64,000 bases of DNA from Ranitomeya imitator (GCF_032444005.1 NC_091288.1:198586001-198650000), one strand, 5' to 3'; numbered from the stretch's first letter, positions 1 through 64,000 are shown. The notes: generated by a model not told the origin, from the sequence alone. Numbers and translations are program-made.

Positions 1-190
1 GATACACAGTGATGTGCAGATCGGGAGGACGGCGGCGATGATCCCGGGATTTCCTCTCCGCTCTTTCCCGGCATCTCTGCTAGTGACGGCTACAAATGGC
101 CGGTGGAGATGTTGGAGAAGGGGAGGCGACGGAGGAATCGCGCTCTGCTGTCCGGTGTTAGCCGGTAAAGGGCTTTTATCCCGGGCAGGG

Positions 191-325
191 AAGCACAAGG
201 GGAGAGCGGAGCTTCACTCGGACTCAGCTGGGAGGGGGCGGGGCCTGTGTCCAGTGTCAGCCAATAGAAGCTCAGGACGGTGCTGCTCAGCAGCCAATCA
301 GTGCGCAGTAAGCCTGTACATATAA
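191..325 (+). promoter_or_regulatory. Histone H1 promoter
   Basis: H1-box-like AAGCACA (191-197; consensus AAACACA), GC box GGGGCGGGG (235-243), CCAAT (261-265, 294-298) and TATAA (321-325), in the usual vertebrate H1 order. Confidence 0.75.
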
Positions 326-400
326 CAGGCGCCTCCAGCTCCGGCCTCAGTGTTTTCCTTCCTATCAGGAAATATTTTCATTTTGCTTCAGCAGCACATG

Positions 401-1036
401 ATGGCAGAGACCGCGCCAGCCGCCGCTCCCCCTCCCGCAGAACCGGCCGCCAAATCCAAGAAGCAGCCGAAGAAATCTGCTGCCAAGAAGAGCAATAAAC
501 CCTCCGGCCCCAGCGTCTCCGAGCTGATCGTGAAAGCCGTGTCCGCCTCCAAGGAGCGCAGCGGGGTGTCTCTGGCCGCCCTGAAGAAGGCTCTGTCTGC
601 TGGAGGATACGATGTAGAGAAGAACAACAGCCGCCTGAAGCTGGCCGTCAAGGCTCTGGTCACCAAGGGCGCCCTCCTCCAGGTGAAAGGCAGCGGCGCC
701 TCCGGGTCCTTCAAGCTGAACAAGAAGCAGGAGACGAAGGACAAAGTGGCCAAGACGAAGCCAGCAGCTGCGGCCAAACCTAAGAAACCCGCTGCTGCCA
801 AGAAAGCCGCCAAATCTCCGAAGAAGCCCAAGAAGGCTCCGACTGCGGCCAAGAAGAGCCCGAAAAAGGCCAAGAAGCCCGCAGCTGCCAAGAAAGCGGC
901 CAAGAGCCCCAAGAAGCCGAAAGCCGCTCCCAAGCCCAAGAAGGTGACGAAGAGTCCGGCTAAGAAGGCGGCCAAACCCGCCAAGAGTCCGGCTAAGAAG
1001 GCTGCGAAAGCAAAGAAGCCCGCGGCTAAGAAATAA
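401..1036 (+). CDS. H1: Linker histone H1 (replication-dependent), copy A; an in-frame ATG also lies at 398
   Basis: MAETAPAA N-tail, globular domain ([12 protein letters not shown]...[14 protein letters not shown]...[13 protein letters not shown]...[13 protein letters not shown]), Lys/Ala/Pro-rich tail with SPKK motifs, no intron, 3' stem-loop. Confidence 0.97.
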
Positions 1037-1064
1037 GCTGCAGCCCCTGTTCTGTTACCACAAA

Positions 1065-1105
1065 GGCTCTTATAAGAGCCACCACCTCCTCCCCGCAGAG
1101 CTGTA
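1065..1105 (+). terminator. H1 3' stem-loop and histone downstream element
   Basis: GGCTCT-TATA-AGAGCC (1065-1080), then ACCAC, then AGAGCTGTA at 1097-1105 (complementary to the vertebrate U7 5' end UACAGCUCU). Confidence 0.93.
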
Positions 1106-4100
1106 TGATCAGTGCCACCACCTCCTCCCCGCAGAGCTGTATGATCAGTGCCAACACCTCCTCCCAGCAGAGCTGTATGATCAGAGCCACCATCTCCTCC
1201 CCGCAGAGCTGTATGATCAGTGCCACCTCCTCCTCCCCGCAGAGCTGTATGATCAGAGCCACCACCTCCTCCCCGCAGAACTGTATGATCAGAGCCACCA
1301 TCTCCTCCCCGCAGAGCTGTATGATCAGTGCCACCACTTCCTCCCCGCAGAGCTGTATGATCAGAGCCACCACCTCCTCCCCGCAGAGATGTATGATCAG
1401 AGCCACCACCTCCTCCCCGCAGAGATGTATGATCAGAGCCACCACCTCCTCCCTGCAGAGCTGTATGATCAGAGAAATCACCTCCTCCCCGCAGAGCTGT
1501 ATGATCAGTGCCACCACCTCCTCCCCGCAGAGGTGTATGATCAGTGCCACCACCTCCTCCCCGCAGAGCTGTATGATCAGTGCCACCACCTCCTCCCCGC
1601 AGAGCTGTATGATCAGTGCCACCTCCTCCTCCCCGCAGAGCTGTATGATCAGAGCCACCACCTCTTCCCTGCAGAGCTGTATGATCAGAGAAATCACCTC
1701 CACCCCGCAGAGCTGTATGATCAGAGCCACCACCTACTCCTCCCTGCAGAGCTGTATGATCAGAGAAATCACCTCCACCCCGCAGAGCTGTATGATCAGT
1801 GCCACCACCTTCTCCCCCGCAGAGCTGTATGATCAGAGCCACCACTTCCTCCCCGCAGAGCTGTATAATCAGTGCCACCACCTCCACCCCGCAGAGCTGT
1901 ATGATCAGAGAAATCACCTCCACCCCGCAGAGCTGTATGATCAGAGCCACCACCTCCTCCCCGCAGAGCTGTATGATCAGAGCCACCACCCTCTCCCCGC
2001 AGAGCTGTATAATCAGTGCCACAACCTCCTCCCCGCAGAGCTGTATGATCAGTGCCACCACCCTCTCCCCGCAGAGCTGTATAATCAGTGTCACCACCTC
2101 CTCCCCGCAGAGCTGTATGATCAGTATGATCAGAGCTGTATGATCAGAGAAATCACCTCCTCCCCGCACAGCTGTATGATCAGTACCACCACCTCCTCCC
2201 CGCAGAGCTGTATGATCAGAGCCACCACCTCCTCCCCGCAGAGCTGTATGATCAGAGCCACCACTTCCTCCCCGCAGAGCTGTATAATCAGTGCCACCAC
2301 CTCCACCCCGCAGAGCTGTATGATCAGAGAAATCACCTCCACCCCGCAGAGCTGTATGATCAGAGCCACCACCTCCTCCCCGCAGAGCTGTATGATCAGA
2401 GCCACCACCCTCTCCCCGCAGAGCTGTATAATCAGTGCCACCACCTCCTCCCCGCAGAGCTGTATGATCAGAGAAATCACCTCCTCCCCGCACAGCTGTA
2501 TGATCAGTACCACCACCTCCTCCCCGCAGAGCTGTATGATCAGAGCCACCACCTCCTCCCCGCAGAGCTGTATGATCAGAGCCACCACCTCCTCCCCGCA
2601 GAGCTGTATGATCAGAGCCACCACTTCCTCCCCGCAGAGCTGTATAATCAGTGCCACCACCTCCTCCCCGCAGAGCTGTATGATCAGTGCCACCACCTCC
2701 TCCCCGCAGAGCTGTATGATCAGTGCCACCTCCTCCTCCCCGCAGAGCTGTATGATCAGAGCCACCACCTCCTCCCCGCAGAGCTGTATGATCAGAGCCA
2801 CCACCTCCTCCCCGCAGAGCTGTATGATCAGTGCCACCACCTCCTCCCCGCAGAGCTGTATGATCAGTGCCACCACCTCCTCCCCGCAGAGCTGTATGAT
2901 CAGTGCCACCTCCTCCTCCCCGCAGAGCTGTATGATCAGTGCCACCTCCTCCTCCCCGCAGAGCTGTATGATCAGAGCCACCACCTCCTCCCTGCAGAGC
3001 TGTATGATCAGAGAAATCACCTCCTCCCCGCACAGCTGTATGATCAGTACCACCACCTCCTCCCCGCAGAGCTGTATGATCAGAGCCACCACCTCCTCCC
3101 CGCAGAGCTGTATGATCAGAGCCACCACCTCCTCCCCGCAGAGCTGTATGATCAGAGCCACCTCCTCCTCCCCGCAGAGCTGTATGATCAGTGCCACCAC
3201 CTCCTCCCCGCAGAGCTGTATGATCAGTGCCACCACCTCCTCCCCGCAGAGCTGTATGATCAGTGCCACCTCCTCCTCCCCGCAGAGCTGTATGATCAGA
3301 GCCACCACCTCCTCCCCGCAGAGCTGTATGATCAGAGCCACCACCTCCTCCCTGCAGAGCTGTATGATCAGAGAAATCACCTCCTCCCCGCACAGCTGTA
3401 TGATCAGTACCACCACCTCCTCCCCGCAGAGCTGTATGATCAGAGCCACCACCTCCTCCCCGCAGAGCTGTATGATCAGAGCCACCACCTCCTCCCTGCA
3501 GAGCTGTATGATCAGAGAAATCACCTCCTCCCCGCAGAGCTGTATGATCAGTGCCACCACCTCCTCCCCGCAGAGATGTATGATCAGAGCCACCACCTCC
3601 TCCCCGCAGAGATGTATGATCAGAGCCACCACCTCCTCCCTGCAGAGCTGTATGATCAGAGAAATCACCTCCTCCCCGCAGAGCTGTATGATCAGTGCCA
3701 CCACCTCCTCCCCGCAGAGGTGTATGATCAGTGCCACCACCTCCTCCCCGCAGAGCTGTATGATCAGTGCCACCACCTCCTCCCCGCAGAGCTGTATGAT
3801 CAGTGCCACCTCCTCCTCCCCGCAGAGCTGTATGATCAGAGCCACCACCTCTTCCCTGCAGAGCTGTATGATCAGAGAAATCACCTCCACCCCGCAGAGC
3901 TGTATGATCAGAGCCACCACCTACTCCTCCCTGCAGAGCTGTATGATCAGAGAAATCACCTCCACCCCGCAGAGCTGTATGATCAGTGCCACCACCTTCT
4001 CCCCCGCAGAGCTGTATGATCAGAGCCACCACTTCCTCCCCGCAGAGCTGTATAATCAGTGCCACCACCTCCACCCCGCAGAGCTGTATGATCAGAGAAA

Positions 4101-7100
4101 TCACCTCCACCCCGCAGAGCTGTATGATCAGAGCCACCACCTCCTCCCCGCAGAGCTGTATGATCAGAGCCACCACCCTCTCCCCGCAGAGCTGTATAAT
4201 CAGTGCCACCACCTCCTCCCCGCAGAGCTGTATGATCAGTGCCACCACCCTCTCCCCGCAGAGCTGTATAATCAGTGTCACCACCTCCTCCCCGCAGAGC
4301 TGTATGATCAGTATGATCAGAGCTGTATGATCAGAGAAATCACCTCCTCCCCGCACAGCTGTATGATCAGTACCACCACCTCCTCCCCGCAGAGCTGTAT
4401 GATCAGAGCCACCACCTCCTCCCCGCAGAGCTGTATGATCAGAGCCACCACTTCCTCCCCGCAGAGCTGTATAATCAGTGCCACCACCTCCACCCCGCAG
4501 AGCTGTATGATCAGAGAAATCACCTCCACCCCGCAGAGCTGTATGATCAGAGCCACCACCTCCTCCCCGCAGAGCTGTATGATCAGAGCCACCACCCTCT
4601 CCCCGCAGAGCTGTATAATCAGTGCCACCACCTCCTCCCCGCAGAGCTGTATGATCAGAGAAATCACCTCCTCCCCGCACAGCTGTATGATCAGTACCAC
4701 CACCTCCTCCCCGCAGAGCTGTATGATCAGAGCCACCACCTCCTCCCCGCAGAGCTGTATGATCAGAGCCACCACCTCCTCCCCGCAGAGCTGTATGATC
4801 AGAGCCACCACTTCCTCCCCGCAGAGCTGTATAATCAGTGCCACCACCTCCTCCCCGCAGAGCTGTATGATCAGTGCCACCACCTCCTCCCCGCAGAGCT
4901 GTATGATCAGTGCCACCTCCTCCTCCCCGCAGAGCTGTATGATCAGAGCCACCACCTCCTCCCCGCAGAGCTGTATGATCAGAGCCACCACCTCCTCCCC
5001 GCAGAGCTGTATGATCAGAGCCACCACCTCCTCCCCGCAGAGCTGTATGATCAGTGCCACCACCTCCTCCCCGCAGAGCTGTATGATCAGTGCCACCTCC
5101 TCCTCCCCGCAGAGCTGTATGATCAGTGCCACCTCCTCCTCCCCGCAGAGCTGTATGATCAGAGCCACCACCTCCTCCCCGCAGAGCTGTATGATCAGAG
5201 CCACCACCTCCTCCCTGCAGAGCTGTATGATCAGAGAAATCACCTCCTCCCCGCACAGCTGTATGATCAGTACCACCACCTCCTCCCCGCAGAGCTGTAT
5301 GATCAGAGCCACCACCTCCTCCCCGCAGAGCTGTATGATCAGAGCCACCACCTCCTCCCTGCAGAGCTGTATGATCAGAGAAATCACCTCCTCCCCGCAG
5401 AGCTGTATGATCAGTGCCACCACCTCCTCCCCGCAGAGGTGTATGATCAGTGCCACCACCTCCTCCCCGCAGAGCTGTATGATCAGTGCCACCACCTCCT
5501 CCCCGCAGAGCTGTATGATCAGTGCCACCTCCTCCTCCCCGCAGAGCTGTATGATCAGAGCCACCACCTCTTCCCTGCAGAGCTGTATGATCAGAGAAAT
5601 CACCTCCACCCCGCAGAGCTGTATGATCAGAGCCACCACCTACTCCTCCCTGCAGAGCTGTATGATCAGAGAAATCACCTCCACCCCGCAGAGCTGTATG
5701 ATCAGTGCCACCACCTTCTCCCCCGCAGAGCTGTATGATCAGAGCCACCACTTCCTCCCCGCAGAGCTGTATAATCAGTGCCACCACCTCCACCCCGCAG
5801 AGCTGTATGATCAGAGAAATCACCTCCACCCCGCAGAGCTGTATGATCAGAGCCACCACCTCCTCCCCGCAGAGCTGTATGATCAGAGCCACCACCCTCT
5901 CCCCGCAGAGCTGTATAATCAGTGCCACAACCTCCTCCCCGCAGAGCTGTATGATCAGTGCCACCACCCTCTCCCCGCAGAGCTGTATAATCAGTGTCAC
6001 CACCTCCTCCCCGCAGAGCTGTATGATCAGTATGATCAGAGCTGTATGATCAGAGAAATCACCTCCTCCCCGCACAGCTGTATGATCAGTACCACCACCT
6101 CCTCCCCGCAGAGCTGTATGATCAGAGCCACCACCTCCTCCCCGCAGAGCTGTATGATCAGAGCCACCACTTCCTCCCCGCAGAGCTGTATAATCAGTGC
6201 CACCACCTCCACCCCGCAGAGCTGTATGATCAGAGAAATCACCTCCACCCCGCAGAGCTGTATGATCAGAGCCACCACCTCCTCCCCGCAGAGCTGTATG
6301 ATCAGAGCCACCACCCTCTCCCCGCAGAGCTGTATAATCAGTGCCACCACCTCCTCCCCGCAGAGCTGTATGATCAGAGAAATCACCTCCTCCCCGCACA
6401 GCTGTATGATCAGTACCACCACCTCCTCCCCGCAGAGCTGTATGATCAGAGCCACCACCTCCTCCCCGCAGAGCTGTATGATCAGAGCCACCACCTCCTC
6501 CCCGCAGAGCTGTATGATCAGAGCCACCACTTCCTCCCCGCAGAGCTGTATAATCAGTGCCACCACCTCCTCCCCGCAGAGCTGTATGATCAGTGCCACC
6601 ACCTCCTCCCCGCAGAGCTGTATGATCAGTGCCACCTCCTCCTCCCCGCAGAGCTGTATGATCAGAGCCACCACCTCCTCCCCGCAGAGCTGTATGATCA
6701 GAGCCACCACCTCCTCCCCGCAGAGCTGTATGATCAGTGCCACCACCTCCTCCCCGCAGAGCTGTATGATCAGTGCCACCACCTCCTCCCCGCAGAGCTG
6801 TATGATCAGTGCCACCTCCTCCTCCCCGCAGAGCTGTATGATCAGTGCCACCTCCTCCTCCCCGCAGAGCTGTATGATCAGAGCCACCACCTCCTCCCTG
6901 CAGAGCTGTATGATCAGAGAAATCACCTCCTCCCCGCACAGCTGTATGATCAGTACCACCACCTCCTCCCCGCAGAGCTGTATGATCAGAGCCACCACCT
7001 CCTCCCCGCAGAGCTGTATGATCAGAGCCACCACCTCCTCCCCGCAGAGCTGTATGATCAGAGCCACCTCCTCCTCCCCGCAGAGCTGTATGATCAGTGC

Positions 7101-10100
7101 CACCACCTCCTCCCCGCAGAGCTGTATGATCAGTGCCACCACCTCCTCCCCGCAGAGCTGTATGATCAGTGCCACCTCCTCCTCCCCGCAGAGCTGTATG
7201 ATCAGAGCCACCACCTCCTCCCCGCAGAGCTGTATGATCAGAGCCACCACCTCCTCCCTGCAGAGCTGTATGATCAGAGAAATCACCTCCTCCCCGCACA
7301 GCTGTATGATCAGTACCACCACCTCCTCCCCGCAGAGCTGTATGATCAGAGCCACCACCTCCTCCCCGCAGAGCTGTATGATCAGAGCCACCACCTCCTC
7401 CCTGCAGAGCTGTATGATCAGAGAAATCACCTCCTCCCCGCAGAGCTGTATGATCAGTGCCACCACCTCCTCCCCGCAGAGATGTATGATCAGAGCCACC
7501 ACCTCCTCCCCGCAGAGATGTATGATCAGAGCCACCACCTCCTCCCTGCAGAGCTGTATGATCAGAGAAATCACCTCCTCCCCGCAGAGCTGTATGATCA
7601 GTGCCACCACCTCCTCCCCGCAGAGGTGTATGATCAGTGCCACCACCTCCTCCCCGCAGAGCTGTATGATCAGTGCCACCACCTCCTCCCCGCAGAGCTG
7701 TATGATCAGTGCCACCTCCTCCTCCCCGCAGAGCTGTATGATCAGAGCCACCACCTCTTCCCTGCAGAGCTGTATGATCAGAGAAATCACCTCCACCCCG
7801 CAGAGCTGTATGATCAGAGCCACCACCTACTCCTCCCTGCAGAGCTGTATGATCAGAGAAATCACCTCCACCCCGCAGAGCTGTATGATCAGTGCCACCA
7901 CCTTCTCCCCCGCAGAGCTGTATGATCAGAGCCACCACTTCCTCCCCGCAGAGCTGTATAATCAGTGCCACCACCTCCACCCCGCAGAGCTGTATGATCA
8001 GAGAAATCACCTCCACCCCGCAGAGCTGTATGATCAGAGCCACCACCTCCTCCCCGCAGAGCTGTATGATCAGAGCCACCACCCTCTCCCCGCAGAGCTG
8101 TATAATCAGTGCCACCACCTCCTCCCCGCAGAGCTGTATGATCAGTGCCACCACCCTCTCCCCGCAGAGCTGTATAATCAGTGTCACCACCTCCTCCCCG
8201 CAGAGCTGTATGATCAGTATGATCAGAGCTGTATGATCAGAGAAATCACCTCCTCCCCGCACAGCTGTATGATCAGTACCACCACCTCCTCCCCGCAGAG
8301 CTGTATGATCAGAGCCACCACCTCCTCCCCGCAGAGCTGTATGATCAGAGCCACCACTTCCTCCCCGCAGAGCTGTATAATCAGTGCCACCACCTCCACC
8401 CCGCAGAGCTGTATGATCAGAGAAATCACCTCCACCCCGCAGAGCTGTATGATCAGAGCCACCACCTCCTCCCCGCAGAGCTGTATGATCAGAGCCACCA
8501 CCCTCTCCCCGCAGAGCTGTATAATCAGTGCCACCACCTCCTCCCCGCAGAGCTGTATGATCAGAGAAATCACCTCCTCCCCGCACAGCTGTATGATCAG
8601 TACCACCACCTCCTCCCCGCAGAGCTGTATGATCAGAGCCACCACCTCCTCCCCGCAGAGCTGTATGATCAGAGCCACCACCTCCTCCCCGCAGAGCTGT
8701 ATGATCAGAGCCACCACTTCCTCCCCGCAGAGCTGTATAATCAGTGCCACCACCTCCTCCCCGCAGAGCTGTATGATCAGTGCCACCACCTCCTCCCCGC
8801 AGAGCTGTATGATCAGTGCCACCTCCTCCTCCCCGCAGAGCTGTATGATCAGAGCCACCACCTCCTCCCCGCAGAGCTGTATGATCAGAGCCACCACCTC
8901 CTCCCCGCAGAGCTGTATGATCAGAGCCACCACCTCCTCCCCGCAGAGCTGTATGATCAGTGCCACCACCTCCTCCCCGCAGAGCTGTATGATCAGTGCC
9001 ACCACCTCCTCCCCGCAGAGCTGTATGATCAGTGCCACCTCCTCCTCCCCGCAGAGCTGTATGATCAGTGCCACCTCCTCCTCCCCGCAGAGCTGTATGA
9101 TCAGAGCCACCACCTCCTCCCTGCAGAGCTGTATGATCAGAGAAATCACCTCCTCCCCGCACAGCTGTATGATCAGTACCACCACCTCCTCCCCGCAGAG
9201 CTGTATGATCAGAGCCACCACCTCCTCCCCGCAGAGCTGTATGATCAGAGCCACCACCTCCTCCCCGCAGAGCTGTATGATCAGAGCCACCTCCTCCTCC
9301 CCGCAGAGCTGTATGATCAGTGCCACCACCTCCTCCCCGCAGAGCTGTATGATCAGTGCCACCACCTCCTCCCCGCAGAGCTGTATGATCAGTGCCACCT
9401 CCTCCTCCCCGCAGAGCTGTATGATCAGAGCCACCACCTCCTCCCCGCAGAGCTGTATGATCAGAGCCACCACCTCCTCCCTGCAGAGCTGTATGATCAG
9501 AGAAATCACCTCCTCCCCGCACAGCTGTATGATCAGTACCACCACCTCCTCCCCGCAGAGCTGTATGATCAGAGCCACCACCTCCTCCCCGCAGAGCTGT
9601 ATGATCAGAGCCACCACCTCCTCCCTGCAGAGCTGTATGATCAGAGAAATCACCTCCTCCCCGCAGAGCTGTATGATCAGTGCCACCACCTCCTCCCCGC
9701 AGAGCTGTATGATCAGTGCCACCACCTCCTCCCCGCAGAGCTGTATGATCAGTGCCACCACCTCCTCCCCGCAGAGCTGTATGATCAGTGCCACCACCTC
9801 CTCCCCGCAGAGCTGTATGATCAGTGCCACCTCCTCCTCCCCGCAGAGCTGCATGATCAGTGCCACCACCTCCTCCCCGCAGAGCTGTATGATCAGTGCC
9901 ACCACCTCCTCCCCGCAGAGCTGTATGATCAGTGCCATCACCTCCTCCCCGCAGAGCTGTATGATCAGTGCCACCTCAACCTCCCCGCAGAGCTGTATGA
10001 TCAGAGCCACCACCTCCTCCCTGCAGAGCTGTATGATCAGAGAAATCACCTCCTCCCCGCACAGCTGTATGATCAGTACCACCACCTCCTCCCCGCAGAG

Positions 10101-13100
10101 CTGTATGATCAGTGCCACCACCTCCTCCCCGCACAGCTGTATGATCAGTGCCACCACCTCCTCCCCGCAGAGCTGCATGATCAGAGCCACCACCTCCTCT
10201 CCGCAGAGCTGTATGATCAGAGCCACCACCTCCTCCCTGCAGAGCTGTATGATCAGAGAAATCACCTCCTCCCCGGAGAGCCGTATGATCAGTGCCACCA
10301 CCTTCTCCCCGCAGAGCTGTATGATCAGAGCCACCACATTCTCCTCGCAGAGCTGTAGGATTAGAGCCATCACATCCTCCCCGCAGAGCTGTATGATCAG
10401 TGCCACCACCCTCTCCCCGCAGAGCTGTATGATCAGAGCCACCACCTACTCCCCTCAGACCTGTATGATCAGAGCCATAACCTCCTCCTCCCTGCAGAGC
10501 TGTATGATCAGAGAAATCACCTCCTCCCCGGAGAGCTGTATGATCAGTGCCAACACCTTCTCCCCGCAGAGCTGTATGATCAGTGCCATCACCTCCTCCC
10601 TGCAGAGCTGTATGATCAGTGCCACCACCTCCTCCACGCAGAGCTGTACGATCAGTGCCACCACCTCCTCCCCGCAGAGCTGTATGATCAGTGCCACCAC
10701 TTCCTCCCCGCAGAGCTGTATGATCAGTGCCACCACCTCCTCCCCGCAGAGCTGTATGATCAGTGCCACCACCTCCTCCCCGCAGAGCTGTATGATCAGT
10801 GCCACCTCCTCCTCCCCGCAGAGCTGTATGATCAGTGCCACCACCTCCTCCCCGCAGAGCTGTATCATCAGTGCCACCACCTACTCCTCCCTGCAGAGCT
10901 GTCTGATCAGAGAAATCACCTCCACCCCGCAGAGCTGTATGATCAGTGCCACCACCTTCTCCCCCGCAGAGCTGTATGATCAGTGCCACCACCTCCTCCC
11001 CGCAGAGCTGTATGATCAGAGCCACCACCTCCTCCCTGCAGAGCTGTATGATCAGAGAAATCACCTCCTCCCCGCACAGTTGTATGATCAGTGCCACCAC
11101 CTCCTCCCCGCAGAGCTGTATGATCAGTGCCACCACCTCCTCCCCGCACAGCTGTATGATCAGTGCCACCACCTCCTCCCCGCAGAGCTGCATGATCAGA
11201 GCCACCACCTCCTCCCCGCAGAGCTGTATGATCAGAGCCACCACCTCCTCCCTGCAGAGCTGTATGATCAGAGAAATCACCTCCTCCCCGGAGAGCCGTA
11301 TGATCAGTGCCACCACCTTCTCCCCGCAGAGCTGTATGATCAGAGCCACCACATTCTCCCCGCAGAGCTGTAGGATCAGAGCCATCACCTCCTCCCCGCA
11401 GAGCTGTATGATCAGTGCCACCACCCTCTCCCCGCAGAGCTGTATGATCAGAGCCACCACCTACTCCCCTCAGACCTGTATGATCAGAGCCATAACCTCC
11501 TCCTCCCTGCAGAGCTGTATGATCAGAGAAATCACCTCCTCCCCGGAGAGCTGTATGATCAGTGCCAACACCTCCTCCCCGCAGAGCTGTATGATCAGAG
11601 AAATCACCTCCTCCCCGCACAGCTGTATGATCAGTACCACCACCTCCTCCCCGCAGAGCTGTATGATCAGAGCCACCACCTCCTCCCCGCAGAGCTGTAT
11701 GATCAGAGCCACCACCTCCTCCCCGCAGAGCTGTATGATCAGAGCCACCTCCTCCTCCCCGCAGAGCTGTATGATCAGTGCCACCACCTCCTCCCCGCAG
11801 AGCTGTATGATCAGTGCCACCACCTCCTCCCCGCAGAGCTGTATGATCAGTGCCACCTCCTCCTCCCCGCAGAGCTGTATGATCAGAGCCACCACCTCCT
11901 CCCCGCAGAGCTGTATGATCAGAGCCACCACCTCCTCCCTGCAGAGCTGTATGATCAGAGAAATCACCTCCTCCCCGCACAGCTGTATGATCAGTACCAC
12001 CACCTCCTCCCCGCAGAGCTGTATGATCAGAGCCACCACCTCCTCCCCGCAGAGCTGTATGATCAGAGCCACCACCTCCTCCCTGCAGAGCTGTATGATC
12101 AGAGAAATCACCTCCTCCCCGCAGAGCTGTATGATCAGTGCCACCACCTCCTCCCCGCAGAGCTGTATGATCAGTGCCACCACCTCCTCCCCGCAGAGCT
12201 GTATGATCAGTGCCACCACCTCCTCCCCGCAGAGCTGTATGATCAGTGCCACCACCTCCTCCCCGCAGAGCTGTATGATCAGTGCCACCTCCTCCTCCCC
12301 GCAGAGCTGCATGATCAGTGCCACCACCTCCTCCCCGCAGAGCTGTATGATCAGTGCCACCACCTCCTCCCCGCAGAGCTGTATGATCAGTGCCATCACC
12401 TCCTCCCCGCAGAGCTGTATGATCAGTGCCACCTCAACCTCCCCGCAGAGCTGTATGATCAGAGCCACCACCTCCTCCCTGCAGAGCTGTATGATCAGAG
12501 AAATCACCTCCTCCCCGCACAGCTGTATGATCAGTACCACCACCTCCTCCCCGCAGAGCTGTATGATCAGTGCCACCACCTCCTCCCCGCACAGCTGTAT
12601 GATCAGTGCCACCACCTCCTCCCCGCAGAGCTGCATGATCAGAGCCACCACCTCCTCTCCGCAGAGCTGTATGATCAGAGCCACCACCTCCTCCCTGCAG
12701 AGCTGTATGATCAGAGAAATCACCTCCTCCCCGGAGAGCCGTATGATCAGTGCCACCACCTTCTCCCCGCAGAGCTGTATGATCAGAGCCACCACATTCT
12801 CCTCGCAGAGCTGTAGGATTAGAGCCATCACATCCTCCCCGCAGAGCTGTATGATCAGTGCCACCACCCTCTCCCCGCAGAGCTGTATGATCAGAGCCAC
12901 CACCTACTCCCCTCAGACCTGTATGATCAGAGCCATAACCTCCTCCTCCCTGCAGAGCTGTATGATCAGAGAAATCACCTCCTCCCCGGAGAGCTGTATG
13001 ATCAGTGCCAACACCTTCTCCCCGCAGAGCTGTATGATCAGTGCCATCACCTCCTCCCTGCAGAGCTGTATGATCAGTGCCACCACCTCCTCCACGCAGA

Positions 13101-16100
13101 GCTGTACGATCAGTGCCACCACCTCCTCCCCGCAGAGCTGTATGATCAGTGCCACCACTTCCTCCCCGCAGAGCTGTATGATCAGTGCCACCACCTCCTC
13201 CCCGCAGAGCTGTATGATCAGTGCCACCACCTCCTCCCCGCAGAGCTGTATGATCAGTGCCACCTCCTCCTCCCCGCAGAGCTGTATGATCAGTGCCACC
13301 ACCTCCTCCCCGCAGAGCTGTATCATCAGTGCCACCACCTACTCCTCCCTGCAGAGCTGTCTGATCAGAGAAATCACCTCCACCCCGCAGAGCTGTATGA
13401 TCAGTGCCACCACCTTCTCCCCCGCAGAGCTGTATGATCAGTGCCACCACCTCCTCCCCGCAGAGCTGTATGATCAGAGCCACCACCTCCTCCCTGCAGA
13501 GCTGTATGATCAGAGAAATCACCTCCTCCCCGCACAGTTGTATGATCAGTGCCACCACCTCCTCCCCGCAGAGCTGTATGATCAGTGCCACCACCTCCTC
13601 CCCGCACAGCTGTATGATCAGTGCCACCACCTCCTCCCCGCAGAGCTGCATGATCAGAGCCACCACCTCCTCCCCGCAGAGCTGTATGATCAGAGCCACC
13701 ACCTCCTCCCTGCAGAGCTGTATGATCAGAGAAATCACCTCCTCCCCGGAGAGCCGTATGATCAGTGCCACCACCTTCTCCCCGCAGAGCTGTATGATCA
13801 GAGCCACCACATTCTCCCCGCAGAGCTGTAGGATCAGAGCCATCACCTCCTCCCCGCAGAGCTGTATGATCAGTGCCACCACCCTCTCCCCGCAGAGCTG
13901 TATGATCAGAGCCACCACCTACTCCCCTCAGACCTGTATGATCAGAGCCATAACCTCCTCCTCCCTGCAGAGCTGTATGATCAGAGAAATCACCTCCTCC
14001 CCGGAGAGCTGTATGATCAGTGCCAACACCTTCTCCCCGCAGAGCTGTATGATCAGTGCCACCACCTCCTCCCTGCAGAGCTGTATGATCAGTGCCACCA
14101 CCTCCTCCCTGCAGAGCTGTATGATCAGAGAAATCACCTCCTCCCCGCACAGCTGTATGATCAGTACCACCACCTCCTCCCCGCAGAGCTGTATGATCAG
14201 AGCCACCACCTCCTCCCCGCAGAGCTGTATGATCAGAGCCACCACCTCCTCCCCGCAGAGCTGTATGATCAGAGCCACCTCCTCCTCCCCGCAGAGCTGT
14301 ATGATCAGTGCCACCACCTCCTCCCCGCAGAGCTGTATGATCAGTGCCACCACCTCCTCCCCGCAGAGCTGTATGATCAGTGCCACCTCCTCCTCCCCGC
14401 AGAGCTGTATGATCAGAGCCACCACCTCCTCCCCGCAGAGCTGTATGATCAGAGCCACCACCTCCTCCCTGCAGAGCTGTATGATCAGAGAAATCACCTC
14501 CTCCCCGCACAGCTGTATGATCAGTACCACCACCTCCTCCCCGCAGAGCTGTATGATCAGAGCCACCACCTCCTCCCCGCAGAGCTGTATGATCAGAGCC
14601 ACCACCTCCTCCCTGCAGAGCTGTATGATCAGTGCCACCACCTCCTCCCCGCAGAGCTGTATGATCAGTGCCACCACCTCCTCCCCGCAGAGCTGTATGA
14701 TCAGTGCCACCTCCTCCTCCCCGCAGAGCTGCATGATCAGTGCCACCACCTCCTCCCCGCAGAGCTGTATGATCAGTGCCACCACCTCCTCCCCGCAGAG
14801 CTGTATGATCAGTGCCATCACCTCCTCCCCGCAGAGCTGTATGATCAGTGCCACCTCAACCTCCCCGCAGAGCTGTATGATCAGAGCCACCACCTCCTCC
14901 CTGCAGAGCTGTATGATCAGAGAAATCACCTCCTCCCCGCACAGCTGTATGATCAGTACCACCACCTCCTCCCCGCAGAGCTGTATGATCAGTGCCACCA
15001 CCTCCTCCCCGCACAGCTGTATGATCAGTGCCACCACCTCCTCCCCGCAGAGCTGCATGATCAGAGCCACCACCTCCTCTCCGCAGAGCTGTATGATCAG
15101 AGCCACCACCTCCTCCCTGCAGAGCTGTATGATCAGAGAAATCACCTCCTCCCCGGAAAGCCGTATGATCAGTGCCACCACCTTCTCCCCGCAGAGCTGT
15201 ATGATCAGAGCCACCACATTCTCCTCGCAGAGCTGTAGGATTAGAGCCATCACATCCTCCCCGCAGAGCTGTATGATCAGTGCCACCACCCTCTCCCCGC
15301 AGAGCTGTATGATCAGAGCCACCACCTACTCCCCTCAGACCTGTATGATCAGAGCCATAACCTCCTCCTCCCTGCAGAGCTGTATGATCAGAGAAATCAC
15401 CTCCTCCCCGGAGAGCTGTATGATCAGTGCCAACACCTTCTCCCCGCAGAGCTGTATGATCAGTGCCATCACCTCCTCCCTGCAGAGCTGTATGATCAGT
15501 GCCACCACCTCCTCCACGCAGAGCTGTACGATCAGTGCCACCACCTCCTCCCCGCAGAGCTGTATGATCAGTGCCACCACTTCCTCCCCGCAGAGCTGTA
15601 TGATCAGTGCCACCACCTCCTCCCCGCAGAGCTGTATGATCAGTGCCACCACCTCCTCCCCGCAGAGCTGTATGATCAGTGCCACCTCCTCCTCCCCGCA
15701 GAGCTGTATGATCAGTGCCACCACCTCCTCCCCGCAGAGCTGTATCATCAGTGCCACCACCTACTCCTCCCTGCAGAGCTGTCTGATCAGAGAAATCACC
15801 TCCACCCCGCAGAGCTGTATGATCAGTGCCACCACCTTCTCCCCCGCAGAGCTGTATGATCAGTGCCACCACCTCCTCCCCGCAGAGCTGTATGATCAGA
15901 GCCACCACCTCCTCCCTGCAGAGCTGTATGATCAGAGAAATCACCTCCTCCCCGCACAGTTGTATGATCAGTGCCACCACCTCCTCCCCGCAGAGCTGTA
16001 TGATCAGTGCCACCACCTCCTCCCCGCACAGCTGTATGATCAGTGCCACCACCTCCTCCCCGCAGAGCTGCATGATCAGAGCCACCACCTCCTCCCCGCA

Positions 16101-18034
16101 GAGCTGTATGATCAGAGCCACCACCTCCTCCCTGCAGAGCTGTATGATCAGAGAAATCACCTCCTCCCCGGAGAGCCGTATGATCAGTGCCACCACCTTC
16201 TCCCCGCAGAGCTGTATGATCAGAGCCACCACATTCTCCCCGCAGAGCTGTAGGATCAGAGCCATCACCTCCTCCCCGCAGAGCTGTATGATCAGTGCCA
16301 CCACCCTCTCCCCGCAGAGCTGTATGATCAGAGCCACCACCTACTCCCCTCAGACCTGTATGATCAGAGCCATAACCTCCTCCTCCCTGCAGAGCTGTAT
16401 GATCAGAGAAATCACCTCCTCCCCGGAGAGCTGTATGATCAGTGCCAACACCTTCTCCCCGCAGAGCTGTATGATCAGTGCCACCACCTCCTCCCTGCAG
16501 AGCTGTATGATCAGTGCCACCACCTCCTCCCCGCAGAGCTGTACGATCAGTGCCACCACCTCCTCCCCGCAGAGCTGTATGATCAGTGCCACCACCTCCT
16601 CCCCGCAGAGCTGTATGATCAGTGCCACCACCTCCTCCCCGCAGAGCTGTATGATCAGTGCCACCACCTCCTCCCCGCAGAGCTGTATGATCAGTGCCAC
16701 CTCCTCCTCCCTGCAGAGCTGTATGATCAGAGAAATCACCTCCTCCCCGCACAGCTGTATGATCAGTACCACCACCTCCTCCCCGCAGAGCTGTATGATC
16801 AGAGCCACCACCTCCTCCCCGCAGAGCTGTATGATCAGTGCCACCACCTCCTCCCCGCACAGCTGTATGATCAGTGCCACCACCTCCTCCCCGCAGAGCT
16901 GCATGATCAGTGCCACCACCTCCTCCCCGCAGAGCTGTATGATCAGTGCCACCACCTCCTCCCCGCAGAGCTGTATGATCAGTGCCACCACCTCCTCCCC
17001 GCAGAGCTGTATGATCAGAGCCACCACCTCCTCCCTGCAGAGCTGTATGATCAGAGAAATCACCTCCTCCCCGCACAGCTGTATGATCAGTACCACCACC
17101 TCCTCCCCGCAGAGCTGTATGATCAGAGCCACCACCTCCTCCCCGCAGAGCTGTATGATCAGTGCCACCACCTCCTCCCCGCACAGCTGTATGATCAGTG
17201 CCACCACCTCCTCCCCGCAGAGCTGCATGATCAGAGCCACCACCTCCTCCCCGCAGAGCTGTATGATCAGTGCCACCACCTCCTCCCCGCAGAGCTGTAT
17301 CATCAGTGCCACCACCTACTCCTCCCTGCAGAGCTGTATGATCAGAGAAATCACCTCCACCCCGCAGAGCTGTATGATCAGTGCCACCACCTCCTCCCCG
17401 CAGAGCTGTATCATCAGTGCCACCACCTACTCCTCCCTGCAGAGCTGTATGATCAGAGAAATCACCTCCACCCCGCAGAGCTGTATGATCAGTGCCACCA
17501 CCTTCTCCCCCGCAGAGCTGTATGATCAGAGCCACCACTTCCTCCCCGCAGAGCTGTATAATCAGTGCCACCACCTCCACCCCGCAGAGCTGTATGATCA
17601 GAGAAATCACCTCCACCCCGCAGAGCTGTATGATCAGAGCCACCACCTCCTCCCCGCAGAGCTGTATGATCAGAGCCACCACCCTCTCCCCGCAGAGCTG
17701 TATAATCAGTGCCACCACCTCCTCCCCGCAGAGCTGTATGATCAGTGCCACCACCTCCTCCCCGCAGAGCTGTATGATCAGTGCCACCACCTCCTCCCCG
17801 CAGAGCTGTATGATCAGTGCCACCTCCTTCTCCCCGCAGAGCTGTATGATCAGAGAAATCACCTCCACCCCGCAGAGCTGTATGATCAGTGCCACCACCT
17901 CCTCCCCGCAGAGCTGTATCATCAGTGCCACCACCTACTCCTCCCTGCAGAGCTGTATGATCAGAGAAATCACCTCCACCCCGCAGAGCTCTATGATCAG
18001 TGCCAACACCTTCTCCCCCGCAGAGCTGTATGAT
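1075..18034 (+). repeat. 36-bp minisatellite derived from the H1 stem-loop 3' arm plus HDE, block 1 (~470 units, with higher-order repeats)
   Basis: Tandem AG(A/T)GCCACCACCTCCTCCCCGCAGAGCTGTATGATC with recurring variants (AGAGAAATCACC, AGTACC, CCTGCAG, CACAGCT); the first unit overlaps the H1 stem-loop. Confidence 0.97.
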
Positions 18035-21000
18035 CTGCGGGGGAGAAGGTGTTGGCACTGATCATAGAGCTCTGCGGGGTGGAGGTGATTTCTCTGATCA
18101 TACAGCTCTGCAGGGAGGAGTAGGTGGTGGCACTGATGATACAGCTCTGCGGGGAGGAGGTGGTGGCACTGATCATACAGCTCTGCGGGGTGGAGGTGAT
18201 TTCTCTGATCATACAGCTCTGCGGGGAGAAGGAGGTGGCACTGATCATACAGCTCTGCGGGGAGGAGGTGGTGGCACTGATCATACAGCTCTGCGGGGAG
18301 GAGGTGGTGGCACTGATCATACAGCTCTGCGGGGAGGAGGTGGTGGCACTGATTATACAGCTCTGCGGGGAGAGGGTGGTGGCTCTGATCATACAGCTCT
18401 GCGGGGAGGAGGTGGTGGCTCTGATCATACAGCTCTGCGGGGTGGAGGTGATTTCTCTGATCATACAGCTCTGCGGGGTGGAGGTGGTGGCACTGATTAT
18501 ACAGCTCTGCGGGGAGGAAGTGGTGGCTCTGATCATACAGCTCTGCGGGGGAGAAGGTGGTGGCACTGATCATACAGCTCTGCGGGGTGGAGGTGATTTC
18601 TCTGATCATACAGCTCTGCAGGGAGGAGTAGGTGGTGGCACTGATGATACAGCTCTGCGGGGAGGAGGTGGTGGCACTGATCATACAGCTCTGCGGGGTG
18701 GAGGTGATTTCTCTGATCATACAGCTCTGCAGGGAGGAGTAGGTGGTGGCACTGATGATACAGCTCTGCGGGGAGGAGGTGATGGCACTGATCATACAGC
18801 TCTGCGGGGAGGAGGTGGTGGCTCTGATCATGCAGCTCTGCGGGGAGGAGGTGGTGGCACTGATCATACAGCTGTGCGGGGAGGAGGTGGTGGCACTGAT
18901 CATACAGCTCTGCGGGGAGGAGGTGGTGGCTCTGATCATACAGCTCTGCGGGGAGGAGGTGGTGGTACTGATCATACAGCTGTGCGGGGAGGAGGTGATT
19001 TCTCTGATCATACAGCTCTGCAGGGAGGAGGTGGTGGCTCTGATCATACAGCTCTGCGGGGAGGAGGAGGTGGCACTGATCATACAGCTCTGCGGGGAGG
19101 AGGTGGTGGCACTGATCATACAGCTCTGCGGGGAGGAGGTGGTGGCACTGATCATACAGCTCTGCGGGGAGGAGGTGGTGGCACTGATCATACAGCTCTG
19201 CGGGGAGGAGGAGGTGGCACTGATCATACAGCTCTGCGGGGAGGAGGTGGTGGCACTGATCATACAGCTCTGCGGGGAGGAGGTGGTGGCACTGATCATA
19301 CAGCTCTGCGGGGAGGAGGTGGTGGCACTGATCATACAGCTCTGCGGGGAGGAGGTGGTGGCACTGATCGTACAGCTCTGCGGGGAGGAGGTGGTGGCAC
19401 TGATCATACAGCTCTGCAGGGAGGAGGAGGTTATGGCTCTGATCATACAGGTCTGAGGGGAGTAGGTGGTGGCTCTGATCATACAGCTCTGCGGGGAGAG
19501 GGTGGTGGCACTGATCATACAGCTCTGCGGGGAGGAGGTGATGGCTCTGATCCTACAGCTCTGCGGGGAGAATGTGGTGGCTCTGATCATACAGCTCTGC
19601 GGGGAGAAGGTGGTGGCACTGATCATACGGCTCTCCGGGGAGGAGGTGATTTCTCTGATCATACAGCTCTGCAGGGAGGAGGTGGTGGCTCTGATCATAC
19701 AGCTCTGCGGGGAGGAGGTGGTGGCTCTGATCATGCAGCTCTGCGGGGAGGAGGTGGTGGCACTGATCATACAGCTGTGCGGGGAGGAGGTGGTGGCACT
19801 GATCATACAGCTCTGCGGGGAGGAGGTGGTGGCACTGATCATACAACTGTGCGGGGAGGAGGTGATTTCTCTGATCATACAGCTCTGCAGGGAGGAGGTG
19901 GTGGCTCTGATCATACAGCTCTGCGGGGAGGAGGTGGTGGCACTGATCATACAGCTCTGCGGGGGAGAAGGTGGTGGCACTGATCATACAGCTCTGCGGG
20001 GTGGAGGTGATTTCTCTGATCAGACAGCTCTGCAGGGAGGAGTAGGTGGTGGCACTGATGATACAGCTCTGCGGGGAGGAGGTGGTGGCACTGATCATAC
20101 AGCTCTGCGGGGAGGAGGAGGTGGCACTGATCATACAGCTCTGCGGGGAGGAGGTGGTGGCACTGATCATACAGCTCTGCGGGGAGGAGGTGGTGGCACT
20201 GATCATACAGCTCTGCGGGGAGGAAGTGGTGGCACTGATCATACAGCTCTGCGGGGAGGAGGTGGTGGCACTGATCGTACAGCTCTGCGTGGAGGAGGTG
20301 GTGGCACTGATCATACAGCTCTGCAGGGAGGAGGTGATGGCACTGATCATACAGCTCTGCGGGGAGAAGGTGTTGGCACTGATCATACAGCTCTCCGGGG
20401 AGGAGGTGATTTCTCTGATCATACAGCTCTGCAGGGAGGAGGAGGTTATGGCTCTGATCATACAGGTCTGAGGGGAGTAGGTGGTGGCTCTGATCATACA
20501 GCTCTGCGGGGAGAGGGTGGTGGCACTGATCATACAGCTCTGCGGGGAGGATGTGATGGCTCTAATCCTACAGCTCTGCGAGGAGAATGTGGTGGCTCTG
20601 ATCATACAGCTCTGCGGGGAGAAGGTGGTGGCACTGATCATACGGCTCTCCGGGGAGGAGGTGATTTCTCTGATCATACAGCTCTGCAGGGAGGAGGTGG
20701 TGGCTCTGATCATACAGCTCTGCGGAGAGGAGGTGGTGGCTCTGATCATGCAGCTCTGCGGGGAGGAGGTGGTGGCACTGATCATACAGCTGTGCGGGGA
20801 GGAGGTGGTGGCACTGATCATACAGCTCTGCGGGGAGGAGGTGGTGGTACTGATCATACAGCTGTGCGGGGAGGAGGTGATTTCTCTGATCATACAGCTC
20901 TGCAGGGAGGAGGTGGTGGCTCTGATCATACAGCTCTGCGGGGAGGTTGAGGTGGCACTGATCATACAGCTCTGCGGGGAGGAGGTGATGGCACTGATCA

Positions 21001-21731
21001 TACAGCTCTGCGGGGAGGAGGTGGTGGCACTGATCATACAGCTCTGCGGGGAGGAGGTGGTGGCACTGATCATGCAGCTCTGCGGGGAGGAGGAGGTGGC
21101 ACTGATCATACAGCTCTGCGGGGAGGAGGTGGTGGCACTGATCATACAGCTCTGCGGGGAGGAGGTGGTGGCACTGATCATACAGCTCTGCAGGGAGGAG
21201 GTGGTGGCTCTGATCATACAGCTCTGCGGGGAGGAGGTGGTGGCTCTGATCATACAGCTCTGCGGGGAGGAGGTGGTGGTACTGATCATACAGCTGTGCG
21301 GGGAGGAGGTGATTTCTCTGATCATACAGCTCTGCAGGGAGGAGGTGGTGGCTCTGATCATACAGCTCTGCGGGGAGGAGGTGGTGGCTCTGATCATACA
21401 GCTCTGCGGGGAGGAGGAGGTGGCACTGATCATACAGCTCTGCGGGGAGGAGGTGGTGGCACTGATCATACAGCTCTGCGGGGAGGAGGTGGTGGCACTG
21501 ATCATACAGCTCTGCGGGGAGGAGGAGGTGGCTCTGATCATACAGCTCTGCGGGGAGGAGGTGGTGGCTCTGATCATACAGCTCTGCGGGGAGGAGGTGG
21601 TGGCTCTGATCATACAGCTCTGCGGGGAGGAGGTGGTGGTACTGATCATACAGCTGTGCGGGGAGGAGGTGATTTCTCTGATCATACAGCTCTGCAGGGA
21701 GGAGGTGGTGGCACTGATCATACAGCTCTGC
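18035..21731 (-). repeat. Same 36-bp minisatellite, inverted block (~100 units)
   Basis: G-rich reverse-complement units GATCATACAGCTCTGCGGGGAGGAGGTGGTGGC(A/T)CT between two fold-back junctions. Confidence 0.96.
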
Positions 21732-21875
21732 TCCTCCCCGCAGAGCTGTATGATCAGTGCCACCTCCTCCTCCCCGCAGAGCTGTATGATCAGAGCCACC
21801 TCCTCCTCCCCGCAGAGCTGTATGATCAGTGCCACCACCTCCTCCCCGCAGAGCTGTATGATCAGTGCCACCACC
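21732..21875 (+). repeat. Same minisatellite, 4 units back in + orientation before the CR1
   Basis: TCCTCCCCGCAGAGCTGTATGATCAG... resumes after the junction at 21731. Confidence 0.9.
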
Positions 21876-21882
21876 ACCAGTG

Positions 21883-22141
21883 CCAAACCAGGGATTCAAG
21901 CTTCAGGAGGCTAATTTGCATATTCCAGGTGCCTTCTGGGAGAAGCGAAGTCTCCCTAAGCTAGAAGATCGTTGGGTACAGCCGGGACCAGCTGCTTCGA
22001 AAGCATCACCAAACCAGGGATTCAAGCTTCAGGAGGCTAATTTGCATATTCCAGGTGCCTTCTGGGAGAAGCGAAGTCTCCCTAAGCTAGAAGATCGTTG
22101 GGTACAGCCGGGACCAGCTGCTTCGAAAGCATCACCAAACC
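21883..22141 (+). repeat. Two identical 126-bp monomers in the CR1 5' UTR, each with an octamer motif
   Basis: CCAAACCAGGGATTCAAG...AAAGCATCA begins at 21883 and 22009, partial third at 22135; ATTTGCAT at 21914-21921 and 22040-22047. Confidence 0.92.
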
Positions 22142-22256
22142 GCGCGCCTTATGGCGCGCGAATTTTTGCCTGTAGGACATTATTGCAAGAGAGCTTGGCT
22201 GAGTAGATTACACAAGAAGGAAAACACACAGCAAGTCAGCAGGATCTAGCAGCAAC

Positions 22257-23210
22257 ATGGCAGATGTGACAACCTACATGGTGAGCTGCAGCATGTGCTA
22301 CATGTTCACAGATCGACCAGAAGAAGAATCCAATTTCACCTGTCAGAAGTGTAGACTAGTGGCCCTTTTAGAAGAAAAGGTGCGGGGTCTGGAAGAAAGA
22401 ATAGCAACTTTGAAACTCATCAAAGAGAATGAAGACTTTCTAGACAGAACAGAAGCATCTTTACTGGTCACAGAAGGTGAAAAAAGTGTCAGAGAACCTC
22501 CAAAAGCAGATGAGTGGAAGCATGTGACCAAAAGAAGCAAGAAGACCATGGAGAAATCACCAACCACACAACTGAAGAACCGATATCAAATCTTTGTAGA
22601 GGATGAAGATGGCACACCTAAGAATGAAGCAATACCAGCAAGCAAAAAAGAAAAGGGCACACAGCAACAAGTGACAGCAAAAAGTACAGCCAAGAAGCAA
22701 CGAAGAGTGGTGGTGGTGGGAGACTCACTACTGAGAGGCACAGAAGCAACCATCTGCAGACCGGACATAACTGCAAGAGAAGTATGCTGCCTTCCAGGTG
22801 CGATGATCAAGGATGTGACCGATAGGATACCAAAGCTCTTCAGCTCCAAGGACGTCCACCCATTTCTTCTGATACATGTTGGCACCAATGACACGGCAAG
22901 GAAGGACCTACCGACAATCTGCAAGGACTTTGAAGAGTTGGGGAAGAAAGTAAAGGAACTGGATGCACAGGTAGTTTTTTCTTCTATCCTTCCAGTAGAC
23001 GGGCATGGCACCAGGAGATGGAACAGGATCCTTGATGCAAACAACTGGCTAAGACGATGGTGCAGACAACAAGGATTTGGATTCCTGGACCACGGTGTGA
23101 ATTACTGGTATGATGGACTCCTCGCCAGAGACGGACTACACCTCAACAAACCTGGGAAACACACATTCGCCAGAAGACTCGCTACAATCATCAGGAGGGC
23201 GTTAAACTAG
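22257..23210 (+). CDS. CR1 ORF1p: Cys-rich zinc-binding N-terminus, coiled coil, SGNH/GDSL esterase domain
   Basis: CSMC...CQKC, LEEKVRGLEERIATL heptads, esterase blocks VVGDSLLRG, HVGTND and DGLHL with catalytic Ser/Asp/His present. Confidence 0.9.
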   Translation: MADVTTYMVSCSMCYMFTDRPEEESNFTCQKCRLVALLEEKVRGLEERIATLKLIKENEDFLDRTEASLLVTEGEKSVREPPKADEWKHVTKRSKKTMEKSPTTQLKNRYQIFVEDEDGTPKNEAIPASKKEKGTQQQVTAKSTAKKQRRVVVVGDSLLRGTEATICRPDITAREVCCLPGAMIKDVTDRIPKLFSSKDVHPFLLIHVGTNDTARKDLPTICKDFEELGKKVKELDAQVVFSSILPVDGHGTRRWNRILDANNWLRRWCRQQGFGFLDHGVNYWYDGLLARDGLHLNKPGKHTFARRLATIIRRALN

Positions 23211-23347
23211 AAGAAAAGGGGACGGGAAGAAAAACATTAGACTCGAACAAAGACGACCCAGGAAAACATATTCAGAAGGGAGGTAAGAACATTTCTAAAA
23301 CAATCCACAGTGAGGAGATTGGAACAAAACAAAATCCTCTAAACTGC

Positions 23348-26128
23348 ATGCTCGCAAACGCCAGAAGCCTGACAAACAAGATGGAAGAACTAGAAGCAGA
23401 AATATCTACAGGTAACTTTGACATAGTGGGAATAACCGAGACATGGTTAGATGAAAGCTATGACTGGGCAGTTAACTTACAGGGTTACAGTCTGTTTAGA
23501 AAGGATCGTAAAAATCGGAGAGGAGGAGGGGTTTGTCTCTATGTAAAGTCTTGTCTAAAGTCCACTTTAAGGGAGGATATTAGCGAAGGGAATGAGGATG
23601 TCGAGTCCATATGGGTTTAAATTCATGGAGGGAAAAATGGTAACAAAATTCTCATTGGGGTCTGTTACAAACCCCCAAATATAACAGAAAGCATGGAAAG
23701 TCTACTTCTAAAGCAGATAGATGAAGCTGCAACCCATAATGAGGTCCTGGTTATGGGGGACTTTAACTACCCGGATATTAACTGGGAAACAGAAACCTGT
23801 GAAACCCATAAAGGCAACAGGTTTCTGCTAATAACCAAGAAAAATTATCTTTCACAATTGGTGCAGAATCCAACCAGAGGAGCAGCACTTTTAGACCTAA
23901 TACTATCTAATAGACCTGACAGAATAACAAATCTGCAGGTGGTTGGGCATTTAGGAAATAGCGACCACAATATTGTGCAGTTTCACCTGTCTTTCACTAG
24001 GAGGACTTGTCAGGGAGTCACAAAAACATTGAACTTTAGGAAGGCAAAGTTTGAACAGCTTAGAGATGCCCTTAATCTGGTAGACTGGGACAATATCCTC
24101 AGAAATGAGAATACAGATAATAAATGGGAAATGTTTAAGAACATCCTAAATAGGCAGTGTAAGCGGTTTATACCTTGTGGGAATAAAAGGACTAGAAATA
24201 GGAAAAACCCAATGTGGCTAAACAAAGAAGTAAGACAGGCAATTAACAGTAAAAAGAAAGCATTTGCACTACTAAAGCAGGATGGCACCATTGAAGCTCT
24301 AAAAAACTATAGGGAGAAAAATACTTTATCTAAAAAACTAATTAAAGCTGCCAAAAAGGAAACAGAGAAGCACATTGCTAAGGAGAGTAAAACTAATCCC
24401 AAACTGTTCTTCAACTATATCAATAGTAAAAGAATAAAAACTGAAAATGTAGGCCCCTTAAAAAATAGTGAGGAAAGAATGGTTGTAGATGACGAGGAAA
24501 AAGCTAACATATTAAACACCTTCTTCTCCACGGTATTCACGGTGGAAAATGAAATGCTAGGTGAAATCCCAAGAAACAATGAAAACCCTATATTAAGGGT
24601 CACCAATCTAACCCAAGAAGAGGTGCGAAACCGGCTAAATAAGATTAAAATAGATAAATCTCCGGGTCCGGATGGCATACACCCACGAGTACTAAGAGAA
24701 CTAAGTAATGTAATAGATAAACCATTATTTCTTATTTTTAGTGACTCTATAGCGACAGGGTCTGTTCCGCAGGATTGGCGCATAGCAAATGTGGTGCCAA
24801 TATTCAAAAAGGGCTCTAAAAGTGAACCTGGAAATTATAGGCCAGTAAGTCTAACCTCTATTGTTGGTAAAATATTTGAAGGGTTTCTGAGGGATGTTAT
24901 TCTGGATTATCTCAATGAGAATAACTGTTTAACTCCATATCAGCATGGGTTTATGAGAAATCGCTCCTGTCAAACCAATCTAATCAGTTTTTATGAAGAG
25001 GTAAGCTATAGGCTGGACCACGGTGAGTCATTGGACGTGGTATATCTCGATTTTTCCAAAGCGTTTGATACCGTGCCGCACAAGAGGTTGGTACACAAAA
25101 TGAGAATGCTTGGTCTGGGGGAAAATGTGTGTAAATGGGTTAGTAACTGGCTTAGTGATAGAAAGCAGAGGGTGGTTATAAATGGTATAGTCTCTAACTG
25201 GGTCGCTGTGACCAGTGGGGTACCGCAGGGGTCAGTATTGGGACCTGTTCTCTTCAACATATTCATTAATGATCTGGTAGAAGGTTTACACAGTAAAACA
25301 TCGATATTTGCAGATGATACAAAACTATGTAAAGCAGTTAATACAAGAGAAGATAGTATTCTGCTACAGATGGATCTGGATAAGTTGGAAACTTGGGCTG
25401 AAAGGTGGCAGATGAGGTTTAACAATGATAAATGTAAGGTTATACACATGGGAAGAGGGAATCAATATCACCATTACACACTGAACGGGAAACCACTGGG
25501 TAAATCTGACAGGGAGAAGGACTTGGGGATCCTAGTTAATGATAAACTTACCTGGAGCAGCCAGTGCCAGGCAGCAGCTGCCAAGGCAAACAGGATCATG
25601 GGGTGCATTAAAAGAGGTCTGGATACACATGATGAGAGCATTATACTGCCTCTGTACAAATCCCTAGTTAGACCGCACATGGAGTACTGTGTCCAGTTTT
25701 GGGCACCGGTGCTCAGGAAGGATATAATGGAACTAGAGAGAGTACAAAGGAGGGCAACAAAATTAATAAAGGGGATAGGAGAACTACAATACCCAGATAG
25801 ATTAGCGAAATTAGGATTATTTAGTCTAGAAAAAAGACGACTGAGGGGCGATCTAATAACCATGTATAAGTATATAAGGGGACAATACAAATATCTCGCT
25901 GAGGATCTGTTTATACCAAGGAAGGTGACGGGCACAAGGGGGCATTCTTTGCGTCTGGAGGAGAGAAGGTTTTTCCACCAACACAGAAGAGGATTCTTTA
26001 CTGTTAGGGCAGTGAGAATCTGGAATTGCTTGCCTGAGGAGGTGGTGATGGCGAACTCAGTCGAGGGGTTCAAGAGAGGCCTGGATGTCTTCCTGGAGCA
26101 GAACAATATTGTATCATACAATTATTAG
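23348..26128 (+). pseudogene. CR1 ORF2p (APE endonuclease plus reverse transcriptase) with a single in-frame stop
   Basis: APE motifs ANARSL, GITETW, GDFNYP, SDHN; RT motifs NYRPVSLTS, LDFSKAFD, GVPQGSVLGP, FADD. TAA at 23618-23620 joins the 23348 and 23693 ORFs in the same frame. The true start may lie slightly upstream. Confidence 0.93.
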
Positions 26129-26241
26129 GTTCTGTAGAAGGACGTAGATCTGGGTATTTATTATGATGGAATATAGGCTGAACTGGATGGACAAATGTCT
26201 TTTTTCGGCCTTACTAACTATGTTACTATGTTACTATGTTA

Positions 26242-29126
26242 CCTCCTCCCCGCAGAGCTGTATGATCAGTGCCACCACCTCCTCCCCGCAGAGCTGTATG
26301 ATCAGTGCCACCTCCTCCTCCCCGCAGAGCTGTATGATCAGAGCCACCACCTCCTCCCCGCAGAGCTGTATGATCAGAGCCACCACCTCCTCCCTGCAGA
26401 GCTGTATGATCAGAGAAATCACCTCCTCCCCGCACAGCTGTATGATCAGTACCACCACCTCCTCCCCGCAGAGCAGTATGATCAGAGCCACCACCTCCTC
26501 CCCGCAGAGCTGTATGATCAGTGCCACCACCTCCTCCCCGCAGAGCTGTATGATCAGTGCCACCTCCTCCTCCCCGCAGAGCTGTATGATCAGAGAAATC
26601 ACCTCCACCCCGCAGAGCTGTATGATCAGTGCCACCACCTCCTCCCCGCAGAGCTGTATCATCAGTGCCACCACCTACTCCTCCCTGCAGAGCTGTATGA
26701 TCAGAGAAATCACCTCCACCCCGCAGAGCTGTATGATCAGTGCCACCACCTTCTCCCCCGCAGAGCTGTATGATCAGAGCCACCACTTCCTCCCCGCAGA
26801 GCTGTATAATCAGTGCCACCACCTCCACACCGCAGAGCTGTATGATCAGAGAAATCACCTCCACCCCGCAGAGCTGTATGATCAGAGCCACCACCCTCTC
26901 CCCGCAGAGCTGTATAATCAGTGCCACCACCTCCTCCCCGCAGAGCTGTATGATCAGTGCCACCACCTCCTCCCCGCAGAGCTGTATGATCAGTGCCACC
27001 ACCTCCTCCCCGCAGAGCTGTATGATCAGTGCCACCTCCTCCTCCCCGCAGAGCTGTATGATCAGAGCCACCTCCTCCTCCCCGCAGAGCTGTATGATCA
27101 GTGCCACCACCTCCTCCCCGCAGAGCTGTATGATCAGTGCCACCACCTCCTCCCCGCAGAGCTGTATGATCAGTGCCACCTCCTCCTCCCCGCAGAGCTG
27201 TATGATCAGAGCCACCACCTCCTCCCCGCAGAGCTGTATGATCAGAGCCACCACCTCCTCCCTGCAGAGCTGTATGATCAGAGCCACCACCTCCTCCCCG
27301 CAGAGCTGTATGATCAGAGCCACCACCTCCTCCCTGCAGAGCTGTATGATCAGAGAAATCACCTCCTCCCCGCAGAGCTGTATGATCAGTGCCACCACCT
27401 CCTCCCCGCAGAGCTGTATGATCAGTGCCACCACCTCCTCCCCGCAGAGCTGTATGATCAGTGCCACCACCTCCTCCCCGCAGAGCTGTATGATCAGTGC
27501 CACCACCTCCTCCCTGCAGAGCTGTATGATCAGAGAAATCACCTCCTCCCCGCACAGCTGTATGATCAGTACCAACACCTCCTCCCTGCAGAGCTGTATG
27601 ATCAGAGAAATCACCTCCTCCCCGCACAGCTGTATGATCAGTACCACCACCTCCTCCCCGCAGAGCTGTATGATCAGTGCCACCACCTCCTCCCCGCAGA
27701 GCTGTATGATCAGAGCCACCACCTCCTCCCCGCAGAGCTGTATGATCAGTGCCACCACCTCCTCCCCGCACAGCTGTATGATCAGTGCCACCACCTCCTC
27801 CCCGCAGAGCTGCATGATCAGAACCACCACCTCCTCCCCGCAGAGCTGTATGATCAGAGCCACCACCTCCTCCCCGCAGAGCTGTATGATCAGTGCCACC
27901 ACCTCCTCCCCGCAGAGCTGTATCATCAGTGCCACCACCTACTCCTCCCTGCAGAGCTGTATGATCAGAGAAATCACCTCCACCCCGCAGAGCTGTATGA
28001 TCAGTGCCACCACCTCCTCCCCGCAGAGCTGTATCATCAGTGCCACCACCTACTCCTCCCTGCAGAGCTGTATGATCAGAGAAATCACCTCCACCCCGCA
28101 GAGCTGTATGATCAGTGCCACCACCTTCTCCCCCGCAGAGCTGTATGATCAGAGCCACCACTTCCTCCCCGCAGAGCTGTATAATCAGTGCCACCACCTC
28201 CACCCCGCAGAGCTGTATGATCAGAGAAATCACCTCCACCCCGCAGAGCTGTATGATCAGAGCCACCACCTCCTCCCCTCAGAGCTGTATGATCAGAGCC
28301 ACCACCCTCTCCCCGCAGAGCTGTATAATCAGTGCCACCACCTCCTCCCCGCAGAGCTGTATGATCAGTGCCACCACCTCCTCCCCGCAGAGCTGTATGA
28401 TCAGTGCCACCACCTCCTCCCCGCAGAGCTGTATGATCAGTGCCACCTCCTTCTCCCCGCAGAGCTGTATGATCAGAGAAATCACCTCCACCCCGCAGAG
28501 CTGTATGATCAGTGCCACCACCTCCTCCCCGCAGAGCTGTATGATCAGTGCCACCACCTCCTCCCCGCAGAGCTGTATGATCAGTGCCACCTCCTCCTCC
28601 CCGCAGAGCTGTATGATCAGAGCCACCACCTCCTCCCCGCAGAGCTGTATGATCAGAGCCACCACCTCCTCCCTGCAGAGCTGTATGATCAGAGAAATCA
28701 CCTCCTCCCCGCACAGCTGTATGATCAGTACCACCACCTCCTCCCCGCAGAGCAGTATGATCAGAGCCACCACCTCCTCCCCGCAGAGCTGTATGATCAG
28801 TGCCACCACCTCCTCCCCGCAGAGCTGTATGATCAGTGCCACCTCCTCCTCCCCGCAGAGCTGTATGATCAGAGAAATCACCTCCACCCCGCAGAGCTGT
28901 ATGATCAGTGCCACCACCTCCTCCCCGCAGAGCTGTATCATCAGTGCCACCACCTACTCCTCCCTGCAGAGCTGTATGATCAGAGAAATCACCTCCACCC
29001 CGCAGAGCTGTATGATCAGTGCCACCACCTTCTCCCCCGCAGAGCTGTATGATCAGAGCCACCACTTCCTCCCCGCAGAGCTGTATAATCAGTGCCACCA
29101 CCTCCTCCCCGCAGAGCTGTATGATC
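26242..29126 (+). repeat. 36-bp H1-HDE minisatellite, block after the CR1 (~80 units)
   Basis: Same unit; ends at ...GAGCTGTATGATC|GGTTTTCCTAC. Confidence 0.96.
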
Positions 29127-29298
29127 GGTTTTCCTACTTGTAATGTTTTTAATATAACTGATGCTGGGCGCAGTCTCAGGATGGGGGGGTTGGTGTGATC
29201 TGACGATAATGTGGGAGCTGCACTGTACAGCGCTATACACGGGGACATTTCAACGCAGATACATCAGCTGCTCCAGCAGCGGCAAATGAGTGATCTGA

Positions 29299-29946
<648 letters not shown>

Positions 29947-29975
29947 ATCTGCCCCGGCTGCGACCACAACACAAA

Positions 29976-29991
29976 GGCTCTTTTCAGAGCC
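29976..29991 (+). terminator. H3 3' stem-loop
   Basis: GGCTCTTTTCAGAGCC followed by ACCA. Confidence 0.95.
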
Positions 29992-31572
29992 ACCAAATCC
30001 TCCCACAAATGAGCCGAGTCCTGAACGGTCTCTCTTCTGCGCGTATTCTCCATATACGGAGCGCGGTCAGGAAAGGTAATAGCCGGCTGCTGTGTCCGAT
30101 ATTGTAGGTGATCAGCGATATTCCAGTTACCGCTCCGCGCATCCTTTATTCTCACCAAGTCCAAAAGTGCGACATCAATTACATGACTGACGTTTTATAA
30201 GGACAGGGTAAAGTGTGCGCTGTGCACAGCCCGGGTCTTTGGTGGTGGAGGCGCGGTTTCTGTACAGCGCAGACGTAAATGGGGTCCTAGTGCCGCCTCT
30301 GCAGTCTTGCGGCTTTAGGTTGTAATTATCATATATTTGAGTTTTCTCATCTTATCTGTGGCTGGTGCCGCCGGGGGTCTGGTTACATACAGCTCCCTGC
30401 TCTGCAGTGACCGGTAATGGCCACCAGTCGGGCACCACGTGTAATGATGAGTGACTGCCGGGGATCAGATGAGTTATCTGTAGATCAGTGTCCTTAAAAT
30501 GTATTTTTTATTCTACTTTATAACAAGCTGGAAAATAACAACCGAAACTACAATGGAAGTAAAAATCAAAATAACCAACAGATCTAAGCGACGCTGAGAT
30601 GAGAAGAATAGAGAAGCGGGAAAAGAAGAGCACAATAAGTGGAAAATTCAAAATCTCCAACCGTTCTGTGCTCAACCAATCAGACGAAAGGGAGGAGCTA
30701 GGAGCTAATTGCAAAATTTCTACTAGCAATCTCCCCCGGATACGCGTCGGAACAGGTGAATATGCATGGCTCACCCTCCCCCGTCATACTCACCCTCCTG
30801 GCAGCGTCTCTGCAAGTCCCTGCTTCTCCGATGGTCTCTGGTGCCGGCAACTTGTTCCTGTGTTCGTCATGGTACCGCTCATTAAAGTAATGAATATGCG
30901 CTCCACGCCTGTGGGAGTGGAGCCACGTATGTATTCATTACTTTGTTTAGTGGTCACGTGGTACCACTCATTACAGGAAGAGATGCAGGCGCCAGAGACT
31001 ATCTGAGAAGCAGAGACCGCGCCAGTATGAGGTGAGTATGATGTGCCAGCCGCCGACCCCCTGGTACAATGACTCCAGTATAAGACGAGAGGGGCACTTT
31101 CAGCCTAAAAAAAATGGCTGCAAATCTCAGATTATACTCGAATGTATAAGGTAAATGCCTCTGGCACTATAGAGGGCGATGTAGTAAGGATTATTTTTCA
31201 GTTACACTGGTGTTTAACCCTCTTGCTGCCTGTACAGTTTTTACATTAAAGCAATGAATTAAAAAAAACACCAACAAACTAATTTGTACTTTACAATTAT
31301 GAGCAGGTTCCTGTAATTTTGCATTAAAACATGATATTTTATATAAAAACAAATGCATAAAAATGTCTTTCTGGGTTGTAATTGGTACATGAGGTAACGG
31401 CATAAATGAAGTACCATCATCTGGTGATTAAATGATGGGAAATCTCTTCTAATTTCACTTGCTTCTTTCGTCCTTCCAAATCTCCATTTATGGAAGTTCT
31501 TCATCAGAAAATGAACAAATGTCTATCATTGCATTACGCTGAGGTTGGGACGCTCTGGGGGTATCACATCCA

Positions 31573-32087
31573 CAGGAAGGATATAATGGAACTAGAGAGA
31601 GTACAAAGGAGGCCAACAAAATTAATAAAGGGAATGGGAGAACTACAATACCCAGATAGGTTAGCGAAATTAGGATTATTTAGTCTAGAAAAAAGACGGG
31701 GCGATCTAATAACCATGTATAAGTATATAAGGGGACAATACAAATATCTCGCTGAGGATCTGTTTATACCAAGGAAGGTGACGGGCACAAGGGGGCATTC
31801 TTTGCGTCTGGAAGAGAGAAGGTTTTTCCACCAACATAGAAGAGGATTCTTTACTGTTAGGGCAGTGAGAATCTGGAATTGCTTGCCTGAGGAGGTGGTG
31901 ATGGCGAACTCAGTCGAGGGGTTCAAGAGAGGCCTGGATGTCTTCCTGGAGCAGAACAATATTGTATCATACAATTATTAGGTTCTGTAGAAGGACGTAG
32001 ATCTGGGGATTTATTATGATGGAATATAGGCTGAACTGGAAGGACAAATGTATTTTTTCGGCCTTACTAACTATGTTACTATGTTAC
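31573..32087 (+). mobile_element. 5'-truncated CR1 (3' ~0.5 kb)
   Basis: Near-identical to 25715-26241 (RKDIMELERVQRR...NNIVSYNY, CTATGTTA tail). Confidence 0.95.
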
Positions 32088-32402
32088 ATTGTATAGGGGA
32101 TAACTGTGGGTGCATCAAAGTGTGTGTGTGTGGGGGACTTAGGGCATCATACTGTTTGGGGAGTTACTGGGGGTATTGTACCCCCACACAGTAACTGTGG
32201 GGACATCCTGCTGTGTGGGTATCTTACTGTGTAGGAGGCATCATACTGTGTGGAGGGTAACTGGGGGCATCATCTGTTGTGGAAGATATGATCCACCATG
32301 ATCTGGAACAGTAATGACAATATTTAGGATACCCTCAATCATAAGGGAAGGAAATTACACATAATAGAAGCTGGAAAGATAATTGCAGAAACTGAGCAAT
32401 GA

Positions 32403-32545
32403 GCGGGAAAATCAAACTTCCCTACAGTTTAGTATTTAGCCAATCAGCAGAGAAAGGGAGGAGCTAATGTAGATTCTGTAAGCCCCGTCCCGGAAGTGCG
32501 TCATCTCTGCAGTTCTCTCTCTGGTCCATTCTCCCTCCATATAAA
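32403..32545 (+). promoter_or_regulatory. Histone H4 promoter, copy A
   Basis: GCGGGAAAATCAAA E2F/CHR-like element, CCAAT 32439-32443, GGTCC H4 element and TATAAA 32540-32545. Confidence 0.7.
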
Positions 32546-32587
32546 GGTGCAGTCCCTGAGGCTCAGGAATCAGTTTTTGCTCATTAA

Positions 32588-32908
<321 letters not shown>

Positions 32909-32938
32909 TTGTGTTCTCTTCTGTCTTCACAACCCAAA

Positions 32939-32954
32939 GGCTCTTTTCAGAGCC
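32939..32954 (+). terminator. H4 3' stem-loop
   Basis: GGCTCTTTTCAGAGCC followed by ACCCA. Confidence 0.95.
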
Positions 32955-34563
32955 ACCCACATCTTCTAAGTGAGAGGCTGCACCTGACTGCTAGGATCTC
33001 ATTTCTCTGCTGTGGTGATGTCGCTGTAATGTTAGTAGAACACTCATCGGTGCCGAATTTACGCTCCGAATACTGAATAGTCGAAAACTACCATCGGCCA
33101 AATAATTGTGGGGAATGGTAATTCTGACCCTGATCCGCAGTTCGGTAACGTCCTCTGATGCCGTTTTTGGGCGGATGGTTCTGTCGCTGCTTTTGGTTGT
33201 GAGACCTATTTGCAAATCCTGTTTTGTACCCGACGGATTCCGTGTGTGTATGATCTGGGAGTAGGGTCTCTTTAACCATATTCCCACACATTCAGTTTCC
33301 GAAGGATATCCTGACGTGGAAAGGCTTATTGGAAGCAGATCTCTCTACAGCTCTAATCAGGGGGTGTTCCGGGCGGTTTCCAAATGTAGGTTAATATTCT
33401 GTCTAGACATTTAAGATCCTGTTCTTATTGGGCGCTGATTGATTAGTATCCGGCTCAGCGTCTCTGCAGGGCAAAATATCCCCTGTGCGGCTGCCTGTAG
33501 TACCGGCCTCAGCCTGGGACGTGCTAGTTGTATGCTCCCGGGTCCTGACATACTGGGGCCGTGTCTGCTCCCCCGTCTTTCACCGCGGACTTCGGGTGAT
33601 GCGGTTTCTTCTCATTGACCTACAAAGATAACATGGATTCATGGGGGATATATATCCGCACTGGGCCGCAGTGATAATTTCCTGATCAGATCCGTGTACA
33701 GGGAATGTGGCTGTAAGAGGCAGCTGGATAGATGGACGTCCTGTGTACCGGGTACGGAGGCTCCTGTGTGATGACCAAGTCCTGGACACTAATGTGTCGG
33801 ATGGATGTCGCCTCTGAAGACTATTATAACCTCCTCAGAATAATAATGGCGACTGATCCCCGTGTTTGGGGGCAGACAGTTGGGAGGACAGGACCCGGTA
33901 TTATCAACGGGGTAGAGCTGCTCCCACCGGTATACACAGCGATCGCCGCTCCAGCAGAGGGGCCGGTAATAATCCGACGGACAAAGAAAAGCGATTGAGC
34001 GGGAAATTCAAAACCAGCAACGGATCTGTAATCAGCCAATGAGCGAGAGACATCCACAGGCGCCGACCAATCCCAGATACAGGAACATCCGCCCCCATTA
34101 ACTCCTTAGTGTCCGTGTGTGCTGACCCCCACTACTCACTCGCTTTATAGAAGCGGCGACTTCCCCCACCCGAGACCCGGCAGCGTCACATCAGGCTCCG
34201 GGCAGAACATAGGAGACTTGTCTCAGTCAGGCTGTGATAGGATCAGCGCGGACACCACAGGGGATCTGCACAGGATAATACGCGGGTGAGTGAGGAGCCG
34301 CCTCCTGTGCAGATGGAGCGGAGGAGAAACACTGACAGGGATTAACCCCTCACCCGCCAGACTGTCAGTGCAAATTGAGTGTCGCTCGCAGAACTCAGCC
34401 TCGGAATAATCTGCAGATAGCTGGAAATTAGCCCTTATTGAAGGAGGACTTTGTGCAGTGATTGGGACAGATAATGGCCGTTTCCTCGTAGATCCAGGAA
34501 GCGGCTAGTCTGCTGTGCCAGGACTGTAAACTCCGCTCCTCCACATCTGTCCACACACTCAAA

Positions 34564-34579
34564 GGCTCTTCTAAGAGCC
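34564..34579 (+). terminator. Orphan histone stem-loop with no intact gene upstream
   Basis: AAA-GGCTCTTCTAAGAGCC-CCCACA, followed by an AAGAGCC HDE-like motif at the usual distance. Confidence 0.8.
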
Positions 34580-35268
34580 CCCACATCCTCCTCCTAAGAG
34601 CCGCACCGCTGATCACACTGATGGTTCACACTGCACCAGGCGGTATATAGAGGTCACTATACACGATCCGTGCTCCACTGTACTGCGGTCACCACAGAGC
34701 AGAGATTCGTGGCTGAAGTGACTGATCCGGCTTCATGTTACTGAGATCACACACAGGAGGGATAAGTGCAGTTTATACAGGGGACACAGCTCCTGAGGGA
34801 AGCCGGCTCTTCCTAGAAAACTGGGTGCGGCTACTACCGAAACATCTCACTGAATTCACAGGGTTTGCAGTCCTGGCACAGCTGACTAGCTGGGGTTTCC
34901 AGCACCATCTGGAGATATTACTGCACTATACGGAGTGTAACATGTCGGGCGCTGTACTGTAACTGCCTGCATAATGTGGCACAGTCATTTGTCAGTAGGT
35001 TGCAGTATATGGGGGTACTCTGCACTATTCAGATGAATAACAGCACTATGAAGGGTAAATAGAACATGAACACATACAGCGCTATATGAGGGTGCACTGC
35101 GGTATATGGAGCTTCACAGCACTATTTAGATGTATAGAGCATTATACAGGGTTTTACATCGCTATACAGCATCCCCGCTGCAAAGATGAAGCAATGATTT
35201 GGGAAACCACCAATCAGCTGCAGTGGGCGGAGCGTCTAACGTTCTCGTTGGTCACATGACTTCATCAC

Positions 35269-35322
35269 CCAATAGAACGGCGGTCTGACAGCAGTGCTCA
35301 TCTGCATGGCCGGGCTATAAAT
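35269..35322 (+). promoter_or_regulatory. Histone H2B promoter
   Basis: CCAAT 35269-35273, variant octamer ATCTGCAT 35300-35307 (consensus ATTTGCAT) and TATAAAT 35316-35322. Confidence 0.7.
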
Positions 35323-35371
35323 TCCGCCGCTCTTGGAGGCGCAGGATCATTATTCTTCTCACTTGTGCTGA

Positions 35372-35770
<399 letters not shown>

Positions 35771-35800
35771 NNNNNTCCGTGCTCCGCTCCTCACCCCAAA

Positions 35801-35872
35801 GGCTCTTCTAAGAGCCACCCACACCCTCCCTATAAGAGCCACCTACACCCTCACTATAAGAGCCACCCACAC
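35801..35872 (+). terminator. H2B stem-loop followed by a 24-bp triplication of its 3' arm
   Basis: GGCTCTTCTAAGAGCC 35801-35816; AAGAGCCACC(C/T)ACAC at 35810, 35834 and 35858. Confidence 0.9.
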
Positions 35873-36868
35873 TGCTCCGGTGTCCTCTCCCGTCTCCCCG
35901 AGGTGTCTGCTCGCTCCGCCCGGGGCTCTGCGCCTGGTGACGAGGGAGATGGTGAGGAAATCTCAGGAATAATCTGGGCATTGCTCAGCGAGTTGATCTG
36001 TATTCAGGGACTTCTTATTTAACTCCTTGCTGCACAGATCTCGGCATTCTGGGGTCTCGTTTATTAGTTCATTACTCTCGTTTCTCAGGTAACAGGAGCC
36101 ATTTGTGGTGGAGTTGATCTAGAGCCTAATCTGGATTCTTTTTACAGTGTAAGTGACGTCATTACATTTAGAAGCGGCGGGAAATTCAAACCCCCAACCG
36201 TCCTGTGTTCAGCCAATCAGCAGAGGGAGGAGCTAATGTTTCCAATGGTAACACGTTTACGGTTCCCGCTTTTTTCCGTCTTTTGTCTTCATATAACACG
36301 TGGTCCCAGGACCGATATCGGGAAATCTGCTTGTGTTGAGCGATCATTGGTCTCTTACATCCCACACAGGAATCTGCAGATTTCCAGGTTAGCGGCGCTG
36401 TATCCGCTCCGGTTTCCTCTCATGGATATAGAGAATGATTCGTGTTCTCCACATGCTGTGATGTTCCCGTGTGTCTGACCTGGAGACGATCAGATCGTCC
36501 CTTTCCCGTCACAATCCGTATTATGGAGACGATATACTGGTCAGGGACATATCCTACAAGAGACATTTCAGGGAAGACCAATTCTGCCCTTCCCAGCAGA
36601 TCCCACCATGTCTCCCCATTACAGATCAGTCCTACGGCTGCAGGCAGGAGGTCTGTGATGGGAAATGTAGGATCATGTGTAGAAGATTGCGGAGTGTCCC
36701 TGCTCAGAACATTACCCTGTGGTGTCAGGATCTCACAGGTCAGGCAGTTACATTATCGGCCGTCACATCCTCCTCACAGGATCCCTGCTCAGTTACTGAT
36801 CGTCCTTCTGTTCTATCACTTTTCCTCCCCCGCTTCATCTAGTGTCAGGACTGGCGGCTCTCGGGCAA

Positions 36869-37795
36869 TATTATTATTTATTATTATAGCGCCATTTATT
36901 CCATGGCGCTTTACATGTGAGGAGGGGTATACATAATAACAGGTACAATGATCTTGAACAATACAAGTCATAACTGGTACAGGAGGAGAGAGGACCCTGC
37001 CCACGAGGGCTCGCAATCTACAATGGATGGATGAGGATACAGTAGGTGAAGGTAGAGCTGGTCGATCAGTGGTGGTTACTGCAGGTTGTAGGCTTGTCGG
37101 AAGAGGTGGGTCTTTAGGCTCTTTTTGAAGGTTTCCATGGTAGGTGAGAGTCTGATGTGTTGTGGTAGAGGGTTCCAGAGTAGGGGTGATGCGCAAGAGA
37201 AATCTTGTATGCGATTGTGGGAAGAGGAGATAAGAGGGGAGTAGAGAAGGAGATCTTGTGAGGATCGGAGGTTGCAGGAAAGTACCGGGAGAGGAGGTCA
37301 CAGATGTATAAAGGAGACATTTTGTGGATGGCTTTGTATGTCATGGTTAGGCTTTTGTACTGGAGTCTCTGGGTAATGGGGAGCCAGTGAAGGGATTGAC
37401 AGAGGGGAGAGGCCGGGGAATAGCGGGGGACAGGTTGGTTAGTCGGGCAGGAGAGTTTAGAATAGATAGGAGGGGTGCGAGAGTGTTAGAGGGGAGGCCA
37501 CAGAGCAGGAGGTTACAGTAGTCCAGGCGGGAGATGATGAGGGCATAGACTAGGGTTTTTGCAGATTCTTGGTTTAGAAATCTACAGATCCTTGAAATAT
37601 TTTGAGTTGAAGGCGGCAGGAAGTGGAAAGGGCTTGGATATGAGGTTTGAAGGAGAGATGAGTGTCAAGGATTACCCCGAGGCAGCGAACTTGGACTGAG
37701 GAGAGTGGGCAGCCGTTTCCTGTAATGGATAGGTTCGTTGGGGGGTTGCGTGTGATGTGGGAAAGACAATGAATTCTGTTTTGCCCACATGTAGA
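36869..37795 (-). mobile_element. 5'-truncated, frameshifted L2-clade LINE
   Basis: Minus strand encodes LIISRLDYCN, LHWLPI, LRSSQDLLL, LLWNPLP and FKKSLKTHLFRQAY across frames; 3' hairpin GCGCCAT-GGAATAA-ATGGCGC (36889-36909) and (TAA)n tail; 5' limit approximate. Confidence 0.85.
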
Positions 37796-38499
37796 AGTTC
37801 CGAGAATGTGGAGGGGAACAACGAATCATGGGAGAAATATCCCAATACAATTGCAGGATAGGATCCTCTAGCACTAGATGTAATAATGTAAAACGAATGC
37901 CATAGATCTCATAGGGTTAATATGACGTGAGATAAAACCACTGCAGTGCAGAGAGATCCGATCACAAGTCTGACTGTAAGATGCCCCAAGTACTGGTGAC
38001 TCCCATCACAGCACAAATGCGGTTTCTTCTTATTGATATATAAAATAAATAGAACCCGGATTTACAGGGAAATGGGCTGTACAGTAATATTCTCCTGATC
38101 AGATCCGTGTGGGGTGAATAGGGCAGCGAATATTCACAGGGAATGTGGCTGTCTGAGGCAGCTGGATAGATGGACGCCCTGTGTACCGGGTACGGAGACT
38201 CCTATGTGATGACCACGTCCCGGACACTAATGTTTCGGATGGATGGCGCCTATGAAGGTTATTATAACCTCCCCAGAGTAATAATGGCGACCGATCCCCG
38301 CCCGTGTTTGGGGGCATGAACAAGGATAATGGTGTGCACTCAGGTCAAGGACACGGAGGTGCTGGTAAAACAGACCGTGTGGTCAAGTTAATAGTAGAAG
38401 AAAAAATACCGCACACTCGAAACTGGTATGATGCAAAAGGTATATGCCAGATTTATTCACGAAAACAAGTCAACAATTGCCACTGTGATAATTCGTAGA

Positions 38500-38548
38500 T
38501 AGAAACCCGACGTTTCGACCCTCCCGGGTCTTATTCATGGGGTTACTA
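38500..38548 (-). ncRNA. Candidate minimal type I hammerhead ribozyme (variant core)
   Basis: Minus strand UAGUAACCCC-AUGAAUA-A-GACCC(GGGA)GGGUC-GAAAC-GUC^GGGUUUCUA gives stem I, stem II, GAAA, loopless stem III and a GUC site. Confidence 0.55.
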
Positions 38549-38675
38549 GGAAAGCAAATAAACAGTATAAGTAACTGTATGTGACATAACATTATATGTA
38601 ATAGAAAACGAATAAGAACAAAAAAGACAAAATAATAAACATACACCAAAATATAAAATATAATATGTACAATAT

Positions 38676-39131
38676 TTACAAGGCAACCAGAGGCGATGAA
38701 GGGAATACTGTCCGGAGCAGCGAAAAGTAAGAGTCTGTGGATGCCAATGTAGAAGATAGTTGTGTTTCAATTGCTCTAATACTGTCCTTTGTTTCCGTAA
38801 TAGCCTTTTGTAGAAATTCAATGGTCAGAATAATGATGTCTAAAGAACATTTATTTAGTATTCTCTTGTATTTGTCACAGTAATCGGGATCTTCAGAAAA
38901 AAGTGTTGGGCGCAGGTTGCACCTAAGACCTCTCGGGATCTTGCCCTGTTTATGATGTTCTGCCAAAGTTATGCAGTGTAAATCATATGAGATTAATTTT
39001 CGTCGCTCCTTCTCGTAGTCCCTCGTCCTCAACTCATGGGGAGGGGTTTTCAAGAATTCACTTGAGTTTGAAACTTGCGATAAGATGCTGGAACTGGTTG
39101 CGTCGTCGTATGCGAAGATGTCAGACGTCAT
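38676..39131 (-). pseudogene. Truncated N-terminal part of a Penelope-like ORF
   Basis: MTSDIFAYDD...KQGKIPRGLRCNLRPTLF...KRILNKCSLDIIILTIE; no RT or GIY-YIG domain follows. Confidence 0.6.
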
Positions 39132-39799
39132 CTGGTAAACCGGTGCTACACCAAGCAAAAAATCACATGAACAAGGATAATGGTGTGCACTCAGGTCAAG
39201 GACACGGAGGTGTTTGGGGGCAGACAGCTGGGATGACAGGACCCGGTATTATCAGCGATCGCCGCTCCAGCAGAGGGGCCGGTAATAAACCCGACGGACA
39301 AAGAGCAGAAACTGAGCGGGGAATTCAAAACCAGCAACGGATCTGTAATCAGCCAATGAGCGAGAGACATCCGCAGGCGCCGACCAATCCCAGATACAGG
39401 AATATCCGCCTCCATTTAACTCCTCAGTGTCCGTGTGTGCTGACCCCCCACTACACACTCGCTTTACAGAAGCGGCGACTTCCCCCACCCGAGACCCGGC
39501 AGCGTCACATCAGGCTCCGGGCAGAACATAGGAGACTTGTCTCAGTCAGGCTGTGATAGTATAAGCGCGGACACCACAGGGGATCTGCACAGGATAATAA
39601 GCGGGTGAGTGAGGAGCCTCCTCCTGACAGGAATTAACCCCTCACCCGCCAGACTGTCAGTGCAATATATGGCTGATAGAAGACACAAGTCCAACAAGTG
39701 CAAACAACAAGTCAACAGAATATTTCTGCATTTCCTTCTGCTCCAGGACAGATATCTGTGTTCACCCCTTATCTATTCTGTCCAAAGCGAACGTTTTCT

Positions 39800-39944
39800 A
39801 TTGGGTGAGAAACTCATTTGAGCAAGGAGCAATAATAAGCTCCGCCCTCTGTAGCTCATTGGTGGATCTCCAATACTCTTCTCCATTTTCATCTTCAGAT
39901 CCGTCCAACGACAGGAGAGGAGGGCGGAGCAACGGACTATATAA
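39800..39944 (+). promoter_or_regulatory. Histone H2A promoter
   Basis: ATTGG at 39800 and 39858, GGGCGG, and TATATAA 39938-39944. Confidence 0.65.
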
Positions 39945-40000
39945 GGCGACACAGCACAGACTCTTCTCTACACGATTTTCCGTCATTAGTTATCGGCATC

Positions 40001-40393
40001 ATGTCTGGACGCGGCAAACAAGGAGGAAAGGTCCGTGCTAAGGCCAAGACCCGCTCATCCCGGGCAGGACTGCAGTTCCCAGTCGGCCGTGTGCACAGGC
40101 TTCTCCGCAAGGGCAACTACGCTGAGAGAGTCGGCGCCGGCGCTCCGGTCTATCTGGCCGCTGTGCTGGAGTATCTGACCGCTGAGATCCTGGAATTGGC
40201 CGGCAATGCTGCCCGGGACAACAAGAAGACCCGCATCATCCCCCGTCACCTGCAGCTGGCGGTGCGCAATGACGAGGAGCTGAACAGGCTGCTGGGTGGG
40301 GTGACCATTGCCCAGGGGGGCGTCCTGCCCAACATCCAGGCCGTGCTGCTGCCCAAGAAGACCGAGAGCAGCAAGGCGAGCAAGAGCAAGTGA
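40001..40393 (+). CDS. H2A: Canonical histone H2A, copy B
   Basis: [30 protein letters not shown]...[15 protein letters not shown]; no SQE(Y/F) tail. Confidence 0.98.
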
Positions 40394-40422
40394 GCGCTGC
40401 CGCCAATCTCTACAAAACCAAA

Positions 40423-40438
40423 GGCTCTTCTAAGAGCC
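40423..40438 (+). terminator. H2A 3' stem-loop
   Basis: GGCTCTTCTAAGAGCC followed by ACCCA. Confidence 0.93.
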
Positions 40439-40829
40439 ACCCACACCGTCACCACAAGAGCCGGCGCCGCCTATCTCGGGGGTCCTCGCATGAGGCTGAT
40501 AGCTCATACACCATTGCCGCCATTGTTGGTGCACATATCCACAGAATAACAGGAGATGAATGGGTCAATCCCACATGAAGTCTCAGACCCTCAGGTGGAG
40601 TGTCGTCTGCCAAGCTCGCAGGAAATGTCCCCTCCTTAGTGTCTGATACTCCGCGGTGAGGTCTACATGTAGTTAGCAGGTCCCGCAGTAAGGGGGTGGG
40701 GGATGGTTGTCGCTATCAGTGACCTGTAACAATCCTCCGGAGATTATGAGCGGGGAATTCAAATTCCCCAACGGATTCTGTGATCAGACAATGAGCGAGA
40801 AACCTTGGTAACGCTCAGCCTTCAGTGAT

Positions 40830-41308
40830 GTACATAGTAACATAGTTAGTAAGGCCGAAAAAAGACATCTGTCCATCCAGTTCAGCCCACACTCCATCAC
40901 AACAAATCCCCAGATCTACGTCCCTCTACAGAACCTAATTGTATGATACAATATTGTTCTGCTCCAGGAAGACATCCAGGCCTCTCTTGAACCCCTCGAC
41001 TGAGTTCGCCATCACCACCTCCTCAGGCAAGCAATTCCAGATTCTCACTGCCCTAACAGTAAAGAATCCTCTTCTATGTTGGTGGAAAAACCTTCTCTCC
41101 TCCAGACGCAAAGAATGCCCCCTTGTGCCCGTCACCTTCCTTGGTATAAACAGATCCTCAGCGAGATATTTGTATTGTCCCCTTATATACTTATACATGG
41201 TTATTAGATCGCCCCTCAGTCGTCTTTTTTCTAGACTAAATAATCCTAATTTCGCTAATCTATCTGGGTATTGTAGTTCTCCCATCCCCTTTATTAATTT
41301 TGTTGCCC
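40830..41308 (-). mobile_element. 5'-truncated CR1 with an A-to-G cluster in its 3' UTR
   Basis: Reverse complement of the CR1 ORF2 end and tail; mirror of 62092-62570. Confidence 0.93.
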
Positions 41309-42089
41309 GTCTTTCCTCTCCCGTTTAACTCCTTACGTGCCGTTTTCCAGCTGATCTTTTCTTTACCAGAGTATCCACAGATGCGGCACCTTCACCCCAG
41401 GCCCCGGCAGCGCTGTGTCCCCCATACACTGCACACAATGTATACGCTTTGTATATACATATACAGGACAGGAGCTGTAGGGAACAGAACCAACACCTGT
41501 GTCCCCCCATACACTGCACACACCGGATATATATAAATACATGACAGGACCTCAAAACGCGCAGCCGTGGCTATCAGACCTCAAACAGCCCATCATTATT
41601 CTGAGGAGGTTATAATAGTCTTCAGAGGCGCCATCCACCCGAAACATTAGTGTCCAGGACGTGGTCATCACATAGGAGTCGCCGTACCCTATGTGATGAC
41701 ACACAGGGCGTCCATCTATCCAGCTGCCTCCTACAGCCACATTCCCTGTACACGGATCTGATCAGGAAATTATCACTGCGGCCCAGTGCGGATATATATC
41801 CCCCATAAATCTACTAATCAGCGCCCAATAAGAACAGGATATTAAATGTCTAGACAGAATATTAACCTACATTTGGAAACCGCACTGAACACCCCCCTGA
41901 TTAGAGCTGTAGAGGGATCTGCTTCGGGTAAGCCGTTTAGTCTTTCCACGTCAGGATATCCTTGGGACTATTCAGTATTCGGAGCGTAACGTTGGCACCG
42001 ATGAGTGTTCTAACATTACAGCGACATCACCAAAGCAGAGAAATCAGATCCTAGCAGTCAGGTGCAGCCCTCACTTAGAAGATGTGGGT

Positions 42090-42105
42090 GGCTCTGAAAA
42101 GAGCC
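42090..42105 (-). terminator. H4 3' stem-loop
   Basis: Reverse complement of GGCTCTTTTCAGAGCC. Confidence 0.95.
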
Positions 42106-42135
42106 TTTGGGTTGTGAGGACAGAAGAGAACACAA

Positions 42136-42456
<321 letters not shown>

Positions 42457-42932
42457 TTAATGAGCAAAAACTGATTCCTGAGCCTCAGGGACTGCACCTT
42501 TATATGGAGGGAGAATGGACCAGAGAGAGAACTGCAGAGATGACGCACTTCCGGGACGGGGCTTACAGAATCTACATTAGCTCCTCCCTTTCTCTGCTGA
42601 TTGGCTAAATACTAAACTGTAGGGAAGTTTGATTTTCCCGCTCATTGCTCAGTTACTGCAATTATCTTTCCAGCTTCTATTATGTGTAATTTCCTTCCCT
42701 TATGATTGAGGGTATCCTAAATATTGTCATTACTGTTCCAGATCATGGTGGATCATATCTTCCACAACAGATGATGCCCCCAGTTACCCTCCACACAGTA
42801 TGATGCCTCCTACACAGTAAGATACCCACACAGCAGGATGTCCCCACAGTTACTGTGTGGGGGTACAATACCCCCAGTAACTCCCCAAACAGTATGATGC
42901 CCTAAGTCCCCCACACACACACACACTTTGAT

Positions 42933-43539
42933 CTACCACCCTACCCGTGCCCTCCGCTCCGCTAATGACCTCAGGTTAGCATCCTCAATAATCAGAACCT
43001 CCCACTCCCGTCTCCAAGACTTTACACGTGCTGCGCCGATTCTTTGGAATGCACTACCTAGGTTAATACGATTAATCCCCAATCCCCACAGTTTTAAGCG
43101 TGCCCTAAAAACTCATTTGTTCAGACTGGCCTACCGCCTCAATGCATTAACCTAACGATCCCTGTGTGGCCTATTTATAATAAAAAAAAAAAATAAAAAA
43201 AAAGGTTCCTCGCATCATGTTCTCATACACTTTATGCAGTATTAGCCCTCTGTGTCTGTACTGCTACATACTTAGGCAGGTAACTGGTTCATGCAGCTTT
43301 ACATGAACACCTGAGCCTTACACTATAGCTGGTCCGAATAACTAAAGCAATTGTTACCATCCACCTCTCGTGTCTCCCCTTTTCCCCATAGTTTGTAAGC
43401 TTGCGAGCAGGGCCCTCACTCCTCCTGGTATCTGTTTTGAACTGTATTTCTGTTATGATGTAATGTTTATTGTCTGTACAAGTCCCCTCTATAATTTGTA
43501 AAGCGTTGCGGAATATGTTGGCGCTATATAAATAAAATT

Positions 43540-43570
<31 letters not shown>

Positions 43571-43740
43571 GTAAGCTTGCGAGCAGCAGGGCCCTCATGC
43601 CTCCTGGTATCTGTTTTGAACTGTATTTCTGTTATGCTGTAATGTCTATTGTCTGTACAAGTCTCCTCTATAATTTGTAAAGCGCTGCGGAATATGTTGG
43701 CGCTATATAAATAAAAATTATTATTATTATTATTATTATA
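42933..43740 (+). mobile_element. 5'-truncated L2-clade LINE with a duplicated 3' end
   Basis: YHPTRALRSA...APILWNALP...FKRALKTHLFRLAY; tail GCG(T/C)TGCGGAATATGTTGGCGCTATATAAATAAA(TTA)n occurs twice; TSD TTTGAT (42927-42932, 43741-43746); empty site at 32114-32119 in the inverted copy. Confidence 0.88.
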
Positions 43741-43772
43741 TTTGATGCACCCACAGTTATCCCCTATACAAT

Positions 43773-44287
43773 GTAACATAGTAACATAGTTAGTAAGGCC
43801 GAAAAAATACATTTGTCCTTCCAGTTCAGCCTATATTCCATCATAATAAATCCCCAGATCTACGTCCTTCTACAGAACCTAATAATTGTATGATACAATA
43901 TTGTTCTGCTCCAGGAAGACATCCAGGCCTCTCTTGAACCCCTCGACTGAGTTCGCCATCACCACCTCCTCAGGCAAGCAATTCCAGATTCTCACTGCCC
44001 TAACAGTAAAGAATCCTCTTCTATGTTGGTGGAAAAACCTTCTCTCTTCCAGACGCAAAGAATGCCCCCTTGTGCCCGTCACCTTCCTTGGTATAAACAG
44101 ATCCTCAGCGAGATATTTGTATTGTCCCCTTATATACTTATACATGGTTATTAGATCGCCCCGTCTTTTTTCTAGACTAAATAATCCTAATTTCGCTAAC
44201 CTATCTGGGTATTGTAGTTCTCCCATTCCCTTTATTAATTTTGTTGGCCTCCTTTGTACTCTCTCTAGTTCCATTATATCCTTCCTG
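43773..44287 (-). mobile_element. 5'-truncated CR1, mirror of 31573-32087
   Basis: Identical translated fragment and junctions in inverted orientation. Confidence 0.95.
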
Positions 44288-45873
44288 TGGATGTGATACC
44301 CCCAGAGCGTCCCAACCTCAGCGTAATGCAATGATAGACATTTGTTCATTTTCTGATGAAGAACTTCCATAAATGGAGATTTGGAAGGACGAAAGAAGCA
44401 AGTGAAATTAGAAGAGATTTCCCATCATTTAATCACCAGATGATGGTACTTCATTTATGCCGTTACCTCATGTACCAATTACAACCCAGAAAGACATTTT
44501 TATGCATTTTTTTTTTTTTATATAAAATATCATGCTTTAATGCAAAATTACAGGAACCTGCTCATAATTGTAAAGTACAAATTAGTTTGTTGGTGTTTTT
44601 TTTTAATTCATTGCTTTAATGTAAAAACTTTACAGGCAGCAAGAGGGTTAAACACCAGTGTAACTGAAAAATAATCCTTACTACATCGCCCTCTATAGTG
44701 CCAGAGGCATTTACCTTATACATTCGAGTATAATCTGAGATTTGCAGCCATTTTTTTTAGGCTGAAAGTGCCCCTCTCGTCTTATACTGGAGTCATTGTA
44801 CCAGGGGGTCGGCGGCTGGCACATCATACTCACCTCATACTGGCGCGGTCTCTGCTTCTCAGATAGTCTCTGGCGCCTGCATCTCTTCCTGTAATGAGTG
44901 GTACCACGTGACCACTAAACAAAGTAATGAATACATACGTGGCTCCACTCCCACAGGCGTGGAGCGCATATTCATTACTTTAATGAGCGGTACCATGACG
45001 AACACAGGAACAAGTTGCCGGCACCAGAGACCATCGGAGAAGCAGGGACTTGCAGAGACGCTGCCAGGAGGGTGAGTATGACGGGGGAGGGTGAGCCATG
45101 CATATTCACCTGTTCCGACGCGTATCCGGGGGAGATTGCTAGTAGAAATTTTGCAATTAGCTCCTAGCTCCTCCCTTTCGTCTGATTGGTTGAGCACAGA
45201 ACGGTTGGAGATTTTGAATTTTCCACTTATTGTGCTCTTCTTTTCCCGCTTCTCTATTCTTCTCATCTCAGCGTCGCTTAGATCTGTTGGTTATTTTGAT
45301 TTTTACTTCCATTGTAGTTTCGGTTGTTATTTTCCAGCTTGTTATAAAGTAGAATAAAAAATACATTTTAAGGACACTGATCTACAGATAACTCATCTGA
45401 TCCCCGGCAGTCACTCATCATTACACGTGGTGCCCGACTGGTGGCCATTACCGGTCACTGCAGAGCAGGGAGCTGTATGTAACCAGACCCCCGGCGGCAC
45501 CAGCCACAGATAAGATGAGAAAACTCAAATATATGATAATTACAACCTAAAGCCGCAAGACTGCAGAGGCGGCACTAGGACCCCATTTACGTCTGCGCTG
45601 TACAGAAACCGCGCCTCCACCACCAAAGACCCGGGCTGTGCACAGCGCACACTTTACCCTGTCCTTATAAAACGTCAGTCATGTAATTGATGTCGCACTT
45701 TTGGACTTGGTGAGAATAAAGGATGCGCGGAGCGGTAACTGGAATATCGCTGATCACCTACAATATCGGACACAGCAGCCGGCTATTACCTTTCCTGACC
45801 GCGCTCCGTATATGGAGAATACGCGCAGAAGAGAGACCGTTCAGGACTCGGCTCATTTGTGGGAGGATTTGGT

Positions 45874-45889
45874 GGCTCTGAAAAGAGCC
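45874..45889 (-). terminator. H3 3' stem-loop
   Basis: Reverse complement of GGCTCTTTTCAGAGCC. Confidence 0.95.
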
Positions 45890-45918
45890 TTTGTGTTGTG
45901 GTCGCAGCCGGGGCAGAT

Positions 45919-46566
<648 letters not shown>

Positions 46567-46734
46567 TCAGATCACTCATTTGCCGCTGCCGCAGCTGATG
46601 TATCTGCGTTGAAATGTCCCCGTGTATAGCGCTGTACAGTGCAGCTCCCACATTATCGTCAGATCACACAAACCCCCCATCCTGAGACTGCGCCCAGCAT
46701 CAGTTATATTAAAAACATTACAAGTAGGAAAACC

Positions 46735-49700
46735 GATCATACAGCTCTGCGGGGAGGAGGTGGTGGCACTGATCATACAGCTCTGCGGGGAGAAGGTGTT
46801 GGCACTGATCATACAGCTCTCCGGGGAGGAGGTGATTTCTCTGATCATACAGCTCTGCAGGGAGGATGAGGTTATGGCTCTGATCATACAGGTCTGAGGG
46901 GAGTAGGTGGTGGCTCTGATCATACAGCTCTGCGGGGAGAGGGTGGTGGCACTGATCATACAGCTCTGCGGGGAGGAGGTGATGGCTCTGATCCTACAGC
47001 TCTGCGGGGAGAATGTGGTGGCTCTGATCATACAGCTCTGCGGGGAGAAGGTGGTGGCACTGATCATACGGCTCTCCGGGGAGGAGGTGATTTCTCTGAT
47101 CATACAGCTCTGCAGGGAGGAGGTGGTGGCTCTGATCATACAGCTCTGCGGAGAGGAGGTGGTGGCTCTGATCATGCAGCTCTGCGGGGAGGAGGTGGTG
47201 GCACTGATCATACAGCTGTGCGGGGAGGAGGTGGTGGCACTGATCATACAGCTCTGCGGGGAGGAGGTGGTGGTACTGATCATACAGCTGTGCGGGGAGG
47301 AGGTGATTTCTCTGATCATACAGCTCTGCAGGGAGGAGGTGGTGGTACTGATCATACAGCTGTGCGGGGAGGAGGTGATTTCTCTGATCATACAGCTCTG
47401 CAGGGAGGAGGTGGTGGCACTGATCATACAGCTCTGCGGGGAGGAGGTGGTGGCACTGATCATACAGCTCTCCGGGGAGGAGGTGATTTCTCTGATCATA
47501 CAGCTCTGCAGGGAGGATGAGGTTATGGCTCTGATCATACAGGTCTGAGGGGAGTAGGTGGTGGCTCTGATCATACAGCTCTGCGGGGAGAGGGTGGTGG
47601 CACTGATCATACAGCTCTGCGGGGAGGAGGTGATGGCTCTGATCCTACAGCTCTGCGGGGAGAATGTGGTGGCTCTGATCATACAGCTCTGCGGGGAGAA
47701 GGTGGTGGCACTGATCATACGGCTCTCCGGGGAGGAGGTGATTTCTCTGATCATACAGCTCTGCAGGGAGGAGGTGGTGGCTCTGATCATACAGCTCTGC
47801 GGAGAGGAGGTGGTGGCTCTGATCATGCAGCTCTGCGGGGAGGAGGTGGTGGCACTGATCATACAGCTGTGCGGGGAGGAGGTGGTGGCACTGATCATAC
47901 AGCTCTGCGGGGAGGAGGTGGTGGTACTGATCATACAGCTGTGCGGGGAGGAGGTGATTTCTCTGATCATACAGCTCTGCAGGGAGGAGGTGGTGGTACT
48001 GATCATACAGCTGTGCGGGGAGGAGGTGATTTCTCTGATCATACAGCTCTGCAGGGAGGAGGTGGTGGCACTGATCATACAGCTCTGCGGGGAGGAGGTG
48101 GTGGCACTGATCATACAGCTCTGCGGGGAGGAGGTGGTGGCACTGATCATACAGCTCTGCGGGGAGGAGGTGGTGGCACTGATCATACAGCTCTGCGGGG
48201 AGGAGGTGATTTCTCTGATCATACAGCTCTGCAGGGAGGAGGTGGTGGCTCTGATCATACAGCTCTGCGGGGAGGAGGTGGTGGCTCTGATCATACAGCT
48301 CTGCGGGGAGGAGGTGGTGGTACTGATCATACAGCTGTGCGGGGAGGAGGTGATTTCTCTGATCATACAGCTCTGCAGGGAGGAGGTGGTGGCTCTGATC
48401 ATACAGCTCTGCGGGGAGGAGGTGGTGGCTCTGATCATACAGCTCTGCGGGGAGGAGGAGGTGGCACTGATCATACAGCTCTGCGGGGAGGAGGTGGTGG
48501 CACTGATCATACAGCTCTGCGGGGAGGAGGTGGTGGCACTGATCATACAGCTCTGCGGGGAGGAGGTGGTGGCACTGATCATACAGCTCTGCGGGGAGGA
48601 GGAGGTGGCTCTGATCATACAGCTCTGCGGGGAGGAGGAGGTGGCACTGATCATACAGCTCTGCGGGGAGGAGGTGGTGGCACTGATCATACAGCTCTGC
48701 GGGGAGGAGGTGGTGGCACTGATCATACAGCTCTGCGGGGAGGAGGTGGTGGCACTGATTATACAGCTCTGCGGGGAGAGGGTGGTGGCTCTGATCATAC
48801 AGCTCTGCGGGGAGGAGGTGGTGGCTCTGATCATACAGCTCTGCGGGGTGGAGGTGATTTCTCTGATCATACAGCTCTGCGGGGTGGAGGTGGTGGCACT
48901 GATTATACAGCTCTGCGGGGAGGAAGTGGTGGCTCTGATCATACAGCTCTGCGGGGGAGAAGGTGGTGGCACTGATCATACAGCTCTGCGGGGTGGAGGT
49001 GATTTCTCTGATCATACAGCTCTGCAGGGAGGAGTAGGTGGTGGCACTGATGATACAGCTCTGCGGGGAGGAGGTGGTGGCACTGATCATACAGCTCTGC
49101 GGGGTGGAGGTGATTTCTCTGATCATACAGCTCTGCGGGGAGGAGGAGGTGGCACTGATCATACAGCTCTGCGGGGAGGAGGTGGTGGCACTGATCATAC
49201 AGCTCTGCGGGGAGGAGGTGGTGGCTCTGATCATACTGCTCTGCGGGGAGGAGGTGGTGGTACTGATCATACAGCTGTGCGGGGAGGAGGTGATTTCTCT
49301 GATCATACAGCTCTGCAGGGAGGAGGTGGTGGCTCTGATCATAGAGCTCTGCGGGGAGGAGGTGGTGGCTCTGATCATACAGCTCTGCGGGGAGGAGGAG
49401 GTGGCACTGATCATACAGCTCTGCGGGGAGGAGGTGGTGGCACTGATCGTACAGCTCTGCGGGGAGGAGGTGGTGGCACTGATCATACAGCTCTGCGGGG
49501 AGGAGGTGGTGGCACTGATCATACAGCTCTGCGGGGAGGAGGAGGTGGCTCTGATCATACAGCTCTGCGGGGAGGAGGAGGTGGCACTGATCATACAGCT
49601 CTGCGGGGAGGAGGTGGTGGCACTGATCATACAGCTCTGCGGGGGAGAAGGTGGTGGCACTGATCATACAGCTCTGCGGGGTGGAGGTGATTTCTCTGAT

Positions 49701-52700
49701 CATACAGCTCTGCGGGGAGGAGTAGGTGGTGGCACTGATGATACAGCTCTGCGGGGAGGAGGTGGTGGCACTGATCATACAGCTCTGCGGGGTGGAGGTG
49801 ATTTCTCTGATCATACAGCTCTGCGGGGATAAGGAGGTGGCACTGATCATACAGCTCTGCGGGGAGGAGGTGGTGGCACTGATCATACAGCTCTGCGGGG
49901 AGGAGGTGGTGGCACTGATCATACAGCTCTGCGGGGAGGAGGTGGTGGCACTGATTATACAGCTCTGCGGGGAGAGGGTGGTGGCTCTGATCATACAGCT
50001 CTGCGGGGAGGAGGTGGTGGCTCTGATCATACAGCTCTGCGGGGTGGAGGTGATTTCTCTGATCATACAGCTCTGCGGGGTGGAGGTGGTGGCACTGATT
50101 ATACAGCTCTGCGGGGAGGAAGTGGTGGCTCTGATCATACAGCTCTGCGGGGGAGAAGGTGGTGGCACTGATCATACAGCTCTGCGGGGTGGAGGTGATT
50201 TCTCTGATCATACAGCTCTGCGGGGAGGAGGTGGTGGCACTGATCATACAGCTCTGCGGGGTGGAGGTGATTTCTCTGATCATACAGCTCTGCAGGGAGG
50301 AGTAGGTGGTGGCACTGATGATACAGCTCTGCGGGGAGGAGGTGGTGGCACTGATCATACAGCTCTGCGGGGAGGAGGTGGTGGCTCTGATCATACAGCT
50401 CTGCGGGGAGGAGGAGGTGGCACTGATCATACAGCTCTGCGGGGAGGAGGTGGTGGCACTGATCATACAGCTCTGCGGGGAGGAGGTGGTGGCACTGATC
50501 ATACAGCTGTGCGGGGAGGAGGTGATTTCTCTGATCATACAGCTCTGCAGGGAGGAGGTGGTGGCTCTGATCATACAGCTCTGCGGGGAGGAGGAGGTGG
50601 CACTGATCATACAGCTCTGCGGGGAGGAGGTGGTGGCACTGATCATACAGCTCTGCGGGGAGGAGGTGGTGGCACTGATCATACAGCTCTGCGGGGAGGA
50701 GGTGGTGGCACTGATCATACAGCTCTGCGGGGAGGAGGAGGTGGCACTGATCATACAGCTCTGCGGGGAGGAGGTGGTGGCACTGATCATACAGCTCTGC
50801 GGGGAGGAGGTGGTGGCACTGATCATACAGCTCTGCGGGGAGGAGGTGGTGGCACTGATCATACAGCTCTGCGGGGAGGAGGTGGTGGCACTGATCGTAC
50901 AGCTCTGCGGGGAGGAGGTGGTGGCACTGATCATACAGCTCTGCAGGGAGGAGGTGGTGGCACTGATCATACAGCTCTGCGGGGAGAAGGTGTTGGCACT
51001 GATCATACAGCTCTCCGGGGAGGAGGTGATTTCTCTGATCATACAGCTCTGCAGGGAGGAGGAGGTTATGGCTCTGATCATACAGGTCTGAGGGGAGTAG
51101 GTGGTGGCTCTGATCATACAGCTCTGCGTGGAGAGGGTGGTGGCACTGATCATACAGCTCTGCGGGGAGGAGGTGATGGCTCTGATCCTACAGCTCTGAG
51201 GGGAGAATGTGGTGGCTCTGATCATACAGCTCTGCGGGGAGAAGGTGGTGGCACTGATCATACGGCTCTCCGGGGAGGAGGTGATTTCTCTGATCATACA
51301 GCTCTGCAGGGAGGAGGTGGTGGCTCTGATCATACAGCTCTGCGGGGAGGAGGTGGTGGCTCTGATCATGCAGCTCTGCGGGGAGGAGGTGGTGGCACTG
51401 ATCATACAGCTGTGCGGGGAGGAGGTGGTGGCACTGATCATACAGCTCTGCGGGGAGGAGGTGGTGGCACTGATCATACAGCTGTGCGGGGAGGAGGTGA
51501 TTTCTCTGATCATACAGCTCTGCAGGGAGGAGGTGGTGGCTCTGATCATACAGCTCTGCGGGGAGGAGGTGGTGGCACTGATCATACAGCTCTGCGGGGG
51601 AGAAGGTGGTGGCACTGATCATACAGCTCTGCGGGGTGGAGGTGATTTCTCTGATCAGACAGCTCTGCAGGGAGGAGTAGGTGGTGGCACTGATGATACA
51701 GCTCTGCGGGGAGGAGGTGGTGGCACTGATCATACAGCTCTGCGGGGAGGAGGAGGTGGCACTGATCATACAGCTCTGCGGGGAGGAGGTGGTGGCACTG
51801 ATCATACAGCTCTGCGGGGAGGAGGTGGTGGCACTGATCATACAGCTCTGCGGGGAGGAAGTGGTGGCACTGATCATACAGCTCTGCGGGGAGGAGGTGG
51901 TGGCACTGATCGTACAGCTCTGCGTGGAGGAGGTGGTGGCACTGATCATACAGCTCTGCAGGGAGGAGGTGATGGCACTGATCATACAGCTCTGCGGGGA
52001 GAAGGTGTTGGCACTGATCATACAGCTCTCCGGGGAGGAGGTGATTTCTCTGATCATACAGCTCTGCAGGGAGGAGGAGGTTATGGCTCTGATCATACAG
52101 GTCTGAGGGGAGTAGGTGGTGGCTCTGATCATACAGCTCTGCGGGGAGAGGGTGGTGGCACTGATCATACAGCTCTGCGGGGAGGAGGTGATGGCTCTAA
52201 TCCTACAGCTCTGCGAGGAGAATGTGGTGGCTCTGATCATACAGCTCTGCGGGGAGAAGGTGGTGGCACTGATCATACGGCTCTCCGGGGAGGAGGTGAT
52301 TTCTCTGATCACACAGCTCTGCAGGGAGGAGGTGGTGGCTCTGATCATACAGCTCTGCGGAGAGGAGGTGGTGGCTCTGATCATGCAGCTCTGCGGGGAG
52401 GAGGTGGTGGCACTGATCATACAGCTGTGCGGGGAGGAGGTGATTTATCTGATCATACAGCTCTGCAGGGAGGAGGTGGTGGCTCTGATCATACAGCTCT
52501 GCGGGGAGGTTGAGGTGGCACTGATCATACAGCTCTGCGGGGAGGAGGTGATGGCACTGATCATACAGCTCTGCGGGGAGGAGGTGGTGGCACTGATCAT
52601 ACAGCTCTGCGGGGAGGAGGTGGTGGCACTGATCATGCAGCTCTGCGGGGAGGAGGAGGTGGCACTGATCATACAGCTCTGCGGGGAGGAGGTGGTGGCA

Positions 52701-55360
52701 CTGATCATACAGCTCTGCGGGGAGGAGGTGGTGGCACTGATCATACAGCTCTGCGGGGAGGAGGTGGTGGCACTGATCATACAGCTCTGCGGGGAGGAGG
52801 TGGTGGCACTGATCATACAGCTCTGCGGGGAGGAGTTGATTTCTCTGATCATACAGCTCTGCAGGGAGGAGGTGGTGGCTCTGATCATACAGCTCTGCGG
52901 GGAGGAGGTGGTGGCTCTGATCATACAGCTCTGCGGGGAGGAGGTGGTGGTACTGATCATACAGCTGTGCGGGGAGGAGGTGATTTCTCTGATCATACAG
53001 CTCTGCAGGGAGGAGGTGGTGGCTCTGATCATACAGCTCTGCGGGGAGGAGGTGGTGGCTCTGATCATACAGCTCTGCGGGGAGGAGGAGGTGGCACTGA
53101 TCATACAGCTCTGCGGGGAGGAGGTGGTGGCACTGATCATACAGCTCTGCGGGGAGGAGGTGGTGGCACTGATCATACAGCTCTGCGGGGAGGAGGTGGT
53201 GGCACTGATCATACAGCTCTGCGGGGAGGAGGAGGTGGCTCTGATCATACAGCTCTGCGGGGAGGAGGTGGTAGCTCTGATCATACAGCTCTGCGGGGAG
53301 GAGGTGGTGGCTCTGATCATACAGCTCTGCGGGGAGGAGGTGGTGGTACTGATCATACAGCTGTGCGGGGAGGAGGTGATTTCTCTGATCATACAGCTCT
53401 GCAGGGAGGAGGTGGTGGCTCTGATCATACAGCTCTGCGGGGAGGAGGAGGTGGCACTGAACATACAGCTCTGCGGGGAGGAGGAGGTGGCACTGATCAT
53501 ACAGCTCTGCGGGGAGGAGGTGGTGGCACTGATCATACAGCTCTGCGGTGAGGAAGTGGTCGCACTGATCATACAGCTCTGCGGGGAGGAGGTGGTGGCT
53601 CTGATCATACAGCTCTGCGGGGTGGAGGTGATTTCTCTGATCATACAGCTCTGCGGGGTGGAGGTGGTGGCACTGATTATACAGCTCTGCGGGGAGGAAG
53701 TGGTGGCTCTGATCATACAGCTCTGCGGGGAGGAGGTGGTGGCTCTGATCATACAGCTCTGCGGGGAGGAGGTGGTGGTACTGATCATACAGCTGTGCGG
53801 GGAGGAGGTGATTTCTCTGATCATACAGCTCTGATCATACTGATCATACAGCTCTGCGGGGAGGAGGTGGTGGCACTGATTATACAGCTCTGCGGGGAGA
53901 GGGTGGTGGCACTGATCATACAGCTCTGCGGGGAGGAGGTGGTGGCACTGATTATACAGCTCTGCGGGGAGAGGGTGGTGGCTCTGATCATACAGCTCTG
54001 CGGGGAGGAGGTGGTGGCTCTGATCATACAGCTCTGCGGGGTGGAGGTGATTTCTCTGATCATACAGCTCTGCGGGGTGGAGGTGGTGGCACTGATTATA
54101 CAGCTCTGCGGGGAGGAAGTGGTGGCTCTGATCATACAGCTCTGCGGGGGAGAAGGTGGTGGCACTGATCATACAGCTCTGCGGGGTGGAGGTGATTTCT
54201 CTGATCATACAGCTCTGCAGGGAGGAGTAGGTGGTGGCACTGATGATACAGCTCTGCGGGGAGGAGGTGGTGGCACTGATCATACAGCTCTGCGGGGTGG
54301 AGGTGATTTCTCTGATCATACAGCTCTGCAGGGAGGAGTAGGTGGTGGCACTGATGATACAGCTCTGCGGGGAGGAGGTGGTGGCACTGATCATACAGCT
54401 CTGCGGGGAGGAGGTGGTGGCTCTGATCATACAGCTCTGCGGGGAGGAGGTGGTGGCTCTGATCATGCAGCTCTGCGGGGAGGAGTTGGTGGCACTGATC
54501 ATACAGCTGTGCGGGGAGGAGGTGGTGGCACTGATCATACAGCCCTGCGGGGAGGAGGTGGTGGCTCTGATCATACAGCTCTGCGGGGAGGAGGTGGTGG
54601 TATTGATCATACAGCTGTGCGGGGAGGAGGTGATTTCTCTGATCATACAGCTCTGCAGGGAAGAGGTGGTGGCTCTGATCATACAGCTCTGCGGGGAGGA
54701 GGAGGTGGCACTGATCATACAGCTCTGCGGGGAGGAGGTGGTGGCACTGATCATACAGCTCTGCGGGGAGGAGGTGGTGGCACTGATCATACAGCTCTGC
54801 GGGGAGGAGGTGGTGGCACTGATCATACAGCTCTGCGGGGAGGAGGAGGTGGCACTGATCATACAGCTCTGCGGGGAGGAGGTGGTGGCACTGATCATAC
54901 AGCTCTGCGGGGAGGAGGTGATTTCTCTGATCATACAGCTCTGCAGGGAGGAGGTGGTGGCTCTGATCATACATCTCTGCGGGGAGGAGGTGGTGGCTCT
55001 GATCATACATCTCTGCGGGGAGGAGGTGGTGGCTCTGATCATACAGCTCTGCGGGGAGGAAGTGGTGGCACTGATCATACAGCTCTGCGGGGAGGAGATG
55101 GTGGCTCTGATCATACAGCTCTGCGGGGAGGAGGTGATTTCTCTGATCATACAGCTCTGCAGGGAGGAGAGGGTGGCTATGATCATACAGCTCTGTGGGG
55201 AGGAGGTGGTGGCACTGATCATACAGCTCTGCGGGGAGGAAGTGGTGGCACTGATCATACAGCTCTGCGGGGAGGAGGTTGTGGCACTGATCATACAGCT
55301 CTGCGGGGAGGAGGTGGTGGCACTGATCATACAGCTCTGCGGGGAGGAGGTGGTGGCTCT
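46735..55360 (-). repeat. 36-bp H1-HDE minisatellite of unit B (~240 units, no CR1, no fold-back)
   Basis: Same unit; same junctions with the H1 stem-loop (55355-55370) and with the H3 upstream spacer (46734/46735). Confidence 0.97.
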
Positions 55361-55370
55361 TATAAGAGCC
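55355..55370 (-). terminator. H1 3' stem-loop, copy B
   Basis: GGCTCT-TATA-AGAGCC. Confidence 0.93.
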
Positions 55371-55398
55371 TTTGTGGTAACAGAACAGGGGCTGCAGC

Positions 55399-56034
55399 TT
55401 ATTTCTTAGCCGCGGGCTTCTTGGCTTTCGCAGCCTTCTTAGCCGGACTCTTGGCGGGTTTGGCCGCCTTCTTCGCCGGACTCTTCGTCACCTTCTTGGG
55501 CTTGGGAGCGGCTTTCGGCTTCTTGGGGCTCTTGGCCGCTTTCTTGGCCGCTGCGGGCTTCTTGGCCTTTTTCGGGCTCTTCTTGGCCGCAGTCGGAGCC
55601 TTCTTGGGCTTCTTCGGAGATTTGGCGGCTTTCTTGGCAGCAGCGGGTTTCTTAGGTTTGGCCGCAGCTGCTGGCTTCGTCTTGGCCACTTTGTCCTTCG
55701 TCTCCTGCTTCTTGTTCAGCTTGAAGGACCCGGAGGCGTCGCTGCCTTTCACCTGGAGGAGGGCGCCCTTGGTGACCAGAGCCTTGACGGCCAGCTTCAG
55801 GCGGCTGTTGTTCTTCTCTACATCGTATCCTCCAGCAGACAGAGCCTTCTTCAGGGCGGCCAGAGACACCCCGCTGCGCTCCTTGGAGGCGGACACGGCT
55901 TTCACGATCAGCTCGGAGACGCTGGGGCCGGAAGGTTTATTGCTCTTCTTGGCAGCAGATTTCTTCGGCTGCTTCTTGGATTTGGCGGCCGGTTCTGCGG
56001 GAGGGGGAGCGGCGGCTGGCGCGGTCTCTGCCAT
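55399..56034 (-). CDS. H1: Linker histone H1, copy B (G99D relative to copy A)
   Basis: Same protein as 401-1036 except KGSDASGSF. Confidence 0.96.
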
Positions 56035-56111
56035 CATGTGCTGCGGAAAAACAAAATGAAAATATTTCCTGATAGGAAGGAAAGCACTGAGGCCGGAGCT
56101 GGAGGCGCCTG

Positions 56112-56246
56112 TTATATGTACAGGCTTACTGCGCACTGATTGGCTGCTGAGCAGCACCGTCCTGAGCTTCTATTGGCTGACACTGGACACAGGCCCCGCC
56201 CCCTCCCAGCTGAGTCCGAGTGAAGCTCCGCTCTCCCCTTGTGCTT
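56112..56246 (-). promoter_or_regulatory. Histone H1 promoter, copy B
   Basis: Mirror of 191-325. Confidence 0.72.
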
Positions 56247-57038
56247 CCCTGCCCGGGATAAAAGCCCTTTACCGGCTAACACCGGACAGCAGAGCGCGAT
56301 TCCTCCGTCGCCTCCCCTTCTCCAACATCTCCACCGGCCATTTGTAGCCGTCACTAGCAGAGATGCCGGGAAAGAGCGGAGAGGAAATCCCGGGATCATC
56401 GCCGCCGTCCTCCCGATCTGCACATCACTGTGTATCCGGGGAGATAAATCTGCTGCGGGAGCTCGTTCCTCCTATTCCCGGCTCCTGTCACCATCACAGG
56501 GATCTTTACTCCTATGTCTATCGCACAGGAAGCTGATTGTACGATGTGGGGACGAGCTGGAGCTGCTGACAACCCAGAAGGGTAACACAGGCGACGGCCT
56601 CCGCTGACTGCCACCTCCCTGACCTGTGGTGTCACTGTACCCCGTATGTGCAGAGGATTGGGGGGACACGTGTTCCACACCAGTAGATGATCCACATCGG
56701 TGGCTGATTGCAATCACCTGCCTGATATCGTGTCTTACCCAGTGTGAAGCTGTGACCGCTGCGGCCTGTCATGGTGCGAAGAGCTCTGATGAGGCGACAG
56801 CTGCACACTGCGACTCCCCAACCAAACACATAAACATCTCCGGGGAGAAAACTGAAATATTAATGGATTTATGTGACCCCCACTATTGTGTAAAAGGGGA
56901 ATATTGGGAGAAAAGCGGAGACACAAAATCCAGCGTCTACACAGAGAACACAGCTGTACATAGTATATATAGTGCACAACATCACATCTGCACAGCCCAG
57001 ATCAGCAGTGTAATAAGTGTCACTGATACTAGAGGAGA

Positions 57039-57249
57039 GGGTACAGTATATACAGCAGGGTGTACAGTATATACAGCAGAGTACACAGTATATACAGCAG
57101 AGTACACAGTATATACAGCAGTGTGCACAGTATATAGAGCCAGTGTGTACAGTACATACAGCAGTGTGTACAGTATATAGAGCAGTGTGTAAAGTATATA
57201 CAGCAGTGTGTACAATTTATAGACCAGAGTGTACAGTATATAGAGCAGT
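57039..57249. repeat. ~21-22-bp minisatellite (GTGTACAGTATATACAGCA-like, ~10 copies)
   Basis: Seen directly. Confidence 0.85.
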
Positions 57250-57630
57250 CTCCCCTCTCTTCTTCTTTCTCTCTCTCTCCCTCTTTCTTAATCTCTATTT
57301 CTCTCTCCTCTCTTTCATTATTTCCTTCTCTCCTTTCTCTCTTCGCTCTCCTCTCTTTCTTTCTCTCTTCTTTTTTCTCTAAATCTTTCTCTCACTCTTA
57401 CTCTTTCTTCCTTTCTATTTCTCTCTCTCCCTCTCTTTCCCTTGCTTTCTCTTTTTCTTACTTTATATCTATCTCTCTCCTTCTCTCTTTCTTTATCTCT
57501 CTTCTCTCTACTTCTCTCTCTCTCTCTTTATGTCTCTTTGTCTCTCTCTCTCTCTTTCTCCCTTTCTTTCTCTCTATCTCCTTCTTTCTCATTCTCTCTC
57601 TTTCACTTTATCTCTCTCTTTCTCTCTCTC
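57250..57630. repeat. Polypyrimidine (CT-rich) low-complexity tract
   Basis: Almost purine-free + strand. Confidence 0.9.
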
Positions 57631-57957
57631 AGGGAGAGATTATCAATCCTTCATGTCAGCAGTGCACCTCTCCAAAATGAGGCAGATGTACTAGATTTTC
57701 TAGGCACCGCCATCTGCACGTGGGGTGCTGCTGTAATCCCTGTCATCATCCTCGTTTTTCCTCTCCACGTTTCCATATCCAGCCAAGTGATCGCTGGGCC
57801 CAGTATTCTCATCAGCATTGCCGATACTTCGAGCTGTAGCAAAGGAGAAGGCACAAGTGATGATAACCCGCCTCTATGTGCCCTCAAGTGTCTCCGCTGT
57901 GGTGCGGGATGATATGCTATGGAAGGTTAATAATCAATAATTGTGTCCTTCCTACAG

Positions 57958-58617
57958 GCTCTGGTGCCCCATGGAATGAAAGGTTTCCCCAGGAGGGCGG
58001 TGGTAAAGATGTTTAATGACTTGCTAAGGAATGGTCGCATGCAAAAACTCCAAGACTCGGACACCGTGCTGTCCCAGATTTTGGAGATGACGTGCAGTGA
58101 CTTGGATTGGGAGGTGAAGGTGAACGCAGTGGACCTGGCACATTCCTATATGTCCCAAACATTGGAGATGGGACCGTCCCTAACGTGCCCTTACACTATA
58201 GGGCTGCCATCTAGCAGAAGCTCAGGTTCCATCTCCGACGCTCTGGTTACATGTGAATGAGTCGGGCTTTTTCCGGCCTTATTGACTTGTCTGTGTGACT
58301 GTGACCGGCCAGTGGCATTAAAGTTTTGTGAAATCCTTCTTGCTGTGAAGCCCAAACTGTGTAATGGGGACACTGATCCCTCCGAACAGCATGGAAGAGA
58401 CTGGCTGGAGCACACGATAAAAGAGAAGCAAATGGCAGGCGGGGACGGTGCTGGGGCCGGCAGGGTCGCCCACCAGATTGGGCCACTGGTGTCATACAGA
58501 AGATGGATTTGGATAACATAAAATGTCCCCTTCCGAAAAACAGCGATCATGTCACTGCTGCAGGACGTCAAAGCAACCTTATGGGGGGAAGAAATGCACG
58601 ATGCAGATTGCTACTGA
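57958..58617 (+). pseudogene. BRAT1: BRAT1 terminal-exon fragment, copy 1
   Basis: KGFPRRAVV, CSDLDWEVK, TCPYTIGLP, VGLF...DCDRPVA and SLLQDV...DADCY match remembered human BRAT1 (EGFPRRAVM, SRDLDWEVR, HCPYAVALP, FDCDRPVA, SLLQDM...DEADCY); acceptor TTCCTACAG, in-frame TGA 58258-58260 and downstream frameshift/deletion. Confidence 0.85.
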
Positions 58618-58794
58618 TGCGGAAGTTTATGGTACTTTTCTGCTGCAGATTTCACTGCGGAAATGCCTTTTGTGCTGTAATTTGTAGTGGATCCAACCTG
58701 TGTTTTTCTTTTTTTACTACAGTGCCCTACTGGGACCCAGAAGCCCTCCTGGCCATCCAACTGCTACTCAGGCGCCAATTTCTAAGAAAGATTT

Positions 58795-59117
58795 ATCTCC
58801 TCTCTTTCTTTCTCTTTTCTTTCTCTAAATCTTTCTCTCACTCTTACCCTTTTCCCCTTTCTATTTCTCTCTCACCCTCTCTTTCTCTTGCTTTCTCTTT
58901 CTCTTTTTTCTCACTTTATCTCTATCTTTCTCTCTCCTTGTCTCTTTCTTCATCTCTATTTCTTCTCTCTCTACTTATCTCCCTCTTTCTTTCTCTTTGT
59001 CTTTATCTCTCTTTCTTTCTCCTTTGCTTTCTCTCTCTCTCTCTCTCCTTCTTTCTCATTCTCTCTCGTTCACTCTCTCTCTCTTTGTCTTTATCTCTCT
59101 CTCTCCTTCTCTCTTCC
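58795..59117. repeat. Polypyrimidine tract, second copy
   Basis: Seen directly. Confidence 0.9.
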
Positions 59118-59444
59118 AGGGAGAGATGATCAATCCTTCATGTCAGCAGTGCACCTCTCCAAAATGAGGCAGATGTACTAGATTTTCCAGGCACCGCCAT
59201 CTGTACGTGCGGTGCTGCTGTAATCCCTGTCATCATCCTCGTTTTTCCTCTCCACGTTTCCATATCCAGCCAAGTGATCGCTGGGCCCAGTATTCTCATC
59301 AGCATTGCCGATACTTCGAGCTATAGCTAAGGAGAAGGCACAAGTGATGATAACCCGCCTCTATGTGCCCTCAAGTGTCTCCGCTGTGGTGCGGGATGAT
59401 ATGCTATGGAAGGTTAATAATCAATAATTGTGTCCTTCCTACAG

Positions 59445-60123
59445 GCTCTGGTGCCCCATGTAATGAAAGGTTTCCCCAGGAGGGCGGTGGTAAAGGTGTT
59501 TACTAACTTGCTAAGGAATGGTCGCATGCAAAAACTCCAAGACTCGGACACCGTGCTGTCCCAGATTTTGGAGATGACGTGCAGTGACTTGGATTGGGAG
59601 GTGAAGGTGAACGCATTGGATCTGGCACATTCCTATATGTCCCAAACATTGGAGATGGGACCGTCCCTAACGTGCCCTTACACTATAGGGCTGCCATCTA
59701 GCAGAAGCTCAGGTTCCATCTCCGACGCTCTGGTTACATGTGAATGAGTCGGGCTTTTTCCGGCCTTATTGACTTGTCTGTGTGACTGTGACCGGTCAGT
59801 GGCATCAAAGGCGTGTGAAATCCTTCTCGCTGTGAAGCCCAAACTGTGCAATGGGGACACTGATCCCTCCGAAGAGTATGGAAGAGACCAGCCAGGAGCA
59901 AACGATAAAAGAGAAGCAAATGGCAGGCGGGGACGGTGCTGGGGACCGGCAGGGTCGCCCACCAGAATGGGCCACTGGGGTCATAAAGAAGATGGATTTG
60001 GATAACATAAAATGTTCCCTGCCGAAATACAGCGATTATGTACACGAGACTCCCCGGTCACTGCTGCAGGACGTCAAAGCCACCTTATGGGGGGAAGAAA
60101 TGCACGATGCAGATTGCTACTGA
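59445..60123 (+). pseudogene. BRAT1: BRAT1 terminal-exon fragment, copy 2
   Basis: Same motifs; shared TGA at 59745-59747 and a frameshift; ends DLDNIKCSLPKYSDYVHETPRSLLQDVKATLWGEEMHDADCY*. Confidence 0.87.
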
Positions 60124-60761
60124 TGCGGAAGTTTAAGGGACTTTTCTGCTGCAGATCTCATTGCGGAAATGCCTTTTGTGCTGTGATTTGTAGTGGATCC
60201 AACCTGTTTTTTTCCTACAGTGTCCTACTGGGACCCAGAAGCCCTCCTGGCCATCCGACAGCTACTCAGGCCCCAATTTCGAAGAAGCACGTCCTGGTTA
60301 TAAGAAAGCAAATGCTTTTGGCACTATAGAGGGTGATGTAGTAGGGATTATTTTTCTATTTTGGTTTGCTTCCAGTACAGTTTTCACATTAAATCAGAAC
60401 AATTAAAGAAAACAAACAAAAAAAAAACACGGCACATTCCTGTAATTTTGAATTAAAGCATAACATTTTATATAAACAATGCATAAAAATGTGTCTTTCT
60501 GGGTTGTGATTGGTACATGAGGTAATGGCATAAATTAACATTCAATCACCTGATGTTGATATGATGAAAAATCTCTCCTAATTTCACTTGCTGCTTTCAA
60601 CCGTGTATTGGGATTAACTGTGGGGGCATCATACATTGTGGAGAGTATGATCCACTCTGATCTGGCATGGTCATGACAATAGTCGGGATACCTGCCGCTA
60701 CAGGGAAGGAAATTGTATATAATAAAGAAGCTGGAAAAATAATTGCAGAAACTGTACAATG

Positions 60762-60901
60762 GGCGGGAAATTCAAACTTCCCAACAGTTCTGTGTTCAGC
60801 CAATCAGCAGAGGAAGGGAGGAGCTAATGATTCTGTAAGCCCCGCCCCGGATAGCGTCATCTCTCCAGTTCTCTCTCTGGTCCATTCTTCCTCCATATAA
60901 A
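60762..60901 (+). promoter_or_regulatory. Histone H4 promoter, copy C (diverged from A/B)
   Basis: GGCGGGAAATTCAAA, CCAAT, GGTCC and TATAAA 60896-60901. Confidence 0.7.
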
Positions 60902-60943
60902 GGAGCAGTCCCTGAGGCTTAGGAATCAGTTTTTGCTCATTGA

Positions 60944-61264
<321 letters not shown>

Positions 61265-61294
61265 TTGTGTTCTCTTCTGTCCTCACAACCCAAA

Positions 61295-61310
61295 GGCTCT
61301 TTTCAGAGCC
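61295..61310 (+). terminator. H4 3' stem-loop
   Basis: GGCTCTTTTCAGAGCC followed by ACCCA. Confidence 0.95.
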
Positions 61311-62091
61311 ACCCACATCTTCTAAGTGAGGGCTGCACCTGACTGCTAGGATCTGATTTCTCTGCTTTGGTGATGTCGCTGTAATGTTAGAACACTCATC
61401 GGTGCCAACGTTACGCTCCGAATACTGACTAGTCCCAAGGATATCCTGACGTGGAAAGACTAAACGGCTTACCCGAAGCAGATCCCTCTACAGCTCTAAT
61501 CAGGGGGGTGTTCAGGGCGGTTTCCAAATGTAGGTTAATATTCTGTCTAGACATTTAATATCCTGTTCTTATTGGGCGCTGATTAGTAGATTTATGGGGG
61601 ATATATATCCGCACTGGGCCGCAGTGATAATTTCCTGATCAGATCCGTGTACAGGGAATGTGGCTGTAGGAGGCAGCTGGATAGATGGACGCCCTGTGTG
61701 TCATCACATAGGGTACGGCGACTCCTATGTGATGACCACGTCCTGGACACTAATGTTTCGGGTGGATGGCGCCTCTGAAGACTATTATAACCTCCTCAGA
61801 ATAATGATGGGCTGTTTGAGGTCTGATAGCCACGGCTGCGCGTTTTGAGGTCCTGTCATGTATTTATATATATCCGGTGTGTGCAGTGTATGGGGGGACA
61901 CAGGTGTTGGTTCTGTTCCCTACAGCTCCTGTCCTGTATATGTATATACAAAGCGTATACATTGTGTGCAGTGTATGGGGGACACAGCGCTGCCGGGGCC
62001 TGGGGTGAAGGTGCCGCATCTGTGGATACTCTGGTAAAGAAAAGATCAGCTGGAAAACGGCACGTAAGGAGTTAAACGGGAGAGGAAAGAC

Positions 62092-62570
62092 GGGCAACAA
62101 AATTAATAAAGGGGATGGGAGAACTACAATACCCAGATAGATTAGCGAAATTAGGATTATTTAGTCTAGAAAAAAGACGACTGAGGGGCGATCTAATAAC
62201 CATGTATAAGTATATAAGGGGACAATACAAATATCTCGCTGAGGATCTGTTTATACCAAGGAAGGTGACGGGCACAAGGGGGCATTCGTTGCGTCTGGAG
62301 GAGAGAAGGTTTTTCCACCAACATAGAAGAGGATTCTTTACTGTTAGGGCAGTGAGAATCTGGAATTGCTTGCCTGAGGAGGTGGTGATGGCGAACTCAG
62401 TCGAGGGGTTCAAGAGAGGCCTGGATGTCTTCCTGGAGCAGAACAATATTGTATCATACAATTAGGTTCTGTAGAGGGACGTAGATCTGGGGATTTGTTG
62501 TGATGGAGTGTGGGCTGAACTGGATGGACAGATGTCTTTTTTCGGCCTTACTAACTATGTTACTATGTAC
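62092..62570 (+). mobile_element. 5'-truncated CR1 with an A-to-G cluster in its 3' UTR
   Basis: CR1 ORF2 end and tail; mirror of 40830-41308. Confidence 0.93.
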
Positions 62571-62961
62571 ATCACTGAAGGCTGAGCGTTACCAAGGTTT
62601 CTCGCTCATTGTCTGATCACAGAATCCGTTGGGGAATTTGAATTCCCCGCTCATAATCTCCGGAGGATTGTTACAGGTCACTGATAGCGACAACCATCCC
62701 CCACCCCCTTACTGCGGGACCTGCTAACTACATGTAGACCTCACCGCGGAGTATCAGACACTAAGGAGGGGACATTTCCTGCGAGCTTGGCAGACGACAC
62801 TCCACCTGAGGGTCTGAGACTTCATGTGGGATTGACCCATTCATCTCCTGTTATTCTGTGGATATGTGCACCAACAATGGCGGCAATGGTGTATGAACTA
62901 TCAGCCTCATGCGAGGACCCCCGAGATAGGCGGCGCCGGCTCTTGTGGTGACGGTGTGGGT

Positions 62962-62977
62962 GGCTCTTAGAAGAGCC
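62962..62977 (-). terminator. H2A 3' stem-loop
   Basis: Reverse complement of GGCTCTTCTAAGAGCC. Confidence 0.93.
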
Positions 62978-63006
62978 TTTGGTTTTGTAGAGATTGGCGG
63001 CAGCGC

Positions 63007-63399
63007 TCACTTGCTCTTGCTCGCCTTGCTGCTCTCGGTCTTCTTGGGCAGCAGCACGGCCTGGATGTTGGGCAGGACGCCCCCCTGGGCAATGGTCACC
63101 CCACCCAGCAGCCTGTTCAGCTCCTCGTCATTGCGCACCGCCAGCTGCAGGTGACGGGGGATGATGCGGGTCTTCTTGTTGTCCCGGGCAGCATTGCCGG
63201 CCAATTCCAGGATCTCAGCGGTCAGATACTCCAGCACAGCGGCCAGATAGACCGGAGCGCCGGCGCCGACTCTCTCAGCGTAGTTGCCCTTGCGGAGAAG
63301 CCTGTGCACACGACCGACTGGGAACTGCAGTCCTGCCCGGGATGAGCGGGTCTTGGCCTTAGCACGGACCTTTCCTCCTTGTTTGCCGCGTCCAGACAT
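63007..63399 (-). CDS. H2A: Canonical histone H2A, copy C
   Basis: Protein identical to 40001-40393. Confidence 0.98.
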
Positions 63400-64000
63400 G
63401 ATGCCGATAACTAATGACGGAAAATCGTGTAGAGAAGAGTCTGTGCTGTGTCGCCTTATATAGTCCGTTGCTCCGCCCTCCTCTCCTGTCGTTGGACGGA
63501 TCTGAAGATGAAAATGGAGAAGAGTATTGGAGATCCACCAATGAGCTACAGAGGGCGGAGCTTATTATTGCTCCTTGCTCAAATGAGTTTCTCACCCAAT
63601 AGAAAACGTTCGCTTTGGACAGAATAGATAAGGGGTGAAAACAGATATCTGTCCTGGAGCAGAAGGAAATGCAGAAATATTCTGTTGACTTGTTGTTTGC
63701 ACTTGTTGGACTTGTGTCTTCTATCAGCCATATATTGCACTGACAGTCTGGCGGGTGAGGGGTTAATTCCTGTCAGGAGGAGGCTCCTCACTCACCCGCT
63801 TATTATCCTGTGCAGATCCCCTGTGGTGTCCGCGCTTATACTATCACAGCCTGACTGAGACAAGTCTCCTATGTTCTGCCCGGAGCCTGATGTGACGCTG
63901 CCGGGTCTCGGGTGGGGGAAGTCGCCGCTTCTGTAAAGCGAGTGTGTAGTGGGGGGTCAGCACACACGGACACTGAGGAGTTAAATGGAGGCGGATATTC

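What the first reader, a model, noticed from the sequence alone, without database searches (positions are those of the whole stretch)
1065..29126. A 36-bp minisatellite built from the H1 3'-processing signal: hundreds of tandem U7 snRNP binding sites
Seen: the first repeat unit is the right arm of the H1 stem-loop (AGAGCC 1075-1080), the cleavage region (ACCAC), a spacer and AGAGCTGTA (1097-1105). This unit is reiterated over ~23.6 kb here and 8.6 kb in the inverted unit, roughly 890 copies in total. Known: the histone downstream element pairs with the U7 snRNA 5' end (vertebrate ...GUUACAGCUCUUUU..., from memory). AGAGCUGUA is a perfect 9-nt complement, better than the HDE-like motifs after H3, H4, H2A or H2B in this window. 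The motif is nearly invariant among units while the other half varies freely. In newts, histone clusters are known to be separated by satellite DNA that is transcribed by read-through on lampbrush loops next to U7-rich nuclear bodies, but I know of no satellite that is itself made of the HDE. Inference: H1 read-through RNA would be a multivalent U7 snRNP scaffold or sponge (seeding a histone locus body), or a fail-safe cleavage/termination array, since strong U7 pairing can support cleavage without SLBP. Units lack the 5' stem arm, so they cannot bind SLBP.
Basis: partly seen in the sequence, partly recalled or inferred. Interest (0 to 1): 0.9.

Follow-up and report, generated by a model that had tools for sequence, protein, structure and literature searches.

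The report
Satellite built from H1 3'-processing signal
In a poison-frog (Ranitomeya) histone cluster, the 36 bases that tell the cell where to cut histone H1 mRNA have been copied head-to-tail about 890 times into a fast-changing satellite, which most likely carries its U7-binding motif by inheritance and not because the motif is used.

Summary
A 36-bp unit starts at the first base of the 3' arm of the H1 stem-loop (1075) and ends 5 nt past AGAGCTGTA. It is repeated 892 times, between H1 and H3, in two inverted cluster copies with identical junctions. The 9-mer occurs 762 times (0.89 expected) and forms 9 contiguous pairs with the mammalian U7 5' end; the frog's own U7 could not be checked.

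The functional reading is not supported by what could be tested:
- The low-variation block is 18 nt (GCAGAGCTGTATGATCAG). The part that cannot pair with U7 is at least as conserved as the 9-mer.
- Single-step mutations hit the 9-mer at the uniform rate (14 seen, 14.5 expected).
- Only 84 distinct units exist, because multi-kb blocks were recently duplicated.
- H1-proximal units are no better kept than the rest.
- About 100 units are inverted, and a LINE sits inside the array.
- Array length differs 2.7-fold between copies whose flanks are 99% identical.
- Other H1 genes in Ranitomeya and Phyllobates lie about 1 kb from H3.
- Published assays show that 9 bp, even with the stem-loop, cleaves poorly.

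Best reading: a young, probably neutral satellite born from the H1 processing signal. A U7 scaffold or fail-safe terminator role remains possible but unlikely. The unusual origin is the interesting part.

The parts
401..1036 (+). Histone H1 coding sequence, copy A (211 aa; a second in-frame ATG lies at 398)
   Evidence: ORF list. Pfam Linker_histone, E 9.5e-23. 96-99% identical to Ranitomeya H1 proteins.
1065..1080 (+). H1 3' stem-loop: 6-bp stem, loop UAUA
   Evidence: Sequence. Rfam Histone3 29.9 bits, E 1.5e-6, below the gathering score of 34.
1081..1085 (+). ACCAC cleavage region of H1 pre-mRNA, which is also bases 7-11 of repeat unit 1
   Evidence: Sequence. Inferred from the known position of histone pre-mRNA cleavage, 4-5 nt after the stem (PMC7026596).
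1097..1105 (+). H1 histone downstream element AGAGCTGTA, 12 nt after ACCAC
   Evidence: 9 contiguous Watson-Crick pairs with the mammalian U7 5' region, -14.0 kcal/mol.
1075..18034 (+). Array block A1: 471 units in H1 sense orientation, built of 48-, 61-, 68- and 109-unit higher-order blocks
   Evidence: TRF score 26170. Wrap-around alignment. Unit-symbol map and lag analysis.
18019..18039 (.). Centre of a near-perfect palindrome; arms are identical for 739 nt, with 1 mismatch in the first kb
   Evidence: Whether it is a real fold-back duplication or an assembly artefact is undecided.
18036..21731 (-). Array block A2: 102 units in inverted orientation, a mirror copy of about the last 108 units of A1 with a few unit indels
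   Evidence: Read from H1 it carries TACAGCTCT 84 times and no sense HDE.
21732..21878 (+). Array block A3: 4 units back in sense orientation; the 21731/21732 junction is a plain breakpoint, not a palindrome
21879..26240 (+). Near full-length CR1/L2-like LINE inserted into a unit. It has a 126-bp x2 5' repeat, ORF1 with a GDSL-esterase domain, ORF2 with a split endonuclease plus RT, and an (ACTATGTT)3 tail.
26241..29126 (+). Array block A4: 80 units, ending ...TGATC|GGTTTTCC, 409 bp before the H3 ATG
29536..29946 (+). Histone H3, the gene downstream of the array (stem-loop at 29976-29991)
46735..55360 (-). Array B: 239 units downstream of H1 copy B, with the same two junctions as array A
   Evidence: Flanks are 99.1-99.5% identical to those of copy A.
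55355..55370 (-). Stem-loop of H1 copy B
55399..56034 (-). Histone H1 copy B (one residue differs from copy A, G to D)

Best explanation
This is a young, lineage-restricted satellite (minisatellite-sized unit) that arose from the 3'-processing region of one histone H1 gene type in Ranitomeya. SHOWN: one 36-bp segment was duplicated in tandem. It runs from the first base of the stem-loop's 3' arm through ACCAC, an 11-nt C-rich spacer and the HDE AGAGCTGTA, to 5 nt beyond it. The resulting array fills the H1-to-H3 spacer, and it grows, shrinks and homogenises by exchange of multi-kb higher-order blocks. INFERRED: the U7-complementary 9-mer in each unit is there by descent, not by selection. Its high frequency reflects recent block amplification. 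The stronger variability of the other half reflects a low-complexity C-rich tract (CCA/CCT triplets and one CpG) that mutates or converts more readily. INFERRED: if H1 read-through occurs, as is documented at amphibian histone loci, the RNA would carry hundreds of weak 9-bp, SLBP-less U7 sites and no poly(A) hexamer. Any U7 binding would then be a by-product and not a maintained function.
For: Origin: identical in-phase junctions in both copies (TATA|AGAGCC at the H1 side, TGATC|GGTTTTCC at the H3 side). The unit contains AGAGCC-ACCAC, the universal histone 3' arm and tail, which fixes the direction of derivation. Turnover: only 84 distinct raw units among about 896 (76 aligned haplotypes among the 892 complete units). 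Exact 49-unit (1.76-kb) runs are repeated, with lag peaks at 48, 61, 68 and 109 units. The two arrays are 23.7 and 8.6 kb although their flanks are 99.1-99.5% identical. Other loci carrying the identical H1 protein have H3 5.8 kb downstream, or no called gene within 10 kb. No specific constraint on the HDE: single-step mutation events number 14 in the 9-mer against 14.5 expected (p=1). TGATCAG has 4 against 11.3 expected (p=0.012). All 9-column windows in the conserved half are 82-87% intact. One HDE-breaking variant (G to C at HDE position 2) reached 65 copies. H1-proximal units are no better kept: 7/10 and 9/10 intact against 85% overall. Tolerated disruption: about 102 inverted units and a 4.4-kb LINE. 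Dispensability: a second R. variabilis locus, another R. imitator H1 subtype and Phyllobates terribilis have H1-to-H3 gaps of about 0.9-1.4 kb. A parallel on a small scale: the H2B 3' end carries a 24-bp x2.7 tandem repeat that also starts with the loop and 3' arm.
Against: Variable sites are not spread evenly. With all inferred events, the 18-nt half GCAGAGCTGTATGATCAG is depleted (HDE 17 against 26.2 expected, p=0.04; TGATCAG 10 against 20.4, p=0.009) and columns 3-20 are enriched (71 against 52.5, p=0.0004). High-frequency variants arose almost only in the C-rich half. This could reflect selection on that half, whether for U7 or for something else. About 88% of units keep the H1 sense orientation. 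The arrays and the spacer up to H3 contain no AATAAA or ATTAAA, so U7-type sites are the only recognisable 3' signals a read-through polymerase would meet. Neutrality is an inference; no expression or population data were available.
Confidence: 0.6

Rival explanations
1. Fail-safe terminator. Polymerases that miss the H1 site transcribe hundreds of HDEs, each keeping the native ACCAC-to-HDE spacing. Low-efficiency, SLBP-independent U7/CPSF73 cleavage at any of them, followed by 5'-3' degradation, ends transcription before H3.
For: Every unit keeps the spacing of the authentic site. There are 398 sense HDEs in A1 and 201 in B. No poly(A) hexamer lies between H1 and H3 except inside the LINE. 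[quoted passage not shown] Read-through at amphibian histone loci is documented (PMC11602149).
Against: Nine uninterrupted pairs gave under 5% cleavage even with a stem-loop, and stem-loop-less substrates needed 15-16 bp. The unit pairs with only part of the universally conserved UCUUU box of U7. H1-proximal units are not better preserved. One block is inverted. Other H1-to-H3 spacers are about 1 kb with no room for a large array.
Confidence: 0.12
2. Multivalent U7 snRNP scaffold or sponge. Array RNA retained at the locus concentrates (or titrates) U7 snRNP and helps build or enlarge the histone locus body.
For: Hundreds of 9-nt U7 complements would sit on one potential transcript. Amphibian oocyte spheres (HLBs) sit at histone loci and contain U7 (PMC12046345). 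A tandem repeat whose nascent RNA is rich in processing signals nucleates an snRNP-rich condensate on chicken lampbrush loops (LL2R preprint).
Against: There is no motif-specific conservation. HLB assembly by NPAT/Mxc and FLASH does not need U7 snRNP (PMC10730174). U7 is scarce, about 500-fold below spliceosomal snRNPs, so a sponge could harm histone processing. In the predicted fold the 9-mer is only about 37% unpaired. Array size is highly unstable, and no large array fits at other H1 genes.
Confidence: 0.08
3. The conserved 18-nt half is selected for something other than U7. Candidates are a DNA- or RNA-binding protein site around the palindromic TGATCA, or the pyrimidine tract plus CAG acting as a 3'-splice-site-like or poly-C-binding-protein platform.
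For: The strongest depletion of mutations is in TGATCAG, not in the HDE. Units contain CCTCCTCCCCGCAG, which resembles a 3' splice site (by inspection).
Against: No factor or motif match was identified. The pattern is equally explained by a higher mutation or conversion rate in the low-complexity half. The number of independent events is small.
Confidence: 0.1
4. Assembly artefact: the array, or parts of it, is over-expanded or mis-joined.
For: A near-perfect palindrome with 739-nt identical arms is a pattern that fold-back chimeras can produce. The exact multi-kb block repeats are hard to assemble.
Against: Two arrays with identical junctions lie in one window. A second, independent R. imitator assembly reads from H1 into the first two units (P0004). 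Several further loci with the same H1 have long gene-free stretches downstream. The palindrome arms differ by a substitution and by unit indels. The existence of the array is therefore secure; only the inverted block is in doubt (about 0.3 that it is artefactual).
Confidence: 0.03
5. The repeat encodes a repetitive protein (ORFs of up to 3,422 codons are open).
For: The 36-bp period is a multiple of 3, and two frames on each strand are open.
Against: The open frames follow from a unit with only one stop-capable frame per strand. No related proteins were found in 5.8 billion sequences or in 1.84 billion representatives, where the only hits were unrelated 12-residue periodic repeats at 13-54% identity. 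No Pfam stretch passes on its own.
Confidence: 0.01

Closest known systems
Newt (Notophthalmus) histone-cluster satellite transcribed by read-through on lampbrush loops at the sphere (HLB) loci
   Same: Long tandem-repeat tracts lie between histone genes in an amphibian, directly downstream of a histone gene. Read-through from histone promoters into downstream genes or satellite DNA is documented in Notophthalmus and Xenopus oocytes (PMC11602149 citing Diaz and Gall 1985). Spheres at these loci contain U7 snRNP (PMC12046345).
   Different: The newt satellite unit is about 220 bp and, from my own knowledge, unrelated to histone signals. Here the unit is the H1 3'-processing half-signal itself. 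The array sits inside the cluster, between H1 and H3. Transcription is untested.
Canonical replication-dependent histone 3'-end signal (stem-loop + HDE, SLBP + U7 snRNP)
   Same: The first unit is the authentic H1 site. All units keep the 3' arm or a near copy, ACCAC, the spacer length and, in 85% of units, the 9-nt U7 complement.
   Different: Units 2 to n lack the 5' arm, so there is no hairpin and no SLBP binding. The complementarity is 9 bp, without the AAAG part of the purine core.
Minisatellites and satellites with higher-order repeats that evolve by unequal exchange
   Same: Head-to-tail units, nested higher-order blocks, a few unit haplotypes amplified, a large length difference between near-identical paralogous loci, and a tolerated transposon insertion and inversion.
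   Different: The seed sequence is a known RNA-processing signal, and the array is anchored in phase to the gene that provided it.
Tandem-repeat architectural RNAs carrying many processing signals (chicken LL2R lumpy-loop repeat; STR-rich arcRNAs)
   Same: In concept, one transcript with many copies of an snRNP-recognition motif could nucleate a locus-bound RNP body in oocytes.
   Different: For LL2R, transcription, retention and snRNP recruitment were shown. Here only the motif count is known, and the motif shows no specific constraint.
H2B 3'-flank micro-array in the same window (35809-35872)
   Same: A tandem repeat that also starts with the loop and 3' arm of a histone stem-loop (TAAGAGCCACCCAC).
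   Different: 24-bp unit and only 2.7 copies.

Membership tests
Histone 3'-end processing signal (stem-loop + HDE) | 6-bp stem, 4-nt loop hairpin with A-rich 5' flank and ACCCA-like 3' flank (SLBP site) | tested here: met
   Applies to the H1 site only (1060-1106). Rfam RF00032 gives 29.9 bits, E 1.5e-6, below the gathering score of 34; the loop UAUA keeps U at positions 1 and 3.
Histone 3'-end processing signal (stem-loop + HDE) | The same hairpin present in each repeat unit | tested here: not met
   GGCTCT (the 5' arm) occurs 0 times on the sense strand of A1, A3, A4 and B. Array RNA is not more structured than shuffles, z = 0.34.
Histone 3'-end processing signal (stem-loop + HDE) | Downstream element complementary to the U7 snRNA 5' end, at ruler distance from the cleavage site | tested here: met
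   9 contiguous pairs with UACAGCUCU of human and mouse U7, -14.0 kcal/mol, 12 nt after ACCAC; intact in 755 of 892 units. The U7 used is a mammalian proxy. Only the AGAG part of the AAAGAG purine core is present.
Histone 3'-end processing signal (stem-loop + HDE) | Pairing with this species' own U7, and actual cleavage | not testable with these tools
   No U7 gene in the window. Frog genome DNA could not be fetched. Only the UCUUU box is universally conserved in U7 (PMC5054213).
Satellite or minisatellite with higher-order repeats | Head-to-tail units forming long arrays | tested here: met
   TRF period 36; 471 + 102 + 4 + 80 + 239 copies, 89-90% matches.
Satellite or minisatellite with higher-order repeats | Higher-order block structure, and copy-number change between paralogous loci | tested here: met
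   Lag peaks at 48, 61, 68 and 109 units; exact 49-unit runs. Arrays of 23.7 and 8.6 kb with 99% identical flanks. Spacings differ at other loci.
Read-through-transcribed histone-locus satellite (newt type) | Satellite located between histone genes | tested here: met
   H1-array-H3 arrangement found twice.
Read-through-transcribed histone-locus satellite (newt type) | Transcribed from the upstream histone promoter | not testable with these tools
   No RNA data. No Logan contig carries the exact H1 protein.
Multivalent small-RNA/snRNP scaffold or sponge RNA | Many binding motifs on one strand of one potential transcript | tested here: met
   398 sense 9-mers in A1, 72 in A4 and 201 in B.
Multivalent small-RNA/snRNP scaffold or sponge RNA | Binding motif conserved above its surroundings | tested here: not met
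   Single-step events 14 against 14.5 expected. The adjacent non-complementary TGATCAG is more depleted. Window scan is flat at 82-87%.
Multivalent small-RNA/snRNP scaffold or sponge RNA | Expressed, and bound by the factor in vivo | not testable with these tools
   Needs RNA-seq, FISH or pull-down.

The most novel reading that the evidence does not exclude
Read-through RNA from this H1 gene type is a natural poly-HDE transcript. It would work either as a U7-dependent fail-safe cleavage and termination zone that insulates H3, or as a locus-retained scaffold that concentrates U7 snRNP at the histone locus body in oocytes or embryos. In either case the array would be an RNA-processing signal turned into a satellite with a function.
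Probability: 0.15. Interest if true: 0.8.

Novelty: new variant of a known kind. Interest (0 to 1): 0.5.

Why it matters
It is a clean, datable case of a satellite born from a known RNA-processing signal, anchored in phase to its parent gene. I found no description of a repeat made of the histone downstream element in the held literature. It shows how quickly such arrays turn over: 2.7-fold in length while the flanks diverge by under 1%. It also provides a natural substrate with hundreds of SLBP-less U7 sites. With it one could test, in an amphibian with lampbrush chromosomes, whether multivalent weak HDEs recruit U7 snRNP, cause cleavage or termination, or influence histone locus bodies. It also explains odd public gene models at these loci: an H1 model read through into the first units, H1-H3 fusions and a 13.6-kb 'intron'.

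Tried and rejected
- **Fetching frog DNA.** Eight look-ups of orthologous or paralogous H1 loci in Ranitomeya, Phyllobates and Anomaloglossus returned gene maps only, because the sample files are too large. Presence of the unit in other species could not be read directly.
- **R. variabilis model P0001.** I first took its 13.6-kb span as evidence of an array there. Its last exon translates to a diverged stem-loop/unit-like sequence. That is compatible with an array but also with a second H1 3' fragment, so I do not count it.
- **Satellite ORFs as protein queries.** Two frames against 5.8 billion proteins gave no hits. One frame against 1.84 billion representatives gave only unrelated 12-residue periodic proteins. 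Pfam hits have no stretch that passes on its own. The coding hypothesis is rejected.
- **Metagenome scan** for a 22-nt unit core: 0 hits.
- **BLAST between array blocks** failed on this repeat. I replaced it with a unit-symbol comparison.
- **U7 gene in the window:** none. The three off-array copies of the 9-mer are antisense chance matches downstream of the H4 paralogues, not U7-like genes.
- **Xenopus U7 sequence:** Wu and Gall 1993 is not held, so a mammalian U7 from PMC7026596 served as proxy.
- **Second orientation switch at 21731:** tested as a palindrome and rejected (11 mismatches in 140).

Full report
**What is there**

The window is a histone gene cluster of a dendrobatid frog.
- The H1 protein is 96-99% identical to Ranitomeya H1 proteins.
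- The exact 212-residue product is encoded at five or more places on a 1.02-Mb record of assembly GCA_032444005.1. From memory, that is the R. imitator reference assembly.

The gene order is as follows:
- H1(+) 401-1036, then the array, then H3(+) 29536-29946, H4(+), an orphan stem-loop, H2B(+, partly N-masked) and H2A(+).
- After that, mirrored: H4(-), H3(-), the second array 46735-55360, and H1(-) 55399-56034.

- H1 ends with a stem-loop, GGCTCT-TATA-AGAGCC at 1065-1080. Rfam Histone3 scores it 29.9 bits, E 1.5e-6, just under the gathering score.
- This is followed by ACCAC, an 11-nt C-rich spacer and AGAGCTGTA at 1097-1105.
- TRF reports 36-bp arrays of 471, 102, 4, 80 and 239 copies.
- A wrap-around alignment to the consensus recovers 892 complete units.
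- The 9-mer occurs 762 times against 0.89 expected.
- Both arrays begin at the first base of the stem's 3' arm (TATA|AGAGCC) and end after a whole unit (TGATC|GGTTTTCC).
- The ancestral single-copy H1 flank can therefore be read off, and the array has a single origin.
- Every unit contains the AGAGCC-ACCAC motif or a one-base variant of it. That motif is common to all histone genes, so the satellite derives from the H1 signal and not the reverse.

**Pairing with U7**

- Human and mouse U7 begin (C/A)AGUGUUACAGCUCUUUUAG (PMC7026596).
- AGAGCUGUA pairs perfectly with UACAGCUCU: 9 contiguous pairs, -14.0 kcal/mol. A perfect duplex is -29.6.
- The other genes in the window score: H4 -12.7 to -14.2, H2B -13.4, H2A -11.8, H3 -7.4.
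- Random 45-mers from the window average -8.1, with a 1st percentile of -15.4.
- The flanks of the 9-mer do not pair. Only the AGAG part of the AAAGAG purine core is present.
- Only the UCUUU box of U7 is universally conserved, and U7 evolves fast (PMC5054213).
- The frog's own U7 could not be retrieved, so the 9-bp figure rests on a mammalian proxy.

**Is the HDE kept by selection?**

Per-column non-consensus frequencies:

| Block | Mean non-consensus |
|---|---|
| HDE 9-mer (columns 23-31) | about 1.8%; its second base is G to C in 7.4% of units |
| Next seven bases, TGATC+AG | about 1.4% |
| Columns 3-20 | about 9% |

- The low-variation block is therefore the 18 nt GCAGAGCTGTATGATCAG. Half of it cannot pair with U7.
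- A scan of all 9-column windows is flat at 82-87% intact across that block.
- The 892 units are only 76 aligned haplotypes, so I inferred mutation events on a haplotype network.
- Single-step events: 14 in the 9-mer against 14.5 expected (p=1); 4 against 11.3 in TGATCAG (p=0.012); 36 against 29 in the variable half.
- All events: 17 against 26.2 in the 9-mer (p=0.04); 10 against 20.4 in TGATCAG; 71 against 52.5 in the variable half (p=0.0004).
- Mutations therefore arise in the HDE about as often as elsewhere. What differs is that a few old variants in the C-rich half were amplified to 35-92 copies.
- That half is a low-complexity CCA/CCT-triplet tract with the unit's only CpG. A mutation or conversion bias is thus a sufficient explanation.
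- Units next to H1 are no better preserved: 7/10 and 9/10 intact against 85% overall.

**Array dynamics**

- Written as unit symbols, the arrays show nested higher-order blocks, with lags of 48, 61, 68 and 109 units.
- Exact 49-unit runs are shared among blocks.
- The flanks of the two inverted cluster copies are 99.1-99.5% identical, yet the arrays are 23.7 and 8.6 kb.
- At other loci with the identical H1 protein, H3 lies 5.8 kb downstream, or no gene is called within 10 kb.
- The array has a near-perfect palindrome centred near 18029. Its arms are identical for 739 nt.
- Behind the palindrome, about 102 units are inverted. This may be real or an assembly fold-back.
- A near full-length CR1/L2-like LINE sits at 21879-26240.
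- Other H1 genes have H1-to-H3 gaps of only about 0.9-1.4 kb. These are a second R. variabilis locus, another R. imitator H1 subtype and Phyllobates terribilis. A large array is therefore not a general requirement of H1 expression.
- An independent R. imitator assembly has a gene model that reads from H1 into the first two units. This confirms the junction.

**Function**

Points in favour of a role:
- Most units keep the H1 sense orientation.
- Each unit keeps the native ACCAC-to-HDE spacing.
- No AATAAA or ATTAAA occurs in any array or in the spacer before H3.
- Read-through from histone promoters into downstream genes and satellite DNA is documented in newt and Xenopus oocytes (PMC11602149).
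- A chicken tandem repeat rich in splice donors nucleates an snRNP body on lampbrush loops.

Points against:
- Nine uninterrupted pairs gave under 5% cleavage even with a stem-loop, and stem-loop-less substrates needed 15-16 bp (PMC7026596).
- HLBs assemble through NPAT/Mxc and FLASH without U7 snRNP (PMC10730174).
- U7 snRNP is scarce.
- The array RNA is unstructured overall (z = 0.34), and its 9-mers are predicted to be only about 37% unpaired.
- The motif shows no specific constraint.

**Verdict**

- The origin from the H1 3' signal is well supported.
- The claims of HDE-specific conservation and of a scaffold, sponge or fail-safe role are not supported by any test possible here, and several indirect lines weigh against them.
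- The most likely account is a young, neutral, rapidly turning-over satellite seeded by the H1 processing signal (confidence about 0.6).
- The functional readings together hold about 0.2, and selection on the conserved half for something else about 0.1.
- I found no description of an HDE-derived repeat in the held literature. It is a new variant of the known association between amphibian histone clusters and satellite DNA.

Noticed in passing
window 35809-35872: The H2B 3' end carries a 24-bp x2.7 tandem repeat whose unit also starts with the loop and 3' arm of the stem-loop (TAAGAGCCACCCAC...). It is the same kind of event as the H1 satellite, on a small scale.
   Followed up: partly
window 34563-34578: An orphan histone stem-loop (GGCTCT-TCTA-AGAGCC) with no histone ORF upstream. 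It is probably the remnant 3' end of a lost gene.
   Followed up: partly
window 40426-40470, 35804-35850, 34570-34605: After H2A, H2B and the orphan stem-loop, AAGAGCC recurs 23-24 nt downstream of the stem-loop's own AAGAGCC. The presumptive HDE cores of these genes therefore look like copies of the stem's 3' half, and 'AGAGCC'-type units of the H1 satellite carry two U7-complementary stretches.
   Followed up: no
window 18019-18039 (arms about 14300-18034 and 18036-21731): Near-perfect palindrome inside the array; arms identical for 739 nt, then a few unit indels. If real, read-through RNA would fold into kilobase-long dsRNA. It may instead be an assembly fold-back.
   Followed up: partly
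window 21879-26240; fragments at 31490-31981, 40935-41285, 43879-44370, 62115-62465: CR1/L2-like LINE: GDSL-esterase ORF1, split endonuclease, RT, a 126-bp 5' repeat and an (ACTATGTT)n tail. It is nearly intact inside the array, and 3'-end fragments of the same element are scattered through the histone cluster.
   Followed up: partly
window 57943-58260 and 59430-59747: Two copies of a 105-codon ORF with no Pfam match, each next to long CT-rich simple repeats (57255-57630, 58800-59114). Nature unknown.
   Followed up: no
public proteins P0004, P0011, P0001 (R. imitator and R. variabilis annotations): Gene models distorted by this locus type. P0004 is an H1 model frame-shifted through its stop into the stem-loop and the first two units. 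P0011 is an H1-H3 fusion. P0001 is an H1 model with a 13.6-kb span whose last exon translates to a stem-loop/unit-like sequence.
   Followed up: partly
window 33346, 41903, 61489: The only off-array copies of AGAGCTGTA lie antisense, roughly 150-370 nt downstream of the three H4 paralogues. They are a single chance match copied with the H4 flank. No U7-like gene is present.
   Followed up: yes
window 35491-35775: A 285-base run of N inside the H2B coding sequence. It was left untouched.
   Followed up: no
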